Part shown: positions 1-64,000 of the stretch, piece by piece
How positions within the stretch are numbered: the stretch's first letter is position 1
Layout of the letters: each line of letters begins with the position of its first letter
NCBI GenBank assembly: GCA_963823345.1
Contig: CAWGLE010000004.1
Span: 513,166 to 577,165 of the forward strand
Reading direction: 5' to 3'
Length of the DNA stretch: 64,000 nucleotides
Source of the DNA: Candidatus Sulfomarinibacteraceae bacterium
GTDB taxonomy: Bacteria; Acidobacteriota; Thermoanaerobaculia; Thermoanaerobaculales; Sulfomarinibacteraceae
The notes under the pieces: model-generated
Seen by the model: only the letters and a program-made list of their open reading frames with translations
The model's database searches: none
What the model was told of the DNA's origin: nothing
Position numbers and translations under genes: made by a program

Positions 1-480
1 ACCTCATCGGCGCGCGGGCAGTTCGCAAGCTCGAGTGAACGCTGGGAGGCCTTCGGTGGGCTGGCGTGGGCAAAGGACCCGTTCACCGGGTACGACTCGC
101 AGACCGTAGCCTCGATCGGCGCGACCTACCTCGCCATTGAGAAGGAACGGACCAAGTTGGCGTTTGATGGCGGTCTCGCCTACACCTGGGAAGACCAGGT
201 TTCGCCCGACGCACAGGTCGACTACCTGGGCGGGCTCTTCGGTCTCACGTTCGAGTGGAAGCTGGGTGAAAAATCGAAGCTCGTCGAACGTCTGGTGTTT
301 CTGCCGAACTTCGACAACTCCACCGACTGGCGACTGACGTCGTTCACTGCCATCGAGGCGGACGTCAACTCGTGGATGGCTCTTCGTTTCGGGTATGACA
401 TCCGCCACCGCAATCAGCCGATCGGCGACGCCGACAAGACCGACACCACGTCCACGGCCTCCGTCGTGTTCAAGTTCTAG
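1..480 (+). CDS. Outer-membrane beta-barrel protein, DUF481/YdiY-like, C-terminal part (5' end outside window)
   Basis: Frame 1 is open from nt 1 to the stop at 478-480. The translation ...FDGGLAYTWEDQVSPDAQVDYLGGLFGLTFEWKL...RFGYDIRHRNQPIGDADKTDTTSTASVVFKF* has an alternating beta-strand pattern and a terminal Phe typical of OM barrels. Family assignment is from memory. Confidence 0.6.
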   Translation, partial: TSSARGQFASSSERWEAFGGLAWAKDPFTGYDSQTVASIGATYLAIEKERTKLAFDGGLAYTWEDQVSPDAQVDYLGGLFGLTFEWKLGEKSKLVERLVFLPNFDNSTDWRLTSFTAIEADVNSWMALRFGYDIRHRNQPIGDADKTDTTSTASVVFKF

Positions 481-499
481 AAGAAACGGGGAGATTTTC

Positions 500-1321
500 G
501 TGGAACAGTCGCAACAGTTACTCGACGCGGCCTGGAACATGGTCGTCAACCACTACCTCGACGTGGTTTCCGCCATCGTCATTTTCGCGGTCGGCCGGGT
601 CTTCGCCGGCTGGGCCCGCAAGCTGACCCGCAGGGCCCTCGAACGCGGCAACGTGGACGCGACCCTGGTGCCGTTTCTGGCCAAGCTCGTCTACTACGCG
701 GTGCTCGCCGTTGTCGTGATCGCCGTCCTCAACCGGATCGGGATTGCGACGACCTCTGTCGTGGCCATCTTCGGTGCCGCCGGTCTCGCCGTCGGTCTCG
801 CGATGCAGAACACGCTCGCCAACTTCGCCTCCGGCGTGATGCTGCTGATTTTCAGACCGTTCAAGCTCGGCGATTTCATCGACGCGGGCGGGACGGCGGG
901 TGTGGTGCAGGAGATCGGTATCTTCAGCACGACTCTGAAGAGCCCCGACAACATCAAGATCACGGTGCCGAACTCGCAGGTCTACGGTTCGACGATTGCG
1001 AACTACAACGGCTACGACACCCGGCGCATCGACATGGTGATGGGGATCTCGTACGACGACGACATCCAGACCGCCATCGACACCATCAGTTCGATCGTGG
1101 CCGCCGACGACCGGGTGCTTTCTGACCCGGAGCCGCAGATTGCGGTGTCGAGCCTCGGCGATTCATCGGTCGATATCGTGGTGCGACCCTGGTGCAATGC
1201 GGCGGACTACTGGGCCGTCCGTTTCGACCTCACGCGCAAGCTCAAAGAGGGTCTCGAAGGCGCCGGCTGCTCGATCCCGTACCCCCAGCGCGACATCCAC
1301 ATGCACCAACCCGCGAACTGA
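500..1321 (+). CDS. MscS-family mechanosensitive ion channel
   Basis: ORF track 395..1321. I prefer GTG 500, which lies 6 nt after GGGGAG (488-493). N-terminal TM helices are followed by ...LANFASGVMLLIFRPFKLGDFIDAGG..GVVQEIGIFSTTL.. (MscS beta-domain signature). Confidence 0.85.
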   Translation: MEQSQQLLDAAWNMVVNHYLDVVSAIVIFAVGRVFAGWARKLTRRALERGNVDATLVPFLAKLVYYAVLAVVVIAVLNRIGIATTSVVAIFGAAGLAVGLAMQNTLANFASGVMLLIFRPFKLGDFIDAGGTAGVVQEIGIFSTTLKSPDNIKITVPNSQVYGSTIANYNGYDTRRIDMVMGISYDDDIQTAIDTISSIVAADDRVLSDPEPQIAVSSLGDSSVDIVVRPWCNAADYWAVRFDLTRKLKEGLEGAGCSIPYPQRDIHMHQPAN

Positions 1322-1341
1322 ACTTATCCCGAACCACCTTC

Positions 1342-1372
1342 AACCGGGGCCGCAAGGCCCCGGTTTTGTTTT
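1342..1372 (+). terminator. Rho-independent terminator after the MscS gene
   Basis: AACCGGGGCC-gcaa-GGCCCCGGTT (10-bp perfect stem) followed by TTGTTTT. Confidence 0.85.
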
Positions 1373-1470
1373 CAGGCAGATCGAGCAGATATCGGGGTAT
1401 ACGCAAAGGCCGTTCACTGGCGACGCGCCAAAGGCGCGTCGGTTTTGCCTTCCGCGAGACAGGATGAACT

Positions 1471-1577
1471 GCATGGAATCGTAGGGTGGGCTTCAGCCCA
1501 CCATCAGAAGAGTGGACGTATGTGATGAACTCGAGGGGCTCGCTGCAGTTCCGAAGGTGGGCCAGGGCCCACCCTAC
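1471..1577. repeat. REPIN type 1, copy 1 (GTAGGGTGGGC..GCCCACC / GGTGGGCC..GGCCCACCCTAC)
   Basis: 107-bp element. It has two inverted GC hairpins with outward GTAG/CTAC heads (1481-1502 and 1556-1577). It is collinear with 10321-10427 (same length, same gcatggaatc leader) and related to 48195-48264. Confidence 0.8.
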
Positions 1578-1693
1578 CCATCGGACCTGGCCGCCCGGCG
1601 GCCAGGTCCTCGCCAGGGTTACGCGTCGGGATGTCGCCTCAGCGTCTTCGCGCCTTTGCGTTGAGATCCGAGATGTCTCCCGCGGTCCTGATG

Positions 1694-2239
1694 CTATTCG
1701 CCGGTCGCGATCAGCGCGCGATAGTCGTTCAACACCTCCGCGGCGTGGGTCTTGGGGTCGACGTCGGGATAGGTGACCAGGACGATGCCGTCGCCGCCGA
1801 CGAGATACGAGACGCGCTTGGCCATCGGGAGGAGGGCGCGAGAGGCGCCGACCCTTTTCGCCAACCCGTGGTCGCTGTCGGAAAGCAGCAGGAAGGGCAG
1901 CCCGTTTTTTTCGGCGAACTTCCGGTTCGCGTCCGGGGAGTCGTACGAAACACCGAAGACCTCGATACCCAGTGCCTGGAGTTCGTCCCAGCTGTCACGC
2001 AGCTGGTTGGCTTCGGTCGTTCAACCGGGGGTATCGGCCTTGGGATAGAAAAACAGCAGGAACGGCCGGCCCGTCAGGTTTTTGCTCGAGACGGTGGAAC
2101 CGTCGTGTGCAGGGAGTTCGAAATCGACGAATACCTCGCCTTCGGCAATCATCTCAGAGTCTCCTTCCGCCGACCCGGCGGGGGCGCCGGCGATCAATGC
2201 GACAGCGATCAGGATCGTGATGCAAGAAAGTGTCTTCAT
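1694..2239 (-). CDS. Secreted Bcp/AhpC-TSA peroxiredoxin with in-frame TGA at the peroxidatic Cys position (probable selenoprotein)
   Basis: The ORF track stops at TGA 2021-2023 after ...FLLFFYPKADTPG. The same frame continues without stops as TTEANQLRDSWDELQALGIEVFGVSYDSPDANRKFAEKNGLPFLLLSDSDHGLAKRVG...VLNDYRALIATGE* to TAG 1694-1696. The TGA therefore replaces Cys in the canonical PGCT motif. Signal peptide MKTLSCITILIAVALIAGAPAGSA starts at ATG 2239 (alternative ATG at 2275). Confidence 0.8.
1988..2006 (-). promoter_or_regulatory. Putative bacterial SECIS hairpin
   Basis: On the mRNA strand, 14 nt after the UGA: CCAGCUG-CGUGA-CAGCUGG (7-bp perfect stem, 5-nt loop containing GU). Confidence 0.55.
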
Positions 2240-2390
2240 GATGGAAAGGATAACAGCAGCGACGGGCCGATCCATTTCATCCTCGATCTTGACCGGCGGC
2301 GACGGGCCGCGCTAGCCTTCCGGTGCCGACTACAGCAACGAGTCCATCAGAAATGCGGGTTCGAGTCGCAGCGCGAGCGGAGGGAGCACC

Positions 2391-2663
2391 ATGGCAGGCA
2401 AGGCAGAAGTCGTGGATCGGGTCGCTGAACTGACGGGATACCCCAAAACCCAGGTGGCGATGACCTACGACCTTCTGTTCGAGCTCATCGGCGAGGGCCT
2501 GGCCGGCGGCGACAAGATCACCGTGCCCAACTTCGGGACCTTCATGATCTCGGAGCGCCCCGCCCGCCTGGGCCGCAATCCGGCGACCGGTGAGAAAATC
2601 GAGATTTCGGCCTCCAAGAGCGTTCGATTCAAGGTCTCGAAAAACCTCAAAGATCTGCTCTGA
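2391..2663 (+). CDS. hup: HU/IHF-family nucleoid DNA-binding protein
   Basis: 90 aa; ...GDKITVPNFGTFMISERPARLGRNPATGEKIEISASKSVRFKVSKNLKD.. is the classic HU arm. Confidence 0.9.
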   Translation: MAGKAEVVDRVAELTGYPKTQVAMTYDLLFELIGEGLAGGDKITVPNFGTFMISERPARLGRNPATGEKIEISASKSVRFKVSKNLKDLL

Positions 2664-2688
2664 AACCACTCCTCTTGCCGGGCCGGCG

Positions 2689-3141
2689 CTACTGCGGCAC
2701 CAGAAGGCGCCCGAGTTCGATCGAGAGCTGTTGTTCGAGCGGCAGGGCTGCCAGGGCTTCCTGGTCGATCCAGGGCCACCTCACCCGAGCCAGATTCTGC
2801 TGCGCTGTGGTCAACCCGGCCTTCATGGTGGTCGCCAGCAACTCCAGCGGCAGCCCGTTCTGAGCCTTCACCATCACTGCCGCCCCGCTGACCCGTTCGC
2901 CGCCGGGCATGGTACCGCGCATGACCCATGCCTGCTGCTGGTTGAAGTGGTACAGAAGCCGGTTCATGGGGTCGTTCCACAGGGCGAGGCGGGCCTCGGT
3001 CTGCGGGTCGCGGGGGAGCGTCATCGGGATCGAGTCGAGGTTGAGGGAGAAGGAGATCTCGCCCGCGCCGGCGGCAGCCGTCATGGCGAGAGTCAGGGTC
3101 AGAATGATGAGAACGCGTCGCACGGATATCTCCAGACCCAC
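2689..3141 (-). CDS. Hypothetical secreted protein
   Basis: 150-aa ORF with an N-terminal signal-like segment (VRRVLIILTLTLAMTAAAGAG). No motif recognised. Confidence 0.5.
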   Translation of the reverse strand: MGLEISVRRVLIILTLTLAMTAAAGAGEISFSLNLDSIPMTLPRDPQTEARLALWNDPMNRLLYHFNQQQAWVMRGTMPGGERVSGAAVMVKAQNGLPLELLATTMKAGLTTAQQNLARVRWPWIDQEALAALPLEQQLSIELGRLLVPQ

Positions 3142-3161
3142 TCTAGAGCCTTCTCACCGGA

Positions 3162-5237
3162 ATGGCCAGCGTCGGGTACACTTCCCCGGTGTTGATACGA
3201 ATACCGCACTTTTCGGGTTGGTGCCTGTCGGTTGGAGCCCTGATTCTCTGTGCGGCGCCGGTGTGGGCCGGCACGGCCGACTACGAGATCGAGGTCGAAC
3301 TGGAGGCCGCGAGCCACCGCCTCCAGGGCCGGGAAAAGGTTCGTTGGACCAACTCGACCGACACGCCCACCGCCGAGGTCTACCTCCACCTCTATCTCAA
3401 CGCGTTTTCGAGCTCGCAGACCACCTTCATGCGCGAGCTCGGGTGGAGGTCGCTGAGAAATCGGGTCGAGCCGACGGACAACTGGGGGTGGACCCGCATC
3501 GATCGCCTGGTCACGACCGAAGGCGACGACCTCCTGCCGGTGATGGAGTTCGTGCGGCCGGATGACGGCAACCCGGACGATTTCACCGTCGTCCGGGTAC
3601 CGCTGCCGCGGGAGGTCCCACCGGGGTCCTCGGTGGAGCTCGAAATTGAGTTCGAGGCCCAGCTGCCGTGGATTATCGCCCGCACCGGGTATGTCGACGA
3701 TTTCCACATGGTGGGGCAGTGGTTCCCGAAGCTCGCCGTTTTCGAGGGCGCCGACGGCTGGAACTGCCACCAGTTTCACGCCTCGTCCGAGTTCTATGCC
3801 GATTTCGGCTCCTACCGTGTGGCGATGACGATCCCCGAGGACTGGGTGCTCGGCGCTACCGGCATCGAGGCCTCGAACACTGCCGTCGACGGCGGCCGGC
3901 GGACCGTGGTTCACCGCGCCGAACGGGTCCACGACTTCGCCTGGTGCGCCGCGCCGCCGGACCTCATGGAGGTGATCGAAGCGGATTTCGAACCCGGCCG
4001 CGACGTCCCCGCGGCCTGGCTGACCAAGGCCCGGTCACGCCTCGGGCTCAGCGCCGCCGAGCTCGAGCTGCCGCCCATGCACATCCGGCTCATGGTGCCG
4101 GTGGTTCAGCGGAGTTTGGTGCCGCGGATGGTTCGTGCCGCGCGTCTGTCGGTCGCCTGGTTCGGACTCCATTACGGCGTCTACCCCTATCCCCAGCTGA
4201 CCGTCGTCTCGCCGCCGCGAGGGGCGGAGGAGGCCGGCGGCATGGAGTACGCCACCCTCATCACAACCGGCGCCGATCGGCTCGACGAGTTTCCCCCCTT
4301 CTCCTGGTCGTCCGACATCGAGGCCGTGACCGTCCACGAGTTCGGCCACCAGTACTTCCAGGGGATGCTGGCCTCGAACGAGTTCGAGGAGGCGTGGCTT
4401 GACGAAGGCATCACCAGCTACGCCGAGATCTCGTGCATGAGCGACATCGTCGAGGATCGGCTGGTGCCGGAGATTCGAGCCTTTCCGCAGTGGGGCGCCG
4501 AGCGTCTGGCGCTGGGGTACAGCTCGTTGCCACTCCAGATCGCGCGCAGGGCCTGGGAATATCGAAACCGCTGGATGTACTTCGTGGCGTCCTACGGCAA
4601 GACCGCTGTGGTGATGCGAAACGCGGAGGGTCTGATCGGGGCGGAAGCCATGGCGCGGGGCCTTCGCGCATATTTTGAGCGGTTCGCGTTTCAACACCCC
4701 ACCGGGGGCGACCTCGTGGCGACGTTGAGCGAGATCGCGGGGTATGACCTGCGGGGCTTTTTCGACCAGGCGATCTACTCCGATGCCACTCCCGACTGGG
4801 GCGTGCTCGAGGTGCGCCACCGGCGGCCGGAAGCGGGCGACGGTTTTGTCTGGGACGGCGGGGCGTGGCGGGAGGGCGAGGGTTCCGAAGAGCCGGACTC
4901 CGACGAGGGTGACGAGGATGACGGCGGACCGTGGCAGATCGAGGTGGATCTGGCGCGCCGCGGCGACTTCATCGGTCCGGTCGAGGTCGAGCTGACCTGG
5001 GACGATGGCTCGATCGAGCGGCGCCGGTGGGACGGCGACGAGCGCTGGGTGCGGTGGCGGTTCGAGGGCGGCCGCCGGCTTGAACAAGTCGTCGTCGACC
5101 CCGACGGGGTATGGGCTCTGGAGACCCTGCGCGCGGACAACTACTGGCGCGACAGACCCGCCCGAACCGAGCCGCCGCTGTGGTGGGTGCGGGAGATCAT
5201 GGGGCTCGTGGGCCAGGTCTTCTTGAGGTTCAGCTGA
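3162..5237 (+). CDS. M1-family zinc metallopeptidase (aminopeptidase N-like)
   Basis: 691 aa; gluzincin motif HEFGHQYFQGMLASNEFEEAWLDEG (HEXXH-X18-E); N-terminal signal-like region. Confidence 0.85.
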   Translation: MASVGYTSPVLIRIPHFSGWCLSVGALILCAAPVWAGTADYEIEVELEAASHRLQGREKVRWTNSTDTPTAEVYLHLYLNAFSSSQTTFMRELGWRSLRNRVEPTDNWGWTRIDRLVTTEGDDLLPVMEFVRPDDGNPDDFTVVRVPLPREVPPGSSVELEIEFEAQLPWIIARTGYVDDFHMVGQWFPKLAVFEGADGWNCHQFHASSEFYADFGSYRVAMTIPEDWVLGATGIEASNTAVDGGRRTVVHRAERVHDFAWCAAPPDLMEVIEADFEPGRDVPAAWLTKARSRLGLSAAELELPPMHIRLMVPVVQRSLVPRMVRAARLSVAWFGLHYGVYPYPQLTVVSPPRGAEEAGGMEYATLITTGADRLDEFPPFSWSSDIEAVTVHEFGHQYFQGMLASNEFEEAWLDEGITSYAEISCMSDIVEDRLVPEIRAFPQWGAERLALGYSSLPLQIARRAWEYRNRWMYFVASYGKTAVVMRNAEGLIGAEAMARGLRAYFERFAFQHPTGGDLVATLSEIAGYDLRGFFDQAIYSDATPDWGVLEVRHRRPEAGDGFVWDGGAWREGEGSEEPDSDEGDEDDGGPWQIEVDLARRGDFIGPVEVELTWDDGSIERRRWDGDERWVRWRFEGGRRLEQVVVDPDGVWALETLRADNYWRDRPARTEPPLWWVREIMGLVGQVFLRFS

Positions 5238-5238
5238 G

Positions 5239-6171
5239 ATGGTGGAACACCCGTCCCCCGTTGCCGGTTTCCGTCTGGCGCTGCGGTTGCACAAACTGGT
5301 GTTGGCCGTGTGGCTGGTGTCCATCGCCGTCTTTCTGCCGGCTCAGCTGATGGTGGATTTCGCCGCCGGGCCGGTTCTCGCCAACCTCCCGGAAAGCGGT
5401 CCTGCGCCGGGTGACAGCGTGTTGATCTTCGTCGAGCTCCTTCGCCCGATCGCGGTCCCGTTGGCCATCGCGCTCATCCTCGGGTGGGTGGCCCTCGCCG
5501 CCTGGTCGATCCTGTGGCACGCGGGGACGGTGCGCTGGTGGTTGGGTGCGGGCGCGGCGCGGGTGCGGCTGTCCGAGATTCTCGGCCACGGCGTCGTCTG
5601 GTGGTGGCGCTATGCCCGTCTCGCGGTTGTCGCGGGCGTGGCCGCGGCCGCCACCCTGGCCGCGGTGTGGTTGCCGGTAACGGACGCCGTGCGCGGCGGG
5701 GAGACTGAGACCACCGCGGGCCGCGCGGGGCTCATGCTGCTGGCCGCGGTCGTGATCTCCGCGTCGGCCCTCGCGATTTTTTGGATTGCGACCCTGCGCG
5801 GCGGATGGTTGCTCGGGGAGTCGGGGCGGCGCTCGGCCCTGGTGGCGTGGCTGAGGGGCCTCGGCGCGACCCTGAGGCGGCCCTTGCGGAGCTTTCTGCC
5901 GTTGCTGGTCTGGGGCGCTCCGGCTCTGCTGTTTCTCGCCGTCCCGCTGTTTGTGAGCGGCGTCATGGCGGTGCCTGCATTGATGGCGGCCTCTCTCGCA
6001 GCCGCCCTGTGCGGGGTGGCCTTCTACCTGTCCTACGCCCCGCGGGAGCCGAACGAGGAGTGGTACCGCAAGATGCAGGCCCGCGCCGCATCCCGCGTGG
6101 CGGCGCCGGCGGAGAAGGCGGACGCCTACCGGACGACGCGGATTCCAACGCAGCCACCGTTGGAACGTTAG
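5239..6171 (+). CDS. Multi-pass membrane protein, unknown function
   Basis: 310 aa; starts 1 nt after the peptidase stop; several long hydrophobic segments. Confidence 0.6.
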   Translation: MVEHPSPVAGFRLALRLHKLVLAVWLVSIAVFLPAQLMVDFAAGPVLANLPESGPAPGDSVLIFVELLRPIAVPLAIALILGWVALAAWSILWHAGTVRWWLGAGAARVRLSEILGHGVVWWWRYARLAVVAGVAAAATLAAVWLPVTDAVRGGETETTAGRAGLMLLAAVVISASALAIFWIATLRGGWLLGESGRRSALVAWLRGLGATLRRPLRSFLPLLVWGAPALLFLAVPLFVSGVMAVPALMAASLAAALCGVAFYLSYAPREPNEEWYRKMQARAASRVAAPAEKADAYRTTRIPTQPPLER

Positions 6172-6203
6172 AACGTTTCAACGTTGAACGTTCAAACGTT
6201 TCG
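6159..6203. repeat. Tandem 8-mer array (GTTNNAAC)n = AACGTT palindromes every 8 nt
   Basis: gttggaac gttagaac gtttcaac gttgaac gttcaaac gtttcgg. It spans the stop codon 6169-6171 of the membrane-protein gene. Same family as 49348-49387. Confidence 0.8.
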
Positions 6204-6277
6204 GGCACCTCCGCCGCACGAGGGCCTTTGTGCGGCCGGGACGGCCGCACCACAATGCTCCCGGATGGCGGTGGCCC

Positions 6278-6308
6278 GATTGTGGGGCAGCCGTCCCGGC
6301 TGCCGGGA
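6278..6308. repeat. REP hairpin family GGCAGCCG-nnn-CGGCTGCC
   Basis: ccgattgtggGGCAGCCGtccCGGCTGCCggg. The reverse complement recurs at 25861-25879, ~36380 (degenerate) and 43881-43899. Confidence 0.75.
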
Positions 6309-6318
6309 GGGTGGGTGG

Positions 6319-6353
6319 GAATTCCTAATTCCGAATTCCTAATTCCGAATTCA
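6319..6353. repeat. Tandem 7-mer array (GAATTCC/TAATTCC)n
   Basis: gaattcc taattcc gaattcc taattcc gaattca. The last unit contains the pckA stop codon (6351-6353, minus strand). Confidence 0.8.
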
Positions 6354-8009
6354 CTTCAGGTCTTTGAGCCTCTTCGGTCCCGCCGCCATGACCTCGGGTG
6401 GGCAGCCGGCTGCAAAGAGCTTGAAGTTCTCGATGTAGCGTGCAGCGAGCGCGTCGTAGCGCTTCCAGTACTCGTCCTTGTTACCCCAGGAGGTGGAGGG
6501 GTCCAGGACGTCCTCGGGGACTTCGGGGCAGGCCAGCGGCACTTCGAATCCGAAGAGCTTGTCCTTGCGGTACTCGACGGAGTCGAGCGCGCCCTCGAGA
6601 GCTGCATTGAGCAGGTTGCGGGTGTGGCGGATCGAGATCCGCTTGCCGACGCCCCAGCCGCCGCCGACCCAACCGGTGTTGACCAGCCAGCAGGTGGCGC
6701 CGTGCTTCTTCATCTTGGCGCGCAGCATGTCGGCGTACTGGAAGGGGTGGTGGACCATGAACGGCGCCCCGAAGCAGGCCGAAAAGGCGATCTCGGGCTC
6801 GATGCCGAGACCGATCTCGGTCCCTGCAATTTTCGAGGTGTAACCCGAGATGAAGTGGTAGACGGCGTGCTCGGGGTCGAGCCGCGCGATCGGCGGCAGC
6901 ACGCCCTGCGCGTCGCAGGTCAGGAGGATGACGTTTTTCGGGTGCGATTGGACCACGCCCTCGGGCACCACGTTGGGGATGAAGGAGAGGGGGTAGGCGG
7001 CGCGGGTGTTCTCGGTGAAGCGGTCGTCGTCGAGGTCGAGCCGCCGCGACGTGCGGTCCTGAACCACGTTTTCGAGGATCGTCCCGAAGCGCCGGGTCGT
7101 GGCGTAGATCTCGGGTTCGTGGTCGGCCGACAGCCGGATCACCTTGGCGTAACACCCGCCTTCGAAGTTGAACACACCGGTGTTCGACCAGCCGTGCTCG
7201 TCGTCGCCGATGAGCCGGCGTTTCGGATCGGCCGACAGGGTCGTCTTGCCGGTGCCCGAGAGACCGAAGAACAGCGCGACGTCGCCGGCATCGCCGACGT
7301 TGGCCGAGCAGTGCATGGACAGGACCTCGCGCAGCGGCAGCAGGAAGTTCATGACCGTGAACATGCTCTTCTTGATCTCGCCGCCGTAGCTCGAGTTGCA
7401 GATCAGGGCGAGACGCTCGGCGAAGTTGAGGATGATGGCGGTCTCCGACCGGGTGCCGTCGATCCGCGGGTCGACCCGGAACGAGGGCGCCGCGATCACG
7501 GTGAACTCGGGGACGTGGTTCTGGTACTCCTCCTGGGTCTTGGGCAGGATGAACATATTGCGCGCGAAGAGCGAGTGCCAGGCGAACTCGGTGATGACCC
7601 GGATCGGCATCCGGTAGTCGGGATCGGCGCCGACGAAGCAGTCCTGAACGAAGAGCTCCTCATCCTGGAGAAAGGCCTGGACGCGGGCCAGCAGCGACGA
7701 GAAGTTTTCGGGCGCGTAGGGACGGTTGTACTCCCCCCACCAGATCTTGTCCTGGGTCGAGCTCTCGCGGACGATGTACTTGTCCTGGGCGGCGCGGGCC
7801 GACCACTTGCCGGTATTGACCACGAACGGACCGCCGTGGGCGATGAATCCCTCCTGGCGGAAGGAGGCCTCTTCATACAGGGCGGGCTCGGGCAGGTTCC
7901 AGTACACGCGGTCGAGATAGACCAGACCGTTGTTCTTGAGCCCGTAGCGGCTCTTGAGGTCCTCGGCCTGGGCGGTCGCGGGGGTTTTGAACTTCAGGTA
8001 CTTGCTCAT
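6351..8009 (-). CDS. pckA: Phosphoenolpyruvate carboxykinase (ATP)
   Basis: 552 aa; kinase-1a loop FFGLSGTGKTTLS and full-length resemblance to ATP-dependent PEPCK. Confidence 0.95.
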   Translation of the reverse strand: MSKYLKFKTPATAQAEDLKSRYGLKNNGLVYLDRVYWNLPEPALYEEASFRQEGFIAHGGPFVVNTGKWSARAAQDKYIVRESSTQDKIWWGEYNRPYAPENFSSLLARVQAFLQDEELFVQDCFVGADPDYRMPIRVITEFAWHSLFARNMFILPKTQEEYQNHVPEFTVIAAPSFRVDPRIDGTRSETAIILNFAERLALICNSSYGGEIKKSMFTVMNFLLPLREVLSMHCSANVGDAGDVALFFGLSGTGKTTLSADPKRRLIGDDEHGWSNTGVFNFEGGCYAKVIRLSADHEPEIYATTRRFGTILENVVQDRTSRRLDLDDDRFTENTRAAYPLSFIPNVVPEGVVQSHPKNVILLTCDAQGVLPPIARLDPEHAVYHFISGYTSKIAGTEIGLGIEPEIAFSACFGAPFMVHHPFQYADMLRAKMKKHGATCWLVNTGWVGGGWGVGKRISIRHTRNLLNAALEGALDSVEYRKDKLFGFEVPLACPEVPEDVLDPSTSWGNKDEYWKRYDALAARYIENFKLFAAGCPPEVMAAGPKRLKDLK

Positions 8010-9223
8010 GACCAGTCCCTCACCAGCTTGCGCTCACCGATGTAGAGCTCGTTGGGGGAGTTGGGGTCGAGCGCCCACTTCATGCGCTCGATCCCCTCGG
8101 TGATCTCCTTGATCGAGCCGCAGTAGCTCAAACGCAGGTGGCCTTCCCTGCCGAACTCCTTGCCGGGAACGGTCACCACCTGCACCTTGTCGAGCAGGAA
8201 ATTCGAGAGCTCGACCGAGCTCTTGTTGTAGTGGCTGAAGTCGGGGAAGGAGTAGAAGGTGCCGCCGGGAACCTCCAACCGTACGCCCTCGAAGGCCCTG
8301 AGCTCCTGGACCAGGACGTTGCGGTTGTTTTCGAGCGTTGTACAGAGACTCGAGACCGACGACTGGATGCCGTTGATGGCGCCCACCGCCGCGTGTTGCA
8401 GGACCGCCGACGGGCCCGAGGTCTCGTGGCCCTGGATGTTGGTCATCACCTCGATGAGGCGGGTGTTGCCGACCGCCCACCCGATGCGGAACCCGGTCAT
8501 GGCGTACTGTTTGGAGACCCCGTTGATGATGATCAGCTTCGAGTTGTCGGAGCGGTCCTTGGCGAACTCGCAGGCGTTGATCGGTCTGCGCCCGTCGAAG
8601 ATCAGGCGGTGGTAGATGTCGTCCATGATCAGCCACAGACCGCGCTTCTCGCACAGCTCCACCACGCCGCGCACGAACTCCGCCGGGTAGACCGCCCCCG
8701 ACGGGTTGTTGGGGCTGTTGAGGATCACCGCCTTGGTGTAGGAGCCGATCACCTGTTCGATCTCCCGGACGCGTGGGACGAACGAGCCGTCCTCGGGGTG
8801 GACCGGCACCGGCACCGCACCGACGAGCTTGACCATCTCCGGATAGGAGACCCAGTAGGGCGCCGGGAAGATGACTTCCTCCTGGGGGTCGAGGATGGCG
8901 TGGAGGGCCGTCATGATGGCCTGTTTGGCGCCGCTGGCCGCCATCACGTTTTCGGGTTGCGGACGCCAGCCGTAGAAGTCCTCGGTATAGCGGATGATGG
9001 CCTGTTTCAGGGCCGGGATGCCGTCGGGCGGTGTGTACCGGACCTCGCCCGAACTCAGGAGCGCGCTCGCGGCGAGGATCGCGTCCATCGGTGGCTTGCC
9101 CTTGGGTTCGCCGCCGCCGAGGTGGATCACGGGGTCGCCCTTGGCGCGCAGGATGGCGGCCACTTCGTTGAGCTTGAGAGTTGCCGATTCGCCAATGGAC
9201 TTGGCGATCAAGGAGAGGCTCAT
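8006..9223 (-). CDS. Class I/II PLP-dependent aminotransferase (aspartate aminotransferase-like)
   Basis: 405 aa; PLP-lysine region NGVSKQYAMTGFRIGW; 4-nt overlap with the pckA start. Confidence 0.85.
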   Translation of the reverse strand: MSLSLIAKSIGESATLKLNEVAAILRAKGDPVIHLGGGEPKGKPPMDAILAASALLSSGEVRYTPPDGIPALKQAIIRYTEDFYGWRPQPENVMAASGAKQAIMTALHAILDPQEEVIFPAPYWVSYPEMVKLVGAVPVPVHPEDGSFVPRVREIEQVIGSYTKAVILNSPNNPSGAVYPAEFVRGVVELCEKRGLWLIMDDIYHRLIFDGRRPINACEFAKDRSDNSKLIIINGVSKQYAMTGFRIGWAVGNTRLIEVMTNIQGHETSGPSAVLQHAAVGAINGIQSSVSSLCTTLENNRNVLVQELRAFEGVRLEVPGGTFYSFPDFSHYNKSSVELSNFLLDKVQVVTVPGKEFGREGHLRLSYCGSIKEITEGIERMKWALDPNSPNELYIGERKLVRDWS

Positions 9224-9310
9224 GGTTGTCCTGTCCCTTCTGTCGACGCTTCACACGTCGGGTTCAGAATTATCGCAAATGATTGTGAAAATATCCACTA
9301 AGGCAATTCG

Positions 9311-10135
9311 TTGGACGAATTGCATCTATCTTCTTTCCCGCCGCCGTGGTTAGATCGCGTGCATGACGACAAACCAGAAATCGAACGTCTCGGGCGACAT
9401 GGCGCGCGGGTGAAGGACCTCCGGCGGCGGGTCAAACACCGCCGCGGCGGCGAGGTGATCGTCGACGGGCGCCGGATCGCCCTGGATCTCGTGCGCTGGG
9501 AGGTGCCCATCCTCGAGCTCTACCTGACGCCGGAAGCTGCAGCCGCACCCGATACCGCGGCGTTGATCGAGGCCGCCGGTGCGGTCTACGAGGTGGAAGA
9601 CTCGGTGCTCGCGGACATCGCCCCGACCCGCTCACCGCAGGGTCTGTTGGCGGTCGCCGGGGAGCCGCGCCCGCACCGCTGGGCCGCCACCGGCGGAGTG
9701 GCCCTGTGGCTCCATCGCGTCCAGGACCCGGGCAACCTCGGGGCCATCGTGCGCTCCGCAGCCGGGCTCGGCGCCGCGGCGGTGCTGCTCTCCCCCGACT
9801 GCACCGACCCCTTCGGACCCGGCGCGGTGCGCGGCTCCTCGGGCGCGGTATTCCGCGTACCCATCGAGCGCGGGGTGCCGGCGATCACGGCCGTCGAGCG
9901 GGTGCGCCCGGTCGGCGGCGAGGTCTGGGCGGCGGGTTCGGACGGCCGGCCGGTGGCCGGTTGGCAGCCCGTCCGGCCCTGCGTCCTGATGCTCGGCGCC
10001 GAGGGCGTCGGTCTCTCCAACGAGGCCCGCGACCTCGCCGACGGCGAGCTCACCATCCCGCTGGCCAACGGGATCGAGTCCCTCAACGTCGCCGTCGCCG
10101 CCGGCATCCTCTTGCAGCATCTGCGGGAGCGCTGA
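9311..10135 (+). CDS. TrmH/SpoU-family RNA 2'-O-methyltransferase
   Basis: 274 aa; ...LHRVQDPGNLGAIVRSAAGLGAAAVLLS... and C-terminal IPLANGIESLNVAVAAGILL (SpoU knot motifs). The start is uncertain (TTG 9311 or GTG 9359). An 8-bp inverted repeat GCAATTCG-ttgga-CGAATTGC sits at 9303-9323. Confidence 0.8.
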   Translation: MDELHLSSFPPPWLDRVHDDKPEIERLGRHGARVKDLRRRVKHRRGGEVIVDGRRIALDLVRWEVPILELYLTPEAAAAPDTAALIEAAGAVYEVEDSVLADIAPTRSPQGLLAVAGEPRPHRWAATGGVALWLHRVQDPGNLGAIVRSAAGLGAAAVLLSPDCTDPFGPGAVRGSSGAVFRVPIERGVPAITAVERVRPVGGEVWAAGSDGRPVAGWQPVRPCVLMLGAEGVGLSNEARDLADGELTIPLANGIESLNVAVAAGILLQHLRER

Positions 10136-10137
10136 AC

Positions 10138-10161
10138 CACAGAGACACAGAGACACAGAGG
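10138..10161. repeat. Tandem 8-mer array (CACAGAGA)3
   Basis: cacagaga cacagaga cacagagg, starting 3 nt after the methyltransferase stop (10133-10135). Confidence 0.75.
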
Positions 10162-10320
10162 TCGTTCACCGGCGCGGCAGAACTGCCGGCGATCAGGGAT
10201 CGCTGCCGGTGAGCCGTCCGTCCGTTCCGGATGCGAGCATCCGTCCCGGCCGGCCGCCCCACCGGCGACGCGCCGACGGCGCGTAGGTCCTGCCTTCCGA
10301 GAAAAGGGACGAGCCAAACC

Positions 10321-10427
10321 GCATGGAATCGTAGGGTGGGCTTCAGCCCACCATCAGAGTCGTTCACATACGAGGCGGACTCGAGGGACCCGAGGCAACT
10401 CTGAAGGTGGGCCGAGGCCCACCCTAC
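10321..10427. repeat. REPIN type 1, copy 2
   Basis: gcatggaatcGTAGGGTGGGCttcagCCCACC...GGTGGGCCgaGGCCCACCCTAC; same 107-bp layout as 1471-1577. Confidence 0.8.
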
Positions 10428-10525
10428 CCATACAAGTAAGTGGGAAATCTGGGTCAATCCGGGTGATCTGTGGACAACCTTTGCGCCTTTGCGTCTCTGC
10501 GTTAAAAACGATGACGCTTCTGCAA

Positions 10526-11827
10526 TCAATCGCGGTTGATGAGACGGACCGAACCCGCGGGCCCGTCCGTGACGCGGCCGACGACGGCGGCGCCGGGGAG
10601 TCGGCGGACGAGGGCCTCGGCGTGCTCGGGCAGGACAGAGGCGAGCAGCCCCCCCGAAGTCTGAGGGTCGAGACAGAGGTCCACCCGGAGGTCGTCAGCG
10701 CCCCCCTCGACTTCGAGCACGGACGCCACGCTCTCCCGGTTCTTGCCCGCCCCCGCCGGCACCAGACCGGTGGCCGCGGCATCGAGCGCCCCCGGCAGCA
10801 ACGGCAGCGCGGAAAGATCGATCTCGACCGCAATCCCCGAGGCCTCGGCCATCTCGGCCGCGTGGCCGGCGAGCCCGAACCCGGTGACGTCGGTGACCGC
10901 GTGCGGCGCGAAATCGTGCAGCGCATCGGCCGCCTCGCGGTTGAGGGTCGCCATCCACCGCAGGGCGGTCGAGAGGTGGGTGGGGTCGACCATCTCGGCC
11001 TTGGCTGCGGTGGTGAGGACCCCGGTGCCGAGTGGTTTGGTGAGCACCAGTGCGTCGCCGGTCAGTGCGCCGGCGTTGCGCCAGATCCGGTCGGGGTGAA
11101 CGGTGCCGGTGACCGCGAGGCCGTACAGCAGCTCCTGTCCCTCCACCGTGTGGCCGCCGGCGAGCACGCCGCCCGCCTCCGCGAGGGCCGAGAGCCCGCC
11201 GCGCAGGATCTCGGTCAAGGCTTCGCGTCCGAGCTTGGCGAGCGGGTAGCTGACCAGATTCATGGCGGCCAGGACCGTGCCGCCCATGGCCCAGACATCG
11301 GACAGGGCGTTGACGGCGGCGATGCGGCCGAAGGTGTAGGGGTCGTCCACCATCGGCGGGAAGAAATCGGTGGTGTGGATGATGGCGATCTCCGGCGATA
11401 CCCGCACGACGCCCGCGTCGTCGGCGTACTCGATGCCGACCAGCAGGTCGTCGGACTCGAGCCGCGGCAGACCGCACAGCACCTTTTCGAGCAGGCCCTT
11501 CGAGAGCTTGGCGCCGCAGCCGCCGTAGGCCGAACCGGCGGTCAGCTTGACCTCACGCTCGGCAGACACCGCATCGAGGGCGCTCGGCACCCAGCCTCCA
11601 GCGCGCCGCCGGAACACAGCTTGCGGTTCGAGGCCGATCGTTCCCAGGATTCCGGCGAGCGCTTCGGCCTCGGCGGCGCGAACCTCGAGCACAACCCCGC
11701 ACTGCGAACTCACCGACCGCGGCGCCGGCACCGTATCCACGTCGAGTCCGGCATCGCGGGCCGCCTTTTCAGCGCGCATCACCCGCTGCACGGTGCCGAA
11801 CACCACGAGGAGATCCCGCGCGCTCAA
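10526..11827 (-). CDS. selD: Selenide,water dikinase (selenophosphate synthetase) with N-terminal DUF3343-like extension
   Basis: 433 aa. TTG start with GGAGGAG SD. Residues ~95-433 align to SelD (..SAYGGCGAKLSKG.., TTDFFPPMVDDPYTFGRIAAVNALSDVWAMGG, DVTGFGLAGH, DPQTSGGLL), Cys form. The first ~90 aa (LLVVFGTVQRVMRAEKAARDAGLDVDTVPAPRSVSSQCGVVLEV) look like the small putative Se/S-carrier DUF3343 fold. Confidence 0.9.
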   Translation of the reverse strand: MSARDLLVVFGTVQRVMRAEKAARDAGLDVDTVPAPRSVSSQCGVVLEVRAAEAEALAGILGTIGLEPQAVFRRRAGGWVPSALDAVSAEREVKLTAGSAYGGCGAKLSKGLLEKVLCGLPRLESDDLLVGIEYADDAGVVRVSPEIAIIHTTDFFPPMVDDPYTFGRIAAVNALSDVWAMGGTVLAAMNLVSYPLAKLGREALTEILRGGLSALAEAGGVLAGGHTVEGQELLYGLAVTGTVHPDRIWRNAGALTGDALVLTKPLGTGVLTTAAKAEMVDPTHLSTALRWMATLNREAADALHDFAPHAVTDVTGFGLAGHAAEMAEASGIAVEIDLSALPLLPGALDAAATGLVPAGAGKNRESVASVLEVEGGADDLRVDLCLDPQTSGGLLASVLPEHAEALVRRLPGAAVVGRVTDGPAGSVRLINRD

Positions 11828-11855
11828 CGCTCTCCTCCGAGATTTCCCGTCGGGC

Positions 11856-11948
11856 GGGCGGGGATAAACCCCGCCCCTACGCTGCTCCGGGACATATACC
11901 GTACCCGAAAGCCGTAGGGGAGGGGTTTATCCCCTCCCTTTCGTTTTC
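11856..11948. repeat. REPIN type 2, intergenic copy (GGGCGGGGATAAACCCCGCCCCTAC ... GTAGGGGAGGGGTTTATCCCCTCCC)
   Basis: Two inverted hairpins with inward CTAC/GTAG heads and a 43-nt spacer. It lies between selD and the desulfurase gene. The same family is embedded in paralogues A, B and D. Confidence 0.8.
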
Positions 11949-12044
11949 GGCAGACCGCGAACCCGCGCACGAACGGCATTCCTTGGCGGCTCAGTCCTTG
12001 CCCAACAGCCCATAGCCCATAGCTCATTGCACAGGGTCCAACAC

Positions 12045-13202
12045 TCACGACGCTGCAGACATTCTGACCGCCTGTACCAGCGCGTCCACATCCGCCTCGG
12101 TGTTGAACGGCCCGACGCCGACCCGGATCGTGCCTTCGGGATAGGTGCCGATCCGCCGGTGAGCGGCGGGCGCGCAGTGGAGACCGGCGCGGACGCAGAT
12201 CCCGTGCTCGCGATCGAGGCGGGCCGCGAGCTCGCCCGAATCGATGCCGTCGACGCGGAACGACAGCACCCCGGTGTGCGGCGCCTCCCCGTTCCACCCG
12301 TACAGCGTCACCCTGCCGGTTTCGGCGAGGCCCGGGGCCAACCGCCCGAGCAGCCGCCGGGCGTGATCCTGAACTGCCTGCACCGAATGCCGCCGCAGCC
12401 ACGAGCAGGCCGCTCCCAGACCGGCGGCGCCGACGCCGTTGGGGGTGCCCGCCTCGAGCCGGTCGGGCAGATGCTCGGGCATCTCCTCGCTCTCCGAGAG
12501 CGAACCCGTGCCGCCCCGCACCAGCGGTTCGACATCGAACCCCGGCGCCAGCAGCAGCACGCCGATCCCGGGCGGTCCCAGCAGCCCTTTGTGGCCGGAG
12601 CACACGAGGGCGGCGGCTCCGAGGGTCGAAAAGTCGATACGCAGACTGCCCGCGGTCTGGGCGGCGTCGACCACCACCGGGACCGGCGCGACCGCGGCGG
12701 CGATCTCGGCCACCGGCAGCACGTTGCCCGTGACGTTCGAGGCGTGATTCAGCACCACCAGGTCGGTGGGGGCCTCGGAGACCCGTGCCGCCACATCGCG
12801 CGCACCGGGCACACCGTGCGGTCCGGGCCCCTCCACCACCACGACCTCGACGTCTCGATCGGCCTCCAGCCACCGCAGCGGCCGCATGACGGCGTTGTGT
12901 TCGAGGGCCGTCACCACGACCCTGCCCCCGCGCCCGAGGCGGGAGCTGAGCACCGTGTTGAGCCAGAAGGTGGCGCCCGATCCGAACAGGGTCCGCTCCG
13001 GGTCCCCGCCGAGCAGGGCAGCGACCTCTTCCCGGGCGCCCTCGATGGCGCGCGACGCCGCCACCGTCAGGCGGTGGCCGCCGCGCCCCGGGTTGCCCGA
13101 CGCCTCGGCCAGAAAGCGCACCATGGCGCCGGCGACGCCGGGCGCCTTGGGGAAGGCGGTGGCGCCGTGGTCGAGGTAGATGGGGGTCCGGGAGTCGCTC
13201 AC
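12045..13202 (-). CDS. Class V aminotransferase: cysteine desulfurase / selenocysteine lyase family
   Basis: GTG 13202 overlaps the yedF stop (GTGA). The translation VSDSRTPIYLDHGATAFP...NHASNVTGNVLP...CSGHKGLLGPPGIGVL...RAGLHCAP... has the PLP Lys and catalytic Cys motifs. The ORF-track 663-aa version is a run-through into yedF in another frame. Confidence 0.85.
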   Translation of the reverse strand: MSDSRTPIYLDHGATAFPKAPGVAGAMVRFLAEASGNPGRGGHRLTVAASRAIEGAREEVAALLGGDPERTLFGSGATFWLNTVLSSRLGRGGRVVVTALEHNAVMRPLRWLEADRDVEVVVVEGPGPHGVPGARDVAARVSEAPTDLVVLNHASNVTGNVLPVAEIAAAVAPVPVVVDAAQTAGSLRIDFSTLGAAALVCSGHKGLLGPPGIGVLLLAPGFDVEPLVRGGTGSLSESEEMPEHLPDRLEAGTPNGVGAAGLGAACSWLRRHSVQAVQDHARRLLGRLAPGLAETGRVTLYGWNGEAPHTGVLSFRVDGIDSGELAARLDREHGICVRAGLHCAPAAHRRIGTYPEGTIRVGVGPFNTEADVDALVQAVRMSAAS

Positions 13203-13819
13203 GGCCGCACGATCGACCCTGCTTCGGCGAGACGGGAGGCGATCTCGAGCATGTCGGTGACACGCCCCACACGCAGCCGGTCGGCGAGCTCGAAGAAGTT
13301 GAGGCAGGTGCCGCAGGCGATGATCTCGACTCCCGCCGCCGCGAGGGCCGCGAGGTCGTCGAGCAGCAGCGAGCCCTCGCAGCACAGCTTGACGCCGTCG
13401 TTGTAGAACAGGATCGCGTCGGGCGTGCGGTCGAGCTGGCTCTGGGTCTTGAGGAACGACCGCATGAGGAGGGCGCCGAGCTCGTCGTTGCCCGTGCCCA
13501 TGGTGGCGGCGGTGATCTGCACCACCCGCGGACCGGAAGAGGAGGGGGTTGCGGGGACCTCGCACGCCAACAGCTCTTCTTCGCCGGGGCGAGCACCGGC
13601 GGCGTCGGCGCCGGCGGTGATCTTCACCACGAAGCTCCCGTCGCCGCCCGGTTCGGTCTGCGTCCCGGCGCCGCGCGAGGTCGCGAACCGGGTCACATTC
13701 GAGCGGCTGAGGTCGTCCGCCACCCGCAGGATGATCTCGCGCTCGCCGGCATCCAGCAGGTCCCGCAGCTTTAAAACCGGACCCGGGCAGGCAAGATCGC
13801 GAACGTCGAGCTCTTTCAT
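13199..13819 (-). CDS. yedF: Selenium metabolism protein YedF-like (TusA/SirA domain + DsrE-like domain)
   Basis: ATG 13819 follows GGGAGG. MKELDVRDLACPGPVLKLRD.. carries the CPxP TusA motif. The C-terminal half ..VVQITAATMGTGNDELGALLMRSFL...GVEIIACGTCLNFF.. is DsrE-like. Confidence 0.8.
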   Translation of the reverse strand: MKELDVRDLACPGPVLKLRDLLDAGEREIILRVADDLSRSNVTRFATSRGAGTQTEPGGDGSFVVKITAGADAAGARPGEEELLACEVPATPSSSGPRVVQITAATMGTGNDELGALLMRSFLKTQSQLDRTPDAILFYNDGVKLCCEGSLLLDDLAALAAAGVEIIACGTCLNFFELADRLRVGRVTDMLEIASRLAEAGSIVRP

Positions 13820-13956
13820 CGAACCTCCCGTCCGGTAAGTGTAAACCCTCGCCGCGTGCTTTTTCTTCTCCCTTTTTCCTGGGTCGCACCGCAAGGCGCG
13901 ACCCAGGAAAAAGGGTGGGGTATGATGAAAGGCAGACCAAACAACTGGAGGTGACC

Positions 13957-15081
13957 ATGCTCGGTCGAGGCGTCCTGAGTCGCTTGCACACTCTGACGCA
14001 GGAGGAGGGTCTGACCCTCACTCTGTATGTGGACATCGATCAGAACAAACAAGCCAACCGGAAACGAGGCTTCGTGGTCCAGGCCGACGCCCTGCTCAAG
14101 AGCCTCAAGGCCGAGCACGGAGCGGACCGCAAGCTCGCCGACTCGGCCCGTCGCGCGCTCGATCTGGTCAAGAAGGCCAAACCGAACGGCCTGTGCGCCC
14201 TCGTGGTGGTTCACCTGCCGTCGCGAACTGCCGAGGTCCACCAGCTCAGGGTGCCGTTGGTGGCCCAGGCCTATTGGCGGAAGGGCGCCTTCCTGCGGCC
14301 GGTCGTCGAGGCGATGGACGAACACGAGCGCTACGGCGTCGTCCTCACCAGCACCCAGCGCGCCCGCCTCTTCACCGTTTCGATGGGCGAGATCGCCGAG
14401 CACGACGACCTCTTCTCCGACACCGGCCCGCGCACCCGGGCCCTCGGTTCGGACCAGTGGCGCTCCCAGAAACGGCACGAACGACGGCACGAGGAGGAGG
14501 TCACACTCCACGCCAAAAAGGTGATCGACGCCCTCCGCGATCTGTCGCTGCGCATCCCCTTCGACCGCCTCATCATCGCCGGCACCGCCAAGGCGACCGC
14601 CCAGCTCGAACGACTGCTGCCTCGCCGCCTCAAGGGCAAGCTGGTCCGCACCATCACGATGCCCATGACCGCGACCCCGAGGGAGGTGCTCGAAGGCATC
14701 CTCAAGGTCCAGGAGCGGATGGAGCGGGACGAGGAGTCCTCGCTGGTCGAGGCGGTGCTGGCCGAGCTCCACGACCGCGGTAAGGCGGTGGCCGGCTTCG
14801 CCGCCGTCCTCGACGCCGTCAACCAGGGCCGGGTCTGGACTCTCGCCTACAACAAGGGCTTCAAGACCACAGCCGGCGAGTGCGGCGACTGCAAGGCCTA
14901 CTCGCCGCACGCCCGCGGGCCCTGCGTCTACTGCGGCGGCGAGGTCAAACCGCTCTCCCAGCCCATCGACCGCCTCGGCCAGTCCGTCCTCGAGATGGGA
15001 GGCCGCGTCGAGGTCGTCGACGGCCCGGCGCGCACCGCGCTGGCCAAGAAAGGCGACATCGCGGCGTTGCTGCGGTACTGA
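13957..15081 (+). CDS. eRF1/Pelota-like (bacterial baeRF1-type) protein with inserted zinc ribbon
   Basis: ATG 13957 follows GGAGG. N-terminus ..LTLTLYVDIDQN..; central loop ..TRALGSDQWRSQKRHERRHEEE..; CGDCKAYSPHARGPCVYCGG (CxxC..CxxC); C-terminal ..GDIAALLRY, which is like eRF1 domain 3. Assignment is from memory of family signatures. Confidence 0.55.
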   Translation: MLGRGVLSRLHTLTQEEGLTLTLYVDIDQNKQANRKRGFVVQADALLKSLKAEHGADRKLADSARRALDLVKKAKPNGLCALVVVHLPSRTAEVHQLRVPLVAQAYWRKGAFLRPVVEAMDEHERYGVVLTSTQRARLFTVSMGEIAEHDDLFSDTGPRTRALGSDQWRSQKRHERRHEEEVTLHAKKVIDALRDLSLRIPFDRLIIAGTAKATAQLERLLPRRLKGKLVRTITMPMTATPREVLEGILKVQERMERDEESSLVEAVLAELHDRGKAVAGFAAVLDAVNQGRVWTLAYNKGFKTTAGECGDCKAYSPHARGPCVYCGGEVKPLSQPIDRLGQSVLEMGGRVEVVDGPARTALAKKGDIAALLRY

Positions 15082-15111
15082 GGCGGATCCCCGAGCATTC
15101 AGGGTTTTCTT

Positions 15112-15140
15112 GAAATTTCTGTAGTCAATGCAGAAATTTC
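15112..15140. promoter_or_regulatory. AT-rich promoter/operator candidate upstream of DUF4143 ATPase
   Basis: Perfect 10-bp inverted repeat GAAATTTCTG-n9-CAGAAATTTC. TAGAAT lies at 15145-15150, just before GTG 15157. Confidence 0.4.
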
Positions 15141-15156
15141 AATGTAGAATACGTTT

Positions 15157-16317
15157 GTGATTCAACGAAACAGAGTTCTCGGCAGGGTTGTGGATCTTCT
15201 CGAGAGATTCCCGGTCGTCGGCATTATCGGCGCGCGCCAGGTCGGAAAAACCACCCTCGCCCGCCAACTGGCGGCCGGCGATTTCGACAAGGTCACGATC
15301 TTCGACCTCGAGGACCCCCGGGACCTCGCCCGTCTGACCGACCCAATGCTCGTGCTCCGGGATCTTCGCGGCCTCGTGGTCATCGACGAGATTCAGAGAA
15401 TGCCGGAGCTGTTTCCGGTGCTCAGAGTCATGGCGGACCGGGCCGGGCGACCGACCAGGTTCTTGATCCTGGGCAGCGCTTCTCCGCACCTTTTGCGTCA
15501 GAGCTCGGAGTCTCTCGCAGGCAGGATTTCGTATCTGGAGCTGAGCGGATTCAGTCCGGAGGAAGTGGGTATCGATCGTCTTCGAGAGCTGTGGATTCGG
15601 GGTGGGTTTCCGAGGGCCCTTCTCGCTCGCTCGGACAGGCACAGCTTCGAGTGGCGTCTCGAGTTCATCCGCACTTTTCTCGAGCGGGACCTGCCGCAGC
15701 TCGGGATCTCGATTCCGGCGGCCACGCTCAGGAGACTGTGGACGATGCTGGCCCATTCCCACGGCCAGATTTTGAATGTCTCCTCCTTCGCGCGCAGCTT
15801 CGGCGTGGCGGACACCACGGTTCGCCGATACATCGATGTCCTCACGTCCACCTTTGTCGTGCGCCAGCTCCAGCCGTGGCACGAAAACCTCCGCAAACGG
15901 CAGGTCAAATCGCCGAAGGTGTACCTCGCCGACACCGGGCTCCTGCACGCGCTCTTGAACCTCCCCGGCCTCGAAGACGTCGAAAGCCACCCGCAATCGG
16001 GTGCGTCGTGGGAGGGTTTCGCAGCTGAAATCATCCGCACGAGGCTTGGCGCCCGCCGCGACGAGTGTTTTTTCTGGGCGACGCATGCAGGGGCCGAGAT
16101 CGACCTGGTCGTGGTTCGAGGAAGGTCCAAGCTGGGCTTCGAGTTCAAGCGGACGGTAGCTCCTACGCTGACGAGATCCATGCACATCGCACTCGAAGAC
16201 CTCGGGCTCGACTCGATCGATGTCATCCATGCTGGAGACGAGACCTTTCCGCTCGCCGACAGGATTCGTGCGGTGCCCCTGTCGAGAGCCCTCGACGACC
16301 TGATCCCCTTGAACTGA
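15157..16317 (+). CDS. AAA-type ATPase with DUF4143-like C-terminal domain
   Basis: 386 aa; Walker A GARQVGKTTLA, ..VVIDEIQRMPELF.. and the C-terminal half typical of the 'ATP-binding protein, DUF4143' family. Confidence 0.75.
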   Translation: MIQRNRVLGRVVDLLERFPVVGIIGARQVGKTTLARQLAAGDFDKVTIFDLEDPRDLARLTDPMLVLRDLRGLVVIDEIQRMPELFPVLRVMADRAGRPTRFLILGSASPHLLRQSSESLAGRISYLELSGFSPEEVGIDRLRELWIRGGFPRALLARSDRHSFEWRLEFIRTFLERDLPQLGISIPAATLRRLWTMLAHSHGQILNVSSFARSFGVADTTVRRYIDVLTSTFVVRQLQPWHENLRKRQVKSPKVYLADTGLLHALLNLPGLEDVESHPQSGASWEGFAAEIIRTRLGARRDECFFWATHAGAEIDLVVVRGRSKLGFEFKRTVAPTLTRSMHIALEDLGLDSIDVIHAGDETFPLADRIRAVPLSRALDDLIPLN

Positions 16318-16462
16318 AGGGGGAATCTCATTGCCGCGATATTGGGGTCCTGGGCGCGAACGCCGGCAGAGTCAGCGAGATGGCATGAGCTCGGAATCGA
16401 CAATTCTCTCGACGCGCGAGGGCGGCGTCGATGCCGCCCCTGCCCGGGTGTTGTCCGGCGGC

Positions 16463-16650
16463 TGTAGGGGCGGACAAATCCTGCCAACGCTACTCAAAGA
16501 CGTGGGCGGGCCCTGAAGGACCCGCCACGCGGACGCCGATTTCAGCCTCCCACGGGCGGGCCGTAAACGACCCGCCTACGCCGTTCAGGGACCTCTCGAC
16601 CGTTTATGAACGACGTAGGCAGGTCCTTCACGTAAACGACCCGCCTACGC
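16463..16650. repeat. Cluster of REP type 3 hairpins (GTAGGCGGGTC..GACCCGCC family)
   Basis: gtaggggcggac.., cgtGGGCGGGCCctgaagGACCCGCCacg, GGGCGGGCCgtaaacGACCCGCCTACg, cGTAGGCaGGTCcttcacgtaaacGACCCGCCTACg. Related to 31586-31686. Confidence 0.7.
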
Positions 16651-16731
16651 CTTTTGGAGAATTCCTCGCCTTCCCCGATTTCAAAATTGCAGGGAGCTCA
16701 GCCCACAGCGCAGCTTGTGTGGCGAGTCAGA

Positions 16732-19722
16732 TCAGAACGACAACCGCACCCCCAGGCGGATGGTCCGCGGGTCCTGCCACGAGCGCGTGGTGTTCCAGGC
16801 CGGATTGAGCGGTGGTCGATCGGGGTCCCCGGGCACGATTGCCGGATTGGGTTCGCCGGTGAACCAGTCGACGGGCTGGTAGTCCTCCCAACCGTTGTAG
16901 ATCCAGTCGTAGCGCAGCCAGCGGGCGGTCTCGCCCTGGCGGTTGAAGACGTTGAAGACGTCGACCAGCAGGTTGAGCTCGAGACCATTGCCCAGCTTGA
17001 CGGGATACCCGAGGTGGATATCCGCTTCCCACTCGTCGTCGGTGCGGCCGAAGGCGCCTCGTTCCGAAAGGTAGTACTCCCAGTTGTTGTACCAGTAGCA
17101 ATAGCCCATGGCGGTGATGGGGGTGCCCGAACGGTAGTAGGTCGAAAGGCCGGTCGTGAGCCCGAAGTCGAAGCGGTAGATCCCGTCGAACTTGAACTGC
17201 CACGGGCGGTCGTTGGACAGGAGGCCGTCGTTGTTGACCGAGAAGTCGGCGTAATCGTAGGCCGAGTTCAAATTGGGGTCGAGCTGACCGGTCGAGGCCT
17301 GGAAGTTGCCGTCGTAGTTGCCCTCGAGGCGCGACCACATGGCCGAGGCGAGGAACTGGAAGTTGTTCGAGAAGCGCTTCTTCAGCGCGAGCTCGACGCC
17401 GGTGAACTGCCGTTCTGGCTTTGGGATTTCCTTGGTGTGGCAGTCGATGCCGCCGCCCGGACATTCGGTGAAGCCGCCGGGATAGGCGTAATAGACGGCC
17501 TGGTCGTAGCTGTGAGTCATCAGCCCCTCGCCCGGGTTGCCGATGTAGTAGGTGTAATCGGTCGTCAGGGCGTCCTCGACGATGCGCTCGAGGTTGCGCC
17601 GGATGAAGGTCAATCCGATCGCGTAGTTCGGCGATACCTCGAACTCGGCGCCGAGCGCCGACTCCGACAGGTACTGACCCCTGGTGTTCGGGTCAACTGG
17701 AGAGTAGTAGCCACCGGGGAAGACGCGGGCGGCTCTGGGTGCTTCGCCCGCGGGCGGCTGCGCGAAATCCCACTGGTCCTCGGAGAAGTTGTACGTCTGG
17801 ACCGACCAGGCGCCCCCTCCGAATGATCGGATCACGATGTCCACCGGGATGGTCTCGTAGAAGTACCCCCAGTGGCCGAAGATCTTGGACCTGCCGTTGC
17901 CGAGGGCGTCCCACACGAAACCGAGCCGCGGCGCCCAGTTGTCGTCGATGTCGAGCTGCACCGTACCGGCGTTGTTGTAGAGCTTTTGCTGCGACCACCG
18001 CACCCCGAGATCGATCGAGAGGTTGCTTGTGACCTGCCACCGGTCCTGGAGGTAGGCGGCGAAATTCTCGGTCGGCATTTCCCGGAAATTCTGCTTCACG
18101 ATGTCGTCAGGAGTCGCCTGTTCGGGTTCGATCGGGCCCGAGGTCCCGTAGGAATGCCGATAGTAGTACTGGTGTTCGTTGTTCTCGCCGCAGTAACGCA
18201 CGTCGGGGTTGCAGATGAACCGTCCGACGTTGGCGCCCACCGGGCCCGATCGCGTGGAGATGTCGATGATTGCCAAATCCTCGTACTCGCCGCCGATCTT
18301 GAGCTCGTGGTTGCCCGCGAGATCGCCCACGAACCACGAGAGATCGGCGTTGTACTGCCGTCGTCCGAAGTCTTCTTCGCTATAGCCTCCCCACCCTGAT
18401 ACCACACCCGCCCATCCGGCCGGAATGGTGCCGTCGCCGAAGGGGTCGGTGTAGTCGAAATAGCCGGTGAGGTCCCTCCCCGGTCCCTGCATCTCCAGCT
18501 TCTGGTTGTGGCTCGCGAGGCGGGCGCTGAGCACGACGTTCTGGCCGAACACGCTGTCGTAGTTGATGGCGAAGTCGGTGCCGCCCTGGAGAAAGGTCTG
18601 GAGATAGGCGGTCGGCTGATCGGAGAGCCAGTAGGGGTTTGCACCCGAGGTCTCGTTCGGGTTGCCGAACACCGAGCCCGTCAGCGACTGGTTGGAGTCT
18701 GGCCGCCATGTCAGCTTGAAGGCGAAGAGGTCCTGCGTGACGTCCCACGGGAACTCTTCGCCGGCCATCGCGGCCCCCGGGTTCACCGCCCCGTAATCCT
18801 CCAGGGCCTCGTTGGTGTCGGAGTTGTCGACCCTGTCGTAGGCGGCGAAGAACCAAAGACGGTCCTTGACAATGTAGCCGCCGAGATCGGCGCCGTAGTC
18901 AGACCGCACCACGCCCACGGTCTTCGAGGTGAAGGTGGCGCTGCCCTGCTCCGCCTCGCCGGTGAGCGGGGCCCTTAGCGCGTCCGAGTCGTAGTAGCCG
19001 AAGACGTCGCCGTGGAACTGGTTGCCGCCCGAGCGTGTGATGACGTTGATCAGCCCGCCGGTCGAGTGGCCATACTCTGCCGAGTAGGCGCCGGACTTGA
19101 CCTGGACCTCGTCGATGAACTCGAAGTTGAGATCCATGCCCTGCTGGCCGCGCTCGATCTCGGTGGTGTTGGCGCCGTCGATGTAGTAGGCGTTCTCCGC
19201 GCCGGTGGAGCCGTAGAATGTCGTTCCGGAGAGATCGTCCTGAGCTCCAGGTGTCACCTTCGCGACTGATGCGTAGTTGCGGTCCGTCGGCAGATCGAGG
19301 AAGAAGTCCATCGACACATCGGTGCCGAGCGTCGTGTCGCTGGTGTTGACCAGCGGCGACTCGGAGGTGACCATGATCTCGCCGGTAAACGCAGCCTCCA
19401 GAGCGACGTCGAGCCGCACCGTGGTGTCGATCCCGACCTTGATGTTGGCCTGTTGCTGCGTCTGGTAGCCCGCCAGGCTCAGAGTCGCTGAGTAGGTCCC
19501 GGGCGGCAGGAGTAGCAGCTTGAAGACGCCGTTGGCGTCCGAAACCGTCGAGTGGTTTCCGGGAAGGGCGGCAGAAGCGAGACTGACCGTCACCCCGGGC
19601 AGGGCAGCACCCGATGCATCCGACACCTTGCCTTGAATATCACCGTGAGTGGTCTGTGCCGCGGCGCCGCCGGCCACCACCACGATCACGGTCGCGAACA
19701 TCACAGCGGCCGCGTGTCTCAT
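16732..19722 (-). CDS. TonB-dependent receptor with N-terminal carboxypeptidase-regulatory-like domain
   Basis: ATG 19722 follows GGGAGGAGGG. Signal peptide MRHAAAVMFATVIVVVAGGAAAQ; ..GDIQGKVSDASGAALPGVTVSL..GTYSATLSLAGYQT..; plug and barrel; C-terminal ..LGVRLSF. Confidence 0.85.
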   Translation of the reverse strand: MRHAAAVMFATVIVVVAGGAAAQTTHGDIQGKVSDASGAALPGVTVSLASAALPGNHSTVSDANGVFKLLLLPPGTYSATLSLAGYQTQQQANIKVGIDTTVRLDVALEAAFTGEIMVTSESPLVNTSDTTLGTDVSMDFFLDLPTDRNYASVAKVTPGAQDDLSGTTFYGSTGAENAYYIDGANTTEIERGQQGMDLNFEFIDEVQVKSGAYSAEYGHSTGGLINVITRSGGNQFHGDVFGYYDSDALRAPLTGEAEQGSATFTSKTVGVVRSDYGADLGGYIVKDRLWFFAAYDRVDNSDTNEALEDYGAVNPGAAMAGEEFPWDVTQDLFAFKLTWRPDSNQSLTGSVFGNPNETSGANPYWLSDQPTAYLQTFLQGGTDFAINYDSVFGQNVVLSARLASHNQKLEMQGPGRDLTGYFDYTDPFGDGTIPAGWAGVVSGWGGYSEEDFGRRQYNADLSWFVGDLAGNHELKIGGEYEDLAIIDISTRSGPVGANVGRFICNPDVRYCGENNEHQYYYRHSYGTSGPIEPEQATPDDIVKQNFREMPTENFAAYLQDRWQVTSNLSIDLGVRWSQQKLYNNAGTVQLDIDDNWAPRLGFVWDALGNGRSKIFGHWGYFYETIPVDIVIRSFGGGAWSVQTYNFSEDQWDFAQPPAGEAPRAARVFPGGYYSPVDPNTRGQYLSESALGAEFEVSPNYAIGLTFIRRNLERIVEDALTTDYTYYIGNPGEGLMTHSYDQAVYYAYPGGFTECPGGGIDCHTKEIPKPERQFTGVELALKKRFSNNFQFLASAMWSRLEGNYDGNFQASTGQLDPNLNSAYDYADFSVNNDGLLSNDRPWQFKFDGIYRFDFGLTTGLSTYYRSGTPITAMGYCYWYNNWEYYLSERGAFGRTDDEWEADIHLGYPVKLGNGLELNLLVDVFNVFNRQGETARWLRYDWIYNGWEDYQPVDWFTGEPNPAIVPGDPDRPPLNPAWNTTRSWQDPRTIRLGVRLSF

Positions 19723-20057
19723 TGCACCCTCCTCCCGAACGGTCCCCGGACGCCCGACCGTTCGGGCGCCCACCACCGACAAGACATGGCCGCGGTGTCC
19801 CGACCGCGGGCCGAATACGCTGTACAAGGAATTCCTTGCCTGCAATATGAGACTTTGGTCACGAATTGGCAACCCGTGCTGAGAACAGGTTTCATCGAAC
19901 TGGTCGGAGAGCAGAATCCCATGCCTCCAACGTCGGCTCCGCTATGCTCGAAGTCCTCAGGATTTGGTTCCATTTCGGTGCGATTGGAGTCCGGCGGCGG
20001 TGGCCAGCCTTGACGATGGTCGGCCAGGGTTGTATTTTTGGAATCGGTAATTCCGAA

Positions 20058-21227
20058 ATGAGCGGCAAAATGGAATTTATACCTCGTTTTTTTCATCCGC
20101 CGGATCAGAGTTTCTTTCTTTTCGGGCCGCGGGGCACGGGCAAGTCGTGCTGGCTCGTGCACACCTATTCCAATGCACTGGTGGTGAATCTCCTCGAGCC
20201 GGATGTCTATCGCGAGATGAGCGCGCGACCCGAACGACTGTCACAACTGGTTCTCGCGGACTCCGATCGAAACCCGGTGGTCATCGACGAGGTCCAGCGG
20301 GTTCCGGAGCTGCTCAACGTGGTTCACGATCTCATCGAACGGCGTCCGGAGATTCATTTCGTCCTGACCGGGTCGAGCGCGCGCAAGCTTCGTCGCGGCG
20401 GCGTGGATCTGTTGGCCGGGCGCGCGCTCCATCGTTCTCTGCACCCGTTCATGGCGGCCGAACTCCCCGATTTCGACCTCCAGGAGGCTCTGGTCCGGGG
20501 ATTGCTGCCCATCGTTGTCGCGGCGCCGCAACCTACCGACGTCTTGAAGGCGTACGCCACCCTGTACTTGGAGGAGGAAGTCCGACTCGAGGGATGGGCC
20601 CGCAACGTCGGTGACTTCGCCCGCTTCCTCGAGGCAGTGAGTTTTTCCCACGCCTCGGTTCTCAATGTCAGCAATGTCGCTCGCGAGTGCCAGGTCGAAC
20701 GCAAGACGGTCGCGGGTTATCTGGAGGTTCTCGAAGACCTCCTTTTGTCGTTCAGGGTTCCCGTGTTTTCACGACGGGCTCGCCGGAAGACAGCAGCCCA
20801 CCCGAAGTTCTATTTTTTCGACGCCGGCGTCTACCGTTCGCTGCGTCCCCGGGGCCCACTCGATCGCCCCGAGGAGATCGACGGCTGCGCGTTCGAAGGG
20901 CTTGTGGCCCAACATCTCCGGGCATGGATCGACTATTCGGGCAACGAGTGTGACCTCTTCTACTGGCGGACCCAGGCTGGTGTCGAGGTGGATTTCGTGG
21001 TTTATGGCGAAGGGGGTTTTTGGGCGGTCGAGGTCAAGAACACAGCGACGGTCAGACCACACGACCTTCGGGGCCTCAAGAACTTTCGCGACGATTATCC
21101 CGAATGCGAACTGATCTTCGTTTACCGGGGGGCTCAACGCCTTCTGGTCGATGGCGTTCTCTGCGTGCCGGGTGAAGAGTTTTTGCGGGGTATTCAGCCG
21201 GGCAAAAATATCGAGACACTTGACTGA
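20058..21227 (+). CDS. AAA-type ATPase with DUF4143-like domain (second copy, divergent)
   Basis: ATG 20058 or 20070. ..FFLFGPRGTGKS.. Walker A, ..VVIDEVQRVPELL... Candidate promoter TTGACG(20010)-17 nt-TATTTT(20033). Confidence 0.75.
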   Translation: MSGKMEFIPRFFHPPDQSFFLFGPRGTGKSCWLVHTYSNALVVNLLEPDVYREMSARPERLSQLVLADSDRNPVVIDEVQRVPELLNVVHDLIERRPEIHFVLTGSSARKLRRGGVDLLAGRALHRSLHPFMAAELPDFDLQEALVRGLLPIVVAAPQPTDVLKAYATLYLEEEVRLEGWARNVGDFARFLEAVSFSHASVLNVSNVARECQVERKTVAGYLEVLEDLLLSFRVPVFSRRARRKTAAHPKFYFFDAGVYRSLRPRGPLDRPEEIDGCAFEGLVAQHLRAWIDYSGNECDLFYWRTQAGVEVDFVVYGEGGFWAVEVKNTATVRPHDLRGLKNFRDDYPECELIFVYRGAQRLLVDGVLCVPGEEFLRGIQPGKNIETLD

Positions 21228-23898
21228 AATTCCGGAGTGCCCGCCAAGGCGGCCCGCCGCTCATTCACCACTCCGGCACCTCGGCCCATCCCGGGAACGG
21301 ACCGACCTCGATCTTCCAGCCGGTAGAGGATTCCTCGTCCCGGACGACGCGGAGGTTTGTGAGGGTCTTGAGCTTGGCGATCAGCTCGTCGTGCGGCAGG
21401 GTGTGGAGCGGCGGCTTCGAGAGGTCGGGCATGGGCCAGACTCGAGAGGTATCGTCGATGCCCGACGACGACGAGCCAGGCGTTGTCGGGGGAGACGAAC
21501 TTGTAGCCGATCGCGCCCTCTGGCCGAGGAGGAGGTGAGGTGTTGTCCGTCCGATCCGGCCGACCTGGATCGTGCCGTCCGATTCGACCCGCGACCCAGA
21601 TCGTCGCCGTCGGGGCTGATCGAGGGATTGCCCGAAATAAGAAAATCAAGGTCTCGAGCGCCGTCGGTCCTCACGTCGAAGAGCTTTGTCGGCTCGGCAC
21701 CGGTTCATACCGCGAATCGGTGTCCCAGCAGGAGGGCCCTCGGCGGTCGGCGGTCATCGACATCGACGAGTGCCGCCGCTGGGGACCCGATGACTTCTTC
21801 GTACGTCCCGGCGTCGAGGTCCCATCGCAGCAGGCCGTTCGCACCGCTGTGTAAAGGCTGCTTTCGTCCACAAATGCGAGATGGACCGCCGCGTACCCCT
21901 CGTAGCCCTCCGGGTCCACGGGCTGTTCGAAGACCCGCACCTCGTCCGTGTCGAGGTCCCACACCCGAAGCGTCGCCTGGCCTTCCGATTGGGCGCTCGC
22001 CGCCGCCACCAGCCGCCCGCTCGGCGAGAAGCCGCCGGCGACCAGCGCTCGCTGGCAGGAAAACCGAAGAGATTCCGGGCCTCTCCACGGTCACCGAGAG
22101 CAGGAAGCTGCTGCGGCCGTACTCAGCGCCAGCACGTACCGAACGGTCGGGTCGACGGTCATTCATGTGTCCGACAGCTCCGATTCCGGTGGCAACATCA
22201 GGTCGACGATGTCGTCTGGGTGTTTCCGGGCACCGGCCAGAGCCGCACCCGGGTTGCCGGGTGATTCACCGAACAGTCGATGGCGACAAGGAAACGACCG
22301 TCACCGGTGAAGCCCTGCTCTACCAGCCCTTGATGACGATTGGGAGGGGGTCTCGGAGCGGCCACAACCCGTTCACTTTGTCGACGTCCGTCGCGCAATC
22401 CAGTCTCCGTGGGGTTGAAGCGCATGGCGAAGCTGGTGGTCTGGCGGAGCTGCAACGGTTGGCGTGGCGGATCGCCGCGAGGTCCCACAATGTCACGGGG
22501 TACCCGGATAACGAGTATTACGATGGCCCGACGCCCCGCGGGTCCGGGACGAGGCTATCGCTCGGACGCCCTCCGGCCGCCGCATTCGTTTACGGGGCAA
22601 CCAGGAGCCGACCGTCCAGGGACCACAGGATGATCTCGCCGCTGCTGTCGTCGCGAGAAGAATTCGCTCCGTCGCGCCCCAGATTTCGACGAACAACACC
22701 GTCTGACGAGTGGCGGCCGAGCAGCGTGTCGGACACGTCTTCGATGACCGGCAGAGGGCGGGAATATACGCCGTTCCCCTTGGAGTAGAGCCATGCATTC
22801 CCCCGCGGATCGAAGATGCTCGTGGACTGGTGCCGACGGCGCGAAAGTCGACCGTGCCGAGGTCTTCGGCCTCGCCGTCCGGCAGCTTCCACCGGACGAG
22901 CTTGAGCGGCCACGGCTCGCCGGCTGGGGGTGAGGATCGCGCGCCGACCTCAGCGAGGAGGTGCTGCTCGCCCACCTGCCACCACGCTCGGCCGCCGAGC
23001 TCGATCGTGGCGACGAGATCGCCCCGCGGCATCGACCACACCCGCACGCGGGTCTCGCTGTTGTGGCCGGTGACGAGAAAATCGTCACGGCTCCAACCAC
23101 ATTGGATCGGATTGTTGGCAGAAACCGCATGACCGCCGAGGACGATCGGACGGCCTCCGGCCTTCTCGTGGACCAGCACGTCCTGATTGACGATTCCCCG
23201 TCCCGCGAGCCACTGCCCGTCGGGGCTGAAGCAGGAGCCCGCGATCTGTCCCCGGGTGAAATGGCGCGGGTCGAGCACCCTGACCGGCGGTCCCGCCCAC
23301 AACGCCCGCACCGCAAACAGGCGCGCTTCACGCGAGTCTGCGAGCTCGAGGCTCGAGGTCGCGTAGGCGAGCGCCTCGGTGGGGTCCTTCTCGATCTGCA
23401 CCTGGGCCAGGGCGAGCAGCTTCGAGGCCTCGGCGCGGCGGGTCTCGAGGACGCTGCGGCGCCAGAAGGTGCCGACAAACGGCTGCCGATGACCAGGGCC
23501 AGCGCGATTGCTGCCGCTACCGCGATCCGGCGCCGCCGTCTCCGCCGCGTCGCGAGGGAGGTCATGGCGGCAGCGAAGGCCTCCTCGAGCTCGGTGAGGC
23601 CGCCCGGGTAGCGCTCCCGCCATACGGCAAACTCGCGGTAGGCGGAGCCGGTCCACAGCATGTCGTCGGTGCGGCCGTGCTCGTCCCAGGTCTTGCGCCG
23701 CCTGCCGCAGCTGGTCGCGCAGCTGGGCGGCGTCGGCGTCCTGGGTCTGCCAGCGCACGAGGCGCGGCCAGTTGGCGAGCAGCGACTCGTGGATGATTTC
23801 GACGCGGCGGGTGGGTTCCTGTTCGTCTTCGTGGATCTCGTACGAGGTCAGGAGCCGGGCGTCGATGAGTTCTCGCAGCACTTCTTCTGCGGCAGAGC

Positions 23899-23964
23899 GG
23901 GAGGGGATAAACCCCTCCCCTACGGCTTTCCTTGCGTTCGTAGGGGCGGGGTTTATCCCCGCCC
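23899..23964. repeat. REPIN type 2 embedded in paralogue A coding region
   Basis: GGGAGGGGATAAACCCCTCCCCTAC-ggctttccttgcgttc-GTAGGGGCGGGGTTTATCCCCGCCC. On the minus strand it is translated as ..AGINPAPTNARKAVGEGFIPS... Confidence 0.8.
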
Positions 23965-24993
23965 TGCGATGGTCCCCGTCAAAAATTGATAGCAACTCGT
24001 TCCATTCTCGGACCGCCCGGGTGCCTTCGGCGGTGACGAGGTTGCGGAAGAGCTCGCGGACGATGGGAATTCGTTCGGCACCGATGCGGTCGATGGTGGC
24101 TTCGGCGTGTTGGGCCAGCGCGCCGGCGACGCCGCCGATCTCCTGGTACGCTTCGCGGGTGAGGAGACCGCTCTCCTTGTCGCGCCGCTCCCACAGGCGC
24201 GCAGCCGCAAACGCCAGCAACGGCAGGGCGCCGCGCTCGCCCTCGACCTCGGCCAGCATCTCGTCCACCAACTCGTCGTCCTCGAAGCGGTAGCCGCACT
24301 GCAGCGGCGGGCTGGGACAGGGCGCGTCGGAGAGCGGCGCCGGTCGGTGGGTCGAGCAGCGTGAGGTCGGCGAAGACCGGCGCGAGGGCTTCGTGGTCGC
24401 GACACCGATCAGGAAGTCGTCCCGCATGCGACAGCAGCACGAAGCACGTCGGCCTCGAGCGCGAACGCGGCGAGCAGTGTCCGCGAACCTCTGCTGTATC
24501 GTCGGCGGAGTTCTGAGTGAACAGCTCCTCGAACTGATCGACGATCACCAGAGTGCTCGGTCGTCGCTTGCCGCCACCGCGCGACGACGTCGACCGCCAC
24601 GTCCGGTCGTCGCGGCCGCGAGCACGAGTCCATCGCCTCGGCGTCACCGGCCATCGCGGCGCCAACGCCCGTCCGCAGCGACGCTGACGGGTCGTTGCCG
24701 GGTGTGCAGATCGGACGGTGCCCCAGCCGGGCCGTGCGGTCGCAATCAGGCCTGCACGAAGGAACGAAGTCTTGCCTGCGCCCGGAGGCCCGACCAACCC
24801 GAGCATCCTCGGCGGCCCCTCGAGCTTGCGCCACATCTGCTCGACCTCGGCCTCGCGGCCGAAGAAGTACTCGGCATCAGCTTCGGTGAAGGATGCGAGA
24901 CCGGGGTAGGGGTGGAGGTCGTCGGCGCCCTCGACTCGGAGGGTCACGTCCTCGAGGGCGCGGGTGAGAGTGTGGGCGGAGTTGTATCGGTCT

Positions 24994-25797
24994 TCACGGT
25001 CCTTTCTTGACGGCCTTTTGGATCACCGCTGCCCACGGCGTGTCGGGGACTTTGGCAGGCTCGGATCGCACACCGTCCCACACGCTCTGGCGGGAGTCGA
25101 AGCTCTTGATGCCGTCGGGCTCGACCATCTCGGCGAGCACCACGCCCGCTGCGTAGACGTCGGCCCTGGCATCGAGCGTCTGCCCCGCGGCCTGCTCGGG
25201 CGACATGTAGGCGGGCGTGCCCGCGACCGTGCCACCGCCCTCGGTCTCCTGGCGGGCGAGGCCGAAGTCCATCACCACGACTCGTCCGGCGCGGGTGAGC
25301 ATGATGTTTTCAGGCTTGATGTCGCGGTGGATCAGGCCGGCCTTGTGGATGGCTTCGAGGCCCGCCAGGAACTGCGAGGCGATGTCCTGGGCTTCCTTGA
25401 GCTCGAGGGGGCCGCGCTCCTGCAGCACGCCGAGCAGCGTCGCCCCGTCGACGTACTCCATCGACACCAGCTCGCGGCCCTCGACCTCGATCAGGTCGAA
25501 GATCCGGCAGACGTTGGGCGACACCACCTCGCGCGCGGCACGCACCTCCTGGCGCAACAGCTCGAGGCGCCGCTCGGATTTGAAGAACTCGGGCCGCAGC
25601 GCCTTCAGCGCCACCTCGACCCGCAGCTTGAGGTCGAAGGCGTGCCACACCTCGCCCATCCCGCCGCGGCCCAGCATCTCGAGGATCTGGTAGCGCTCAC
25701 CCAGCACCTGGCCGGGCGCGAAGCCCTTCATCCCCTCCGGCAGGTCGAGGGTCTCGCCCTCGCCCTCGGTGCGGGTGGTGAGGTCGTGGTCAGTCAT
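24994..25797 (-). CDS. Stand-alone Hanks-type Ser/Thr kinase ORF (intact N-terminal remnant of paralogue A)
   Basis: 267 aa with GRGGMGEVW, VALK, HRDIKPEN, DFG and GTPAYMSPE. It terminates at TGA 24994-24996 after an extra base near 25001 relative to paralogue B. Confidence 0.6.
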   Translation of the reverse strand: MTDHDLTTRTEGEGETLDLPEGMKGFAPGQVLGERYQILEMLGRGGMGEVWHAFDLKLRVEVALKALRPEFFKSERRLELLRQEVRAAREVVSPNVCRIFDLIEVEGRELVSMEYVDGATLLGVLQERGPLELKEAQDIASQFLAGLEAIHKAGLIHRDIKPENIMLTRAGRVVVMDFGLARQETEGGGTVAGTPAYMSPEQAAGQTLDARADVYAAGVVLAEMVEPDGIKSFDSRQSVWDGVRSEPAKVPDTPWAAVIQKAVKKGP

Positions 25798-25831
25798 CGT
25801 ATACCCACACTCGCGACATGACTGGATCATG

Positions 25832-25879
25832 TGCAGGCGGGACGCCTGCACCACACACCCGGCAGCCGGGACGGCTGCC
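25832..25879. repeat. Two REP hairpins with 8-bp stem and GGA loop
   Basis: TGCAGGCG-gga-CGCCTGCA (25832-25850; also at 42080-42098) and GGCAGCCG-gga-CGGCTGCC (25861-25879). Confidence 0.75.
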
Positions 25880-25972
25880 CCACAACGGACTATCGGCCGT
25901 CTCGGTCGGGCACGTGCTCCACGGCCCAGGGCGCGGCCGTCGCGACAAAAACTCATCTGAGGTATCCTCGAC

Positions 25973-26412
25973 GTGGAGGCCCCGATCATGAACTCGAACG
26001 TTGGTCCGGCCGAGCGCATCACCGCAGTGCTGTCGGCTCGTCCGGAGATCCTCGAAGCGTACCTCTTCGGGTCCGGGCGCGAGGTGAGGGCCAGGCGCAC
26101 AGCGATATCGACATCGCTGTTTTCATCGATGAAGCGAAGGTCGAACCGGGCCCCTTCGGATACCGAGCAGAGCTGACATCGGCGCTGATGAGCGGCCTCG
26201 GCACCAACGCCGTCGATGTCGTGGTGCTCAACCGCGCGCCGCCGCTTCGTGTACCACCGGGTCCTGCGCGACGGCTGCGTCTGTGTTCACGCGACCTTCG
26301 TGCAACCACGGTTCGCGAGGGCAGGGCCCTCTCACGCCACTGCGATTTCGTGCCGCAGCTGGCGAAGATCGACGCCATACTAGGTGCTCGAGCGCCGTTC
26401 TCGGAGAGGTAG
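25973..26412 (+). pseudogene. mntA: MntA-type minimal nucleotidyltransferase (antitoxin), copy 1, frameshifted
   Basis: ..RITAVLSARPEILEAYLFGS.. (frame 2) then ..GEGQAHSDIDIAVFIDEAKVEPGPFGYRAELTSALMSGLGTNAVDVVVLN.. (frame 1). There is a 1-nt deletion near 26071-26080 relative to copy 2, plus a +1/-1 pair around 26245-26290. Confidence 0.65.
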
Positions 26413-26414
26413 TC

Positions 26415-26845
26415 GTGGGCCCGGGTGAAATCGACGTCCTGATCATACGTCGCCACCTGGCCGCTCTCCGCGAGTCGCTCCAGGTCCTCGCCGCTCGCAA
26501 TGAGGTCTCTCTCGAGGAACTCGACGCCGACACCGAGCTGCTGTGGGTCGTGGAACGCGGTCTCCAGCTCTGCGCACAAAACGCGCTCGACATCGCGACC
26601 CACATCGCGGCAAGCAGGGGCGGGACGTCCCGGACTACGCCAGCGCCATCGACGAGCTCGGGCGCCTCGACGTGCTCGACCATGATTTCGTACGCGAGTT
26701 TCGCAACGTTGCGGGCTTCCGGAACGTGCTGGTGCACGGCTATCTCGATGTGGACCTGGATGTCCTGTACACGCTCCTGCACGACCGTCTCGGAGACTTC
26801 GAGTCCTTTGCGGCCCGAATCGAGACCTACCTCGAAAACCTCTGA
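26415..26845 (+). pseudogene. hepT: HepT-type HEPN (DUF86) toxin, copy 1, frameshifted
   Basis: GTG 26415 lies 2 nt after the mntA stop. The N-terminal half is in frame 0 (..LWVVERGLQLCAQNALDIATHIAA..). The C-terminal half is in frame 2 (..DVPDYASAIDELGRLDVLDHDFVREFRNVAGFRNVLVHGYLDVD..; Rx4H motif). The shift is near 26605-26625. Confidence 0.65.
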
Positions 26846-29432
26846 GGCCCGCCTGTGCCCGCCAGGGTCGCCTGATCTCGGATGAGATCGCCCGAAGAAC
26901 AATCGTCTCCTCACGGCATCACCATGTCGGCACCGTTTCCCACCCGGGAAGGGATCGTGGGTCAGCTTCCATCCGGTGGAGGATTCCTCGTCGCGGACGA
27001 CGCGGAGGTTGGTGAGGGTCTTGAGTTTGGCAATGAGCTCCTCACGCGGCAGGGTGTGGAGCGGGGCCTTCGAGAGGTCGGGCATGGGCCAGAGGCGGAC
27101 TGTTCCATCATTACCCCCGGACGCGATCCATCGACCGAGGGGGTCGATTGCGAATGTCCACACCGTGCTCTCGTGACCGAGCAGAAGATGCGGTTCTTCT
27201 CCGGTCAGGGGACCAACGCGGATCTCGCCATCCCGGTCCCCGGTAACGGCAAGAGTCCCAGCTGGATCGATGCCAACAGCTGATATATTGTTCCCGAATC
27301 GTTCGAGGCTGGTTTTCGTCCCTGAGTCGAGATCGAGAAAGACGGCTTTTCCAGACAGAGGGTCCGACTTTTCATCTTCGATGACGAGCACCCGGCGCCC
27401 ATCGGCGCTCGCAGCAAACAACCCGACGCTCCCTTCGGGCTTATACAAAAGGTCACGTCGCCCACCCCGAATATCCCATTGCCACAGCCCCGACACACTT
27501 GTCGAAAGCAGACGGTCTCCTGTCGTGAATTGAAGGCAATCGGGTCGGGTTGGTTCTCCAACTTCCAGGACGGCCACTTCCTCACCTGACGGAACGTCCC
27601 AAACCCTGATCTTTTGTTCTGCAGGATCGAATCTTCCCCCTGCAGCGGCGGCCAAGCGGCCGTCGGCACTGAAGGCCACCCCCCATGTCTGACCCGTGAA
27701 ACCTTCGAGGTTGATGGAGAACCCGCCATCGGACTGCAGTAGCCGTGTGCCCGCCCCATTGGTGCCGGCCAGGATCTGCTCACCGTCTGGTGATACTGCA
27801 ATACCCGTCGTCCATGTGTTCAGTTCCAACAATATGCGCCCCGGCGGAGGAGGGTCCCCTTCGAGTGGCCACAGCCTGACGGTGCCGTCCATAGAACTCG
27901 AAGCGAGCCAACTGCCGTCGGGTGCGAATGCGAGACCGGGCACTTCTAGATCTTGTTGCCGTATGACGATGGGAGACTGCCTCGACAGCGGCCATATTGC
28001 CAACCCGGCCAGGTCAGCGGTCGCCAACCAGTCGCCTCGGGGGCTGAATGCACACTGTCGAGTTGCATGTTGTCGCCGCGGAGGAGAACCAGCGGTTCGG
28101 CGTCGATCGGCAAATCCGTTGACCACACGCGATACTTCAAATCGGGTCCCCACCGGGCCACCCGTCTGCCGGAGTCGTCCCATCTCCGCCACCCCCAACC
28201 GGTTCCACCAAGATTGAAGCGGCGAAGGAATCGGGGGGAATCTCCTGATACGGCCCAGACCGATGAAACAAAATTGCCGTCTTCTCGAGCAAGCGCTTCG
28301 AGGCGGGACCCGTCAATCGAAAACTCGAGGGAACGAATTCCTAGTGGCCCCTTGAATACAAATGGTGGAAGGACACCGCGTGGATCCCACAGTCGGATCT
28401 CTCCCCTCGACGTCCGCTGTGGCGACAAAACGCCCAAGGGGATCCACGGCAACGCCCACGGCAGTGCGACCGACCCTGCCCAAACGCCGCGCCGGAGAGA
28501 GGGCGTGGTCGCCCACCTCGGCGATGAAAACATCGCCATCAGCAACAACGCCGATCCAGGCCCCATTCTGAGGGTCGAGATCGAAGTGAGTCAGCCATTT
28601 CCCGTCTTGATCCCGTTTGACCACGAACTCCAGCGTGCCGAGGCGCTCAACTGAACCGTCGTGACCCAGGGTATCGACAACGCCGAGGTTGTTTTCCTCG
28701 ACCAGTAGAACGTGGCGATCTCTGTTCGTATCCTCCGCGATGCCTCTCGTGTACGCGGGTTCCTTGTAACGGATGTCTGCCAGCCTCGTCTCCTCTATTA
28801 CTGACCATAGGCCGTGCTCCCAGGTCCCGTCGGCACCGGACCCATAGGTTACGAAGTGCCCGGTGTTGCTGATACGCGATACGGCTCCGGCCGACGCGGA
28901 AGCCTCTGATTCAAGGTATCTGCTGGACCCGTCGGCAGAAATGACGCTCAATCGGGGACTCCCTTCGGGGACACCTCTCCTTTGTTGAACCAGCCACCTG
29001 CCGTCGGGGCTGAATGGGCAGGCCCAGACCTGGTCATCGGAGGCAACAAGCGCTGTAGGTCCTTTCCACAGCGCTTCGAGGGCAAGCAGGCGCGCACTTG
29101 GACCGTCGGCAAGTTCCAGGCTTGCGATCGCGTGGGCGACCGCTGCTGACGGGTACGACTCCAGTTCCAGCTGTCCCAGCGACACGAGGTTTGCCGCTTC
29201 GGCGCGGCGCTCCTGGAGAGCGCTCCGTTGCCACAAGATAGTCGTTGCCGCAGTTACCACTGCGGCGATCACCAGGGCCGCCGCCACTGCGGCGCGGCGT
29301 CTACTTCGTCGGCGGCCTGAAAGGGCGACCATGGCACCGGCGAACGCTTCCTCGAGTTCGGTCAATCCTCCCGGATATCGATCCCGCCACACGGCGAACT
29401 CTCGGTACGCCGAACCGGTCCAAAGCAGATCG

Positions 29433-31559
29433 TCAGACCGATCGTGCTCGTTCCACGTCTTTGCAGCCTGCCGGAGCTGATCGCGGAGCTGGGCCGCGTC
29501 GGCGTCCTGGGTCTGCCAGCGTACGAGGCGCGGCCAGTTGGCGAGCAGCGATTCGTGGATGATTTCGACCTGGCGCACCGGCTCGTGCTCGTCCTCGTGG
29601 ATTTCGTAGGAGGTCAGGAGCCGCGCATCGATCAATTCCGCGCAAGACCTCTTCGGCAGCGCTGCGGGAGGGGATTAACCCCTCCCCTACGGCTTTCCTT
29701 GCGTTCGTAGGGGCGGGGTTTATCCCCGCCCTGCGATGGTCCCCATCGAAGATCGACAGGATCTCGTCCCATTCGCGGACGGCTCGGGTGCCTTCTGTGG
29801 TGACGAGGTTTCGGAAGAGTTCTCTTACAACGGGAATGCGTTCGACGCCGATGCGGGCAATCGTCGCCTCTGCGTGCTGGGCAAGCGCTCCGCCGACCCC
29901 GCCGATGTCCTGGTAAGCCTGGCGGGTGAGGAGTCCGGTTTCGCGATTTCGCATCTCCCAGAGCCGCGCCGCAGCGAAGGCCAGCAACGGGAGTGCTCCT
30001 CGTTCACCTTCCACCTCGACGAGCATCTCGTCCACCAGATCGTCGTCCTCAAAGCGGTAGCCGCACTGGAGGGCGGGTTGTGTCAGGGCGCGCCGGAGGT
30101 TGGCACCGGTCGGCGGATTGAGCATCGTCAGCTCGTTGAAGACCGGTTGAAACTGCTCGTGCGAGCTGCACGATGCGGCGAAATCATCCCTCATGGACAG
30201 CAGCACGTGGGTGTCGGCTTCGAGGGGGAGTCGGGCGAGCAGGGTCGCAAAGTGCTTTTGGCGATCGCCGGAATGGAGGGTGAATAACTCCTCGAATTGG
30301 TCGAGGATTAGAAGGGTCGCGCGATGATTTCCTCGTGCGTTCGCCATCGTCTCGATGATGACGTCCGGGTTTTCGGGATCCGTCAGAAGACGCTCGAGGT
30401 TGTCGTGCTCGTGAGAAAGCACGGAAGTCAGCGCGCCGCGCAGCGAGGCAACAGCTGCGTTTCCGGGAGTGCATCGCAGAATTATCCAGCCGGTTGGAGC
30501 ATGCGCCATCAACCCCGCTCTGATGAACGAGGTTTTTCCTGCGCCAGATGGCCCCATGATTGCGATCATCCGCGCCGGTCCCTCGAGCTTGCGCCACATC
30601 TGCTCGACCTCGGCCTCGCGGCCGAAGAAGTACTCGGCGTCTGATTCGGTGAAGGAGGCGAGACCGGGGTAGGGGTGGAGGTCGTCGGCGCCTTCGACGC
30701 GGAGGGTCACGTCTTCGAGAGCGCGCGTCAGCGTGTGGGCGGAGTTGTAGCGGCCTTCGCGGTCTTTTTTTACGGCCTTCTGGATTACCTGAGCCCACGG
30801 CGTCTCGGGGACCTTTGCGGGTTCGGAGCGCACGCCTTCCCACACGCTCTGGCGGGAGTCGAAGCTCTTGATGCCCTCGGGGCTCACCATCTCGGCCAGC
30901 ACCACGCCTGCCGCGTAGACGTCGGCCCGTGCGTCGAGCGTCTGGCCTGCCGCCTGCTCGGGCGACATGTAGGCCGGGGTGCCGGCGACCGTGCCGCCGC
31001 CCTCGGTCTCCTGCCGGGCGAGGCCGAAGTCCATCACGACCACCCGCCCGGCCCGGGTCAGCATGATGTTCTCGGGTTTGATGTCGCGGTGGATCAGCCC
31101 GGCCTTGTGGATCGCCTCCAGTCCGGCGAGAAACTGCGAGGCGATGTCCTGGGCTTCCTTGAGCTCGAGCGGTCCACGCTCTTGAAGAACGCCGAGAAGG
31201 GTCGCCCCGTCGACGTACTCCATGGACACCAACTCGCGGCCCTCGACCTCGATCAGATCGAAAATGCGGCAGACGTTGGGCGACACCACCTCGCGGGCCG
31301 CTCGCACTTCCTGGCGCAGCAGTTCGAGTCGCCGCTCGGATTTGAAGAACTCCGGTCGCAGCGCCTTCAGCGCCACCTCGACCCGGAGCTTGAGATCGAA
31401 GGCGTGCCACACCTCACCCATCCCACCGCGCCCGAGCATCTCGAGAATCTGGTACCGCTCACCCAGCACCTGGCCGGAGGTGAACCCCTGCATCCCCTCC
31501 GGCATGTCGAGGGTCTCGCCCTCACCCTCGGTGCGGGTGGGGAGGTTTGGGTCAGTCAT
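29433..31559 (-). CDS. Kinase + STAND NTPase ORF of paralogue B (708 aa, intact up to just after the REPIN insert)
   Basis: Full kinase motifs, then ..LHPYPGLASFTESDAEYFFGREAEVEQMWRKLEGPARMIAIMGPSGAGKTSFIRAGL.., ..LLILDQFEELF.. (Walker B-like). Confidence 0.65.
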   Translation of the reverse strand: MTDPNLPTRTEGEGETLDMPEGMQGFTSGQVLGERYQILEMLGRGGMGEVWHAFDLKLRVEVALKALRPEFFKSERRLELLRQEVRAAREVVSPNVCRIFDLIEVEGRELVSMEYVDGATLLGVLQERGPLELKEAQDIASQFLAGLEAIHKAGLIHRDIKPENIMLTRAGRVVVMDFGLARQETEGGGTVAGTPAYMSPEQAAGQTLDARADVYAAGVVLAEMVSPEGIKSFDSRQSVWEGVRSEPAKVPETPWAQVIQKAVKKDREGRYNSAHTLTRALEDVTLRVEGADDLHPYPGLASFTESDAEYFFGREAEVEQMWRKLEGPARMIAIMGPSGAGKTSFIRAGLMAHAPTGWIILRCTPGNAAVASLRGALTSVLSHEHDNLERLLTDPENPDVIIETMANARGNHRATLLILDQFEELFTLHSGDRQKHFATLLARLPLEADTHVLLSMRDDFAASCSSHEQFQPVFNELTMLNPPTGANLRRALTQPALQCGYRFEDDDLVDEMLVEVEGERGALPLLAFAAARLWEMRNRETGLLTRQAYQDIGGVGGALAQHAEATIARIGVERIPVVRELFRNLVTTEGTRAVREWDEILSIFDGDHRRAGINPAPTNARKAVGEGLIPSRSAAEEVLRGIDRCAAPDLLRNPRGRARAGAPGRNHPRIAARQLAAPRTLADPGRRRGPAPRSAPAGCKDVERARSV
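29666..29731. repeat. REPIN type 2 embedded in paralogue B coding region
   Basis: GGGAGGGGATTAACCCCTCCCCTAC-ggctttccttgcgttc-GTAGGGGCGGGGTTTATCCCCGCCC. Confidence 0.8.
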
Positions 31560-31585
31560 GGATGACTCGAGAGTCGATTCCCAGT

Positions 31586-31686
31586 GTAGGCGGGTCCTTC
31601 AGGGCCCGCCACCACCGGCGTCGAGTCATTTCTACCGCATTTGACTCCGGGTGGATCCGTGGGCGCGCCCTGAAGGACGCGCCTAC
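31586..31686. repeat. REPIN type 3 between paralogues B and C
   Basis: GTAGGCGGGTCCttcagGGCCCGCC ... GGGCGCGCCctgaagGACGCGCCTAC (outward GTAG/CTAC heads). Confidence 0.7.
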
Positions 31687-31722
31687 ATTTCGTTGAGTCG
31701 CCTCGGGCGTTCGGGCGGAAAC

Positions 31723-31750
31723 TCCGAAATCCGAAATCCGAAATCCGAAA
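31723..31750. repeat. Tandem 7-mer array (TCCGAAA)4
   Basis: Four perfect units, 7 nt from the stop codon of paralogue C (31758-31760, minus strand). Confidence 0.8.
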
Positions 31751-31757
31751 TCGCGAC

Positions 31758-34700
31758 TCACCATGTCGGCACCGTTTCCCAACCGGGGAAGGGATCGTGG
31801 GTGAGCTTCCAGCCGGTGGAGGATTCCTCGTCGCGGACGACACGGAGGTTGGTGAGGGTTTTGAGCTTGGCGATGAGATCCTCACGCGGCAGGGTGTGGA
31901 GCGGCGGTTTCGAGAGATCGGGCATGGGCCAGAGACGGATCGTCTTGTCCTTGCCTCCTGATGCGACCCACCGGCCAAGAGGATCGAAGGCGAGGGCGGT
32001 CACGCCGTTTTCGTGGCCAAGAAGAAGGTGGGGCTCTTCGCCGGTGATCGGCCCCACTCGAACCACACCGTCCGTGTCACCCGTCGCCACAATCTTGTTT
32101 TTTTGGTCGAGGGCGACGGCATAGACCCTGGTCCCATGGGTCTCGAGAGTCCTCGTCTCGCCAGTTTCAAAGTCCAAGAAAACAGCACGCTTTGGCGCGC
32201 TTGCTTCGAGCACATAGCCCTCAATGACGATCGCTTGTTTCCCGTCCGAGCTGGCATCAAAGAGAAAAATATTTCCCTCGTAGAGCAGTTCGCTTTCACC
32301 GGTCACGAGATCCCATTTCCGCAGCCCGAACTCGCTCGAGGAAAGGAGGTGACCGTCATTCGTGAATTGAAGACAGAACACTCGACGGCCCTCGGGATAC
32401 AGCACCGCCACTTCTTCCCCTGAAGTGCGGTCCCAAACGAGGATTCGGATCTCAGGGGTCTTTACATCCAACACGCCGGCGCAGAGCCGGCCGTCGGGAC
32501 TGATCGACGCGCCCCAAAAACTCACCGGCCCGATGTCCGGTACGGTCTGGAACTCCTCGCCCGAAAGAGAGAACAACCGAGCGCCCGACCACGCGGTACC
32601 AGCGAGGAGCTGCTCCCCGTCGGGCGTCCTTGCAAGGTCGTACATCTGTTTGCCCGGGTCCTTCAAAAGGATGCGGCCTGGAGGGAGGACATCACCCTCC
32701 AACGGCCAAAACCTCACTGTGTCATCCATCGAGGACGAAACCAGCCAGCGACCCTCCGGACCGAACAGAAGGTCCATGACCTCCTTTTCATGACGCCGGA
32801 TCACCGCCGGGTACGGCCGAGCCAGCGGCCACAGCGCGGCGCCGGCCTTGTCGGCACTCGCCAGCCAGTTTCCGTTCGGGTGGAAAGACAGGCCCCACAA
32901 GACGTCAACGTCGCCGCGGAGCAGGAACACCGGCTCGGCATCGGCAGGCGCAGCCATCGGCCAGAGCCGAATTTTGAGGTCGGAACCACTCCTGGCTATT
33001 TGCCAGCCTACACGGTTGAGGCCCCACCATCCGATACCGTCGTCACCGACTGGGAATGGGCGGAGAAATCGTGGCGGATTGGTATCAAGCAACCAGATCC
33101 ACGATGTGACCTCTCCTTCCTCAAACACCGAGGCTTCCAGTAGTGATCCATCGGCGGTGATGTCGAGAATCGCTCCCGGAGGGGCACTGAGAAGGATCGG
33201 CGGCGAATCTCCCGCGTTGTCCCAGAGGCGAATTCGTCCATCCTCGGCTATGGTGGCGAAAAAACGCCCCAACGGATCGAAGAGAACTTTCCTGACGGGC
33301 TCCACGTGGCGGCCCAGCCGGCGTGGTTCGGAGAGGCTGTGTTCGCCGATATCGATGACCAGCACGTCTTCATCCACCACCGCGCCAAGCCAGCGGCCGG
33401 TTCGGCGCTCGAGATCGGTACGGCGGATCCAATCCCTGGAGGTTTTAAAACCGAGGTCCGGGGTGCCGAGACGTTTGCGAGCGCCGCCAAAGCCGAGGAT
33501 ATCGATGCTTCCTATTTTGCCTTCGAGTACCAGGTACACCATTCGCTGCTGGGTGGCGTTGACGGCCTGTCCCAATAGGCGGGCTGGGCCGTCATAACTG
33601 GCCTCACTGAGCATTCGTCCGTCTGCAACAGACCAGAGTGCGAGGAGTGGGAGCACGGATTTGTCAAAGAACCCGAATGAACTGAAGACACCGGTCTCCA
33701 GCCCCACTCGAATATTGATCCGCCTTGACTCATGCTGGTGCTGGAGCAACTCACTGGTTCCGTCAGCCTTGATTAACCGCAGGTTGCCGGTCCCGTCTCC
33801 TGACTGCACCAGGGCGCGCCCGTCGGGGGTGAACTCGGCTTGCCAAGAACTCTCGTCATTGATGACCAGTGCGGTCGGCCCCCCCCACAACGCCGCCTGG
33901 GCCAAATAGCGGGCGCTCGGACTGTCGGCGAGTTCGAGGCTGGTGATGGCGTATGCGACGGCGGCGGACGGATAGGAATCGAGTTCCTGTTGCCCGAGGG
34001 CAAGGAGTTCATTCGCTTCAGCACGGCGGGTCTCTCTTTCGCTCTTCGCCCACATCCCGCCGAGAATCGAGGCAACTCCGGCGAGCACAACCAACGCAGC
34101 TGCCATGACGAGCCGCCGCCGCCGTTTTCGACGGGTGGCAAAGGAGGTCATTGCCGTGGCGTAGGCCTCCTCGGTCGACGTGAGACCACCCGGGTATCGT
34201 TCCCTCCACAGTTCGAACTCGCGGTAAGCAGTTCCGGTCCAGAGTCGATCATCGTGCCGGCCGTGCTCGTCCCAGGAGCGAGCTGCCTGCCGAAGCTCGT
34301 CGCGGAGCTGGGCTCCTTCCTGGTCCTGCGTTTGCCAGCGCACGAGGCGCGGCCAGTTGGCGAGGAGGGACTCGTGGATGATCTCCACGCGGCGGGTGGG
34401 TTCGTGCTCGTCTTCGTGGATTTCATAGGAGGTCAGCAGGCGGGCGTCGATGAGTTCGCGAAGGACCTCTTCGGGCGATTTGCTGTGGGAATCGCTGAAT
34501 ATTGAAAGAAGCTCACCCCATTCGCGCACCGCGCGCGTGCCCTCTGCGGTCACCAGGTTCCGGAACAGTTCGCGGACGATCGGAATGCGCTCCGAACCGA
34601 TGTGGTCGATAGTTGCTTCGGCGTGCTGGGCGAGCGCGCCGCCGACGCCGCCGATCTCCTGGTACGCTTGACGGGTGAGCAGCCCAGTCTCGCGGTCGCG

Positions 34701-34919
34701 CTTCTCCCACAGACGTGCGGCAGCGAACGCCAGTAGCGGCAACGCGCCGCGTTCGCCTTCGACCTCGGCCAGCATCTCCTCGATCAGCTCATCGTCTTCG
34801 AAGCGGTATCCGCACTTTGTCGCGGGTTGCACGCTGCGCGGCGCAGATCGCCCCCGGTCGGCGGGTCGAGCACCGTGAGTTCTGGAAGATCGGATCGCAG
34901 CGAATCGTGGGCATTGCAT
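31758..34919 (-). CDS. Intact 1053-aa ORF of paralogue C: distal NTPase/helical region - TM - WD40 - conserved tail
   Basis: Homology begins at ..KCGYRFEDDELIEEMLAEVEGERGALPLLAFAAARLWEKRD.. and runs uninterrupted to ..THDPFPGWETVPTW*. The first ~35 codons are out-of-frame junk, so the true start and expression are unclear. Confidence 0.45.
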   Translation of the reverse strand: MQCPRFAAIRSSRTHGARPADRGRSAPRSVQPATKCGYRFEDDELIEEMLAEVEGERGALPLLAFAAARLWEKRDRETGLLTRQAYQEIGGVGGALAQHAEATIDHIGSERIPIVRELFRNLVTAEGTRAVREWGELLSIFSDSHSKSPEEVLRELIDARLLTSYEIHEDEHEPTRRVEIIHESLLANWPRLVRWQTQDQEGAQLRDELRQAARSWDEHGRHDDRLWTGTAYREFELWRERYPGGLTSTEEAYATAMTSFATRRKRRRRLVMAAALVVLAGVASILGGMWAKSERETRRAEANELLALGQQELDSYPSAAVAYAITSLELADSPSARYLAQAALWGGPTALVINDESSWQAEFTPDGRALVQSGDGTGNLRLIKADGTSELLQHQHESRRINIRVGLETGVFSSFGFFDKSVLPLLALWSVADGRMLSEASYDGPARLLGQAVNATQQRMVYLVLEGKIGSIDILGFGGARKRLGTPDLGFKTSRDWIRRTDLERRTGRWLGAVVDEDVLVIDIGEHSLSEPRRLGRHVEPVRKVLFDPLGRFFATIAEDGRIRLWDNAGDSPPILLSAPPGAILDITADGSLLEASVFEEGEVTSWIWLLDTNPPRFLRPFPVGDDGIGWWGLNRVGWQIARSGSDLKIRLWPMAAPADAEPVFLLRGDVDVLWGLSFHPNGNWLASADKAGAALWPLARPYPAVIRRHEKEVMDLLFGPEGRWLVSSSMDDTVRFWPLEGDVLPPGRILLKDPGKQMYDLARTPDGEQLLAGTAWSGARLFSLSGEEFQTVPDIGPVSFWGASISPDGRLCAGVLDVKTPEIRILVWDRTSGEEVAVLYPEGRRVFCLQFTNDGHLLSSSEFGLRKWDLVTGESELLYEGNIFLFDASSDGKQAIVIEGYVLEASAPKRAVFLDFETGETRTLETHGTRVYAVALDQKNKIVATGDTDGVVRVGPITGEEPHLLLGHENGVTALAFDPLGRWVASGGKDKTIRLWPMPDLSKPPLHTLPREDLIAKLKTLTNLRVVRDEESSTGWKLTHDPFPGWETVPTW

Positions 34920-36304
34920 GCGGCTACGAAGTCATCGCGCATTGAAAGCAGCACGTGGATGTCGCTCTCGAGAACGGATCGCCGCAGCAGTTCTGCGAAC
35001 CTCCGCTGTTCTTCGATACCGTTCTGAGTGAACAGCTCTTCGAACTGATCGACGACTACGAGAGCATGTGTGTCCGTTCGCGCCCAGCTGGCCGAGTACC
35101 TGAACGGCGACGTCGGCATCGCCGAAACGAGGAAGCAGCTCGACCGCGTCCGGATCTCCAGCCGTTTCGCCGGCCACCACCCCGGCGAGCGAGGAGGTGG
35201 CTGCGTTTCCGGGAGTCGATCGGATGATCCCCCAGTCCGGCGGAGCGTGGGCCACGCAGCCCGGCCGCGAGAAACGAGGATTTTCCTGCCCCCGAGGGCC
35301 CGATAATTGCGAGCATTCGCGGCGGCCCCTCGAGCTTGCGCCACATCTGCTCGACCTCGGCCTCGCGGCCGAAGAAGTACTCGGCGTCTGCCTCCGTGAA
35401 TGATGCGAGCCCGGGATAAGGGTGGAGGTCGTCGGCGCCTTCGACGCGGAGGGTCACGTCTTCGAGGGCGCGCGTCGAGGGTGTGGGCGGAGTTGAAGCG
35501 ACCCTCGCGGTCTTCCTGACGGCCTGTTGGATGACCTGCGCCCACGGGGTGTCCGGGATCTTTGCGGCTCGGAGCGCACGCCTTCCCAGACGCTCTGCCG
35601 GGAGTCGAAGCTCTTGATTCCGTCGGGGCTCACCATCTTCGGCCAGCACCACGCCGCTGCGTAGACGTCTGCCCGCGCGTCGAGCGTCTGTCCCGCCCCT
35701 GTTCGGCGACATGTAGGCCGGAGTGCCGGACACCGGCCTCCGCCCTCGGTTTCCTGACGGGCGAGGCCGAAGTCGATCACGACGACCCGACCGGCCCGGG
35801 TGAGCATGATGTTTTCCGGCTTGATGTCGCGGTGGATCAGGCCGGCCTTGTGGATGGCTTCGAGCCCGGCGAGGAACTGCGAAGCGATGTCCTGGGCTTC
35901 TTTGAGTTCGAGCGGCGCGCGCTCCTGGAGCACTCAAGCAACGTCGCGCCGTCGACATACTCCATCGACACCAGCTCACGGCCTTCGACCTCGATCAGAT
36001 CGAAGATGCCGGCAGACGTTGGGAGAGACCACCTCACGAGCGGCGCGGACTTCCTGCCGCAACAGTTCCAGCCGCCTCTCGGACTTGAAGAACTCGGGCC
36101 GCAATGCCTTCAGCGCCACCTCGACCCGCAGCTTCAGGTCGAAGGCGTGCCACACCTCGCCCATCCCGCCACGTCCGAGCATCTCGAGGATCTGATAGCG
36201 GTCACCCAGCACCTGTCCGCGGTGCGAAGCCCTTCATCCCCTCCGGCATGTCGAGGGTCTCGCCCTCACGCTCGGTGCGGGTGGTGGAGATCGTGGTCAG
36301 TCAT
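31758..36304 (-). pseudogene. Paralogue C of kinase - STAND NTPase - TM - WD40 protein (N-terminal kinase/NTPase part decayed)
   Basis: ATG 36304 (MTDHDL..). An extra C gives a stop after 12 codons. Kinase and NTPase pieces lie in ORFs 35976-36212, 35454-35933, 35056-35979 and 34784-35545, with several shifts and a few replacements (E->D, G->A, M->I). It lacks the REPIN insert (..LLSIFSDSHSKSPEEVL..). Confidence 0.65.
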
Positions 36305-36482
36305 TGGTTATCCGAGTCGGAAGTGACCGGTTTGGTGGACGGGTCACTCCGAGGCCCGCCACCGCCCACCCGGCGGGCCGGGACGGCTGCCCCACAACGG
36401 ACACATTGGCCACTTTGTCGGGCACGCGCTCCGCGGCCCCGGCGCTGTCGTCGCGACAGGAACTATCTGAGGTATCCTCGAC

Positions 36483-36923
36483 ATGGAGGCCCCGTTCATG
36501 GATCCGAAAGATCTGCTGGCTGGACGCATCACCGCGGTGCTGTCGGCTCGTCCGGAGATTCTCGAGGCGTATCTCTTCGGATCCCACGCTCGGGGTGAGG
36601 GCCAGGCGCACAGCGATATCGACATCGCTGTGTTCATCGATGAAGCACGAGGTCGGACCGGGCCCCTTCGGATACCGAGCGGAACTGACCTCCGCGCTGA
36701 TGAGCGGTCTCGGCACCAACGCCGTCGATGTCGTGGTGCTCAATACCGCGCCGCCTCTCCTGTACCACCGGGTTCTGCGCGACGGCTCCCGTCTGTACTC
36801 TCGCGACCTTCGCGCGACGACGGTTCGCGAGGGCCGGGCCCTCTCGCGCCACTGCGATTCGTGCCGCAGCTCGCGAAGATCGACGCCATACTAGGTGCTC
36901 GAGCGCCGTTCTCGGAGAGGTAG
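36483..36923 (+). pseudogene. mntA: MntA-type nucleotidyltransferase, copy 2, middle third out of frame
   Basis: ..YLFGSHARGEGQAHSDIDIAVFIDEA (frame 0), then a +1 shift near 36645-36655. ..PGPFGYRAELTSALMSGLGTNAVDVVVLNTAPPLLYHRVLRDGSRLYSRDL..ALSRHCD is in frame 1, then a -1 shift near 36858 returns to ..FVPQLAKIDAILGARAPFSER*. Confidence 0.65.
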
Positions 36924-36925
36924 CC

Positions 36926-37357
36926 GTGGGCCCGGGTGAGATCGACGCCCTGATCATTCGGCGGCACCTGGCCGCTCTCCGCGAGTCGCTCCAGGTACTC
37001 GCCGCTCGCAGCGACGTCTCTCTCGAGGAACTCAACGCCGACACCGAACTGCTGTGGGTTGTTGAGCGCGGTCTCCAACTCTGCGCACAAAACGCGCTCG
37101 ACATCGCGACGCACATTGCAGCCGGCCGGGGGCGCGATGTCCGGACTACGCCAGCGCCATCGACGAGCTCGGACGCCTCGGCGTGCTCGACCGATGAGTT
37201 CGTACACGAGTTTCGCAACGTCGCCGGTTTCCGGAACGTGCTGGTGCACGGCTATCTCGATGTGGACCTGGATGTCCTGTACACGCTCCTGCACGACCGT
37301 CTCGGAGACTTCGAGTCCTTTGCGGCCCGAATCGAGACCCACCTCGAAAACCTCTGA
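36926..37357 (+). CDS. hepT: HepT-type HEPN (DUF86) toxin, copy 2; open frame but with a 19-codon recoded patch
   Basis: GTG 36926. ..EFRNVAGFRNVLVHGYLDVDLDVLYTLL.. (Rx4H). Between ~37140 and ~37197 a -1/+1 pair turns the ancestral VPDYASAIDELGRLGVLD into VRTTPAPSTSSDASACSTD. Confidence 0.6.
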   Translation: MGPGEIDALIIRRHLAALRESLQVLAARSDVSLEELNADTELLWVVERGLQLCAQNALDIATHIAAGRGRDVRTTPAPSTSSDASACSTDEFVHEFRNVAGFRNVLVHGYLDVDLDVLYTLLHDRLGDFESFAARIETHLENL

Positions 37358-37430
37358 GCCTCGGTTGTGCCCGCCAGGGTCGCCTGATCTCGGATGAGAT
37401 CGCCCGAAGCGTAAGCGTCTCCTCATGACA

Positions 37431-40400
37431 TCACCACGTCGGCACCGTTTCCCACCCCGGGAAGGGATCATGGGTGAGCTTCCACCCAGTGGTGGACTCT
37501 TCGTCGCGGACGACGCGGAGGTTGGTGAGGGTTTTGAGCTTGGCGATGAGATCCTCACGCGGCAGGGTGTGGAGCGGCGGCTTCGAGAGGTCGGGCATAG
37601 GCCAGAGGCGGATCTCGGTTCCCGACGACGAGGCGATCCAACGATCCAGAGGGTCGACAGATACGGCGTAGATCTCGTCCGGATTTCCAAGCAGAAGATG
37701 AGGTTCCTCGCCAGTTATGGGTCCGACGCGGATCACGCCGTTCGAGTCACCCGTTACAGCGACCGTGCCCGATGGATCTATCGCGACCGCTGTCACGCGG
37801 TCCCCATGGGACTTGAGCGTATTTGTCAATCCGGTCTCGAGGTCGAGCGACACGGCTTTACCTAAAAGGGCCAAGGACGCCCTCTCGTTCCCAACTTCGG
37901 ACAGAAGCGCGTGGGTACTGTCCACGCCAACCGCAAACTTCTCCACAGGTTTTTCGAACAGGGCTTCCGTGACACCGGTTTCAAAATCCCAGCCGAACAA
38001 ACCCGATGAGTGCGAATACAGAACGAGCCCCCCCTCCGTGAATTGGAGGAAAGGAGTGGCATTGGTTTTGGCCAATTCGAGCGCTGCTATCTCTTCGGAC
38101 GAGGAAAGGTCCCACACTCGTACAACGGTTTCCTCATAATTCCCTTTCAAACCGGTGGCTGCAGCGAATCGGCCGTCGGGGCTGAACGCCGCTCCCCATA
38201 CAATTTTGGCGACGCCTGGAAGATCAACAGGTTTCTCATTGCTGAGTGAGAGCAGTTTTGTGCCGGTGGCGTGGGTCCCGAGAAGGAGGTGTTCCCCGTC
38301 AGGGGAAGCAGCGAGACCGTACGGATAAGCCCCCGCCTCGAACACAGTCCGGGCCGCCGGCACGTTATCGCCCTCCAAATCCCACACGCGAACGGCGCCG
38401 GTTGAGTCGACACCGCTCGTCGCGAGCCACCTGCCCTCGGGTCCGAATACCAAATTCATGGCTCGCTCCTCGTACCGATTGATCACCGCTGGGTAGGGTC
38501 AGGTCACTGGCCAGAGAGTCAGGCCGTTTGTAAACGAGGTGGCCAACCACCCGCCATTCGGGTGAACTCTCACGCGTCTCGGGGTGCTGGCGTCACCTCG
38601 TTGCAAGATTGTGGGTTCGGCGTCAGCCGGCGCCCGCAACCACCACAGCCGGGTTTTCGGGTCTGGATTGAGGATGCTGACGATCTGACCTTCAACTGGA
38701 TTGAGCGTCCAGCCCGCGGTTCCGCTGCTCTTCCCAAGATCGATGTGGCGAAGCAAGGTCGGTTCGCGGTCCCGAAGAGACCAGATCCACGATTCGACCA
38801 TGTCGTTTTTCCGTGTGATAACCTCGAACAACGATCCGTCGCCACTGATACTGAGTCGAATGTCGCCGCGTGGCCCCCCTTTGATCTCCCGTGGCGGCGA
38901 CTCCCCATCCAGGTCTCGCAGACGAATCCGCCCGTCTTCGGAGAGTGAAACGACGAATCGACCCTGGGGGTCGCATTGGAGGCGCACGACTGGAGTATCG
39001 AGAAAATCGAGATGTCGCGGCTCTGAGAGTTCGTGGTCTCCGACCTCGATCACGTAGACATTTTGACCGGACCCAACGGCAAACCATTTTCCTTTCGGGG
39101 CGCTTTGGCAAAGAACTGTCGAACGCGAGTCAAATGGGAGAGCGCCGAGGCGTTCGGAGCTGCCGTCGAATCCTAAGGCATCGATGAAGAAACGGTCGTC
39201 CTCTATCGACATCAGCAATACGCGGGCTCGCCCCAGGTCGAAATAGATTCTCCGAGTATTTTCTGGAATCCCGGATCGGCCGGTGGAAAGCAGTTTTTTT
39301 TCAGGAGCCGACCAGAGCGCCCATAGTTCGGCGTTGCCCCAGGGACTTGTCGCGAAAACTCCTGATTCCGTATCCATCGTCAGACCAACCCAGTCATCGT
39401 GCACGTCCTCTAACAGTTCATCGGTTCCTTCAGCACCGATAACATGCAGTTGGTAAGGGGCCGCATCCGTTGCCTGCACGAGCCACTGACCGTCAGGGGT
39501 GAACTCGATTTCCCACGACGGAATTTCGTTGACAACAAACGCTGTCGGGCCTTTCCAGAGCGCCTTGAGTGCGAGGAGCCGAGCCTCTGAACTGTCCGCC
39601 AGTTCGAGACTGGCCGTCGCGTATGCCACTGCGGCTGACGGATACGACTCGAGTTCTACCTGCGCCTGGGAAAGAAGGGTGGCGGCCTCGGCGCGGAGAG
39701 TTTCGCGGACGCTTCGCTGCCAGAATGTGCCGACGACCGCGAGGCCGGCGAGGAGGACAGCGAACCCTGCGCTCACCGCTATTCGACGCCTGCGCCGACG
39801 TCGCCCGGCGAGGGAGGTCATGGCGTTCCCGAAATCTCTTTCGATCTCGGTCAGGCCACCGGGATAGCTTTCGCGCCACACGGCGAACTCTCGGTAAGCC
39901 GAACCGGTCCAAAGCAGATCGTCAGATCGGTCGTGCTCGCTCCACGTCTTCGCTGCCTGCCGGAGTTGATCGCGGAGCTGGGCCGCATCGGCGTCCTGGG
40001 TCTGCCAGCGCACCAGCCGCGGCCAGTTGGCGAGCAGAGATTCGTGGATGATTTCTACTCTACGGGTTGGTTCGTGTTCGTCTTCGTGGATTTCGTATGA
40101 GGTCAGGAGTCGGGCGTCGATGAGTTCGCGAAGGACCTCTTCTGCGGCAGTGCGGGAGGGGATGAACCCCTCCCCTGCGGCTTTCCCTGTCTTCGTAGGG
40201 GCGGGGTTTATCCCCGCCCTGGGGTAGCTCCCACCGAAAATCGAAAGGAGTTCATTCCATTCACGGACGGCGCGGGTGCCTTCGGCGGTGATGAGGTTTC
40301 GGAAGAGTTCTCTGACGATGGGGATCCTCTCGACACCGGTGCGATCGATTGTTGCCTCGGCGTGCTGCGCCAATGCCCCGCCGACGCCGCCGATGTCGTG

Positions 40401-42045
40401 GTACGCCTTTCGGGTGAGAAGCCCGTTCTCCTTGTCGCGTCGTTCCCAAAGCCTCGCCGCCGCAAAGGCAAGCAGCGGGAGTGCTCCGCGTTCGCCTTCG
40501 ACCTCGGCGAGCATCTCGTCGACCAGATCGTCGTCCTCGAAGCGGTAACCGCACTGCAGAGCAGGTTGGGTCAGGGCGCGCCGAAGCGGTGCACCCTCCG
40601 GTGGGCCGAGCATCGTCATGTCGGCGAGCGCCGGACGCAGTGGCTTGTTCTGGTGGCAGCGGAAGAGATAGTCATCGCGCATGCTCAGCAGCACGACGAT
40701 GTCGGCCTCGAGAACGAGCGCGTTCAAGAGTTCTGCGATCGTGCTCTGGATCTCTGGCGGGTTGAGGGTGAACAGCTCCTCGAACTGATCGATGATCAAT
40801 AGTGCGTGGTCATGCTTGCGACGCCAACGAGCGACAAGGTCCACCGCGACGTCCAGCTCGTGAAAGCGTAGCAAGAGTTTTACGCCATCAGAATCTCCCG
40901 CCGTCTCGGTTGCGAAGGCTCCGGCAAGGGCGTTGACGGGTGCGTTGCCGGGGGTGCATCGAACAATTCCCCAGCCTGGCGGAGCGTGCGGCGCCAGCCC
41001 CGCCCCCAAGAAGGACGTTTTTCCGGCTCCCGAAGGGCCCGCGATTGCGAGCATTCGCGGCGGCCCTTCGAGCTTGCGCCACATCTGCTCGACCTCGGCC
41101 TCGCGGCCGAAGAAGTACTCGGCGTCTGATTCGGTGAAGGAGGCGAGGCCGGGGTAGGGGTGGAGGTCGTCGGCGCCTTCGACTCTGAGGGTGACGTCTT
41201 CGAGCGCTCTGGTCAGGGTGTGGGCGGAGTTGTAGCGGCCCTCGCGGTCTCTTTTTACCGCCTGTTTAATGACTGGCGCCCATGGCGTGTCGGGGACCTT
41301 TGCGGGCTCCGAGCGCACGCCTTCCCAGACGCTCTGCCGGGAGTCAAAACTCTTGATGCCTTCGGGACTCACCATCTCGGCCAACACCACGCCCGCTGCG
41401 TAAACGTCGGCCCGCGCATCGAGGGTCTGGCCTGCAGCCTGCTCCGGCGACATGTAGGCGGGTGTGCCGGCGACAGTCCCGCCGCCCTCGGTCTCCTGGC
41501 GGGCGAGGCCGAAGTCCATCACCACCACCCGCCCGGCACGGGTGAGCATGATGTTTTCGGGTTTGATGTCGCGGTGGATGAGGCCAGCCTTGTGGATCGC
41601 TTCGAGGCCGGCGAGGAACTGCGAGGCGATGTCCTGCGCTTCCTTGAGCTCGAGCGGACCGCGCTCCTGGAGCACGCCGAGAAGCGTCGCGCCGTCGACG
41701 TACTCCATCGACACCAGCTCGCGGCCCTCGACTTCGATCAGATCGAAGATCCGGCAGACGTTGGGCGAGACCACCTCACGAGCGGCGCGGACTTCCTGCC
41801 GCAACAGTTCCAACCGCCTCTCGGACTTGAAGAACTCGGGCCGCAATGCCTTCAGCGCCACCTCGACCCGCAGCTTCGAGGTCGAAGGCGTGCCACACCT
41901 CGCCCATCCCGCCGCGGCCGAGCATCTCCAGCACCTGATAGCGCTCACCGAGCACCTGACCGGGGGCGAAGCCCTTCATCCCCTCCGGCATGTCGAGGGT
42001 TTTGCCCTCGTCCTCGGTGCCTGTGGGGAGGTCGCGGTCAGTCAT
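37431..42045 (-). pseudogene. Paralogue D of kinase - STAND NTPase - TM - WD40 protein (least damaged: one +1 frameshift, one in-frame TGA)
   Basis: ATG 42045 (MTDRDLPTGTEDEGKTLDMPEG..). An extra C at 41877 splits the kinase between the Gly loop and VALK. A 1149-aa ORF (38499-41948) follows, then TGA 38499-38501 where B and C have Arg. The same frame continues for 356 codons to ..GWETVPTW* (37431). Confidence 0.6.
40154..40219. repeat. REPIN type 2 embedded in paralogue D coding region
   Basis: GGGAGGGGATGAACCCCTCCCCTGC-ggctttccctgtcttc-GTAGGGGCGGGGTTTATCCCCGCCC, translated ..AGINPAPTKTGKAAGEGFIPS.. within the intact 1149-aa ORF. Confidence 0.8.
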
Positions 42046-42079
42046 CGCGTGCCCTCAGATCCTGACGTATCAGTACGTG

Positions 42080-42098
42080 TGCAGGCGGGACGCCTGCA
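42080..42098. repeat. REP hairpin TGCAGGCG-gga-CGCCTGCA
   Basis: Identical to 25832-25850. It lies between the FHA regulator gene and the start of paralogue D. Confidence 0.7.
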
Positions 42099-42196
42099 CC
42101 ACAAGCGGGCCTCCGTTCTTGTGGTACGCGCGTCTGGTGGGTCGGGGAGGAGTGTCGGCGACGAGGTGTCGCTCGGTGGGGCCCGGTCCCCGCTGT

Positions 42197-42928
42197 TCAT
42201 GAGACCGTGTGCTCGGTCTGGGTGGGTTCGCCGTCGATGAGGTAGCGGAAACGAGCGACGCTGCGGCCGATCCAGATCTCGTCGCCGTCGGTCAGCACAG
42301 CTGGTTGGTGGAGGCGTTGCCCGTTGAGGAAGGTGCCGTTCTTGCTTCCCAGGTCTTCGACGGTCGCGGTGGTGCCGTTGACAAAGACTCTGGCGTGGCA
42401 GCGGGAGACCTCGGTGCGGTCGATGCACACGGTGGCGTCAGAGGTGCGCCCGATGACGTTGGAGCCCTGGGAGAGGGGATACTCGGTTCCGTTCCCCTGG
42501 AGCCGGAGCGGGAGGGTGACTTCGCGGACCGGACGGATCGCAGCCTCCACCGGCGTCACTGCGGCCACCAGCCGGTAGCCCTTGCGCGGGATGTTCTCGA
42601 TGTAGAGGGGGTTTCGGGCATCGTCGCCGAGGGCGGCGCGGATCTCGGCGATGACCTGGGTGAGGGCGTGGTCGGACACGAACTCGGTGCGCCACACGGC
42701 GTCGATGAGGTGGCGCTTGGCGGCCAGCTTGCCGGCCTCCATCGCGAGACATACCAGCACGTCCATCGCCCGCGGGCGGAGCTGGAGGACAGTGCCGTCG
42801 CGCGAGATCCGGTCGAGCGTCGGCTCCACCAACCAGTCGCCGAGATGGAACGACCGTCTGGGGGCGCCCGCCATGTCTCCTGTCGGTTGCATTTTGAGAG
42901 AAGTATAGGGCTTAAGGAGTGAGACCAC
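42197..42928 (-). CDS. Transcriptional regulator: CadC/OmpR-type winged helix + C-terminal FHA domain
   Basis: ..FHLGDWLVEPTLDRISRDGTVLQLRPRAMDVLVCL..IENIPRKGYRLVA (Trans_reg_C-like). Then ..NVIGRTSDATVCIDRTEVSRCHARVFVNGTTATVEDLGSKNGTFLNGQRL..GDEIWIGRSVARF (FHA). Start at GTG 42928 or ATG 42892. Confidence 0.8.
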   Translation of the reverse strand: MVSLLKPYTSLKMQPTGDMAGAPRRSFHLGDWLVEPTLDRISRDGTVLQLRPRAMDVLVCLAMEAGKLAAKRHLIDAVWRTEFVSDHALTQVIAEIRAALGDDARNPLYIENIPRKGYRLVAAVTPVEAAIRPVREVTLPLRLQGNGTEYPLSQGSNVIGRTSDATVCIDRTEVSRCHARVFVNGTTATVEDLGSKNGTFLNGQRLHQPAVLTDGDEIWIGRSVARFRYLIDGEPTQTEHTVS

Positions 42929-43149
42929 AACTCATTCAATGGTTTGGACGGTGTGAGATTCGGTAGTGTGAGTGAGTCCACGAATTGAATCTGGGGTACT
43001 TGTTCTGGAAAACCCTCAGGATTCTGTACGGGACCGGTGCCGAGTCGATCCGGAGTGATCATTGGAACGAACGTGAAACTCGAAGAACCGACTGGCTGCG
43101 CCGTATTTTGAGGCCTCCTTCACCTTCCTCTTGGATGACCTGACGAGGG

Positions 43150-43196
43150 TTGACGAGAGCGTGAATAGAATTTAGACTAGTTTAAGACCAGTCTAA
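43150..43196 (+). promoter_or_regulatory. Candidate promoter/operator of the phd-vapC pair
   Basis: TTGACG(43150)-17 nt-TAGACT(43173). Inverted repeat TTAGAC(43172)..GTCTAA(43191). GGAGG at 43199, ATG at 43208. Confidence 0.45.
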
Positions 43197-43207
43197 TTGG
43201 AGGCGAT

Positions 43208-43447
43208 ATGGGACGCGTCGGAGCTTATGAGGCAAAGACCCATCTCTCCCGGCTCTTGGAGAGAGTCGCAAAGGGCGAGTGGATCACGATCACCAAGCAC
43301 GGACAACCCGTGGCGATTCTGAAGCCGGTAGAGGATCGGGGAAAGCGGGCCATCGCTGACGTTGTCGCCGACATGCGCAGGTTTCGCAGCGGCCGCGACC
43401 TCGAGGGCGATTCCATTCGAGAACTGATCGAGGACGGCAGGCGATGA
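43208..43447 (+). CDS. Phd/YefM-family type II antitoxin
   Basis: 79 aa; MGRVGAYEAKTHLSRLLERVAKGEWITITKHGQPVAILKPV.. is the typical Phd/YefM N-terminus. There is a 4-nt ATGA overlap with the next gene. Confidence 0.8.
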   Translation: MGRVGAYEAKTHLSRLLERVAKGEWITITKHGQPVAILKPVEDRGKRAIADVVADMRRFRSGRDLEGDSIRELIEDGRR

Positions 43448-43863
43448 CGCCGCTGGTGCTCGACTGCTCGGTGACGATGGCATGGTGTTTCGAGAACGAG
43501 GGTGGCGAGTTTGCCGACAGGGTGCTCGACAACCTCGCTGACTCCGAAGCGTGGGTGCCGTCGCTGTGGACGTTCGAGGTCGCAAATGTACTTCTAGTTG
43601 CCGAACGCCGGGGACGAATCACGCCAGCGGATTCGATGCGTTTCGTGACTCTGCTCGGCGATCTGCCGATTCAGATCGATGACGGCTCGCACCAACGCGC
43701 CTTCGGTTCGATTGTGTCGATCGGGCGGGATCATGGGCTTTCAGCCTACGACGCGACGTATCTCGATCTGGCCATGCGCCTCGGCGGCGTAATGGCGACC
43801 GGAGACGAGAAACTGCGCGAGGCTTGTAGGGAAAGCGGTATTCCCATCTTCGAGGGCGGCTGA
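43444..43863 (+). CDS. vapC: PIN-domain toxin (VapC-like)
   Basis: 139 aa; N-terminal ..LVLDCSV.. Asp, ..AYDATYLDLA.. and ..ATGDEKL.. acidic PIN residues. Confidence 0.8.
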   Translation: MTPLVLDCSVTMAWCFENEGGEFADRVLDNLADSEAWVPSLWTFEVANVLLVAERRGRITPADSMRFVTLLGDLPIQIDDGSHQRAFGSIVSIGRDHGLSAYDATYLDLAMRLGGVMATGDEKLREACRESGIPIFEGG

Positions 43864-43880
43864 TCACCAACCCGCCGCCC

Positions 43881-43899
43881 GGCAGCCGGGACGGCTGCC
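43881..43899. repeat. REP hairpin GGCAGCCG-gga-CGGCTGCC
   Basis: Same hairpin as 25861-25879 and the reverse complement of 6286-6304; 18 nt after the vapC stop. Confidence 0.7.
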
Positions 43900-43956
43900 C
43901 CCCACAAGCACCAACAAGTTCCACTGGGAGCGCAGCCTCACGTGGCGAGCAGACTC

Positions 43957-43995
43957 TTGAAATTGTTCATTTTACTCCTTACCATGAAGTAAGGA
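43957..43995 (+). promoter_or_regulatory. Candidate promoter/operator of the second vapBC pair
   Basis: TTGAAA(43957)-17 nt-TACCAT(43980). A 7-bp inverted repeat TCCTTAC(43976)..GTAAGGA(43989) overlaps the -10. Confidence 0.4.
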
Positions 43996-44014
43996 ATATT
44001 AGTTGAAGTAATTC

Positions 44015-44254
44015 ATGCCGAGTTCGACGCTCACATCCAAGGGTCAGGTCACGATCCCGAAGACTGTCAGGGATGAACTCGGATTGCGGGAAGGGGACCG
44101 GGTGGCGTTTCGGGTCCTCGACGACGGGACCGTTGTCGTCGAGCCCGAGACCGTGGACCTTCTCGATCTTGCCGGCACCCTCGAGCCGAGGCGCAAGGGC
44201 GTGACCCTGGCCGACATGGACGAGGCGATCCGTGCCGAGGCCGGCACGCGATGA
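44015..44254 (+). CDS. vapB: AbrB/MazE/SpoVT-fold antitoxin (VapB-like)
   Basis: 79 aa; ..LTSKGQVTIPKTVRDELGLREGDRVAFRVLDDGTVVVEP.. swapped-hairpin motif. Confidence 0.8.
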   Translation: MPSSTLTSKGQVTIPKTVRDELGLREGDRVAFRVLDDGTVVVEPETVDLLDLAGTLEPRRKGVTLADMDEAIRAEAGTR

Positions 44255-44646
44255 TCGGCCTCGACACCAATGTTCTGGTGCGGTTTCTGGTCAGGGATGA
44301 CGAGAAGCAGTCGAGGCAAGCGAAAAAGCTCATCAAAGGTGCGGTGGAGCGAGGTGAACAACTCTTTGTCAGCGACATCGTGATGTGCGAGACCGTGCGG
44401 GTCCTGTCGTCGGCCTACGGCTTCACGCGCCCCGAGATCGTCGTTGCGTTGGCCGGGTTGGTGCGGGCGAGGAATCTGGTCTTTTCGTCCACGGATCGGC
44501 TTGCGCGAGCCCTCGACGCCTACCGCTACGGGAAGGGTGATTTCGCCGACTACCTCATCCGCGAACTCGCTCGAGCGGCCGGAGCCGACACCGTCGCGAC
44601 CTTCGACCGCGCCCTGCTGAAGGACGAGGGTTTCATAAGCCCCTAA
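44251..44646 (+). CDS. vapC: PIN-domain toxin (VapC-like), second copy
   Basis: 131 aa; MIGLDTNVLVRFLVRDD..; 4-nt overlap with vapB. Confidence 0.8.
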   Translation: MIGLDTNVLVRFLVRDDEKQSRQAKKLIKGAVERGEQLFVSDIVMCETVRVLSSAYGFTRPEIVVALAGLVRARNLVFSSTDRLARALDAYRYGKGDFADYLIRELARAAGADTVATFDRALLKDEGFISP

Positions 44647-44675
44647 CCCGATGCACTTCTCACGCGCCTATCCTC

Positions 44676-44710
44676 AATTCAAAATTGAGAATTCAAAATT
44701 CAAAATTAGA
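44676..44710. repeat. Tandem 7-mer array (AATTCAA-like)5
   Basis: aattcaa aattgag aattcaa aattcaa aattaga. It contains the stop codon (44706-44708, minus strand) of the hydrolase gene. Confidence 0.75.
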
Positions 44711-45260
44711 CGGGTATCCGTTTGACGAGCTTCGCCACCATCTTGAAGTCGGCGGTGTCGCAGCGCTCGACGAGCTCGAAGAGGGCGCTTTCGGTGGAGG
44801 TGACGACGGCGCCGGCGCGGGCCATGCGCCGGAGGGCCCAGATCTTGTCGGCCGATCGGCGGGAGTTGACGGCGTCCTGGGGAACGTGGACCTGGAAGCC
44901 GGCGGCCAGCAGGTCGAGGACGGTCTGGGCGACGCAGACGTGGGTCTCGATGCCGGTGACCAGGATCTGCGGTCTCTGGGTGGATTCGATCTCCACTCGG
45001 AGGTTCTTGTCGCGGAAGCAGGAGAAGGTGAGCTTGGCGGCGGGCGTGCCGCCGAGGGCGGCGGCGAGCGAGGGCACGGTGGGGCCGAGCCCCTGCGGGT
45101 ACTGCTCGCTGCCGACGACCGGCACCCCGAGGTTTCTGCAGGCCTCGACCAGCACTTCGATCCGCGGCAGGTGGCCCTGGTCGGCCATGACGGCGTTGAT
45201 CCGGTCCTGGACGTCGATCACCAGCAGGGCGGCCTGATCGCGGGCGAGCAGTCGGTTCAT
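44706..45260 (-). CDS. Isochorismatase-family cysteine hydrolase
   Basis: 184 aa; ..ALLVIDVQDRI.., ..ILVTGIETHVCVAQTVLDL.. (catalytic Cys). Confidence 0.8.
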   Translation of the reverse strand: MNRLLARDQAALLVIDVQDRINAVMADQGHLPRIEVLVEACRNLGVPVVGSEQYPQGLGPTVPSLAAALGGTPAAKLTFSCFRDKNLRVEIESTQRPQILVTGIETHVCVAQTVLDLLAAGFQVHVPQDAVNSRRSADKIWALRRMARAGAVVTSTESALFELVERCDTADFKMVAKLVKRIPV

Positions 45261-45329
45261 GACGTGCCTCCGTGGGCGGGCATTCTACTTCCGAAATCGA
45301 AACGATGATGAGATGGTTACAATACTCCG

Positions 45330-46012
45330 ATGGACGAGCACCGTAACGACGACGAGGTTGAGCGAGAGCCAGAAGCCCCGGCCGCGGAGAAGCCCGCACC
45401 GCAGAAACCGGTGGCGGCCGATGTCTTTGCGGTCCCGCCTGCGACCGGCAAGGAGGCGTGGCGCGGCGGGTCGGGTTGCGGGCCCCGGGCCAAGATCTAC
45501 GTCATGATCGTCGGGGTGGCGGGTCTGGTCGCGATCCTTCTCGTCGGTCTGTCGGTCCTGCGCCGCGGGGTGTGGGTGACGATGGACCAGGGCCGCCAGG
45601 CGGTGGTGCAGAACCTGCCGTTCGACCTCCCGCCGGCCGAGCGCCAGCGCATCATCAAGAACCTCGATCGGTTCCGGGCCCTCCTCGAAGCCTCCGACGA
45701 TCCCTACCCGGTCATGGGTGAGTTCATGACGCGGGTGCGGGCGGTCCTGAGAGACGGCCGCCTCACGGTCGACGAGGTCAGCGGGCTCAGCGTCTATATC
45801 GAGAGGGTGATCGAGGAGTCGGGGATACCACCGCTGCAGCTCGGATTTCGGATTTCGGATTTCGGATTTCGGATTGCCACCCTGCCACCCCCTTCCATGC
45901 AGCTGCTCGAGGATGACTGTGCAGCCGATTTCCTCCACCACCAGCGGAGCCTTCTGAGCCGGGGGAGGGTGGACGGGAAATCCGAAATCCGAAATCCGAA
46001 ATCCGAAATTTC

Positions 46013-46016
<4 letters not shown>
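45330..46016 (+). CDS. Hypothetical single-pass membrane protein; C-terminus read from a heptamer-repeat element
   Basis: 228-aa ORF with [24 protein letters not shown]. From ~45836 the frame runs through (GGATTTC)n and (GAAATCC)n (..[13 protein letters not shown]...[12 protein letters not shown]). The stop overlaps the uvrB ATG. Confidence 0.5.
45843..46011. repeat. Inverted pair of 7-mer arrays (GGATTTC)5 ... (GAAATCC)5 enclosing ~100 bp
   Basis: 45843-45877 and 45977-46011 are reverse complements of each other. The second ends 1 nt before the uvrB ATG. Confidence 0.8.
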
Positions 46017-48023
<2,007 letters not shown>

Positions 48024-48025
<2 letters not shown>

Positions 48026-48358
48026 ATTTCGGATTTCGGATTTCGGATTTCGGATTTTCCACCCATCCACCCCACACGTGTCCTCCCGTGCTATCCAGAG
48101 CCCCAATGGGGCAGGGTCAGCGTTCGATGACGACGCGGATTCCTGCAGTGCGCAGCGATGCGATTGCGGTCCACTCGCCAGCAGCGATACTGAAGGTGGG
48201 CCAAGGCCCACCCTACTTCGGACCAACAGATTGAGCGGACTGGTAGGGTGGGCTTCAGCCCACCTTCAGAGTCTCCTCGGGCCGGGTTTGGATGACATTC
48301 AGCTGGAGGAGGGCGGCAGGGTTTCCGAAATCCGAAATTCGAAATCCGAAATTCGAAA
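48024..48358. repeat. Second inverted pair of 7-mer arrays enclosing ~265 bp that contains a REPIN
   Basis: (GGATTTC)5 at 48024-48058 overlaps the uvrB stop. (TCCGAAA/TTCGAAA)5 at 48324-48358 ends 8 nt from the antiporter stop. Confidence 0.8.
48195..48264. repeat. REPIN type 1, copy 3 (heads inward)
   Basis: GGTGGGCCaaGGCCCACCCTAC -26 nt- GTAGGGTGGGCttcagCCCACC. Confidence 0.75.
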
Positions 48359-48366
48359 TTTCCCGC

Positions 48367-49353
48367 TCAGCTGCCTCTCACTCCAATGAAGATCAGGTAG
48401 GCGGTGAAGATGCTGAGCATCAGCGCGCCTTCCCAGCGGTTGATGCGGCCGTCGCGCAAAACGATGAGACCGACGACCAGAGTCGAGGCGATGAGGATCG
48501 GGATGTCCTGGAAGATGACAAAGGTCGAGACCGTACCGGGGCGGATCAAAAAGGCCGTGCCCACCACCATGCCGAGGTTGAAGACGTTGGAGCCGAGCAC
48601 GTTGCCGACGCCGATCTCGGACTCGCCCTTGAGGACCGCCGTCACCGATGTGGCGAGCTCCGGCAGCGACGTGCCGAAGGCCACCAGGGTGAGGCCGATG
48701 ACCGCCTCCGAAACGCTGAAGCGGCGGGCGAGCTCGACCCCACCCCTCACCAGCATCTCCGAACCGCCGACCAGGACCGCGATGCCGACGATGGTGATTG
48801 CGAGGTGACGAAGCGGCGACCCGGTCACCACCAGATCGGTGGCGTCCGCCTTCCGCGTCTGGGTCAGCGCCATCCAGAGGAAGGCCGCGAAAACCACCAG
48901 CAACAGCCCGGCGGTCGCGCGTGAGATGTTCCCGTTCCTCGCCATGATCAGCAGGATGGCGGCGGGAACGAGACCGAAGACGAGGTCGCGCACCAGCACC
49001 TTGCGGGCGCCGATGACGTGGATCGGGACCACCACCGCCGCCACGCCGAGCACCAGCAGCAGGTTCATGATGTTGGAGCCGACCGCGTTGCCGAGGCTGA
49101 GGTCGGAGCTGCCGCGGGCGGCGGCCAGCACCGACACTGAGAACTCAGGCATCGACGTGCCGAAACCCACCACGGTCAGTCCCACCACCATCGGCGAGAT
49201 GCCGAACCGCAGGGCGAGCCGCGAGGCGCCGTCCACCAGCCAATTCGCGCCGACCGCGAGACCGACGATCCCGCCGGCCAACAGAAGCCAAGGAACGAAT
49301 GAGTGAGTCATAACCGGCCGATATCCTACCATCGTCGCCGTGGAGGGGTTCAA
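48367..49353 (-). CDS. CaCA-family calcium/sodium antiporter (YrbG-like)
   Basis: 328 aa; two alpha-repeat regions (..GTSMPEFSVS.. and ..GTSLPELATS..). The TTG start at 49353 lies inside the 8-mer array, so ATG 49332 or 49311 are alternatives. Confidence 0.85.
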   Translation of the reverse strand: MNPSTATMVGYRPVMTHSFVPWLLLAGGIVGLAVGANWLVDGASRLALRFGISPMVVGLTVVGFGTSMPEFSVSVLAAARGSSDLSLGNAVGSNIMNLLLVLGVAAVVVPIHVIGARKVLVRDLVFGLVPAAILLIMARNGNISRATAGLLLVVFAAFLWMALTQTRKADATDLVVTGSPLRHLAITIVGIAVLVGGSEMLVRGGVELARRFSVSEAVIGLTLVAFGTSLPELATSVTAVLKGESEIGVGNVLGSNVFNLGMVVGTAFLIRPGTVSTFVIFQDIPILIASTLVVGLIVLRDGRINRWEGALMLSIFTAYLIFIGVRGS

Positions 49354-49387
49354 ACGTTTGAACGTTCAAACGTTACAACGTTCAAAC
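49348..49387. repeat. Tandem 8-mer array (GTTNNAAC)5
   Basis: gttcaaac gtttgaac gttcaaac gttacaac gttcaaac. Adjacent units are mutual reverse complements (16-bp perfect palindromes). The array ends 2 nt from the omp85 stop (49390-49392, minus strand). Confidence 0.8.
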
Positions 49388-49389
49388 GC

Positions 49390-52174
49390 CTAGAACGGTA
49401 CGCCGAAGCTGACGAAGAACTGGCCCCCCGACTCACCGGGTCGGGGATCGATCTTCCAGGCGTACTCGGCGCGCAGCGGACCGGCGGGTGTCCGGTATTG
49501 GATGCCGAGACCGGGACCCCACCGGATGTCGCCGAAGTCGATCTGTGACGGAGAGCCCCAGACGTTGCCGGCGTCGACGAAGGCCTCGGCGAAAAACTCA
49601 CCCACGATACGACGGCGGTACTGGAGGTTCAGCAGGATCAGCGCGTTGCCGCCCAGGGGGTTGCCGTCGACGATGGTCTGTCCGGGGATGCCGAGGTCGT
49701 CGGTGTCGAAGGCCCGGTGAGTCGTCCGGCCGCCGGCGAAAAAGCGGTAGGCGAAAGGGATCTGGAGGTTTTCCGGGATGTCGGGCAGCTTGTCGAAGGG
49801 CTCGATCACACCGAGACGCAGACCGGCTGCGGCAAATCCCCTCCAGATGGGTTTGTAGACGGTGCCCCCGAGCTGGACCTTGAGGAAGTGCTCGTCGGCG
49901 AGAAATGCGGGAAAGGCGTACTGCGCCGACGCGGAGGCGAAGACCCCCTTCTCCGGCGCCAACGGGTTGTCCCGCGTGTCCCACTCGAGGCTCGGCGTGA
50001 TCGACGCGACCTTCGATTCCTGCAACTCGGCGGGGAGCGTGGGCAACGGGACATCGGGCAGGTTCTGCGGCTGGATGATCTCGTACTCGTACCGGAACCA
50101 CGGTCGCAGCGGTCGTTTGAGGCGGTCGCCGAAATCGATCCACAGACCGCGCCGCAGGAGATCGCGGTCGGCAAGGGTCTCATCCGTGCGGTAGACGGCG
50201 AGGTAGCCCGGCACCGGCAGCCCGAAAATGCGCCGTTTGCGCAGCGACAACGAGTACTGCTGCTGGGTTTGCGACAGTGAGACCTCCGCCGAAAAGGCGT
50301 AGGCGCGGCCGAGCAGGTTGAGGTGCGACCACCCGAGGATCAACCGCGCCGCGTCCACGTTCGAGTAGCCGATGCCGAAGAGGTAGGACTTCTGCTCGCC
50401 TTCCTCGCACCGGATGACGATGTTCCGTTCGGCCCGGTGCTCGTGGCCGGGCATGGGAACCACCTCGACCCTCCGGAACAGGCCGAGCTCGTACAGGCCC
50501 CGCTGGGCGGCGAGCAGCCGGCCGCGCGACAGCGGCTCCCCGGTCACGACCCCGGCCCGCTCCACGACGGTCGCCACCAGCTGCTCGCGGGTGTGAAGCA
50601 GACCGGCGATGATGACGTCGCCGACCCGTACGAAGGCGCCGGGGTCGACCTGGTAGACGACCCGGGCCTTGCCGGGTTGCGAGGTATCGACCTCCACCCT
50701 CACCCGCCCCTCGGGGTAGCCGGTGTCGGCGAGCGCCTCCTGGAGACGGTGCTGGGCTCTGTCGACGGCGCCTGGACTCCACGACGAACCGTCGGCGAGT
50801 CCGAGCGGCCGGAATTCGAGGTCGGCAGCCGTCTCGACCGGCAGTCCTTCGACCCGGACCTCGTCGACGATCCACCGCTCGCCCTCGGTGATCGGGAACT
50901 CGACCGAGACCGCTTTCCCGCCCTCCGTGGGCACCCACCGCGGCGCGCCGATTTCGACGTACGGAAATCCCTCGAGGTGGTAGTGCTCCACGAGAGCGGT
51001 CCGGTCGGCCGCGAGCGTCGCGTCGCTGATGCGCTGGCCAAAGCGTCCCCCGGTCTTTCCTTTGCGGACCGTGACCACGTTCGCGAGCGCGCCGGCGACC
51101 AGGCGGTCCGCCCCCGGAAACTCCACCGCCTCGACTCCCAGCTTGTTGCCGGGGTGGACCTCGAGCCGGAGGACCATTTCGCCGCTCTCTTCGAGGAGAT
51201 CTGCCCGAACTTCGGCGAGCAGGTATCCGGCCTCCTGGAGCTGCTCGCGGACCTGATCAGCGAGAGCGTCCGTCTGGGCGGGGTGGACATCGCCGTCGGC
51301 CGGATCGGGGAAAGCGCCGGCGGCGACCTTCTCGCTCTCCGGCGGGGTTTCCAGCTCGAGCCGGTACATCGGCCCCGGGTCGACCCGGAGCACGAGTTCG
51401 ACCGCGGGGCCGTCCGCCAGCCGGGTGGCGTCGAGGACCTCGGCTTCCCAGAAACCCATGCTGCGGAGGTTGGCTTCGGTGCGGGTCCGCACCCGCTCTT
51501 CGAACCGCGAGGTGAGGCGCGCCCCGTTCTTGGCATTCGGCTGAGCGGCGGCAGCCCGCTCCTCGGTGTCCAGACCCTCGAGGGTCACCTTCTCCAGGAC
51601 CTGTCGGGCGCCCTGGGCGACCTCGAACTCGATCGCCACCGTGTTCGACGTGCGGTCGTAATCGAGGTAGGCCTCGACGGTGGCGTCGGCATAACCCCGC
51701 TCGAACAACCGACGCTCGACCCGGCGCCGGCTGACCTCGATGCCGGCGGCGGTCACCGGGTCGCCGGGCTCGAGCTGCAGCCAGCGATGGATCCAGACCC
51801 GGAGGATCGGCTTGTTGACGCGGACTTGCACCTTCGAGAGCGTCGATCGGTAGCTCAGCCGCACCAGGATCTCGACGCCGCCGGCAGTTTCGGTGCTCTC
51901 CACGCGCAGGCTTTCCACCTCGCCGCCGGCATAGAGGGTGGTGATGACTTCGCGCAGCCGCTGGCGGTTGAGGGGCGCACCCACCCTCGAGCTCGAGAAC
52001 CTCGGCCACGGCCGCTTTGTCGACCGGGCCGGTGGCCTCGACGCGAACGCTGGTGACCATCGGCGGTCCCTCGGCGGCTGCCGGCGCTACCGCGGCCAGC
52101 GGCAACAGCCCCGCCGCCAACAGCGCTGCCCGGAGGGGCCTGAACGGTGGTCGGAAGGAGACGATCGATTTCAT
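49390..52174 (-). CDS. Omp85-family outer membrane protein assembly factor (BamA/TamA-like, POTRA repeats + barrel), with one apparent frameshift near the N-terminus
   Basis: The 864-aa ORF (49390-51984) holds POTRA repeats and the barrel, ending ..GGQFFVSFGVPF*. The signal peptide and first POTRA strand (MKSIVSFRPPFRPLRAALLAAGLLPLAAVAPAAAEGPPMVTSVRVEATGPVDKAAVAEVLELEGG) are in another frame from ATG 52174. The join is at GAGGGTGGGTGCGCC (~51978-51988). Confidence 0.75.
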
Positions 52175-52178
52175 GGCG

Positions 52179-55100
52179 TCAGTAGGGCCGCCGGAGCTTG
52201 AGGTCGAGCGAATAGGAGCCGTCCTCGTGCTGGCCGGCTTCGAGGAACAAGCCCGGCGCGAGGTACCAGCGGCTGACCACGATCTGCTCCCGCTCGCCGG
52301 AAAGGGTGGTCTGCAAGATCACCGTCCACGAGGGTGTCAGCTGTTTGATGACCGACAGCCGGGCGGTGGGGTTGCCAGTGGAATTGGCCGAAAACGGGTC
52401 CACCCGCACCTGGTCGATGGGCAGCACGAGCTGGGCCCTCTCGCTGAGGACCGACGTCAGCTCGCTCGACAGGATGGAAGACGCCAGACCGAGCCCCATG
52501 GCGCCGGCGCCGAGAGCCTCGCTGCGGTACCCGACTCCGAGCAGGGAGTAGATCTCCGGCGCGCTGAGCGGCGGCGTCGACACCGCGGTCGAGACGAAGT
52601 GGTCGAAGGTTCCCGACAGGTTGACGGTGATCTGGTACTCCTGCGCCCAGGTGGAGGCCTGCAGATCGAGAAAGGGGTCGATCCCCTGGGGGTTGGAGAA
52701 GGTGAGGCTGCCGCGTTCGACCTCGTAGCGGTTGCCGAGCAGCGTCACGTCGCCGCCCTCGAGCACCTCGACCTGGCCGATGAGCCCCGGCTGGTTGGAG
52801 GTGCCGGTGATGTCGAGGCTGGCCGATCCGGTCAGGCGAACGAACGGGTTGTGGAGATTGATGGTCTCGTCGGACTCGACGTGGAGGTTGAGGTTGAGCC
52901 CGCCCTCGGCGGGCGATCTGCCGGTGCTGCCGAGCCATTTGATCAGCAACGCCGCCGGGTCGTCCTTGGTTGTGAGGCTCAGACGATCCATGTCGAGGTC
53001 GCCGGCAAGATTGAGCCCGGTCACCGGTCCGCTGAGACGCCAGGTCCCCGAGAGCCGGGCTTCGAGGTTGGGGAGCACTTCGTAACGGACTCCCTCCGCG
53101 GTGCCGTCGAGGGTCAGAAACAGAGAGTCCTCGCGTTGGCGGATGCGGCCGCCGCAGCTGCCGCGCCCACCCATGATGCGGAAGGTCATGCCCTCGAGCA
53201 GCACCTCGCCCGACGACAGGAGGACCACGCCTTCGACCTGCGAGAGAATGGTGCGGGTCCCGGGCAGCCGGAACGACCCCTTGTGGATCTCGGCGATGCC
53301 CTCGAAGAGCGGCGCGTCGACGGTTCCCAGGACCTCGACGATGCCGGTCGCCCGACCCGCCGGCTCCCAGTCCGGAAGCAGGTACCGCAACAGCAGGGTG
53401 TCCATGGTTCCCGAGACGTTGCCGGCGAGTCGGCCGTCGCCGCCAATCGTCCAGCGAACGAAAAACTCGTCTTCGAGGGCGCGCGCCCGCAGACCCGGGA
53501 CGGTGAACCCGTCCGCCGACAACGAGAAGTCCGCGGGCTCGATCAGCTCGACAGATCGATCGGCCAGGCCGAGGTCGAGCGCCTGGATGGTACCGTTCAC
53601 CCGCGGCCAGGCTTCGTCGCCCCAATCGACATCAAAGTCGGCACGGCCGGTGCCGGTGAGCGGCACCCCGACGTCGGGACCCAGGAGCGCGAGGAGCTCC
53701 TTGGCCGACGACATGACAAACTCACCCCTGCCATGGAGCCCGCCATCGGCGGTGCGGCGAAGGTTCGTGCGGACATTCGCCGCCCCTTCGATGTCCGCCG
53801 TGACCTCGACGGTTTCGGGGCCCTGAACCACCTCGAGGCGTCCGCGCTCGGAGGTTGCCACCAGCTCGGCCGCCATCTCACCGCCGATCGGCAGGTCGAA
53901 GTCGAGCGTGACATCCGCGGTGTCGCCGGCGAGGTGGGCGACCGCTTCTCCCAGTCCGCCGAGCGGCATGTCCGGCCACCGCAGGTTTCCGGTGATGTGC
54001 GCGGCGGCCACATCCCACCAGATCTTCGCGGCGAGGCCCCGGTCGCAGCGCAGATCGCGGCAAAAAAATCGGGCGTCGGCCAGCTCGATACCGGTTGACG
54101 CCGTTCCGAGCTGCAACCCGCCGAGCGCAAGATCTTCGATCTCCGCGATCCACGACCCGCGCGGCAAGGCGATGGGTCCGCCAAGCTCGCCGTCGAACGA
54201 CAGCAGCCCGCTGTCGACCCATGGCTGGAGATCGATCCACGACGCCACGGCGGCGAGGGGGATTTTGTGTCCGCGGATGTCGAGATTCAGCTGCTCGTCG
54301 CCGACCGCCGGGTCCCAGGTGAGCCCGCCTTCGATCTCGCCGAGTCCGTCGGCGATCTGGAACCGGGCGGAGCCGATCCGCAGCAGTGAGTGCGCGATGG
54401 TGACGTCGGCGACCAGCCGGTCGAAGGTGACCGGCGGCAGCCGCAGCGGCCGGGCGTCGACCCGGGCCAGCACCGTGAGATCGCGAAACGGGCCGCTCAG
54501 GTTGACCTCGAGATCTCCGGTGCCTTCGAGCTCGGGCGGCAGGGCGGTCGAGCCGACCCAGGCGTTGACCATGGGGACGATCTTCGCGAACTCGGCCCCG
54601 TCCGCGGTGATCGACCAGGCGGGTTCCCAGGTGCCGATCGTGAGGGCCCCCTGCCAGCGGGTGGCGGCGCCGCCGAGGGACAGTTCCGAAGAATCGAACC
54701 GGAAGAAGCCCTCACCGGTCAGGTCAACGGCCAGCGGCCCTTCGACCTCGATGCCGGGAGACGCCGCGTGAAACTGCAGCGCCGCATGACCGAGCCCGGA
54801 AGGGAAGGCTCGGCCGTTCCATCTTCCGTTTGCGGAGATGTCGAGCGTCGCCGCGAGCCCGGCCGGCTCGACCCGTAGATCGCCGAGGAATCCCCGGAGC
54901 GAAATCCCCGAGCCCTCGAGCTCCACAGCGTGCGGGTAGTCTCCGCCGAGCTCGGCGAGATGATAGGTCCCGCGCAGCGTTCCACGGTGAAATCGTGCAC
55001 GGTCGAGAGTTCCGTGGAGGCTCTTCCCGACCAGCGAGATGCTGCCTTGAAGATCGTCGAGCGGGAAACTCCCGACCCCGATGTGGGGCGCCACAATCGC

Positions 55101-55919
55101 CGCCCGCAGCAACTCGGACGATGCGGTGTCGAGGGCGAGCTCGACGACGGCGCTGCCGCTGAGCAGGCCGTGGGTCTTGATGAAACCGTCCAGCCACCCG
55201 ATGTCGAGCGGTCCGGACGCGTCGAACTTCGCCCCGGCGGCGGTGACCCGGCCGTGTCCGTGGAGGGTGAACCCGACCCCCGTGAGATGAAAGGTGGGAA
55301 GCGCCAACCCCTCGTCGGAGAGGGTGAAGCGGGCGTTGACGGCCGTCTGGAGGGGCTCCATCTTGCCGATGCGGACGATGGCCTTGGCGATCTCGGCGTA
55401 ACCGCCCGCGGCGTCGCCTTCGCCCGTCCAGCCGCCGCGAACCCCGTCGAGGTCGAGCGACAGACCGCCCGGCAGGTCGACTCCCTCAAACTGCACGTCG
55501 GCGAGCTCGAGGTGCTGGATGCGGAACTTGATGGGCCGATCACCGGAGCCGGAGGACTTCGGCAGACCCTCGAGCGACAATCGGACCCCGCGGGCGGCCA
55601 CGGTTCCGAGCACGATCGTGCGGCGGGTGAGCCACAGGCGCGAGAGGTCCGCATGGAGAGCCTCGACGTCGGCGGCGATGCCCGGGGCCCGGAGGTGAAC
55701 GTCGTCGAGATCCACACCGGGTGGCACCACGCTCCAGTGGAAATCGCCGACCTCGACCTCGGCGCCGAAGCCGGCGGCCCGCCGCTCGATCCAGCGGATC
55801 GCCGCACGACGGGTCGGTCCGGCCTCGAGGACCGCACGGATCAGAAGCCCGGAAACCAGGACGAAGGCAACGGTCGCCAGCACGGCGATGACCGTGCGTC
55901 TGAGGTGGCGGTATCTCAC
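52179..55919 (-). CDS. tamB: Translocation and assembly module protein TamB (AsmA-like, DUF490 C-terminus)
   Basis: GTG 55919 overlaps the nadK stop (GTGA). N-terminal TM IAVLATVAFVLVSGLLI, a long beta-rich body, and C-terminal ..RLSVIKQLTPSWTVILQTTLSGEREQIVVSRWYLAPGLFLEAG... Confidence 0.85.
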   Translation of the reverse strand: MRYRHLRRTVIAVLATVAFVLVSGLLIRAVLEAGPTRRAAIRWIERRAAGFGAEVEVGDFHWSVVPPGVDLDDVHLRAPGIAADVEALHADLSRLWLTRRTIVLGTVAARGVRLSLEGLPKSSGSGDRPIKFRIQHLELADVQFEGVDLPGGLSLDLDGVRGGWTGEGDAAGGYAEIAKAIVRIGKMEPLQTAVNARFTLSDEGLALPTFHLTGVGFTLHGHGRVTAAGAKFDASGPLDIGWLDGFIKTHGLLSGSAVVELALDTASSELLRAAIVAPHIGVGSFPLDDLQGSISLVGKSLHGTLDRARFHRGTLRGTYHLAELGGDYPHAVELEGSGISLRGFLGDLRVEPAGLAATLDISANGRWNGRAFPSGLGHAALQFHAASPGIEVEGPLAVDLTGEGFFRFDSSELSLGGAATRWQGALTIGTWEPAWSITADGAEFAKIVPMVNAWVGSTALPPELEGTGDLEVNLSGPFRDLTVLARVDARPLRLPPVTFDRLVADVTIAHSLLRIGSARFQIADGLGEIEGGLTWDPAVGDEQLNLDIRGHKIPLAAVASWIDLQPWVDSGLLSFDGELGGPIALPRGSWIAEIEDLALGGLQLGTASTGIELADARFFCRDLRCDRGLAAKIWWDVAAAHITGNLRWPDMPLGGLGEAVAHLAGDTADVTLDFDLPIGGEMAAELVATSERGRLEVVQGPETVEVTADIEGAANVRTNLRRTADGGLHGRGEFVMSSAKELLALLGPDVGVPLTGTGRADFDVDWGDEAWPRVNGTIQALDLGLADRSVELIEPADFSLSADGFTVPGLRARALEDEFFVRWTIGGDGRLAGNVSGTMDTLLLRYLLPDWEPAGRATGIVEVLGTVDAPLFEGIAEIHKGSFRLPGTRTILSQVEGVVLLSSGEVLLEGMTFRIMGGRGSCGGRIRQREDSLFLTLDGTAEGVRYEVLPNLEARLSGTWRLSGPVTGLNLAGDLDMDRLSLTTKDDPAALLIKWLGSTGRSPAEGGLNLNLHVESDETINLHNPFVRLTGSASLDITGTSNQPGLIGQVEVLEGGDVTLLGNRYEVERGSLTFSNPQGIDPFLDLQASTWAQEYQITVNLSGTFDHFVSTAVSTPPLSAPEIYSLLGVGYRSEALGAGAMGLGLASSILSSELTSVLSERAQLVLPIDQVRVDPFSANSTGNPTARLSVIKQLTPSWTVILQTTLSGEREQIVVSRWYLAPGLFLEAGQHEDGSYSLDLKLRRPY

Positions 55920-56788
55920 CCGCCCCGCTCTCCCCACTTCAGCTTCCGATTCAGGACCTGAAAGTAGGACCGGCTCGGGTCGGCGATCAACATCACCGGA
56001 TCCGGGCAGGCCCGGATGGTCACCAGGTCCTCGGCCCCGATCGGGAAACCCTGTTGCCCGTCGAGGGTCAACCACACCTCCTCCGTGTGACTCTCGAGCC
56101 GGATCTCGATCGTCGAGTCCAGCGACAGCACGATGGGGCGGTTGGTCAGGGCGTGGGGACAGATCGGCGTGACGACGAGGATCTCGAGGTTGGGGTACAG
56201 GATCGGCCCGCCGGCCGACAGGTTGTAGGCGGTCGAACCGGTCGGGGTGGCGACGATCAGTCCGTCGGCCTTGAACCGGCTGACGAAGGCGCCGTTGACG
56301 TGGACCCCCAACACGAGCATGCGGGCCAGGGCCGACTTGTTGATCACCGCATCGTTGAGGACGCAGCGTGTGATCTGTTCCCTGTTCGGGTTCTCCACCG
56401 TCACCGTGAGGCGTTCCCGGCGCACCACGTCGACCCGGCCCTCGAGAGTCGCGTGGAGGACCTTCATCAAGTGGTCGGCGGGGTGTTCGGTCAAAAATCC
56501 CAGCGTGCCCATGTTGACACCCAGAATCGGCGTCCCTCCGAGGGCGCCGCGGGTCACCGAAAGCAGCGTGCCGTCACCGCCGATCACGACGATGAGATCG
56601 ACCAGGCTCGCGAGGTGCTCACGGTCGATACCGTCGTCGTTGCCGAGAACCTCGGCCGATTCGCTGTCGACCGCCGCCTCGAGACCGAGACGGTCGAGCT
56701 CGGCAAGCAGCTGTCGACCGAGCTCCGCGGCCCCGGAGCTGGAGGTCTTGAGAACAACGCCCACGCGGCGGATTGCCGGGTCAGTCAT
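55916..56788 (-). CDS. nadK: NAD kinase
   Basis: ATG 56788; ..VVIGGDGTLL.., ..GVNMGTLGFLTE.., ..ADGLIVATPTGSTAYNLSAGGPI... Confidence 0.9.
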   Translation of the reverse strand: MTDPAIRRVGVVLKTSSSGAAELGRQLLAELDRLGLEAAVDSESAEVLGNDDGIDREHLASLVDLIVVIGGDGTLLSVTRGALGGTPILGVNMGTLGFLTEHPADHLMKVLHATLEGRVDVVRRERLTVTVENPNREQITRCVLNDAVINKSALARMLVLGVHVNGAFVSRFKADGLIVATPTGSTAYNLSAGGPILYPNLEILVVTPICPHALTNRPIVLSLDSTIEIRLESHTEEVWLTLDGQQGFPIGAEDLVTIRACPDPVMLIADPSRSYFQVLNRKLKWGERGG

Positions 56789-56968
56789 CGCCGCCCATTC
56801 TACGGCAAATCTTTTCAGGTCCCTTCGCGGGAATCCGGGACCCGTCGTCCTACTACATGTTGGGGTGATACCAAATCTCACCCCCACATGTTGTGGTGGA
56901 TCGGGAAAACGGCTGAAAACGTGCGAGAAGAGATCTCAAGAGTGCGTATCTCGTTGGAGCCCAAACCC

Positions 56969-57036
56969 TTGACATGCTGTCCGCGGCAGATCATGATGGG
57001 GTGGTCAGAAGTGGTCGAATTCGGTCCGGAGTGGTC
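56969..57036 (+). promoter_or_regulatory. Candidate dcw (Pmra) promoter with three GTGGTC direct repeats (MraZ-box-like)
   Basis: TTGACA(56969)-17 nt-CATGAT(56992). GTGGTC sits at 57001, 57011 and 57031 (10- and 20-bp phasing), upstream of mraZ GTG 57080. Confidence 0.5.
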
Positions 57037-57079
57037 ATCAGAGCGGTCAGGAAGCCCACTTCAAGGTCAAGGGGGCAGC

Positions 57080-57523
57080 GTGGAGCGTTTCCGAGGAGGG
57101 TTCCCGGCAACCATCGACGCCAAGGGTCGCGTCAAGCTGCCGGCACGTCTTCGCGAGCAGCTCGAAGCCGGCTTCGGGCGCGAGGTCTACGTGTGTTCCT
57201 TCTTCCCCCACGAGCTCCGAGTCTATCCGCTGGCCGTGTGGCAGGCGGTGGAGGAACAACTCCTCAAGAAGCCGGCGATGAAACCTGCGGTGCTCAAGCT
57301 GGTCGAGCGGGTCAACTACGGCCAGCTTCTGGACGTCGACGACCACGGGCGGATCCTGGTGCCGGCGCTGCTGCGGGAGATGGTCAACGTCGAGGGTGAG
57401 GTCGTGATCTCGGGTCGCATCAACCACCTCGCCGTCACCAACCGCTCGCGCGCAGCCACCTTCCTCGAAGAGGCTTCGCTGAGTGATGAGGAGTTGGAAG
57501 AACTCGCGCAGCTGGAGCTGTGA
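57080..57523 (+). CDS. mraZ: Transcriptional regulator MraZ
   Basis: GTG 57080 follows AAGGGGG. Two SpoVT/AbrB-like halves (..ATIDAKGRVKLPARLRE.. and ..DVDDHGRILVPALLRE..). Confidence 0.9.
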   Translation: MERFRGGFPATIDAKGRVKLPARLREQLEAGFGREVYVCSFFPHELRVYPLAVWQAVEEQLLKKPAMKPAVLKLVERVNYGQLLDVDDHGRILVPALLREMVNVEGEVVISGRINHLAVTNRSRAATFLEEASLSDEELEELAQLEL

Positions 57524-57535
57524 TGGAGGAGGGCA

Positions 57536-58474
57536 GTGGCCTCCGAACACCTCCCTGTGCTCACCGGCCCGGTGGTGGAGCTGCTGGCCCCCGCTGCGCC
57601 GGGCCTTGTCATCGACGCGACGGTCGGTCTCGGAGGGCACGCCGAAGCCCTGCTTCGGGCGGAGCCGGGATTTCGGCTGGTCGGGCTGGATCGTGACCCG
57701 GTCGCGCTGGCCCGCGCCGGGGAACGGCTGCGGGAATTCTCGGACCGTGTGCGGCTCGTGGAAAGCGCCTTCGACCAGCTCCCCGCGATCCTCGACCGGC
57801 TGCAGCTGGAGCCCCCGTCGGCGATCCTCGCCGATCTCGGGTGTTCGTCCCTGCAGCTCGACACTCCGGAGCGGGGCTTTTCATTCCAGAGCGACGGACC
57901 GCTCGACATGCGGATGGGCGCCGCGGGCCCGACGGCCGCGGACCTCCTGGAGACGGCCGATTGGGAGGAGCTGGTGAGGATCCTCCGCGACTACGGCGAG
58001 GAGAGGCACGCACGCGCGATCAGCCGCGCGATCGTCGCGCGGCGCGGCGACGCCCCGCTGCGCACCACCGGCGAGCTGAGCGGTCTGGTGCGCTCGGTGG
58101 TCCGCGGCGGCGAGCACCGGATCCATCCGGCGACGCGGACATTCCAGGCGCTGCGGATCGCGGTCAACGACGAACTCGGCCAGCTCGAGAGGTTTCTCGA
58201 ACCGGCGGCCCGCGCGTTGCGGCCGGGCGGACGGATCGCGGTGATCGCATTCCACTCGCTCGAGGACCGGATCGTCAAACACACGATGCGGCGGCTCGAA
58301 GGCCGTTGCACCTGCCCTCCGGGTCTTCCGGTGTGCCGATGCGAACGCGAGGAGGTCCTGCGAGTGGTGACCGGCGCTCCCGTCCGGCCGGACGACGACG
58401 AGGTCGAACGCAACCCGAGGGCGCGTTCGGCCCGGCTGCGGGCGGCCGAACGCCGGGGGAGGGGTTCGGCATGA
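57536..58474 (+). CDS. rsmH: 16S rRNA (cytosine1402-N4)-methyltransferase
   Basis: 312 aa; ..HLPVL.., ..IDATVGLGGHAEALL.., ..ILADLGCSSLQLD... Confidence 0.9.
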   Translation: MASEHLPVLTGPVVELLAPAAPGLVIDATVGLGGHAEALLRAEPGFRLVGLDRDPVALARAGERLREFSDRVRLVESAFDQLPAILDRLQLEPPSAILADLGCSSLQLDTPERGFSFQSDGPLDMRMGAAGPTAADLLETADWEELVRILRDYGEERHARAISRAIVARRGDAPLRTTGELSGLVRSVVRGGEHRIHPATRTFQALRIAVNDELGQLERFLEPAARALRPGGRIAVIAFHSLEDRIVKHTMRRLEGRCTCPPGLPVCRCEREEVLRVVTGAPVRPDDDEVERNPRARSARLRAAERRGRGSA

Positions 58475-58812
58475 ACCTCCCCGGCCTGAGCTCGAGCAAC
58501 CGCTTCTTCATCCCGCAGCGGGACCATCGCTGGCCGCACGTCCTGACCGCGCTGCTCGCGGTGTCGGCGCTGGTCGTGGTGGCCCTCGGGCTGGTGGGGT
58601 GGCCGCGGCTCAAGAGCACCTCCATCCACTACGAGCTGATCCGGCTGCGGGCCCAGGTGCGCGAGCTCGAGCAACGCGAGCGCGATCTCATGCTCGAGCT
58701 GGAGAGCGAACGCAGCCCGCAGCGTCTGGCGGAACGCGCCGGCAGGCTCGGGCTGGTGCCGTCGGCGCCGGCCGGGCTGATCGCGGCCGCGGTGCCCGAG
58801 GTGGTGGAGTGA
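58471..58812 (+). CDS. ftsL: Cell division protein FtsL-like
   Basis: ATGA overlap with rsmH. 113 aa, with one TM (VLTALLAVSALVVVALGLVGW) followed by a coiled coil (..LRAQVRELEQRERDLMLELE..). The call rests on position in the dcw cluster. Confidence 0.7.
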   Translation: MNLPGLSSSNRFFIPQRDHRWPHVLTALLAVSALVVVALGLVGWPRLKSTSIHYELIRLRAQVRELEQRERDLMLELESERSPQRLAERAGRLGLVPSAPAGLIAAAVPEVVE

Positions 58813-60533
58813 ACCGCCGCCGCTTTCTCGCGGTTGCGGCGGTGCTCGCGCTCGGGGCCACTCTGGTCTTCGGACGCAGCGTTCAGGTCGGTGTTCTCGA
58901 GCACGCCGAATGGAGAGAGCTCGCCCTCCGCCAGCAGCGTCAGGTGATCACGGTTCCCGGGCCACGCGGGACGATCCGGACCGCCGACGGCTACATTCTC
59001 GCGACCTCGGTGGAACGGGTGGCGATCCAGGTGGACACCCGGATTCTGGAGTACCCGGAGCTGTTTGCCCGCGCCGCGGCGGCCCTGCTCGACACCCCCA
59101 GGGGTGAGCTGGCGCGCCGCCTCCGCCAGGGCCCGCGATCGGTGTGGCTGGCGCAGCGGGTGCCGCGCGACATTGCCGAAGAGGTCCGCCAGCTGGCCGT
59201 CCGGGCGGTGGTGCTGGTGCCGGACTTCGCGCGCATCTACCCGCAGCAGCGCCTCGCCGCTCCGGTGGTGGGGTTCGTCGGCCGCGAGGAGCTCAACACG
59301 GTCGGACGCTCGGGGTTCGAGCACCAGTACGACGCCTACCTCAGCGGTGAGCCCGAACAGTACCTGGCGGTCAACGACGCCATCCGCCGCAAGGTCCGGC
59401 TGGAACGGCTGCAGAGCGGTCGCGCCGGATACGATCTCGAGCTGACGCTCAACGCCCGGCTCCAGGCGCGGTGCGAGGCGGCGCTCGAAAACGCCGTGGC
59501 GACTCATGGGGCGAAGGCGGCGTCGGCGGTGGTCGTCGACCCGTGGACGGGTCGGATTCTGGCCCTCGCGTCACTGCCCTCGTTCGATCCCGCGAACCCC
59601 GGCGCGGCGCCGGCGGAGAACTGGCGGCTGCGTCCGGTGCAGGACGCCCTCGAACCGGGATCGACCGTCAAGCCCGTGGTTGCCGCTGCCGCCCTGGCCG
59701 CCGGCGTGGTTCGCGACGGGGAGCGCTTCGACTGCACGAAGCGCGGCACCCAGGTGGCGGGACACTGGGTCCGCGACCACGCCGAACCGGGGAGGTACAC
59801 CCTCGACGAGGTCGTCGTGTATTCGGCGAACGTCGGCATCATCCTGGCTGCGGAACGAGTGCCCGACCGGCTGCTCTGGGGCTCGTTCTCGGCCCTGGGT
59901 TTCGGGCGGCGGTCGGGCATCGACTTTCCGGCCGAGGCGCGGGGCCTGATGCCGGAGACCCGGTCCTGGTCCAAGATGAGCTCCGCGGGGTTCGCGCTCG
60001 GCCAGGAAATCACGGTCAGCCCGCTGCAGATGGCGCTGGCCTACGCAGCCATCGCCAACGGCGGTGTCTTGCCGAAGCCGGTCCTGGTCCAGTCGGACAC
60101 CGGCGGCCACGCCGCCGGGAGCGAGGGCGTGGCGACCAGAGTTCTTGACGAGAGATTGGCCCGCCGTCTGAGCGCGATGCTCGAAGGGGTCGTGAACTCC
60201 GGGACGGGCACGCTCGCGGCGGTTCCCGGCTACCGCGTCGCGGGCAAGACCGGGACCGCACAGCGCGCCGTCAACGGGACCTACGACGACGGCCATCACA
60301 CGTCCTGGTTTGCCGGGTTTCTGCCGATGCCCGATCCCAGGCTGGTGATCGTGGTGGTGGTTGAGGACCCCGCGGAGCTGGATTTCTGGGCCTCCACCGT
60401 GGCGGCGCCGGTGTTTTCCGAGATCGCGAACGCGGCGGTGACGATTCTCGATATTCCGCCGTCCGTCGCCGTCGAGGACACCGATCCCCGCCTGGCGCAG
60501 AACCAGGTCGCGGTTGCGGGAGGCGACGCATGA
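58809..60533 (+). CDS. ftsI: Peptidoglycan D,D-transpeptidase FtsI (class B PBP)
   Basis: GTGA overlap with ftsL. TM, then ..EPGSTVKP.. (SxxK), ..YSANVG.. (SxN), ..AGKTGTA.. (KTG). Confidence 0.9.
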   Translation: MNRRRFLAVAAVLALGATLVFGRSVQVGVLEHAEWRELALRQQRQVITVPGPRGTIRTADGYILATSVERVAIQVDTRILEYPELFARAAAALLDTPRGELARRLRQGPRSVWLAQRVPRDIAEEVRQLAVRAVVLVPDFARIYPQQRLAAPVVGFVGREELNTVGRSGFEHQYDAYLSGEPEQYLAVNDAIRRKVRLERLQSGRAGYDLELTLNARLQARCEAALENAVATHGAKAASAVVVDPWTGRILALASLPSFDPANPGAAPAENWRLRPVQDALEPGSTVKPVVAAAALAAGVVRDGERFDCTKRGTQVAGHWVRDHAEPGRYTLDEVVVYSANVGIILAAERVPDRLLWGSFSALGFGRRSGIDFPAEARGLMPETRSWSKMSSAGFALGQEITVSPLQMALAYAAIANGGVLPKPVLVQSDTGGHAAGSEGVATRVLDERLARRLSAMLEGVVNSGTGTLAAVPGYRVAGKTGTAQRAVNGTYDDGHHTSWFAGFLPMPDPRLVIVVVVEDPAELDFWASTVAAPVFSEIANAAVTILDIPPSVAVEDTDPRLAQNQVAVAGGDA

Positions 60534-61990
60534 AGGTGAGCACCCTCTGCAAGCGCCTCCGCGAGGGCAAGATGGTCGGCGACGGCGCGGTCGACGTCCG
60601 GGGCATCACCCACGACTCGCGGTCGGTACGGCCGGGGTCGATGTTTGCCGCGATTCCAGGTGAGCGCGCTCACGGTGTGACGTTTGTCGACCAGGCGGTC
60701 GCCGCCGGGGCGGCGGCGGTTCTCAGCGACCGCCGGCGGCCGGAGCGGATCAGTATTCCGTGGATCAAGGTCAAGCAGGTGCGGCCGGCGATGGCGCGCG
60801 CCGCCTGGATCCTCGCCGGCAATCCGCAACACAAGATGAGGATGATCGGAGTCACCGGGACCAACGGCAAGAGCACGACGGCCCACCTCATCAGCACGAT
60901 CCTCAACGCCGCCGGCCACCCGACCGTCTTCGTTGGGACGCTCGGCGTGATGCTTCCGGACGGCACCGAAATCGCGAGCGAACGCACCACGCCCGAGGCC
61001 ACCGACCTCGCACCGGTCCTCGCGCGGGCGCTCAAGGCCGGCGCGAAGAACGTGGCCATGGAGGTCTCCTCGCACGCCCTGTGCCAGGACCGGGTCGCCG
61101 GGCTGGAGTTCGACGTCGCGGTGTGGACCAACCTCACCCGTGACCACCTCGACTACCACGGCGACATGGAATCCTACTTCGATGCCAAACGGCACCTCTT
61201 TACCGAGCACCTCGCGCCCGGCGGCCGTCGGGTCCTGCCGGTCGACGACCCGTGGGGAGCCCGTCTCCTGGACGATCAACGCGAGGGCGACATCTCGTGG
61301 GGCCTCGACCGCGGAGCGGTGTGCGCCCGGATGGTGATGAGCGACCTCGATGGCAGCCGTTTCGACCTTCGGCTGCCGGAGACCGAGCTCGCCGTCCGGC
61401 TGCCTCTGGTGGGCGTCCACAACCTGCGCAACGGGCTGGCCGCGGCGGCGGCGGCCAGCGCGGCCGGTCTCGGCCCCAAGGCGATCCGCCGCGGTCTCAA
61501 ACGCGCCCGGCCGCTCAGTGGCCGTCTCGAGAGGATCACCACCAAGCTGCCGTTCCCGGTATTCGTCGACTTCGCCCACACGCCGGAAGGTCTGCGATCG
61601 GTTCTCCAGGCGCTGGACCGGATCACCGACCGCCGGTTGATCGTCGTCTTCGGCGCCGGCGGAGATCGTGATCGCGGCAAGCGGGGACCCATGGGTTACG
61701 CGGTCGGCGAGCTCGCGGACGTGCAGATCGTCACCTCCGACAACCCGCGTTCGGAGGACCCGTCCGTTATCGCCGAAACCGTGGCCGACGGCGTTCGCGC
61801 CGCCGGCGCCGAGCCGCTGGTGGTGCTCGATCGACGAGAGGCGATCAGGACCGCCCTCGAGATGGCCGACGAGCGATCGCTGGTCCTGGTGGCGGGCAAG
61901 GGGCACGAGGCCTTCCAGGCCATCGGCGACGAAAAGACGCCGTTTTCGGATCAGGACGTGGTGCGGACGCTCGCGCGGAGGCTCCGGTGA
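60530..61990 (+). CDS. murE: UDP-N-acetylmuramoyl-L-alanyl-D-glutamate--2,6-diaminopimelate ligase
   Basis: 486 aa; ..GVTGTNGKSTT.., ..DNPRSEDP.. (DAP-type DNPR motif). Confidence 0.9.
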   Translation: MKVSTLCKRLREGKMVGDGAVDVRGITHDSRSVRPGSMFAAIPGERAHGVTFVDQAVAAGAAAVLSDRRRPERISIPWIKVKQVRPAMARAAWILAGNPQHKMRMIGVTGTNGKSTTAHLISTILNAAGHPTVFVGTLGVMLPDGTEIASERTTPEATDLAPVLARALKAGAKNVAMEVSSHALCQDRVAGLEFDVAVWTNLTRDHLDYHGDMESYFDAKRHLFTEHLAPGGRRVLPVDDPWGARLLDDQREGDISWGLDRGAVCARMVMSDLDGSRFDLRLPETELAVRLPLVGVHNLRNGLAAAAAASAAGLGPKAIRRGLKRARPLSGRLERITTKLPFPVFVDFAHTPEGLRSVLQALDRITDRRLIVVFGAGGDRDRGKRGPMGYAVGELADVQIVTSDNPRSEDPSVIAETVADGVRAAGAEPLVVLDRREAIRTALEMADERSLVLVAGKGHEAFQAIGDEKTPFSDQDVVRTLARRLR

Positions 61991-63366
61991 GGATGACGGC
62001 CGCCGAGCTCGCCCGCATCGTCGACGGGACCCTCGAGGGGGACGCCGATGTGATCGTCCTCGGAGCCGAGGTGGACTCGCGGCGGATCGGGCCCGGCGAC
62101 ATCTATGTCGCCCTGCCGGGAGAGCGTCGCGACGGCCACGAATTCGTGCCGGCGGCGTTGGCCGCCGGAACGGCGGCGCTCGTGAGGAAGGACGTGGAAC
62201 TGGCGCCGCCGCCGGCCGGCAAGGCCCTGGTCAGGGTCGGCGACCCGCTGGTCGCGCACCACGTGCTCGCCGCCCGCGAGCGCCGCGAGCGTGGGTGGCG
62301 GGTGGCGGCGGTGACGGGTTCGGTGGGCAAGACCACCACCAAAGATTTCCTCGCCGCGTTGGTCGGCCGCCATCGCCCCACCGGTTCGTCGTCGGGCAAC
62401 CGCAACAACACTCTCGGCCTGCCGTCGGAGATATTGTCCCAGCCGGATGGCATCGAGAACTTCGTCGCCGAGGCCGGGATGAACAGCCCGGGCGAGCTCA
62501 CGGTGCTCGGGCAGATTCTCCGCCCCCAGGTCCTGCTCTACACCAGGATCGCCCCCGTCCACACCGAATTCTTTCCGGACCTCGAGGGCATCGCCCGCGC
62601 CAAGGCCGAGCTGCTGCCGTGGCTCGACCCGGACGGCGCGCTGGTCATCAACGCCGACGACCCCTGGCAGAAGGACTTTCCGGATCAGACCCGGGCGCGG
62701 GTCGTGCGATATGGCGGCGCGGGGGCCGATGCGAAGATCGAGGCCATCGACGACCGCGGTCTCCTCGGCAGCAGTTTTCACCTCGTTCTGCCGGGCTCCG
62801 AGGCCGTGGTGGAGCTCGCCCTGCCCGGTCTCCACCAGGCGGAGAACCTGCTCGCGGCAGCGGCCGCGGCAACGGCCTTCGGGGTGACGGCCGAGGATGT
62901 CGCGGCGACCGCCCGCGAGCTGCGCGCCCCCACCCACCGCGGCCGGATCCTGCACACGAGGGGCGGCGTTTCGGTGGTCGACGACAGCTACAACGCATCG
63001 CCGCTGGCGATGCGGCGCCTGCTCGAGCTGCTCGCGCGCGCCCCTGGGCGGAGGGTCGCGGTTCTCGGTGAAATGTACGAGCTCGGTGCGTTGTCAGCCG
63101 AAGCGCACGCCCGGGTCGGCCGCGAGGCAGCGGCCGCTTGCGATCTGCTGATCGCGGTCGGCGGCGCCGATGCCTCGCGGCTGATTGCGGCGGCCGGGGA
63201 AGCAGGTCTCGCCGCCGAAGCCGTCCACCAGGCCGCGGACGCAGCCGCGGCCACCGCCCTCCTGCAAGATCTCCTGCGCTCGGGCGACGTGGTGCTGGTC
63301 AAGGGCTCACGCGGGGTCGGTCTCGACCGCACGGTGGCGGCCCTGGCGGGGGAGGAGGCGGCCTGA
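61987..63366 (+). CDS. murF: UDP-N-acetylmuramoyl-tripeptide--D-alanyl-D-alanine ligase
   Basis: 459 aa; ..VTGSVGKTTTKD..; Mur ligase layout; GTGA overlap with murE. Confidence 0.9.
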   Translation: MRMTAAELARIVDGTLEGDADVIVLGAEVDSRRIGPGDIYVALPGERRDGHEFVPAALAAGTAALVRKDVELAPPPAGKALVRVGDPLVAHHVLAARERRERGWRVAAVTGSVGKTTTKDFLAALVGRHRPTGSSSGNRNNTLGLPSEILSQPDGIENFVAEAGMNSPGELTVLGQILRPQVLLYTRIAPVHTEFFPDLEGIARAKAELLPWLDPDGALVINADDPWQKDFPDQTRARVVRYGGAGADAKIEAIDDRGLLGSSFHLVLPGSEAVVELALPGLHQAENLLAAAAAATAFGVTAEDVAATARELRAPTHRGRILHTRGGVSVVDDSYNASPLAMRRLLELLARAPGRRVAVLGEMYELGALSAEAHARVGREAAAACDLLIAVGGADASRLIAAAGEAGLAAEAVHQAADAAAATALLQDLLRSGDVVLVKGSRGVGLDRTVAALAGEEAA

Positions 63367-64000
63367 TGTTGTACTGGCTGATCCAACCCCTGAGCCACAC
63401 CTTCATCGGATTCAACGTCTTCCGCTACCTGACCTTCAGAACCGGTCTCGCCATCGCCACCGCGTTCTTCATCAGCCTGGTGGCCGGTCCGTGGCTGATC
63501 GCCCGGCTGCGTGCGCTGCAGGTGCGCCAGGCGATCCGCGAGGAAGGGCCGCAGCACCACCAGGTCAAGGCCGGGACGCCGACCATGGGCGGGCTCCTGA
63601 TCGTGGGCAGCTTCACGATCTCGACCCTGTTGTGGGCGGATCTCGAAAATCCCTACATCTGGACCGTGCTTTTGGTCACCCTCGGCTACGGCGGCATCGG
63701 GCTCGCCGACGACTGGCTCAAGGTCCGGCGCCGCCACAACACCGGTCTCACCACCCGTCAGAAGTTCCTGCTCTTGACGCTGGTCGGGATGGCGGCGGGC
63801 TTGATGGCGCGCGCAGCGGCCCTGCCCGCGCCCCACGCCGGCGCGCTCGCCGTACCGTTTCTCAAAGATGTGCTGCTGCCGCTGGGCATCTTCTACGTGC
63901 CGTTCGTGGCCTTCGTTCTGCTGGGCTCTTCGAACGCCGTCAACCTGACCGACGGTCTCGACGGTCTCGCGGTCGGAGCGGTGGCGGTGGCGGCCGCGAC
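63366..64000 (+). CDS. mraY: Phospho-N-acetylmuramoyl-pentapeptide transferase (3' end outside window)
   Basis: Not in the ORF track because there is no stop in the window. ATG 63366 overlaps the murF stop. MLYWLIQPLSHTFIGFNVFRYLTFRTGLAIATAFFISLVAGPWLIARLRALQVRQAIREEGPQHHQVKAGTPTMGGLLI.. is a textbook MraY N-terminus. Confidence 0.9.
   Translation, partial: MLYWLIQPLSHTFIGFNVFRYLTFRTGLAIATAFFISLVAGPWLIARLRALQVRQAIREEGPQHHQVKAGTPTMGGLLIVGSFTISTLLWADLENPYIWTVLLVTLGYGGIGLADDWLKVRRRHNTGLTTRQKFLLLTLVGMAAGLMARAAALPAPHAGALAVPFLKDVLLPLGIFYVPFVAFVLLGSSNAVNLTDGLDGLAVGAVAVAAA

Follow-up and report, generated by a model that had tools for sequence, protein, structure and literature searches.

An in-frame TGA at the peroxidatic position of a Bcp/PrxQ-type peroxiredoxin gene from marine Acidobacteriota: a probable selenoprotein with a predicted export signal

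The locus described here raises the question of whether a TGA codon that interrupts a peroxiredoxin (Prx) gene ends that gene, or encodes selenocysteine (Sec). The DNA analysed, referred to here as the window, is the whole stretch of 64,000 nucleotides from a Candidatus Sulfomarinibacteraceae contig. On its minus strand (sequence read over positions 1500-2500), the Prx frame reads ...FYPKADTPG, meets a TGA at 2023-2021 and then goes on as TTEANQLRD..., such that translation of 2275-1694 gives MDRPVAAVILSIMKTLSCITILIAVALIAGAPAGSAEGDSEMIAEGEVFVDFELPAHDGSTVSSKNLTGRPFLLFFYPKADTPG, a stop, TTEANQLRD...ALIATGE and a final stop. The initial annotation had placed the end of the ORF at this TGA and had counted 108 stop-free codons beyond it; both proved correct when the sequence was read again, the downstream stretch ending at a TAG (1696-1694). 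There are two candidate start codons. The first, ATG 2275, has a GAGG 5 nt upstream and is the one chosen by gene callers, and the second, ATG 2239, opens with MKTLSC..., like the MKxK/R starts of the orthologs. The precursor would comprise 193 aa from the former, or 181 aa from the latter. We conclude that the locus is very probably a genuine Sec-peroxiredoxin gene, encoding one continuous ~181-aa precursor of the Bcp/PrxQ type with Sec at the position of the peroxidatic Cys, and that gene callers halve it because the Sec codon is an in-frame TGA. The gene is called as an 84-aa fragment in the Logan assemblies, and the JGI translation of one ortholog (P0001) has W at the TGA codon, in keeping with the initial reading of a mis-truncated Sec-peroxiredoxin, which we uphold. 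The positions of all features are collected in Table 1.

Table 1. Features of the Prx gene and of the selenium gene cluster, numbered from the first nucleotide of the window
Feature	Position	Strand	Basis
Full gene of the probable Sec-peroxiredoxin, Bcp/PrxQ type	1694..2275	-	PF00578, alignment, PDB matches
Predicted Sec-type (translocon) signal peptide, MKTLSCITILIAVALIAGAPAGSA/EG (slash, cleavage)	2165..2239	-	Sequence inspection
Active-site motif P-K-A-D-T-P-G-U, equivalent of PxxxTxxC, with TGA at the peroxidatic position	2021..2044	-	Alignment, orthologs
Asn codon at +5 from Sec, resolving-Cys position of Cys orthologs (CTKEAC)	2006..2008	-	Alignment
SECIS-like hairpin, CCAGCUG-CGUGA-CAGCUGG	1988..2006	-	bSECIS criteria; 7/7 Sec orthologs
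Conserved catalytic Arg codon, R142 from Met-2239, downstream of TGA	1814..1816	-	Alignment column invariant
SelD, Cys-type GGCGAK, fused to N-terminal DUF3343 Se/S-carrier domain	10526..11827	-	TIGR00476
Class-V aminotransferase, cysteine desulfurase/selenocysteine-lyase-like (SclA/EF2568 family)	12045..13202	-	TIGR01977, NF040779, PF00266
YedF, selenium metabolism, TusA-like domain with CPGP motif	13199..13819	-	TIGR03527

When the TGA was read as Cys, the read-through product matched the full AhpC/TSA domain (PF00578, E=1.6e-31; 109.3 bits, cutoff 26) over residues 34-153, a span that reaches from one side of the UGA to the other. Aligned with 15 full-length homologs, the sequence has its TGA in the peroxidatic-Cys (Cp) column of TPGC, exactly where the initial annotation had put it (the Cys of PGCT), and at the codon level TGA in the Sec forms stands opposite TGC or TGT in the Cys forms. 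The peroxidatic column is C in 118 of the best 120 database homologs; among these 120, all 118 motif-bearing Cys homologs are of the C..C type (CTKEAC, with a peroxidatic and a resolving Cys). P0001, which is also among the best 120, reads W..N, and we attribute its W to a gene-calling artefact since the corresponding DNA (L001) carries TGA at that codon. The best-matching subfamily, as far as the sequence can tell, is Bcp/PrxQ, though at a score below the equivalog level: in NCBIfam, the Bcp thiol peroxidase NF006960 scores best (103.9 bits, under the equivalog cutoff of 140), the cutoff of the PrxQ model NF053650 is not reached (86 vs. 260 bits), and the PDB matches are all Bcp/PrxQ (best 3drn, 1.9e-22). 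Two other identities were considered and rejected, namely PrxU (NF040737, 36.5 bits vs. a cutoff of 270) and the Prx-like thiol:disulfide oxidoreductases (UxxC/UxxU), the motif here being TPGUTTEAN with no Cys at +3. The resolving Cys of the CxxxxC motif is missing from the window Prx (UTTEAN), and the Sec orthologs carry N, T, K, or S at that position. The hairpin stem described below starts on the last base of the Asn codon found there in the window.

One explanation that has to be weighed is that the TGA is a nonsense change from TGC/TGT in an exported Bcp, or an assembly or sequencing error, in which case at most a 72-84-aa fragment would be made. The 84-aa fragment given by the gene callers fits such a pseudogene, as does the fact that selA, selB, and tRNA-Sec were not seen in the 64-kb window. 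However, whether the codon is in truth TGC or TGT, a possibility raised in the initial annotation, could be checked indirectly: two independent Logan assemblies of SRA runs (SRR25510171 and SRR25893881) keep the TGA, and they represent slightly different strains, each ~98.5% identical to the window with several amino-acid differences. Strains also occur in SRR25510183. Six syntenic orthologs, which show 65-70% identity and have diverged to dS ~1, carry the same TGA (L001, L068, L114, L210, L227, and L237, of which L114 is Candidatus Sulfomarinibacter kjeldsenii and L068 an Acidobacteriota MAG). At that dS, the 100 codons after the TGA give a dN/dS of 0.10-0.25, similar to the 0.07-0.35 obtained for the 45 codons before it, and the 108 codons after the TGA contain no further stops or frameshifts. 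The catalytic Arg codon lies within this region under purifying selection, and the residue is invariant. Moreover, the TGA coincides with a C-to-N change at the resolving position and, in all seven sequences, with the Q/R and S residues that create the hairpin. Because the TGA is conserved and the downstream dN/dS is low, the Prx half after the TGA is translated. It is this conservation and downstream constraint, rather than the hairpin, that constitutes the decisive evidence, and we accordingly regard a pseudogene or an error as all but excluded.

Genome and metagenome contigs were also searched with a degenerate DNA pattern, (F/Y)(F/Y)PKAxTPG-TGA-T, in which the hairpin was not required. This TGA-anchored pattern gave at least 120 matches in genome contigs and at least 120 in metagenome contigs, and among the matches listed, an open Prx frame of 95-125 codons continues past the TGA in 225 of 241 loci. 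The codon could be translated without being Sec if TGA were reassigned in this organism to Trp or Gly (code 4 or 25), and the W that the JGI pipeline gave for P0001 would agree with this. However, that call comes from a contig of 1 kb and is an artefact typical of metagenomic gene calling, and TGA terminates 27 of the 33 confidently called genes in the window, including Pfam-verified full-length ones. A scan of the window for further in-frame TGAs of coding character brought up only non-coding frames of GC-rich genes. In addition, Prx chemistry would be lost with W or G as the peroxidatic residue. For these reasons, reassignment has next to no probability.

The initial annotation had also pointed to a hairpin just past the TGA, and its coordinates were confirmed. 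It begins 14 nt downstream of the TGA and consists of a 7-bp stem and a 5-nt loop, CGUGA (G at position 2, followed by U), with an energy of -10.5 kcal/mol and a UGA-to-loop spacing of 21 nt. The bSECIS model calls for an apical loop of 3-9 nt, a stem of 4-16 bp, a G at loop position 1 or 2, a UGA-to-loop distance of 16-37 nt, and an MFE of -7.5 kcal/mol or below (PMC13188914). The window hairpin passes 4/4 bSECIS criteria, but their specificity is weak, as 12.8% of the TGA trinucleotides in the window, which has 65% GC, pass as well, and 4.1% do so with equal or better energy. The criteria are passed by 6/7 Sec orthologs and also by 1/3 Cys orthologs.

Across the orthologs, the stem is kept in 7/7 Sec sequences, and 98% of its cells are paired. 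The sole change at a paired position, from A-U to G-U, comes about by a Q-to-R codon change. Synonymous sites in the stem (CTG, GAC, AGC) are invariant, and the loop wobble position (CGU/CGG) and flanking codons vary. Double compensatory changes were absent among the seven sequences, and the single-sequence folding z-score of the hairpin is only -1.7. Averaged over 226 loci (the 225 Sec-Prx among the matches listed plus the window gene), the 40 nt after the UGA are the most stable segment of the gene (-12.1 vs. about -8.3 kcal/mol), and the stem sequences differ among Sec-Prx subfamilies. We rejected folding energy as a discriminator between Sec and Cys forms, as GC-rich Cys orthologs fold comparably. 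A scan of the whole window at Rfam gathering thresholds returned no matches, a result that is uninformative for bacterial SECIS elements. Taken by itself, the hairpin is consistent with a SECIS element, and is not decisive evidence.

The presence of selD in the window had been offered as support for Sec. The gene is indeed there (368.8 bits against TIGR00476, cutoff 125) and is supportive, but Sec decoding is only one of the traits that SelD serves, along with those of selenouridine and Se cofactors, and selD is therefore no proof of Sec decoding. Of the two genes clustered with it, one encodes an SclA-like protein (353 bits against TIGR01977, just under the cutoff of 377, and 251 bits against the SclA model NF040779) that is likely to be the selenium donor to SelD, and the other encodes YedF (178 bits against TIGR03527, cutoff 110). 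The selD/SclA-like/yedF cluster shows that the organism activates selenium; the SclA-like protein, YedF, and the DUF3343 domain are a general selenium-delivery set. By Pfam/NCBIfam annotation, neither selA nor selB is among the ~50 genes of the 64-kb window, and ARAGORN found no tRNA whatever in it. Nor did 248 related loci, 1.6 Mb in all, yield a tRNA-Sec, which is uninformative.

These observations bear on a further explanation, in which the Sec pathway plays no part in reading through the UGA. The codon would be decoded by a near-cognate tRNA for Cys or Trp, or by Cys-tRNA(Sec) when selenium is scarce, giving a Cys- or Trp-containing protein at low yield, and the hairpin would be only a pause or a stimulator of read-through. 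Such decoding would accord with the weak specificity of the hairpin criteria, and with a window in which selA, selB, and tRNA-Sec were not seen. Against it stand the selenium cluster just described and the identity of the wider family with TGA at Cp, which is the published Sec-Prx family. Furthermore, the TGA has long been maintained although TGC is a single mutation away, which implies that the recoded residue confers an advantage, and the TGA and the loss of the resolving Cys go together. We consider read-through without Sec to be highly unlikely.

The gene order DUF481-MscS-Prx-HU-hyp150-M1 peptidase-hyp310-PEPCK is common to the window and the Sec subclade (hyp150 is a Cys-free secreted protein of 150 aa), and positional Cys orthologs occupy the same DUF481-MscS-Prx-HU-M1 peptidase-PEPCK neighbourhood. 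No thioredoxin-like (TlpA/ScsB-like) partner gene was found among the conserved neighbours of Prx. With regard to the level of strain variation, the HU and aminotransferase genes were matched exactly in public strains, and the truncated 84-aa/72-aa ORFs and PEPCK differ by a few residues.

In an unrooted tree, the Sec forms make up one clade, sister to a clade of putatively exported Cys forms, and what is seen is apparently a single Sec/Cys switch within one syntenic locus. The segment that follows the active site reads NQLRDSW in the Sec forms vs. ACELRDAW in the Cys forms, and the Sec-specific Q/R and S are exactly the residues whose codons form the stem. We lean towards the view that the gene encodes a periplasmic "1-Sec" Prx: in one marine-sediment lineage of Acidobacteriota, an exported Bcp/PrxQ would have exchanged Cys for Sec, lost its resolving Cys (now N/T/K/S), and acquired a SECIS element together. 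For the SECIS element, changes in two codons of the NQLRDSW segment (E to Q/R, A to S) would have sufficed. As the tree is unrooted, it is the trend in the literature that favours the Cys-to-Sec direction; five independent Cys-to-Sec conversions have been inferred for the Sec-Prx family (Zhang et al., 2006; PMC1794560).

The initial annotation had proposed a signal peptide, and a comparable segment recurs across the orthologs. By rules of thumb, the N-terminus has a positive n-region, a hydrophobic core of ~17 aa, and a small-x-A cleavage motif. An n-region, a hydrophobic core of 12-17 aa, and a [GST]xA/[EGD]G junction are present in 7/7 Sec orthologs, and also in the syntenic Cys orthologs. 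Given this conserved n/h/c architecture and junction, periplasmic export is the most likely fate of the protein, and we regard it as probable. A lipoprotein signal was rejected, there being no lipobox Cys in register. Alternatively, the N-terminus could be a membrane anchor or the product of a wrong start, with the enzyme in the cytoplasm or at the cytoplasmic face. In favour of this, some database Cys homologs are 145-158 aa long and lack the extension, the start is ambiguous between 2275 and 2239, and the signal peptide was recognised by rules of thumb. On the other hand, the three signal elements recur not only in all seven Sec sequences but in most of the close Cys orthologs (171-191 aa), and the upstream open frame is conserved. 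Past the hydrophobic segment, the sole Met ahead of the Prx domain lies in ...SEM-IAEG, and a start there would cost the protein nothing but its signal. There is also a precedent for export of a BCP/PrxQ, namely PprX (PMC3322552). We therefore think it unlikely that the Sec-peroxiredoxin stays on the cytoplasmic side.

Export of a selenoprotein had been described as unusual in the initial annotation, a view that did not stand. MccSep of Geobacter is a periplasmic selenoprotein for which cleavage of the signal peptide has been verified experimentally (bioRxiv 10.1101/2025.11.18.688581), and signal-like N-termini occur in 12-18 of the 225 Sec-Prx loci among the matches listed (~5-8%), in several phyla.

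We infer the following course for the insertion of Sec into the window Prx, its export, its reductant, and its catalytic cycle. The hairpin would recruit SelB-GTP-Sec-tRNA(Sec), by which the UGA would be recoded, the selenophosphate being supplied by the selD/SclA-like/yedF cluster. The signal peptide would then direct the precursor to the Sec translocon and be cleaved off after ...GSA. In the periplasm, the mature enzyme of ~156 aa would reduce H2O2 or organic hydroperoxides in a selenolate-to-selenenic-acid cycle. As Asn takes the place of the resolving Cys, an external thiol would have to reduce the selenenic acid, and would do so directly (a 1-Sec mechanism). The probable donor is a thioredoxin-like protein of the periplasm, with a DsbD/ScsB-type transporter feeding it, as in the case of PprX in Caulobacter. 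If the "1-Sec" reading is true, the envelope of these anaerobes holds a peroxide defence based on selenenic acid, with a periplasmic reductant to recycle it, and the locus is a compact natural example of the birth of a SECIS element inside a coding sequence.

The finding is mainly a correction of annotation, the gene being split or truncated in public assemblies, and it leaves knowledge of selenoprotein families and mechanisms unchanged. Hundreds of Sec-Prx genes suffer from this error in MAGs of Acidobacteriota, Acidimicrobiia, Planctomycetota, Marinimicrobia, and other groups, and the TGA-anchored DNA pattern recovers such mis-annotated genes directly. Beyond annotation, the syntenic pair of Sec and Cys orthologs could be used to probe what selenium buys a Prx outside the cytoplasm, a possible benefit being resistance to irreversible over-oxidation where ATP-dependent repair is absent. 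The clade could also show how a SECIS element arises within coding sequence.

Among known peroxiredoxins, E. coli Bcp (PRK09437) and the structures 3drn, 5enu, 2cx3, 5iiz, and 3gkk have the same catalytic set of Pro, Thr, Cp, and Arg as the window Prx. E. coli Bcp is a thioredoxin-dependent thiol peroxidase of the atypical 2-Cys type with a CxxxxC motif, whereas the window Prx has UxxxxN, with Sec for Cys, and is predicted to be exported. PrxU of Eubacterium acidaminophilum resembles the window Prx in having Sec at the peroxidatic position, which was reportedly shown experimentally by Sohling and co-workers in 2001, but it belongs to another Prx subfamily (a 233-aa model). Another counterpart is the Sec-peroxiredoxin family (COG1225/PF00578, TxxU), which has been an established prokaryotic selenoprotein family since 2005 (Zhang, Fomenko & Gladyshev; PMC1088965) and is listed as such in a 2026 review (PMC13188914); selenoproteins have also been recorded in Acidobacteria (Zhang et al., 2006; PMC1794560). 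The family and the window Prx are alike in their AhpC/TSA fold, the UGA at the Cp of PxxxTxxC, a SECIS-type hairpin downstream, and widespread Cys homologs. The window clade differs in its cleavable-looking signal peptide, a feature of ~5-8% of the collected loci among the matches listed, and, in the window Prx, in the Asn at the resolving-Cys position. The hairpins differ too: the window loop lies 21 nt past the UGA, over the R-D codons, and the commonest hairpin of the family has a GUU loop at ~17 nt.

PprX of Caulobacter crescentus is a BCP/PrxQ of the cell envelope with an N-terminal signal sequence, and is reduced by way of ScsB to TlpA to PprX (Cho et al., 2012; PMC3322552). By this description, it is likened to the window Prx as a BCP/PrxQ-type enzyme with an N-terminal signal sequence, predicted in our case, and as one that depends on a periplasmic thioredoxin-like reductant, a need that we propose for the window Prx as well. 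Unlike the window Prx, which has Sec and no apparent resolving Cys at +5, PprX is a Cys enzyme with its resolving Cys at another position, and whereas ScsB and TlpA reduce PprX, no TlpA/ScsB-like gene adjoins the window Prx. MccSep of Geobacter sulfurreducens, a multiheme cytochrome c polysulfide reductase of the periplasm recoded by UGA/SECIS (bioRxiv 10.1101/2025.11.18.688581), is unrelated to the window Prx in fold and chemistry, but it is likewise a selenoprotein with a signal peptide (in the window Prx a predicted one), and likewise broken in annotation at its TGA, in this case into two genes. Set beside these systems, the window gene appears to be a most likely exported variant of Sec-Prx, devoid of the resolving Cys, in Thermoanaerobaculia-like marine Acidobacteriota near Ca. 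Sulfomarinibacter. The family to which it belongs is already well known, and to it the clade adds the modest twists of a predicted export signal and the loss of the resolving Cys.

In the selenium-delivery operon of the window, the selD product carries a fused DUF3343 domain (PF11823, Se/S carrier) at its N-terminus. This SelD is of the Cys type (GGCGAK) and is itself no selenoprotein. Adjoining yedF in divergent orientation is a gene of the baeRF_family10, which also gave weak matches to the NCBIfam ribosome hibernation factor families; its placement beside the selenium cluster may be coincidental. Two AAA_14/DUF4143 ATPase paralogs lie on either side of a TonB-dependent receptor gene, in which no in-frame TGA was seen, and the receptor matched the NCBIfam TonB-receptor models, including those with a selenocysteine motif, only weakly.

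Elsewhere in the window, a series of very large paralogs in which a Ser/Thr kinase is joined with an nSTAND1 NTPase and WD40 repeats lies within 22493-41861, a region in which both GC and GC3 are below those of the remainder. Three genes of toxin-antitoxin type are also present, one for a HepT-like RNase and two for PIN-domain proteins, and housekeeping genes lie in 49390-63366, where TamA/TamB and NAD kinase are followed by the start of the dcw cluster.

Coordinates of features in the window
Feature	Position	Strand	Remarks
Canonical terminator of the opposing MscS gene	1421-1441
Perfect palindromes, 8-bp arms	1485-1502, 1556-1573		GGTGGGCC/GGCCCACC; convergent intergenic region after Prx
Perfect palindrome, 13-bp arms	1583-1609		same intergenic region
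yedF, SclA/EF2568-like class-V aminotransferase, selD	10526-13819	-	selenium-delivery operon
baeRF_family10 gene	13915-15081	+	bacterial archaeo-eukaryotic release-factor-like family; PF18854, 3.7e-31
AAA_14/DUF4143 ATPases (2)	15190-16317, 20157-21227	+
TonB-dependent receptor	16732-19704	-	~990 aa
Kinase-nSTAND1-WD40 paralogs	29433-31559, 31758-34832, 38499-41861
Apparent fragments	22493-24427, 24994-25854, 37431-37946
HepT-like RNase/PIN-domain genes (3)	36926-37357, 43444-43863, 44251-44646
TamA/TamB	49390-55919
mraW	57536-58474		dcw cluster
PBP/FtsI-like gene	58809-60533		dcw cluster
Mur ligases (2)	up to 63366		dcw cluster

Downstream of the stop codon of the peroxiredoxin (Prx) gene, the convergent intergenic region holds GC-rich perfect palindromes (1485-1609), every one of which lacks a T-tract.

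The public protein of the Sec-type ortholog L001 (P0001, nucleotides 413-958; JGI 3300059814, Ga0589500_02659544) carries tryptophan at the Sec codon, and the contig was therefore translated with the TGA=Trp code, which is a second type of mis-annotation besides truncation. A Cys-type ortholog found in the same gene order as in the window (L244, 6001-6534; ERZ25039500 contig_7840) has, in the RNAfold minimum free energy structure, a hairpin CGUUCCGCG-ACG-CGUGGAGCG located 3′ of its TGC codon. The hairpin scan scored it, 24 nt past this codon, with a stem of 8 bp and a loop of 5 nt, which falls within the published bacterial SECIS rules for loop, stem, spacing and energy. It may be a SECIS, fossil or pre-adapted, or else a product of chance, the base rate for passing these rules being ~13%.

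The residue five positions after the Sec or peroxidatic Cys, where the resolving Cys is located, is Cys in all 118 close Cys homologs among the best 120 homologs of the window protein. Among the 241 Sec-Prx pattern matches listed, it is Cys in only 85, and is otherwise Ser (56), Arg (24), Gln (18), Asn (14) or another residue. Judged from these sequences, loss of the resolving Cys seems to be common once Sec is present.

Follow-up and report, generated by a model that had tools for sequence, protein, structure and literature searches.

The short AT-rich tandem arrays at gene ends in this 64-kb stretch of DNA (the window) are read here as the outer arms of composite palindromic elements situated at gene 3' ends, whose hairpin would substitute for a terminator or an RNA stabiliser. 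This reading, in which the role is drawn from position, is considered about evenly poised between right and wrong. All the ten arrays of 7- or 8-nt units described at stop codons in an earlier note were present and were confirmed by reading. TRF detected nine period-7/8 arrays in the window and none in each of 30 dinucleotide-preserving shuffles. Seven of the arrays have period 7, with 4.6-5.1 copies and 84-100% matches, and three more have period 8. An eleventh array was found at 10478-10505, and nine of the eleven lie to at least 70% outside the called CDS. Eight of the ten noted arrays, along with that at 10478-10505, either possess an inverted partner at the far end of their own spacer or are self-complementary. 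The earlier note had missed this pairing of arrays as hairpin arms, the partner at 10478-10505 and the G-rich and C-rich boxes which flank the arrays.

Read 5' to 3' on either strand, the elements follow a common layout. It is composed of a stop codon, an array of about five 7-nt (sometimes 8-nt) units, a C-rich box, an interior, a G-rich box, the complementary array and the next stop or start codon. The interior, which forms the loop, ranges from 7 to about 265 nt and often contains REP-like hairpins. As a single strand, the paired arrays are predicted to fold into a stem of ~33 bp clamped by C-box:G-box pairs. The elements are strand-symmetric: on either strand, a G3N1G3N1G3N1G2-3 motif stands immediately 5' of the array. 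Among 91 G-run motifs, 18 had an array directly 3' and one had an array directly 5', while 0.38 was expected by chance. With respect to the adjacent gene, the motif is on the template strand, immediately past the AT-rich array. In many G-boxes the G3 tracts number only three, or all tracts are G2. The array units themselves (GAAATCC, AATTCAA, GAATTCC) are AT-rich and hold at most GG, the G-runs being confined to the separate flanking box. The identity of the G-box as a Shine-Dalgarno sequence serving a gene downstream was considered and rejected, as seven of the eight modules face the 3' end of an opposite-strand gene and the box at uvrB is situated ~37-50 nt upstream of the ATG. The Shine-Dalgarno core was present in only 11 of 31 genes. 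No Rfam match was found anywhere in the window.

The individual loci in the window show this layout in complete and partial form. The array A1 (6159-6203) is an 8-nt AACGTT-type palindromic array which contains the TAG stop (6169-6171) of the plus-strand ORF 5239-6171. On its inner side are the C-box GGCACCTCCGCC (6204-6215, plus strand) and the GC-rich interior hairpin of the A1/A2 spacer (6237-6304), the 3' half of which (6282-6307) is a dispersed REP-like repeat. When the initial G of A2 is counted in, the G-box GGGAGGGTGGGTGG (6305-6318, plus strand) provides four G3 tracts separated by 1-nt loops. A2, a GAATTCC/TAATTCC array (6319-6353), contains the stop codon of pckA (6351-6353, minus strand; PEPCK_ATP). 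The second AACGTT-type array, A10 (49348-49388), fills the spacer between the Omp85 stop and the exchanger start, ends 1 nt before the Omp85 stop and has a short G-box, CCGTGGAGGG (49336-49347, plus strand), directly 5'. The 16-bp palindromes described earlier in these 8-mer arrays are indeed there. A1 and A10 are each predicted to fold back alone, A10 as a 15-bp self-hairpin, so that such self-complementary arrays would build the stem without a partner.

A3, (CACAGAGA)3 at 10138-10161, is placed 2 nt past the stop of the SpoU-methylase gene and is the 5' arm of a predicted stem closing a 390-nt convergent spacer. Its partner, (CCTTTGCG)2-TCTCTGCG at 10478-10505, was detected both by TRF and by folding (z -5.9), with ~20 nt between it and the stop of the convergent minus-strand gene 10526-11827. 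Folding of A8 and A9 (z -11.75) gave a predicted 35-bp stem closing the 341-nt convergent spacer between uvrB and the exchanger gene. A8, a GGATTTC-type array (48024-48058, plus strand), overlaps the uvrB TGA and is directly followed by the C-box CCACCCATCCACCCC (48059-48073, plus strand). The G-box GGAGGAGGGCGGCAGGGTT (48305-48323, plus strand) lies directly 5' of A9, a TCCGAAA/TTCGAAA array (48324-48359, plus strand) which is the 3' arm and comes to within 7 nt of the Na/Ca-exchanger stop (gene 48367-49353, minus strand). Two arrays remained single. A4 (31718-31752, minus strand) reads (GGAUUUC)5 on the transcript, 5 nt past the stop of an nSTAND1-WD40 gene (31758-34919, minus strand), and no partner was found for it. 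A5, an AATTCAA-type array (44676-44710), includes the TAA that ends the minus-strand gene 44706-45260, identified by synteny as an isochorismatase gene, and is unpaired within the window. The units differ among loci of one genome (AATTCAA, GGATTTC, GGAATTC, CACAGAGA and the AACGTT 8-mers). The neighbouring genes are housekeeping genes such as pckA, uvrB and a bamA-like gene.

Upstream of uvrB, the element is built into an open reading frame. A6, (TCGGATT)5 at 45841-45877 (plus strand), is the 5' arm of a predicted 33-bp stem (z -6.95) and is followed by the C-box CACCCTGCCACCCCC (45878-45892, plus strand), which separates it from the interior. The G-box GGGGAGGGTGGACGG (45962-45976, plus strand) is directly 5' of the 3' arm A7, (GAAATCC)5 at 45977-46011 (plus strand), which ends 1 nt before the uvrB ATG (46013). 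An ORF of the P0001 family (45330-46016, plus strand) reads through A6, the interior and A7, so that A6 is translated within it, and stops at an ATGA overlapping the uvrB start. The proposal that the heptamer always reads GGAUUUC just after the stop held for the arrays at 31718, 48024 and 48324 but not here, where the array at 45841 is inside an ORF and that at 45977 reads GAAAUCC immediately upstream of the uvrB ATG. Among nine syntenic genomes, the spacer upstream of uvrB is 2 mod 3 in all nine across six lengths, the ATGA is present in all nine and the frame through the spacer is open in eight. In-frame stops are avoided even where the units contain TAG or TGA. P0005, whose conserved domain is 95% identical, differs in the unit of either arm. 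The hairpin may sequester the uvrB start codon, in which case uvrB would be translated by coupling to the upstream read-through ORF. Stop codons are absent from these units, so that gene calling runs ORFs on through the arrays, and at least 113 database proteins of one family possess array-encoded tails. This practical consequence already stands, whatever the role of the hairpin.

Comparison of the window with its nine syntenic relatives showed that the repeat unit varies from genome to genome, and the two arms are nevertheless complementary. In the spacer between uvrB and the exchanger gene, the arm pairs were GGATTTC/GAAATCC, TTGAGTT/AAAACTC, TGAATTW/AATTCAA, GGAATTA/TAATTCC, GGCTTGR/CAAGCCN or a non-array inverted repeat. 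Arm complementarity was 21.8/28 within genomes against 16.0/28 between genomes, being weak in three of the nine genomes at locus (b). Such joint change of unit in both arms is evidence for pairing that appears to have been maintained. The interiors differ in sequence and length, both between loci and between genomes, and each genome favours a few units across its loci.

Array positions are more stable than array sequences and persist where the flanking protein is down to 52-57% identical, while the sequence turns over. The position of A5 is kept in at least six of eight readable relatives: an array is present in L120, L121, L122, L125 and L126 and missing from L123 and L127, with L124 left out. 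In L125 and L126 the orthologue of A5 has an inverted partner. The A10 site is occupied by plain stem-loops in L120, L121 and L124. At the pckA site, L128 possesses a complete array hairpin 5 nt past the stop (z -5.2), and L129, L131, L133 and L135 have canonical terminators composed of a GC-rich stem and a T-tract. In the relatives compared, the orthologous site always holds some hairpin.

A wider sample of more than 119 loci from many phyla was also analyzed; these loci were chosen for containing arrays, and genes outside the window were called by crude ORF/GC3 heuristics. Array hairpins were seen in Acidobacteriota, Verrucomicrobiota, Planctomycetota, Chloroflexota, Bacteroidota and Patescibacteria. 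Array lengths peak at 31-34 nt (~4.5-5 units) in GAAATCC arrays and in 154 arrays of other units alike, and single arrays show the same peak. The distribution is peaked and does not follow geometric decay. An assembly artefact is unlikely to produce this peak, as k=141 and long-read assemblies both gave ~32 nt and arrays up to 131 nt were assembled. A strict inverted partner within 600 nt was found for 95 of 304 period-7 arrays and a direct partner for seven. By duplex energy, 44% of arrays had a partner against 13% in the control, and overall the partnered fraction is no more than about one third to one half. Neighbouring arrays shared rare units in inverted orientation (14/39 vs 9/104, p 2e-4).

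Position and orientation relative to stop codons, the tabulation of which the earlier note had proposed, are both biased in this multi-phylum sample. Distances from array to stop pile up at -2 to +14. Of the arrays with a stop at most 15 nt upstream, 37 run in GGAUUUC sense and 12 the other way round (p 5e-4); the stop-adjacent arrays are mostly G/U-rich in sense orientation. This association with gene 3' ends, along with an orientation bias which extends to other genomes, bears out the earlier view that the arrays are not random microsatellite drift. Convergent spacers held an array in 36% of cases, tandem spacers in 26% and divergent spacers in 14%. The pairs were also considered as a by-product of convergent genes which each carry a sense array; this was rejected, as inverted pairs are found between genes of the same direction too, and the sharing of rare units is specific to the inverted orientation.

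On the basis of these observations, the array hairpin is proposed to form on the 3' end of the mRNA, where it would act as the lineage's substitute terminator, as a barrier to 3'-exonucleases or as a processing hairpin. For each of termination, processing and stabilisation, the argument is one of position. The arrays may arise and stay homogeneous via replication slippage combined with correction in which, within the hairpin, one arm serves as template for the other; the joint change of unit in the two arms would thereby be accounted for. An unconventional terminator or 3'-end signal, suggested earlier, is still the best functional guess, because the relatives carry ordinary stem-loops and canonical terminators at the same sites; the canonical intrinsic form itself is not matched. 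The array stems are not canonical intrinsic terminators, because no U-tract or T-run follows them and A-richness is commoner than U-richness in their 3' arm. A loop as long as about 265 nt is also atypical for a terminator, and between 44000 and 50000 of the window the canonical terminator consensus had no match against 3.2 expected in shuffles. The unpaired arrays, about half or more of the wider sample, are outside the hairpin explanation.

In same-direction spacers, G.U pairing was better on the sense strand in five of nine cases, with equal means for sense and antisense, so no signature of the RNA strand was seen. Hence the complementarity could be kept in the DNA itself, or a mutational process alone could keep it. 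As DNA, duplex or single-stranded, the element might extrude as a cruciform or G-quadruplex (G4) and serve, instead of working as RNA, as a topological or protein-binding site between transcription units, or as a roadblock on the template strand. We consider this unlikely. In its favour, arm complementarity is plain Watson-Crick, the element is strand-symmetric with its G-run motif directly 5' of the array at a polarity of 18:1, and the template strand of the neighbouring gene bears that motif. Arrays are most frequent in convergent spacers, and the related heptamer repeats of Xanthomonas form G4s in vitro (PMC4692102). However, stop adjacency within 0-5 nt and the kept frame at uvrB point to the level of mRNA or translation, and terminators of the RNA type occupy orthologous sites in other bacteria. 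The weaker G-boxes, with three G3 tracts or G2 tracts only, also fit it poorly, and extrusion is hypothetical.

Slightly less likely again is a mutational by-product devoid of any function. The polymerase would stall at stable intergenic structures such as GC-rich hairpins, G-boxes or REP-like sequences and slip in the AT-rich flank, producing the 7-nt tandem arrays, and template switching at quasi-palindromes would render the flanks complementary. Spread of the array would be stopped by coding sequence, which would explain why arrays touch stop codons, and both array ends are found exactly at coding boundaries. Both the period (7) and the length (~31-34 nt) are independent of the unit in many phyla, units turn over fast (P0005), and the arrays abut the 3' side of the G-run motifs, where stalling would be expected when that strand is copied. 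Among the long SSRs of prokaryotes, heptanucleotide ones are the commonest, and slippage has been proposed for them (as cited in PMC4679880 and PMC4692102). Against such an origin, positions persist at 52-57% flanking-protein identity despite sequence turnover, lengths are peaked with no geometric decay, and the site is always occupied by some hairpin. Further, the uvrB frame is kept through both arrays with in-frame stops avoided even in TAG/TGA units, and arrays read by eye showed no evident gradient of unit age or degeneracy away from the G-box.

It is quite improbable that the arrays are multivalent sites for a single-strand RNA- or DNA-binding protein such as CsrA or, as has been suggested for other heptamer repeats, a cold-shock (OB-fold) protein or S1. 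More than half of the arrays are unpaired and yet have the same ~5 units, each genome prefers a few units across loci, stop-adjacent arrays are mostly G/U-rich in sense, and in the case of CspB each heptamer is bound by a single protein (reviewed in PMC4679880), all of which such binding would accommodate. But units vary between loci of one genome, it is the partner arm and not a motif that covaries, and no candidate protein was identified. The CsrA-type GGA sites suggested in the earlier note did not survive comparison, as orthologous units (TTGAGTT, TGAATTT, AATTCAA) are devoid of GGA, the window GGA units sit in stems and not in loops, and arm complementarity is kept rather than sequence. 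Mobile elements, either MITE- or REPIN-like with array-built terminal inverted repeats or the site-specific insertion scars at stops put forward earlier, are the least probable of all: they would account for two inverted arms around an interior and for REP-like hairpin families dispersed through the same spacers, but no array-interior-array unit recurs in the window, where small interior REP-like hairpins alone recur, elements with differing units and interior lengths fill the same spacers in nine genomes at flanking-protein identities of 52-80%, and no target-site duplication was seen in the flanks that were read.

The preferred reading, a 3'-end hairpin built from arrays, can be extended beyond this lineage. 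In the extended form, which is possible but doubtful, hairpins with arms of ~5 x 7 nt would be a widespread cross-phylum device for 3' ends and for insulation of transcription units which replaces intrinsic terminators. It would have arms whose complementarity is upheld by concerted evolution, a G-quadruplex-like clamp in the Thermoanaerobaculia-type lineage and possible translational-coupling switches as at uvrB, and would also span Xanthomonas, Geobacter and cyanobacteria. The stem-loops and canonical terminators at the same sites in other bacteria supply a concrete, testable function, and the polar module of G-run then array hints at the origin of the arrays. Should 3' ends indeed be formed by these hairpins, several little-studied phyla would require a new model for predicting terminators and calling operons.

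Among known systems, bidirectional Rho-independent terminators possess a GC-rich core stem with complementary AT-rich flanks, are strand-symmetric and are situated between convergent genes after the stop. The window elements resemble them in position after the stop and in strand symmetry, and the relatives have such terminators at the very same sites. They differ in their stems of ~33 bp with a clamp, the A-richer 3' arm, the loops to about 265 nt and the lack of a U-tract; of the features of an intrinsic terminator, they share the position but not the short stem, small loop and U-tract. The REPs of proteobacteria are copies of one conserved imperfect palindrome of 20-40 nt with a GTAG-type head, mobilised by RAYT transposases. 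They stabilise the upstream mRNA, and in E. coli REP/BIME sequences bind gyrase and IHF. With REP, BIME and REPIN sequences the window elements share their extragenic, hairpin-forming nature and the location at gene 3' ends, frequently as inverted doublets that form long hairpins. Unlike them, the window arrays share an architecture without common sequence and evolve in place, and distinct REP-like families are present in the same spacers. Assignment to REP/REPIN was rejected, since the arrays have no common palindrome and whole elements are not repeated. MITEs were rejected as well, since interiors are not repeated with the arms, differ between loci and genomes and show no flanking duplication. 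The arrays are also not phase-variation SSRs, as they sit after stops beside housekeeping genes and the sole in-frame case, uvrB, keeps its frame. The STRR heptamers of cyanobacteria offer a further comparison.

The closest likeness is with the heptameric G-rich SSRs described by Rehm et al. (2015), GGGAATC in Xanthomonas and GGGGAYT in Nostoc (PMC4692102). They are strongly intergenic, most of them at most 50 bp from a stop on the coding strand and some overlapping it, and are rare between divergent genes (PMC4692102). Xanthomonas has 70-75 convergent inverted pairs per genome, and position and type (single or pair) are kept between species while length varies; no function was assigned (PMC4692102). 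The window arrays share with them the tandem 7-nt units, the intergenic, stop-near and strand-biased location, the preferred copy number and the convergent pairs (A6/A7, A8/A9 and A3 with 10478-10505). The Xanthomonas and Nostoc unit, however, is G-rich, forms a G-quadruplex itself and prefers four units, while the units here are AT-rich and diverse, number about five and stand beside a separate G-box; with no G3+ tract per unit, they are not G4-forming GGGNATC-type repeats. In Geobacter metallireducens, five tandem heptanucleotide repeats occur as paired strand-switching sites annotated as regulator binding sites (PMC2700814). The intergenic TAACTGA heptamers of Beggiatoaceae, cyanobacteria and Bacteroidetes lie mostly just upstream of starts, and a role in translation initiation has been proposed for them (PMC4679880). 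Both are, like the window arrays, short intergenic arrays (2-6 copies, often ~5) of one heptamer with genome-specific favourites, but both are without the G-box/C-box clamp. Heptanucleotide arrays as a whole are reported to be the commonest long simple repeats in prokaryotes and have no established function (PMC4692102, PMC4679880). The earlier statement that no described class matches must therefore be withdrawn, as heptamer arrays near stops are on record in Xanthomonas and Nostoc (PMC4692102) and Geobacter (PMC2700814), along with the intergenic heptamers (PMC4679880). New with respect to this literature, in which none of them was found, are the co-change of the arms and the sites shared with plain stem-loops and terminators, both observed for the window elements and not for the Xanthomonas and Nostoc SSRs, and the polar module of G-run then array. 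Heptamer arrays near stops, inverted pairs included, are an already reported kind, and the present arrays represent it in a new lineage, with a distinctive G-rich box beside each array.

All ten of the 7- or 8-nt tandem arrays listed in the earlier note (A1 to A10) were confirmed by sequence reading and by Tandem Repeats Finder (TRF). TRF reported nine period-7/8 arrays in the window, which has a G+C content of about 65%, against none in 30 dinucleotide-preserving shuffles. Neighbouring genes were identified by Pfam, a GC3-based gene map and synteny. The TAG of ORF 5239-6171 lies inside A1 (6159-6203, AACGTT-based 8-mers), the pckA stop inside A2 (6319-6353, GAATTCC/TAATTCC) and the isochorismatase stop inside A5 (44676-44710, AATTCAA). 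A3 (10138-10161, (CACAGAGA)3) starts 2 nt past the SpoU-methylase stop and A4 (31718-31752, GAAATCC) lies 5 nt past the stop of the minus-strand gene 31758-34919. A8 (48024-48058, GGATTTC) overlaps the uvrB stop, while A9 (48324-48359, GAAATCC-type) is 7 nt from the Na/Ca-exchanger stop and A10 (49348-49388, AACGTT 8-mers) 1 nt from the Omp85 stop. The claim that the heptamer always reads GGAUUUC after a stop holds as a bias only; A6 (45841-45877, GGATTTC) is within ORF 45330-46016 and A7 (45977-46011) reads GAAAUCC, ending 1 nt short of the uvrB ATG. An eleventh array, missing from that list, was found at 10478-10505.

The best-supported reading of these arrays is that they build composite palindromic 3'-end elements, in which AT-rich array arms would pair on the transcript into long hairpins clamped by pairs between a C-rich and a G-rich box. 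Once the arrays are consistently oriented, a G-box (GGGAGGGTGGGTGG, GGGGGAGGGTGGACGG, GGGGTGGATGGGTGG and similar) stands directly 5' of most of them, and the heptamer arrays form inverted pairs; the earlier note had recorded neither the pairing nor the boxes. On either strand, in 5' to 3' direction, an array is followed by a C-box, an interior, a G-box and the complementary array, as seen at 45841-46011 and 48024-48359. The same layout is present at 6159-6353, but there the arms differ in unit. Folds were computed as single strands and scored (z) against shuffles. A8 and A9 are predicted to form a 35-bp array:array stem which, with the box pairs, closes the entire 341-nt uvrB/exchanger spacer (z -11.75), and A6 and A7 a 33-bp stem in the region before uvrB (z -6.95). 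A3 is predicted to pair with 10478-10505 across the 390-nt SpoU/SelD spacer (z -5.9), the A1-A2 spacer combines a self-fold of A1 with a GC-rich interior hairpin (z -4.75), and A10 folds into a self-hairpin of 15 bp (z -2.4). No partner array was found for A4 and A5, and these fall outside the hairpin reading, which covers paired and self-folding arrays. The entire window gave no match to Rfam families.

The predicted folds have the G-box paired to the C-box, forming a GC clamp, and several G-boxes formally are G-quadruplex motifs with 1-nt loops. The motif G2+ N1-3 G3+ N1-3 G3+ N1-3 G2+ occurs 91 times in 273 kb of this lineage, with an array immediately 3' of it in 18 cases and immediately 5' in one (0.38 under random placement). 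The 5' arm is also biased to G over C (34 vs 10). As the elements are strand-symmetric, the polarity of the G-box and the bias of the 5' arm belong to the single strand and not to gene direction.

Other repeats and gene clusters were observed around the arrays. A REP-like hairpin family, GTAGGGTGGGC-(TTCA/CGAG/CAAG)-GCCCACC(A/T)TCAG, occurs as inverted, REPIN-like doublets in intergenic spacers (1482-1580, 10331-10431 and 48190-48281), two of the three copies being between array arms. A second, (T)GTAGGCGGG(T/C)CC…GG(G/A)CCCGCC (16501-16526, 31585-31610 and 31662-31690), has an inverted doublet adjoining A4, and similar GTAGGCG hairpins are present in the relative L127. A third dispersed hairpin repeat, GTGGGGCAGCCGTCCCGGCTGCCGGG, is found at 6282-6307, 25858-25885, 36377-36397 and 43878-43901, the first copy continuing directly into the G-box of A2. 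Large paralogous genes with Ser/Thr kinase, nSTAND1 NTPase and WD40 repeats are clustered at 29433-41948; nSTAND1 is apparently split across ORFs 29433-31559 (profile positions 1-305) and 31758-34919 (197-378), with A4 between them. Directly upstream of A5, 43208-44646 holds two small gene pairs (79+139 and 79+131 aa), the syntenic counterparts of antitoxin/PIN toxin-antitoxin modules in relatives L120 and L121.

The ORF passing through A6 and A7 (45330-46016, plus strand) encodes an uncharacterised conserved membrane protein family with one predicted transmembrane helix and no Pfam match. At least 113 homologues were found, labelled Acidobacteriota or Thermoanaerobaculales where a taxon was given. 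Genes of the family always precede uvrB, overlapping it at ATGA, and the C-termini of the proteins are array-encoded peptides, so gene callers give variable "protein" tails which are translated microsatellites. One homologue (P0005) has units that differ in both arms despite 95% identity in the conserved domain; the arms thus turn over fast, and together. Through homologues of this ORF, eight syntenic contigs (L120 to L127) were found, sharing the order isochorismatase, hypothetical protein, uvrB, Na/Ca exchanger, Omp85 and TamB. In all nine genomes, window included, the stretch between the conserved domain, which ends in …GIPPLQL, and the uvrB ATG is 2 mod 3, with six different lengths represented, and ATGA is present at the uvrB start; in eight of them the upstream frame runs uninterrupted across both arrays. 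The predicted A6-A7 stem has the uvrB start at its foot. We infer that uvrB may be translated by termination-reinitiation, by ribosomes which would have just unwound the hairpin. That uvrB lacks a Shine-Dalgarno sequence is only a weak argument, as 11 of 31 window genes show one.

Comparison of orthologous sites showed that the arms change in concert. In the uvrB/exchanger spacer they are GGATTTC/GAAATCC in the window, TTGAGTT/AAAACTC in L120 and L125, TGAATTW/AATTCAA in L121 and L124, GGAATTA/TAATTCC in L122 and GGCTTGR/CAAGCCN in L123, with a non-array inverted repeat in L126 and L127. Arm complementarity there is 21.8/28 within genomes and 16.0/28 between genomes. At the Omp85 stop, the site of A10, plain stem-loops occur in L120, L121 and L124, AAGAGTW/CTTAACC arrays in L123 and L127, and a full array, C-box, G-box, array element in L126. 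The SpoU/SelD spacer holds (CACCAAGA)n/(CCTTGGTG)n in L123 and a perfect 30-nt inverted repeat in L127. At the pckA locus the closest relative, L128 (PckA 88% identical), has (GGAATTA)5, C-box, a 7-nt loop, G-box and (TCATTCC)4 from 5 nt past the stop, predicted as a single hairpin (z -5.2), and in L129, L131, L133 and L135, which are more distantly related, the site is taken by canonical terminators of GC stem and T-tract. Taking these stem-loops, inverted repeats and terminators together, the site always holds some hairpin, and arrays are one way to build one.

Several additional elements were noticed in these relatives. An extra (GAAATCC)5-type array, absent from the window, lies just upstream of the hypothetical gene start in L120 (6944-6975), L121 (6685-6723) and L124 (2359-2392, preceded by a G-box). 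An array complementary to it lies some 550 nt downstream, where the conserved domain ends, making an alternative long-range pairing possible. In the position after the uvrB stop that array pairs take in closer relatives, L126 (9640-9798) and L127 (9646-9760) carry a different inverted-repeat element (…CTGTCATCCCGAGTGAAGG…CCTCACTCAGGATGACAG…), which seems to belong to a widespread family of short repeats. In L125, an (GGGGAGCA)13 8-mer array follows the SpoU-methylase stop (1320-1425), far above the usual five or so units, and a partly complementary C/T-rich stretch lies at the opposite end of the spacer.

An exact (GAAATCC)3 scan with one genome per species gave at least 119 loci; the matches listed, with the window's own contig not among them, include Verrucomicrobiota, Planctomycetota, Acidobacteriota, Chloroflexota, Bacteroidota, Patescibacteria, Myxococcota and other groups. 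Among these listed matches, perfect-period length of GAAATCC arrays peaked at 31-34 nt (71/138). Period 7 accounted for 308 of about 550 TRF arrays, and the half (154) using many other units peaked at the same length, pointing to about five 7-nt units regardless of unit sequence. Within 600 nt and at most 3 mismatches in 21, 95 of 304 period-7 arrays at the listed loci had an inverted partner and 7 a direct one, and duplex energy reached at least half of the perfect-duplex value in 44% of arrays vs 13% in a composition-matched control; a third to half of arrays would thus be paired and the remainder single. With a long-ORF stop at most 15 nt upstream, 37 listed arrays read GGAUUUC vs 12 GAAAUCC (p 5e-4), again a bias and not a rule, and stop distances cluster at -2 to +14 nt in the GGAUUUC orientation only. 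In high-GC relatives an array is present in 36% of spacers between convergent genes, 26% between tandem genes and 14% between divergent genes. One MAG, JAFDVJ01 (Acidobacteria bacterium SZAS-13; L042, L055, L062, L108 and others), stands out for its density of (GAAATCC)n arrays, which reaches 5 per 8 kb; they lack a G-box, and of 27 arrays 17 lie at most 15 nt after a long-ORF stop in GGAUUUC sense vs 2 in the opposite sense.

Anatomy, pairing potential, covariation, positional bias and replacement by ordinary terminators elsewhere make a 3'-end signal, as had been proposed, plausible; such hairpins would substitute for terminators, 3'-exonuclease barriers or processing sites. Two alternatives are live: a DNA-level role in topology through cruciform or G4, and a purely mutational origin by stalling at structures, slippage and quasi-palindrome correction. 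Both stay so because a G.U test for a sense-strand signature in same-direction spacers gave no clear one, the sense strand being better in 5 of 9, with equal means. Pairs could also come free at convergent genes if each gene end gained a sense array of the genome's favourite unit. Against this, pairs are found between same-direction genes, namely in the hyp-to-uvrB region of most of the nine genomes, the Omp85-to-exchanger spacer of L123, L126 and L127, and scan loci L090, L107, L060 and L069. Non-GAAATCC arrays also share units in inverted orientation more often within 600 nt (14/39) than further apart (9/104, p 2e-4), direct-orientation sharing showing the opposite trend. Canonical terminators are a poor match to elements with no U-tract, large loops and 3' arms tending to be A-rich, and a consensus scan of 44-50 kb found no hairpin with U-tract. 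The CsrA-type sites and insertion scars also suggested in the earlier note were not supported.

The belief that no described class matches was wrong, as the class is already known from other bacteria. Heptamer arrays GGGAATC/GGGGAYT in Xanthomonas and Nostoc are intergenic and have a preferred copy number; most lie on the coding strand no more than 50 bp from a stop, they are seldom found between divergent genes, and each Xanthomonas genome has 70-75 convergent inverted pairs, kept between species (Rehm et al. 2015, PMC4692102). For Geobacter metallireducens, the genome paper lists sites with five heptanucleotide repeats in tandem and draws them as strand-switching pairs (PMC2700814). TAACTGA repeats were described by MacGregor (2015, PMC4679880), and a survey, as cited in that paper, has heptanucleotide repeats as the commonest long SSRs. 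New are the lineage, units that are AT-rich and diverse and have their polar G-box as a separate module, arms that covary from genome to genome, and the finding that the elements and ordinary terminators occupy equivalent sites.

Follow-up and report, generated by a model that had tools for sequence, protein, structure and literature searches.

A DUF3343/Se_S_carrier domain fused to the N-terminus of SelD in a predicted selenium operon of the Thermoanaerobaculia

The selD gene in a 64-kb stretch of DNA (hereafter the window, meaning the whole stretch that was analysed) from a genome of the Thermoanaerobaculia (Acidobacteriota) is predicted to be translated into one protein of 433 residues, in which a small DUF3343/Se_S_carrier protein has become the N-terminal domain of SelD. 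The fusion is real, extends across the lineage and is under purifying selection. Together with yedF and a gene for a class-V desulfurase, which precede it in the order yedF, desulfurase, selD, the fused gene makes up a group of three co-directional ORFs on the minus strand, best explained as a selenium-mobilisation operon with a SclA-like desulfurase. The first-pass annotation had described three tightly coupled co-directional genes, with a GTGA overlap between yedF and the desulfurase gene; all of the ORFs were found in place and the overlap is present in the sequence:

Positions 13199-13819, minus strand: yedF (TIGR03527, 178.2 bits against a cut-off of 110, residues 4-206).
Positions 13199-13202, minus strand: GTGA, in which the stop codon of yedF (TGA) is shared with the start codon of the desulfurase gene (GTG).
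Positions 12045-13202, minus strand: gene for a class-V PLP-dependent cysteine desulfurase, selenocysteine-lyase-like, of 385 residues (Aminotran_5, E = 2.9e-72).
Positions 10526-11827, minus strand: selD, the fused gene, encoding 433 residues (TIGR00476, 368.8 bits against a cut-off of 125).

Homology to SelD begins at residue 89, the counterpart of residue 2 in the E. coli enzyme (PDB 3U0O), so that the N-terminal extension, put at about 90 residues in the first-pass annotation, measures 88; the peptide quoted there, SSQCG and GGCGAK are all present in the translation. The public annotation of the identical sequence (P0001, 100% identity) likewise has a product of 433 residues. The suspected resemblance of the extension to DUF3343 was borne out by a profile search, in which PF11823 (formerly DUF3343) scored 53.8 bits against a cut-off of 25, positions 2-68 of the 69 in the profile being covered. 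The parts of the fused gene are:

Positions 11825-11838, minus strand: Shine-Dalgarno-like GGAGGAG (11832-11838) and TTG start codon (11825-11827).
Positions 11564-11827, minus strand: N-terminal extension, residues 1-88, the Se_S_carrier (DUF3343, PF11823) domain with a short linker.
Positions 11612-11812, minus strand: Pfam Se_S_carrier match, residues 6-72 (PF11823, E = 1.3e-14).
Positions 11699-11701, minus strand: codon of Cys43, the family-invariant cysteine in PAPRSVSSQCG, invariant in alignments of 41, 112 and 130 sequences.
Positions 10526-11563, minus strand: SelD module, residues 89-433 and the stop codon, a selenide, water dikinase (AIRS, AIRS_C).
Positions 11516-11518, minus strand: codon of Cys104, the catalytic cysteine of SelD, within GGCGAK; it corresponds to E. 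coli Cys17.
Positions 11507-11509, minus strand: codon of Lys107 of SelD, placed by the alignment with 3U0O.

Judged in the same three alignments, the carrier domain keeps the family-invariant or near-invariant residues F10, A19, E20, P34, P36, R37, S41, C43 and G44, and with them the A-E pair in helix 1 (A19/E20), the P-x-P-R motif (P34/P36/R37) and the Cys-Gly pair (C43/G44) that characterise the family. Typical DUF3343 proteins are free-standing and have 80-100 residues; here the domain forms residues 1-88 of a 433-residue protein with no intervening stop, and the window sequence is therefore a member of the DUF3343 domain rather than a typical protein of the family. The SelD module also exceeds the cut-off of NF002098 (324.6 bits against 299) and aligns with 3U0O at E = 3.2e-72; the motifs DDA, TTDFF, NALSD (NALSDxxAMGG), GGH and TDVTGFGL are conserved and the catalytic residues are intact, with C104 and K107 of GGCGAK aligned to Cys17 and Lys20 in the GCGCK of the E. 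coli enzyme. In the window protein, Cys43 lies 61 residues before Cys104.

AlphaFold2 predicts a ferredoxin-like beta-alpha-beta-beta-alpha-beta-beta fold for the carrier domain (mean pLDDT 86, range 80-93). The pLDDT of residues 90-123 is below 50, as would be expected for the mobile loop of SelD, and Cys43 and Cys104 are connected via the linker and a Gly-rich loop, predicted to be disordered. In Foldseek searches the SelD module matched 3U0O, consistent with a PurM-like fold (E = 3.3e-34, TM-score 0.88 normalised to the target). The carrier domain matched generic ferredoxin-like folds only (PII, ACT; E 0.015-0.08, TM-score < 0.5); no TusA or other known persulfide carrier was matched in this fold search, and no solved structure for the Se_S_carrier domain was found by sequence or fold search. 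The closest structural neighbours, the PII proteins GlnK/GlnZ and the ACT domains of aspartokinase, would suit a regulatory module of the ACT or PII kind that binds a small ligand and tunes SelD activity, not a carrier. We consider such a role very unlikely; the matches are weak and reflect a very common fold, and the family-wide invariant Cys-Gly pair and PxPR suggest cysteine chemistry over ligand sensing.

All of the 120 best database homologues (120/120), with identities to the window protein of 74-100% (73-100% when aligned with MAFFT), have the PF11823+AIRS+AIRS_C architecture. The same architecture was found in 61 species-level genomes, nearly all of them MAGs of the Thermoanaerobaculia/Sulfomarinibacteraceae. 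The carrier motif PAPRxVSS[EQ]CG is present in 58 of the 61 related loci, and in the other three (L033, L046 and L058) the gene is split between frames. Both motifs were detected in a single frame at 54 loci, and at 53 of these the carrier Cys-Gly motif and GGCGAK are separated by 56-59 residues. Median omega, over 1136 pairs, was 0.28 for the carrier domain vs 0.24 for the SelD module.

It could be objected that the fusion is an annotation artefact, SelD really being translated from an internal codon and the upstream part being a separate small gene or untranslated. A candidate start in the window is an in-frame GTG at codon 80 with GGAGG four nucleotides upstream, and SelD homology is found only from residue 89 on. 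However, no stop codon separates the two motifs at any of the 54 related loci that yielded both, and translation from the upstream start must therefore continue into SelD; the three frame-broken loci are assemblies with visible frameshifts inside the gene. Moreover, purifying selection acts on the upstream part in the fusion frame, and this part has its own conserved start: in all of the scored homologous genes (58/58) a start codon occurs close to the position that aligns with window residue 1, either before the domain or at its edge and mostly 0-7 codons upstream of that residue, with a Shine-Dalgarno-like motif in 38/58, whereas an internal start with such a motif occurs in just 6/58, at non-conserved positions. 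The fusion is upheld, and that it is an artefact is exceedingly improbable. Because of the GGAGG and the GTG at codon 80, an additional, unfused isoform of SelD may nevertheless be produced in the window genome.

The product of yedF is a selenium-metabolism protein with a TusA-like N-terminal domain (Pfam TusA, E = 8.6e-09) and a DsrE-like C-terminal domain, and is assigned to YedF both by the TIGR03527 equivalog and by a cysteine motif of the CPxP type (CPGP, residues 11-14; peptide LACPGPV in the translation); its gene has an ATG start with GGGAGG just 5'. In the desulfurase, the Aminotran_5 match spans the full length, and the translation carries the motifs SGHKG and GLHCAP, as in the class-V fold; we take these to provide the PLP lysine and the catalytic cysteine, respectively. 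The best-matching subfamily is TIGR01977 (EF2568 type), at 353.2 bits, just under the cut-off of 377, and the SclA model NF040779 scores 251.5 bits, under a cut-off of 525; because both scores are below the curated cut-offs, the enzyme can be called only a class-V desulfurase, EF2568-like.

The order yedF-desulfurase-selD is found in 44 of the 61 related loci, or 45 with L058, in which frameshifts break up the genes. At almost all related loci yedF and the desulfurase gene overlap or abut, and in several the desulfurase stop also overlaps or abuts the start of the fused gene (gap of -10 to +5 nt); in the window, the corresponding spacer is 217 nt. Those ORFs of the window that were scanned with Pfam include no selA, selB, selU, yedE or yqeB/C, a search for tRNA-Sec in the window and in 38 related loci found none, and no further gene family recurs beside the operon in the related loci.

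Overall, the best explanation, and in our view a probable one, is that the cysteine of the tethered carrier passes selenium to Cys104 of SelD within the yedF-desulfurase-selD operon. As we infer the transfer chemistry, its direction and the place of YedF, the desulfurase would take selenium from selenocysteine, or from another reduced selenium source, as an enzyme-bound perselenide; that selenium would be loaded onto the carrier's Cys43, YedF, which the first-pass annotation puts between the lyase and DUF3343, possibly acting before or alongside this loading; and the carrier would swing it onto Cys104 in the mobile N-terminal loop of SelD, where ATP-dependent selenophosphate synthesis would then follow. 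Tethering would raise the local concentration of the donor and keep toxic, oxidation-prone selenide protein-bound. In a more extreme form of the proposal, the tethered cysteine would be the obligatory, intramolecular entry point for selenium, SelD would see no free selenide, and in some relatives the carrier cysteine might replace that of the loop. In one related genome (L059) GGCGAK is replaced by GGGSAAK, with the carrier Cys and the other examined SelD motifs all retained, and one homologue (P0132) retains the carrier on a degenerate SelD body. We think the extreme form distinctly doubtful; if true, replacement of the loop cysteine would amount to a previously unrecognised two-domain construction of the SelD active site.

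The constant spacing of 56-59 residues would suit a resolving cysteine as well as a donor. The tethered domain might thus protect or resolve rather than donate selenium, forming or reducing a mixed S-Se or S-S bond with Cys104 and so keeping the catalytic loop reduced or releasing dead-end adducts; or it might handle sulfur rather than selenium. Lin et al. detected no subfamily of DUF3343 that is specific to selenium, and many of its members come from genomes that lack selD (PMC5322559), which fits such a role, as do standalone homologues in contexts unrelated to selenium (the relatives checked in Desulfuromonadales adjoin ffh, not selD) and the naming of the Ca. Sulfomarinibacteraceae lineage for sulfur metabolism. 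We nonetheless judge a protective or sulfur-handling role unlikely, since the operon partners, YedF and an EF2568-like lyase, suggest that selenium is supplied upstream of SelD, and canonical SelD enzymes function without such a domain.

The co-occurrence of YedF, desulfurases and DUF3343 with SelD, on which the first reading of the locus had relied, is documented (PMC2276186; PMC5322559; bioRxiv 10.1101/2022.04.13.486033). DUF3343 genes adjoin those for YedF and Sec lyase, and from this neighbourhood a Se/S chaperone function was proposed, a role that is hypothetical throughout the family (PMC5322559); both duf3343 and yedF belong to the top five genes by frequency of overlap with selD (bioRxiv 10.1101/2022.04.13.486033), and YedF (TIGR03527) is restricted to selD-positive species (PMC2276186). 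In Enterococcus faecalis, locus tags run consecutively from EF_2566 (YedF-type, adjacent to selD) through EF_2567 (SelD) to EF_2568 (Sec lyase), and this cluster of the same three families was taken to work upstream of selenophosphate synthesis (Haft and Self, 2008; PMC2276186). It differs from the window in gene order, in that no DUF3343 module is reported on its SelD, and in its link to selenium-dependent molybdenum hydroxylase genes, none of which is in the scanned part of the window. Standalone DUF3343 (PF11823) proteins such as Shel_25430 of Slackia heliotrinireducens (Lin et al., 2015; PMC5322559) share the domain and its invariant residues, Cys-Gly among them, and keep the same gene company (YedF, a Sec-lyase-like desulfurase and SelD); they are free proteins of 80-100 residues made from their own genes, whereas the window domain, 25-42% identical to its nearest standalone relatives, is covalently joined to the N-terminus of SelD.

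Published N-terminal fusions of SelD comprise NifS-like-SelD, in Geobacter sp. FRC-32, Caldithrix abyssi and Naegleria, NADH-dehydrogenase-like-SelD and methyltransferase-SelD (Mariotti et al., 2015; PMC4561486, Supplement S2). In these as in the window, an extra module precedes a Cys-type SelD, and NifS is likewise presumed to be a selenium-supply partner; NifS-like proteins have been proposed as selenium donors to SelD (PMC4561486). The window partner, however, is a small carrier domain and not Aminotran_5, a pyridine-nucleotide oxidoreductase or a methyltransferase, and, unlike in NifS-SelD, the desulfurase remains a separate gene. A Se_S_carrier-SelD architecture is mentioned neither in the survey of Mariotti et al. 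(PMC4561486) nor in the other literature searched, and would be a fourth type for their catalogue. The fused architecture is a variant of a known selenium system, not a new system, and leaves the known outline of selenium metabolism unchanged.

Desulfurase-fed carriers of the TusA/DsrE type are familiar from the persulfide relay IscS, TusA, TusBCD, TusE and MnmA. The arrangement proposed here resembles that relay in principle, in that a PLP desulfurase would pass its cargo to the cysteine of a small carrier and from there to the cysteine of the consuming enzyme, and YedF contains both TusA-like and DsrE-like domains. It differs in that the window carrier is not TusA-like by sequence or fold search, the presumed cargo is selenium, and the final carrier and the acceptor form a single protein.

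It has long been asked how selenophosphate synthetase can be supplied with selenium while free, toxic selenide is avoided. The earlier suggestion that the fusion supports direct action of DUF3343 on SelD is a fair argument now that the fusion proves to be conserved; at the level of sequence, its presence throughout the lineage is good genetic evidence that the carrier may work directly with SelD, and a selected, lineage-wide fusion is the strongest genetic argument so far for DUF3343 acting at the SelD step itself. With its two cysteines on one polypeptide, the protein is a natural system in which transfer would be accessible to simple point mutants.

The spacer between the desulfurase gene and selD had been said to hold a REPIN, and a second element lies on the other side of selD:

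Positions 11856-11938, no strand assigned: REPIN-like doublet, two inverted copies of a GC-rich hairpin unit of 22-26 nt, within the 217 nt between the desulfurase gene and selD.
Positions 10331-10427, no strand assigned: second, unrelated REPIN-like doublet, of the GTAGGGTGGGCTTCAGCCCACC family, about 100 nt 3' of the selD stop codon.

The first is indeed a repeat doublet: its arms (11856-11881 and 11913-11938), of 26 nt each, are 92% complementary, and its 22-nt core has eight occurrences in the window, forming four inverted doublets, vs 0.01 matches expected. The spacer that bears it folds with z = -3.9. Two copies in the window are inside ORFs, not intergenic, and no RAYT transposase was found among the scanned ORFs, which are part of those in the window. 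Because the element is present at the desulfurase-selD position in only one of 49 related loci, we regard it as an incidental, recent and lineage-specific insertion; it is not part of the selenium system. The GTAGGGTGGGCTTCAGCCCACC-family doublet is located in the convergent intergenic region shared by selD and a SpoU methylase gene, and its family has five matches in the window vs 0 expected by chance.

The fusion of a DUF3343 domain to SelD is real and lineage-wide, and lies inside a known type of selenium-supply operon. The three genes of this operon were located in the window with a six-frame ORF list and profile searches:

13199-13819, minus strand: yedF, 206 aa (TIGR03527, 178 bits, cut-off 110); its N-terminal domain is TusA-like, and it has a CPGP motif
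12045-13202, minus strand: class-V aminotransferase-fold desulfurase gene, 385 aa (Aminotran_5, E 2.9e-72)
10526-11827, minus strand: selD, 433 aa (TIGR00476, 369 bits, cut-off 125)

The best subfamily for the desulfurase is TIGR01977 (EF2568 type), with 353 bits, slightly below the cut-off of 377; the SclA model gave 251 bits against a cut-off of 525. The yedF stop overlaps the GTG start of the desulfurase gene in the sequence GTGA, and selD starts with TTG, preceded by GGAGGAG; the public annotation of the identical sequence (P0001) has the same length of 433 aa. The spacer between the desulfurase gene and selD carries an inverted doublet of a GC-rich hairpin unit (REPIN) at 11856-11938. Every part of what the first-pass annotation had described, namely three co-directional coupled genes, the GTGA overlap, the extension of SelD and the REPIN, is thus present. 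The E. faecalis genes EF_2566 (YedF-type), EF_2567 (SelD) and EF_2568 (Sec lyase) were tabulated by Haft and Self (2008; PMC2276186).

The likeness of the extension to DUF3343, on which the proposed fusion depended, is borne out by a Pfam match of PF11823 (Se_S_carrier, formerly DUF3343) to residues 6-72 of SelD (E 1.3e-14). Residue 2 of E. coli SelD (PDB 3U0O) aligns with residue 89 of the window protein, and the extension is therefore one of 88 residues on a complete canonical SelD; Cys17 and Lys20 of the E. coli enzyme correspond to Cys104 and Lys107 in the GGCGAK motif, and the remaining conserved SelD motifs are intact. The positions found to be invariant when the domain is aligned with 40 and with 111 standalone members of the DUF3343 family (A19, E20, P34, P36, R37, C43 and G44) are all kept. 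AlphaFold2 predicts a confident ferredoxin-like fold for the carrier domain (mean pLDDT 86), formed by a strand (6-9), a helix (13-25), a strand (30-34), the loop with Cys43, a strand (45-49), a helix (51-64) and a hairpin (70-82). In the model of the whole protein, confidence is high for the carrier and SelD bodies and low (pLDDT <50) for residues 90-123, the linker and Gly-rich loop; this agrees with the mobility of the SelD N-terminal loop in solved SelD structures. Among solved structures, only generic PII-like/ACT-like folds resembled the carrier domain (E >=0.015, TM-score <0.5). That the domain could be a ligand-binding regulatory module in place of a carrier is, in our estimate, improbable; its invariant DUF3343 positions include the cysteine.

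The first-pass annotation had allowed that the true start might be an internal codon downstream of the extension. A start codon lies near the position aligned with residue 1 of the window protein in all 58 scored genes, mostly 0-7 codons upstream, and 38 of the 58 have an SD-like motif there. Within codons 66-100, only 6/58 genes have an in-frame start accompanied by an SD-like motif; these internal starts lie at scattered positions, and the conserved start is not among them. The window is among these six, with an in-frame GTG at codon 80 and GGAGG 4 nt before it (11588-11603, in the linker region); this internal start, from which a minor unfused SelD isoform could be made in this genome, is not conserved among relatives. 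Moreover, median omega values (Nei-Gojobori, 51 intact genes) of 0.28 and 0.24, for the carrier domain and the SelD module respectively, mark the extension as constrained coding sequence. A mis-annotated start, rather than a fusion, is thus a very remote prospect.

All of the 120 best database homologues (74-100% identical) have the precomputed architecture PF11823+AIRS+AIRS_C. When one genome per species was scanned with one peptide pattern, VSS[EQ]CG[VM]VL, the fused N-terminus turned up in 61 genomes; the pattern is specific to this subfamily and blind to fusions of other DUF3343 subtypes. Nearly all 61 are MAGs with the labels Thermoanaerobaculia, Thermoanaerobaculales, Ca. Sulfomarinibacteraceae, Holophagae or Acidobacteriota; the few other labels (Deltaproteobacteria, Enterobacterales, Methylomirabilota, Chondromyces) we take to be binning or naming noise. 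The distance from PAPRxVSS[EQ]CG to GGCGAK is 56-59 residues in 53 of the 54 loci with both motifs in one frame; the seven of the 61 loci outside these 54 comprise three intragenic frameshifts, two altered SelD motifs and two cuts by contig ends. In one locus with an altered motif (L059, 8001-9290 of CAYZVO010000003.1), the fused homologue has GGGSAAK for GGCGAK, with the catalytic Cys replaced by Ser; it retains the Cys of the carrier and every other SelD motif examined, and the locus has the desulfurase gene and lacks yedF. The fused homologue of a second locus, L057, has GGCGSK, and a 399-aa fused homologue (P0132) has an intact carrier motif and a degenerate SelD body, without the Gly-rich loop and with TDVTGFG gone.

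A phmmer search of the N-terminal domain against 1.84 billion cluster representatives gave 218 matches. In the 150 of these that were listed, the SelD-fused proteins all belong to this family, at 53-74% identity, and none was found outside it; several short top matches are fragments or frameshifted copies of the fused family. It is likely that the fusion arose once. Some candidates for other fusions were discarded. Two long phmmer matches (P0163 and P0246) have no Se_S_carrier match in Pfam. In the loci L029 and L047, long stop-free stretches upstream of the carrier might suggest larger triple fusions, but their GC3 is below GC1, a non-coding composition. In P0234 (L062, 4545-6504; ENA ERZ25039483, contig_50465), the C-terminal end of a class-V aminotransferase is joined to Se_S_carrier in one ORF, with a split TusA/DsrE (yedF-like) pair upstream; this is a singleton among fragmented genes, including the split yedF, and is probably an indel artefact, an assembly indel being likelier than a true desulfurase-carrier fusion.

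Of the 61 loci, 44 show the order yedF-desulfurase-selD, and L058, in which the genes are split by frameshifts, would make it 45; in most of the remaining loci the upstream DNA is too short to show it. In several loci the distance from the desulfurase stop to the fused start is -10 to +5 nt, an overlap or direct abutment, and the spacer has a median of about 100 nt and measures 217 nt in the window. Five loci (L013, L027, L034, L036 and L046) have 1.1-3.1 kb between the two genes; the 1.1-kb gap of L013 holds an ORF of about 290 aa (1633-2553), of a family seen in seven related loci, whose GVDLGGTK motif presumably marks a ROK-family sugar kinase or regulator. Only 1/49 related loci has the REPIN motif at the desulfurase-selD position, and its core is present in the window in eight copies, forming four doublets, against 0.01 expected by chance; the REPIN is a recent insertion, incidental to the selenium system. 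The flanking genes are unrelated to selenium, yet syntenic throughout the lineage: a divergent baeRF family-10 gene on the yedF side and, on the selD side, a convergent SpoU methylase gene followed by aminotransferase and PEP carboxykinase genes. No further gene family recurs beside the operon across the 61 loci. The scanned ORFs of the window include no selA, selB, selU, yedE or yqeB/C; tRNA-Sec was found neither in the window nor in the 38 related loci scanned, and the window has no match to an Rfam element.

The fused gene is conserved and under selection, is co-transcribed or coupled in translation with the genes of YedF and a selenocysteine-lyase-like desulfurase, and holds a cysteine domain of a proposed Se/S-carrier family 61 residues upstream of the SelD catalytic cysteine. 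We suggest that the desulfurase would yield an enzyme-bound perselenide, the selenium of which Cys43 would take, with YedF acting before it or in parallel; from Cys43 the selenium may then go to Cys104, on the mobile loop, and be phosphorylated at the expense of ATP. The first-pass annotation had proposed a relay from lyase to YedF, DUF3343 and SelD. The fusion is an argument for placing DUF3343, of all the modules, nearest to SelD; it is silent on the place of YedF, and the four-step order is therefore only partly supported. DUF3343 was proposed as a Se/S chaperone from gene neighbourhood by Lin et al. (2015; PMC5322559), who noted the conserved Cys, found no selenium-specific subfamily and reported no fusion. 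A protective or resolving cysteine, or a role in sulfur handling, is a less likely function for the carrier domain, though one that deserves some weight.

Kayrouz et al. (bioRxiv 10.1101/2022.04.13.486033) counted both yedF and duf3343 in the top five genes by frequency of overlap with selD; loss of a single stop codon would therefore turn a known arrangement into the fusion, which will be no great surprise to a selenium specialist. The SelD fusions described by Mariotti et al. (2015; PMC4561486, Supplement S2) are NADH-dehydrogenase-like, NifS-like and methyltransferase fusions, along with a Plasmodium extension; DUF3343 is unmentioned, and other single-species extensions were, by the authors' own statement, left unreported. 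Two later reviews are likewise silent on the fusion. The architecture is visible in automatic Pfam annotation, yet undescribed in the literature searched, and offers a clean experimental handle on how selenium reaches SelD.

Standalone DUF3343 genes of Desulfuromonadales (L063, 5001-5258, Desulfuromonas sp. TF; L064, 5001-5267) lie directly upstream of ffh (SRP54), in a stretch bounded by dciA and the rpsP-rimM-trmD-rplS cluster; at one of the two loci a gene for a 193-aa TusA-domain protein follows. No selD was found near them, which fits the view that the DUF3343 family is not selenium-specific. The baeRF family 10 gene of the window (13915-15081, plus strand; E 3.7e-31) codes for a bacterial eRF1-like protein with a C-terminal Cys-rich motif, CGDC...CVYCGG, and has homologues in 29/61 related loci. 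The region 9500-13500, with the selenium operon and the SpoU methylase gene, is richer in G+C (70-76%) than the flanking genes (61-66%); it is syntenic with that of many relatives, which speaks against a recent transfer.

The window also contains, at about 22500-42000, a block of repeated large genes that combine a Ser/Thr protein kinase, an nSTAND1 NTPase and WD40 repeats; several appear split or truncated, and their GC3 is below that of the surrounding housekeeping genes. Two REPIN doublet copies are intragenic, at 40154-40219 (ORF 38499-41948, minus strand) and 23899-23964 (ORF 22493-24427, minus strand), both in long Ser/Thr-kinase-nSTAND1 ORFs. The 66-nt copy at 40154-40219 is translated in frame (...YPRAGINPAPTKTGKAAGEGFIPSR...) and coincides with about 35 additional residues relative to the nSTAND1 profile. 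An unrelated second REPIN-like family (GTAGGGTGGGCTTCAGCCCACC) has five matches in the window against 0 expected, as two inverted doublets and one single, at 1481-1502, 10331-10427 and 48195-48264; one of the doublets is found about 100 nt past the stop codon of selD.

Follow-up and report, generated by a model that had tools for sequence, protein, structure and literature searches.

A tandem array of receptor-like Ser/Thr kinases with inserted STAND modules beside a winged-helix–FHA regulator in Acidobacteriota

Architecture of the kinase genes and the adjoining regulator

In a 64,000-nucleotide stretch from a Candidatus Sulfomarinibacteraceae genome (the window), four consecutive minus-strand loci, copies A to D, join a Ser/Thr kinase to a STAND NTPase, a transmembrane (TM) helix and WD40 repeats, next to a gene for a winged-helix (wHTH) and FHA protein. 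The component parts are already known and their wiring, kinase–STAND–TM–WD40 with wHTH-FHA, is undescribed. What would such proteins sense, on which side of the membrane, and is the locus a defence island, as a preliminary description proposed? Pfam profile searches, AF2 models and Foldseek/PDB comparisons upheld every domain call of that description, namely a Hanks kinase, an nSTAND-type STAND NTPase, a single TM helix, WD40 propellers and a CadC-type wHTH with FHA, and the architecture it ascribed to all four loci is real: each copy comprises Pkinase, nSTAND1 (PF20703, E down to 1e-91), a single TM helix, about 700 aa of WD40 and a 55-aa tail that is conserved. The gene ends it quoted are exact, with conserved ATGACTGAC start codons at 25797 (A), 31559 (B), 36304 (C) and 42045 (D), and stops that end, after a conserved ...PGWETVPTW, at 21265 (A), 26919 (B), 31758 (C) and 37431 (D).

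37431..42045, minus strand: copy D; kinase 41940-41181, nSTAND1 41162-39804, Arg run and TM 39803-39720, linker and WD40 39719-37599, tail 37598-37434
31758..36304, minus strand: copy C; kinase 36197-35443, nSTAND1 35424-34134, Arg run and TM 34133-34050, linker and WD40 34049-31926, tail 31925-31761
26919..31559, minus strand: copy B; kinase 31454-30696, nSTAND1 30677-29315, Arg run and TM 29314-29231, linker and WD40 29230-27086, tail 27085-26922
21265..25797, minus strand: copy A; kinase 25692-24933, nSTAND1 24914-23548, Arg run and TM 23547-23462, linker and WD40-like 23461-21433, tail 21432-21268
40158..40215, no strand assigned: palindromic REP/MITE-like element, translated in frame within the nSTAND1 module of copy D
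42197..42874, minus strand: wHTH-FHA transcription factor gene, 225 aa from ATG; Pfam Trans_reg_C 2.2e-14, FHA 1.5e-19

Pfam matches were obtained for copy D (nSTAND1 E=1.1e-91 over profile positions 1-378 of 379, Pkinase 1.1e-37, WD40 7.8e-19), copy B (nSTAND1 1.5e-74, Pkinase 1.7e-43), copy C (nSTAND1 3.4e-47, WD40 1.2e-40) and copy A (nSTAND1 8.8e-40). The kinase motifs reported earlier (GRGGMGEVW, VALK, HRDIKPEN, DFG, GTPAYMSPE) were found, as were the PYPGLASFTE...GPSGAGKTSF Walker A region and the Arg run with its hydrophobic helix; the Walker B of the STAND module is DQFEE. A 1101-aa call on the same contig (P0001) is 100% identical to copy D, and the C-terminal 1057 aa of copy C (31761-34931) form a single open frame. 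The kinase-nSTAND1-WD40 family is large in Acidobacteriota, where members are typically intact and about 1,500 aa long, and in one protein (P0104) Trans_reg_C is fused to the kinase-nSTAND1-WD40 architecture in one polypeptide. Modelled with AF2 (pLDDT 82), nSTAND1 combines a P-loop core of five strands with a helical domain and a winged helix, and resembles the Orc1/Cdc6, CED-4 and plant NLR NB-ARC folds; the sole low-confidence internal loop of the model (residues 322-341, pLDDT below 50) contains the REP/MITE-like element, whose GGGGATAAACCCCGCCCC motif has 8 occurrences versus 0.09 expected. Equivalents lie at 29670-29727 in copy B and 23903-23960 in copy A, with none in copy C, and homologues carry no insert, half an element or a full element at this loop.

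For the wHTH-FHA gene, the domains and upstream position described earlier stand. Its start, previously placed at GTG 42928, is most likely the ATG at 42874, because nearly all homologues are 225-231 aa long and do not contain the 18 residues that the GTG would add. A PDB profile search matched the protein to the CadC DNA-binding domain (1.7e-29) and the FHA domain of EmbR (1.4e-15). The phosphothreonine-binding residues of the FHA domain (G160-R161, S175-R176-x-H178 and N197-G198-T199) are invariant, as is a C-terminal T236-x-T238-E (21/21 sequences).

Membrane topology and gene neighbourhood

The preliminary description had placed the N-terminus inside and the C-terminus outside. All 115 full-length relatives examined support this, each having an Arg run ahead of a single, strongly hydrophobic stretch of 19 residues near position 740; the 15 residues that precede this stretch contain 7 Arg/Lys on average, compared with about 4 behind it. 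A similar layout is seen in 23 of 24 STAND-less kinases beside wHTH-FHA relatives, which place a TM helix about 25 aa past the kinase domain and are kinase–TM–propeller/TPR receptor kinases. Hydropathy, charge bias and this analogy support a cytoplasmic location for the kinase and STAND ATPase and a periplasmic one for the double propeller and tail. Modelled with AF2 from its TM helix through the C-terminus (31761-34163; pLDDT 92.4, pTM 0.89), copy C shows one helix of 59 residues, a pair of capping helices and about 59 strands, which amounts to two seven-bladed propellers; the best Foldseek matches of this model, Aip1, 2ymu and Apaf-1 among them, have tandem double propellers.

Co-occurrence of the regulator with kinases extends far beyond the window genome. 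The order uvrB–isochorismatase–wHTH-FHA–kinase-nSTAND1-WD40 array is kept in 8/8 close loci (the window, L002, L003, L004, L085, L086, L088 and L089), a fixed chromosomal site by uvrB in species that share 68-96% identity in their wHTH-FHA proteins. Among 77 distant GTDB loci, defined by 35-60%-identical wHTH-FHA relatives with downstream sequence, a Ser/Thr kinase lies directly downstream on the same strand in 34 and a divergent kinase in 6, so that an adjacent kinase is present in only about half. These downstream kinases are mostly kinase–TM–PD40/TPR receptor kinases, and the 10 that were domain-scanned have a kinase with PD40/WD40-like or TPR repeats, or with no recognisable C-terminal domain. 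In L001, no wHTH-FHA gene accompanies the kinase pairs over the 5 kb of upstream sequence available, and elsewhere there is one such gene per locus; many paralogues are thus unlinked to a regulator.

The other neighbours comprise a recurrent outer-membrane protein gene and the MntA/HepT, PIN and DUF4143 genes reported before, which Pfam searches recovered.

16735..19872, minus strand: CarboxypepD_reg, Plug and beta-barrel outer-membrane protein (TonB-dependent-receptor type), recurrent downstream partner; Pfam OMP_b-brl_4 7.6e-40, CarboxypepD_reg 2.7e-19, Plug 6.6e-5
19866..21227, plus strand: AAA_14 and DUF4143 ATPase gene between copy A and the outer-membrane protein gene; DUF4143 4.6e-32, AAA_14 6e-20; PADLOC candidate family PDC-S01, 3.3e-55
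25973..26882, plus strand: second MntA/HepT module, between copies B and A; weak, partial Pfam matches
36483..37354, plus strand: MntA/HepT module between copies D and C; Pfam Polbeta 1.9e-10, HepT-like 1.9e-17

In L001, L002, L003, L085, L086 and L087, kinase-nSTAND1 genes are likewise followed by, or interspersed with, an outer-membrane protein gene of this type; the orders K-K-OMP, K-OMP-K or OMP-K-OMP-K-OMP (K, kinase; OMP, outer-membrane protein) occur in 6 of the 7 relatives with enough sequence. The window has four kinase genes and one outer-membrane protein gene, whose product is 26-33% identical to those of L001-L003 and contains no STN or other signalling domain by Pfam; the link between this protein and the kinases is purely positional. 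Type and position of the toxin–antitoxin (TA) genes vary from genome to genome, and the AAA_14 and DUF4143 gene is missing at the equivalent position in L001-L003 and L085-L087, while L004 has one between two kinase genes. The second MntA/HepT module belongs to a 10.5-kb duplicated unit, within which segment 23982-27282 matches 34498-37792 at 82.8%. To judge from their distribution, the TA modules and DUF4143 ATPases look like mobile passengers in a recombination-prone hotspot.

Frame disruptions and selection

All four copies are frame-broken in the window assembly. Copy D is the least damaged, with a +1 frameshift near 41874 and one in-frame stop that reads CGA (Arg) in L004, its closest orthologue, and is also Arg in copies B and C.

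38499..38501, minus strand: in-frame TGA in the WD40 region of copy D, a single C-to-T difference from CGA

Copy B has about six frame changes (at 30368/30324, 29657, 28402, 28055 and 26946), copy C about 14 private single-base indels from 36219 to 34830, 12 of them within the kinase domain (35250-36219), and the heavily fragmented copy A at least 10 frame changes (about 25 by alignment estimate, plus stops in the aligned frame). Both MntA/HepT modules are also broken: residues 49-120 of MntA in the D/C interval lie in another frame relative to the intact L002 copy (92.6% nucleotide identity), and the second module has one frame change in each of its two genes. In all, about 50 indels fall within 21 kb (21.2-42.1 kb), whereas the flanks (about 43 kb) showed none, and all genes examined there, the wHTH-FHA gene included, are intact.

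If these disruptions were real, they would mark the four copies, or A and C as a minimum, as pseudogenes of a birth-and-death process in a fast-evolving family, with the wHTH-FHA protein and paralogues elsewhere still functional. The restriction of damage to 21.2-42.1 kb, its rise from D to A and the copy D stop, a base substitution rather than an indel, speak for such decay, as do relatives: L087 shows a like gradient, from two copies that are intact through one that is split to one that is shattered beside the outer-membrane protein gene, and L086, from another project, holds a genuine truncated remnant (382-aa WD40). We nevertheless judge it rather unlikely. Kinase dN/dS is 0.03-0.07 for every copy pair, A and C included, and the 12 indels in 1 kb of copy C are accompanied by an excess dN of only about 0.01; such a ratio of indels to substitutions is typically left by read errors, not by decay. 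The frameshifts are private indels of one base that hit positions invariant elsewhere and lie beside small mismatch clusters, and the L004 orthologue of copy D is broken at four other sites, all +1. The 'contig_N' names and sizes of ENA assemblies ERZ25039514 and ERZ25039603, used as a proxy for the window contig, suggest long-read metagenomes, and sister contigs from these assemblies have genes split likewise, including uvrB and tamA of L003. Because kinase dN/dS is so low and the indels are private, most of the window frameshifts are probably long-read metagenome consensus errors in a structurally variable region.

When copy D is compared with its L004 orthologue, dN/dS is lowest in the kinase (0.03) and the tail (0.04), higher in nSTAND1 (0.10) and highest in WD40 (0.27), and no signal of diversifying selection was seen in the WD40 region, where dN/dS stays below 1 (0.15-0.38 in 100-codon windows). 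Between copies, the propellers have a dS above 1.5, compared with 0.5-0.8 for the kinase and 0.3-0.5 for the tail, which points to kinase–NTPase halves and tails that evolve in concert around old, divergent propellers; the sensor half of copy A has diverged most, with a dN of 0.54-0.59 from the other copies.

Candidate functions of the array

nSTAND1 was defined in predicted counter-invader systems with Ser/Thr kinase and FHA among the N-terminal or effector domains (PMC8195603), an ancestry that favours an NLR-like anti-phage or conflict system in which the STAND-WD40 part senses invader molecules, the kinase triggers defence and the locus is a defence island. Highly divergent sensor halves joined to homogenised signalling halves would suit such a system, as would the cluster of MntA/HepT, PIN and AbiEii TA modules with DUF4143/PDC-S01 ATPases, and kinase-based defences exist, two of which, PD-T4-6 and MADS6, match the kinase domain in PADLOC. 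That match is to a generic kinase domain, however, and PADLOC has no match for the NTPase or sensor except one WD40 repeat. With a TM helix between sensor and cytoplasm in 115/115 relatives, intracellular phage proteins would be out of view, the sole conserved output partner is a transcription factor and not a toxic effector, and the array keeps its uvrB-adjacent site, unlike the TA genes, whose type and position change with each genome. STAND-less receptor kinases fill the same slot beside wHTH-FHA relatives, and WD40 dN/dS is below 1. The defence-island framing of the preliminary description therefore fares poorly, the constant partners being outer-membrane protein genes of the TonB-dependent type, and we regard a cytoplasmic NLR-like system as improbable. 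Phages and bacteriocins classically enter through TonB-dependent-type transporters, and the periplasmic propellers might instead watch the adjacent transporters for a breach of the envelope, with the kinase and FHA factor shutting or swapping the targeted one. The alternation of kinase and outer-membrane protein genes looks like pairwise duplication, both propellers and outer-membrane proteins are very divergent between units, the sensor is predicted to be periplasmic, and nSTAND1 has its conflict-system ancestry. We consider this very improbable all the same, since the evidence is positional and plain substrate sensing fits it equally, the four window kinase genes share a single outer-membrane protein gene, and no interaction domain was identified.

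The reading that we prefer, held as a whole with about even confidence, is that the array consists of locally amplified single-pass receptor Ser/Thr kinases of Acidobacteriota with nSTAND1 inserted between kinase and membrane helix, an envelope-sensing battery that would feed one FHA transcription factor. Each paralogue has a different propeller pair and may thus recognise a different periplasmic ligand. Ligand binding would cluster the receptors, and NTP-dependent oligomerisation of the nSTAND1 modules would juxtapose the kinase domains, which would autophosphorylate in trans. The resulting phosphothreonines could then be read by the FHA domain of the one wHTH-FHA protein, whose invariant C-terminal TxTE may be a further phosphorylation site, after which the CadC-type winged helix of that protein would alter transcription, the likely targets being the locus itself and the alternating TonB-dependent-type outer-membrane protein genes. 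The proposed route from kinase to FHA regulator follows the same logic as EmbR/PknH, to which the array would add a STAND switch. In the accepted STAND mechanism the repeat sensor touches the NTPase directly, whereas in the array proteins a single-pass helix separates sensor from NOD. By analogy, the layout comes closest to that of the Bacteroides hybrid sensor, in which a periplasmic double propeller is encoded beside a SusC-type transporter.

Domain composition of the kinase copies and their regulator

The four minus-strand loci of the array lie at exactly the positions given in the preliminary description, and their starts and ends match conserved peptides: ATGACTGAC opens each copy, at 25797 (A), 31559 (B), 36304 (C) and 42045 (D), and the C-terminal peptide ...PFPGWETVPTW closes each, at 21265 (A), 26919 (B), 31758 (C) and 37431 (D). 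Profile searches for Pkinase, nSTAND, WD40, Trans_reg_C and FHA backed every domain call that had been made from the sequence alone. In copy D, which lies nearest the regulator gene, Pfam nSTAND1 (PF20703) was matched with an E-value of 1.1e-91 over profile positions 1-378 of 379, Pkinase with 1.1e-37 and WD40 with 7.8e-19; the nSTAND1 E-values of the other copies were 1.5e-74 (B), 3.4e-47 (C) and 8.8e-40 (A). The corresponding nSTAND1 scores of 308.7 (D), 252 (B), 162 (C) and 138 bits (A) against a cut-off of 27.1 place the copies in this family, and Pkinase (PF00069) scores of 130-149 bits against a cut-off of 31.7 identify the kinases as Hanks-type Ser/Thr kinases. The kinase motifs GRGGMGEVW, VALK, HRDIKPEN, DFG and GTPAYMSPE were found in all four reconstructed copies and are nearly invariant in 69-73 relatives, and the NTPase motifs (Walker A GPSGAGK(T/S)SF, Walker B hhhhDQFEE and SMRDDF) are all invariant or nearly so.

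Layout of copy D
41940-41181, minus strand, kinase domain
41162-39804, minus strand, nSTAND1 NTPase
39803-39720, minus strand, Arg run (six to eight Arg) and about 21 hydrophobic residues
39719-37599, minus strand, WD40 region of about 700 aa
37598-37434, minus strand, tail of 55 aa

A predicted membrane helix separates the NTPase from the WD40 region: all 115 full-length relatives examined carry one strongly hydrophobic 19-mer at this position (Kyte-Doolittle mean at least 2.0 in 113). The 15 residues before the 19-mer contain seven Arg/Lys on average and about four follow it, where acidic residues are also found. AlphaFold2 (AF2) predicts a single long helix here that packs into neither domain. 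The AF2 model of copy C from this helix to the end (pLDDT 92.4, pTM 0.89) consists of a 59-residue helix, two short capping helices and about 59 strands that form two seven-bladed propellers, with the tail folded as one helix and two strands, and Foldseek matched this model to tandem double propellers such as Aip1, Apaf-1 and a WD40 protein from Nostoc. The model of the NTPase (pLDDT 82) has the layout of a STAND nucleotide-binding oligomerisation domain (NOD), with a five-stranded parallel P-loop core bearing Walker A and B, a helical domain and a winged helix with a beta-hairpin wing, and ends C-terminally in the long helix of the Arg run and TM segment. Its structural matches were Orc1/Cdc6, PAB2304, CED-4 and plant NB-ARC, a set from which Foldseek alone cannot part STAND from Orc/Cdc6 AAA+ proteins. 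A PDB sequence search with nSTAND1, TM and first propeller as query gave no match, and none of the three proteins compared with NCBIfam (kinase, regulator and the nearby-encoded outer-membrane protein, OMP) reached the cut-off of any family.

In three of the four copies, a palindromic REP/MITE-like element composed of two inverted GGGGATAAACCCCGCCCC motifs is inserted in frame within nSTAND1, where it is translated as ...RAGINPAPT...GEGFIPSR.... The motif occurs eight times versus 0.09 expected. The same loop holds no insert (SDSRSESP), half an element or a full element in homologues, and is the sole disordered internal segment of the NTPase model. The arrangement recalls the Rickettsia palindromic elements found inside genes.

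Positions of the REP/MITE-like element
11860-11934, intergenic
23903-23960, within copy A
29670-29727, within copy B
40158-40215, within copy D

For the regulator encoded upstream of copy D, the wHTH and FHA domains of the preliminary description stood (Trans_reg_C 2.2e-14; FHA 1.5e-19, 70.6 bits against a cut-off of 20.7), and its start was revised: as nearly all of 120 homologues are 225-231 aa long, translation probably begins at ATG 42874, yielding a 225-aa protein. When the family profile was compared with solved structures, the best agreement was with the CadC DNA-binding domain (1.7e-29) and the EmbR FHA domain (2fez; 1.4e-15). The phosphothreonine-binding residues G160, R161, S175, R176, H178, N197, G198 and T199 are invariant in 21 sequences, as befits an FHA domain, and a C-terminal TxTE is likewise invariant. 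No BTAD was matched in the 225 aa, in which the wHTH and FHA domains are only about 25 residues apart, and membership of the EmbR/SARP-FHA family was therefore rejected, although by analogy the regulator may work like EmbR. Nor is it a membrane one-component protein of the CadC/ToxR kind, since the FHA domain occupies the C-terminus and the sequence shows no hydrophobic segment. A search with the regulator found 1,363 proteins, the best 120 of which are 63-96% identical, indicating that it is far more conserved than the kinases.

The regulator and the kinase array share a conserved neighbourhood

The flanking genes named in the preliminary description (MntA/HepT, PIN and DUF4143) were all confirmed.

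Genes around the array
D–C gap and B–A gap, opposite strand to the kinases, MntA/HepT modules
43.4-44.6 kb, two PIN genes
elsewhere in the window, two AAA_14/DUF4143 genes
16735-19872, OMP with CarboxypepD_reg, Plug and beta-barrel domains
further out, housekeeping genes: PEPCK, aminotransferases, uvrB, tamA/tamB, dcw cluster

As the preliminary description had anticipated, the regulator gene co-occurs with kinase-STAND-WD40 genes in related genomes (loci L002, L003, L004, L085, L086, L088 and L089 from other assemblies). The gene order is uvrB – isochorismatase – (variable toxin-antitoxin (TA) genes) – wHTH-FHA – (variable TA genes) – one to four kinase-nSTAND1-WD40 genes, and the uvrB–regulator–kinase order held in every close relative with enough sequence. 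The TA genes vary by genome (PIN-MazE, PIN-Phd, MntA-HepT, AbiEii), and OMP genes with CarboxypepD_reg recur after or between the kinase genes (K) in the orders K-K-OMP, K-OMP-K and OMP-K-OMP-K-OMP. A promoter and terminator scan of 36.2-43.4 kb stayed at or below shuffle expectation and is uninformative on operon structure.

A query containing the kinase retrieved 4,287 database proteins at E <= 1e-20, some of which may be kinase-only matches. The best 120 of these are mostly 1,450-1,600 aa proteins with Pkinase, nSTAND1 and WD40, those with a named source come from Acidobacteriota/Holophagae, and 115 of the 120 are full length with a TM helix. In one database protein (P0104), kinase and nSTAND1 are separated by a Trans_reg_C domain. 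In the GTDB species set, relatives of the regulator are encoded on 573 stretches, almost all from Acidobacteriota, and downstream sequence was available for 77 of the best 80. A Ser/Thr kinase gene lies directly downstream on the same strand at 34 of these 77 loci, mostly after gaps of 42-390 nt; the kinase is divergent at 6 loci, elsewhere within 10 kb at 17 and absent from this range at 20. Only 2 of the 34 directly downstream kinases contain nSTAND1. Ten of the STAND-less kinases were scanned and combine the kinase with PD40 or TPR or have no recognisable C-terminal domain, and in 23 of 24 a TM helix follows about 25 residues past the kinase domain. Several kinases beside distant relatives of the regulator are themselves followed by a CarboxypepD_reg OMP gene.

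Several further features of this neighbourhood were observed. A short-read contig (L090, ena:ERZ27227323:k141_1192084) keeps the order uvrB–isochorismatase–wHTH-FHA and ends just past a TA pair after the regulator, as expected if kinase arrays break short-read assemblies, which may be the reason that the arrays went unnoticed. The heptamer GGATTTC forms perfect tandem arrays of four to five copies (14 matches versus 0 expected) that stand as inverted pairs on either side of uvrB, and such arrays also occur just upstream of uvrB in L002, L003, L004 and L086.

Positions of the GGATTTC arrays
45841-45877, 45977-46011, 48024-48058 and 48324-48359, either side of uvrB
31719-31753, in the C–B gap

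A 234-aa open frame without a Pfam match (45312-46013, plus strand) overlaps the start of uvrB (45917-48022). Relatives have an unannotated gene of 174-264 aa at the same site before uvrB, and in L002 a single 908-aa product fused to UvrB is called; the frame may extend UvrB at its N-terminus or represent a small conserved gene of its own. At 13735-15078 (plus strand), a gene for a baeRF_family10 protein (bacterial archaeo-eukaryotic release-factor-like domain, 4.4e-31) adjoins a cysteine desulfurase-like gene and a DUF4143 ATPase gene, and a 170-nt direct repeat of 78% identity (1415-1581 and 10260-10431) links two distant intergenic or gene-end regions.

Reading frames and evolution of the array

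None of the four kinase copies is an open reading frame in the window assembly. Frameshifts were counted by our own frameshift-aware protein-to-DNA alignment of the intact 1,537-aa homologue P0003 to each locus, in which events in the first 30 residues are probable alignment artefacts. Copy D has one +1 shift at ~41874 and an in-frame TGA at 38499-38501, copy B about six frameshifts, copy C about 14, with 12 inside a 1-kb kinase segment, and copy A at least ten, the alignment estimate being about 25 plus stops. The 33454/33396 pair of shifts in copy C is probably an alignment artefact, because the open frame 31761-34931 is continuous. Both MntA/HepT modules of the array are also frame-broken relative to the intact copy in L002, the 36.5-kb module in MntA and the 26-kb module in both genes, with the domains present. 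In the former the MntA frame 36483-36923 happens to be open, and annotators would call a full-length, partly nonsensical protein from it (the other module spans 25973-26882). The reading frame is unbroken in the wHTH-FHA gene, the DUF4143 gene, the OMP gene and each flanking gene that was examined.

Several facts argue that most of these breaks are consensus errors and not old pseudogenisation. The frame-corrected kinase domains are nearly identical in protein, with dN/dS values of 0.03-0.07 in all six pairs, copies A and C included, and the indels are private single bases at positions where the other copies and two relatives are invariant, often with small clusters of mismatches adjoining. 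The breaks of copy D are not shared by its orthologue from a sister assembly (L004, 84% nucleotide identity), which is interrupted at four other sites, and contigs related to the window in the same ENA assemblies contain split genes too, in one case including uvrB and tamA. It is nevertheless possible that the breaks are real decay, above all in copy A, because the damage is confined to 21.2-42.1 kb and a genuine 382-aa remnant exists in an unrelated assembly (L086). Repeat-induced mis-assembly was rejected as the source of the frameshifts, as the paralogues, with only 74-87% nucleotide identity, differ enough for long reads to tell them apart; we therefore tentatively favour a strain-variable region with low effective coverage as the cause. 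Codon 38499-38501 reads TGA in copy D versus CGA in the L004 orthologue, and since orthologue and paralogues encode Arg there, selenocysteine or programmed read-through was also dismissed. Another array of four kinase-nSTAND1-WD40 genes with an OMP gene at its end (L087, ena:ERZ25039514:contig_28936, 2-19637) has a gradient of damage like that of the window, in that two copies are intact, a third is in two parts and the one beside the OMP gene is in six pieces; such a gradient may recur for biological reasons or as an assembly problem. We caution that long-read metagenome contigs can seem pseudogene-rich in exactly such variable arrays.

Self-comparison revealed a 10.5-kb duplicated unit: the segment 23982-27282, which comprises the N-terminal half of A, the tail of B and a TA module between them, matches 34498-37792, with the equivalent parts of C and D and their TA module, at 82.8%. 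Between copies, DNA identity is 74-87% in the kinase-NTPase halves and 80-84% in the last 170-330 nt, and no similarity was detectable between the propeller regions by DNA self-comparison. Synonymous divergence (dS) exceeds 1.5 in the propellers, against 0.5-0.8 for the kinase and 0.3-0.5 for the tail; these values indicate that the constant ends evolve in concert around old, divergent sensor cassettes, making the locus a clear case of concerted evolution of constant signalling modules. Between copy D and its L004 orthologue, dN/dS was lowest in the kinase (0.03) and the tail (0.04), intermediate in the NTPase (0.10) and highest in the propellers (0.27), indicating that the sensors are less constrained. 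Diversifying selection on the propellers was not detected, as dN/dS against the L004 orthologue was at most 0.38 in any 100-codon window and dS is saturated between paralogues.

Proposed signalling and comparison with known systems

The regulator–kinase pair is, by analogy, a widespread acidobacterial module of the EmbR/PknH type, and the window family is a form of it whose receptor kinase, otherwise of the ordinary kind, has acquired a STAND NTPase between kinase domain and membrane helix. All components belong to known families, and for their combination no description was found: in the literature outside subscription journals we encountered neither the kinase–STAND–TM–WD40 architecture nor a STAND NOD–TM–repeat sensor, a wHTH-FHA partner or an alternation with OMP genes. 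In the mechanism that we propose, the propellers would be periplasmic and ligand binding would cluster the receptors, nSTAND1 would turn clustering into nucleotide-gated oligomerisation and trans-activation of the kinase, and the FHA protein would read the phospho-threonines so produced, possibly with the involvement of its invariant C-terminal TxTE, and would then regulate the locus and the OMP genes. We tentatively put forward, as a possibility that falls somewhat short of likely, that these proteins are true transmembrane STAND receptors, in which an outside ligand drives NTP-gated NOD oligomerisation as a threshold switch for a Hanks kinase and its dedicated FHA factor, that each receptor is functionally paired with an OMP of the TonB-dependent type, the whole being a new form of trans-envelope signalling that responds to nutrients or to threats entering by way of these transporters, and that such arrays have been amplified in soil Acidobacteriota.

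The preliminary description had placed the locus in a defence-island-like context, which would make it a conflict system directed against invaders. Consistent with that reading, the locus attracts TA genes, and Kaur, Iyer, Burroughs and Aravind (2021, eLife; PMC8195603) defined nSTAND1 in predicted counter-invader systems. However, PADLOC matched only the generic kinase domain, and the locus was therefore not assigned to PD-T4-6, MADS or BREX PglW; in addition, the sensor is probably extracytoplasmic, a transcription factor serves as the output partner and the locus keeps its place in the chromosome from species to species, all of which argue against the defence framing. In a variant of it, the propellers may watch the transporters for the entry of phage or bacteriocins.

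STAND/NLR proteins are understood as cytoplasmic switches in which the repeat sensor sits directly on the NTPase. If the transmembrane receptor reading is true, a membrane helix between sensor and NTPase would allow a STAND switch to be driven from outside the cell, and the array thus questions the usual picture of how sensor and NTPase communicate. To our knowledge, signalling in soil Acidobacteriota is almost unstudied, and these bacteria would gain a testable three-part circuit of outer-membrane transporter, receptor kinase-STAND and FHA transcription factor.

Among known systems, that of EmbR and PknH of Mycobacterium tuberculosis (PMC4601284, PMC9239209) likewise pairs a receptor Ser/Thr kinase genetically with a regulator made of an OmpR/CadC-class winged helix and a C-terminal FHA domain. 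Unlike EmbR, the 225-aa regulator of the window has no BTAD between wHTH and FHA, and its wHTH is nearest CadC/ToxR; unlike PknH, the window kinases are extended by a STAND NTPase of 450 aa and by two WD40 propellers, and one regulator heads several paralogues. The predicted topology of cytoplasmic Hanks kinase, one TM helix and extracytoplasmic propeller sensor is shared with PknD-type and the abundant acidobacterial kinase-PD40/TPR proteins, and PknD-like STAND-less kinases occupy the same place downstream of regulator relatives at 32 GTDB loci. In the PknD type, however, the TM helix follows about 25 residues after the kinase, whereas in the window copies the whole of nSTAND1 intervenes and the sensor consists of two WD40 propellers and a tail.

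Avs and bNACHT proteins also combine a bacterial STAND NTPase with a repeat sensor and an N-terminal output domain. No Avs or NACHT model was matched in PADLOC and Pfam NACHT reached 17 bits, below its cut-off; membership was rejected, as PADLOC covers only kinase residues 34-266, the sensor lies behind a predicted TM helix and the N-terminal domain is a kinase and not a toxic effector. With the counter-invader systems, as far as the available passages of PMC8195603 describe them, the copies share the PF20703 NTPase and the order of N-terminal enzyme, central STAND and C-terminal ligand-binding module, and Ser/Thr kinase and FHA are listed there among nSTAND1-associated domains. Unlike the window copies, those systems centre on FGS/C-type-lectin sensors and effector-associated domains, and the same passages mention no TM helix between NTPase and sensor, WD40 propellers, wHTH-FHA partner or neighbouring OMPs of the TonB-dependent type.

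In layout and function only, the copies resemble by analogy the hybrid sensors of Bacteroides, whose periplasmic sensor of about 800 aa is predicted to form two seven-bladed propellers and which are encoded beside SusC-type transporters (PMC3243724): both would combine a periplasmic double-propeller sensor of ~700-800 aa, a membrane helix, cytoplasmic signalling domains and a neighbour of the TonB-dependent type, and both would control transcription. There is no sequence relationship, and membership of the Bacteroides HTCS was rejected; Pfam scans of the copies and homologues found no Reg_prop, YYY, histidine kinase, receiver or AraC domain, and no SusD-like or glycoside hydrolase gene was found in the window. 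The output also differs, as it would pass from Ser/Thr kinase and STAND NTPase to an FHA regulator that is a protein of its own. Like the copies, Apaf-1 has a STAND NTPase followed by two tandem WD40 propellers as sensor, and Apaf-1 (3sfz) matches the propeller model as CED-4 (8jo0) matches that of the NTPase. Apaf-1, however, is soluble, its propellers touch the NOD and it recruits caspases through a CARD, whereas in the window proteins a predicted membrane helix lies between NOD and propellers and the output domain is a kinase.
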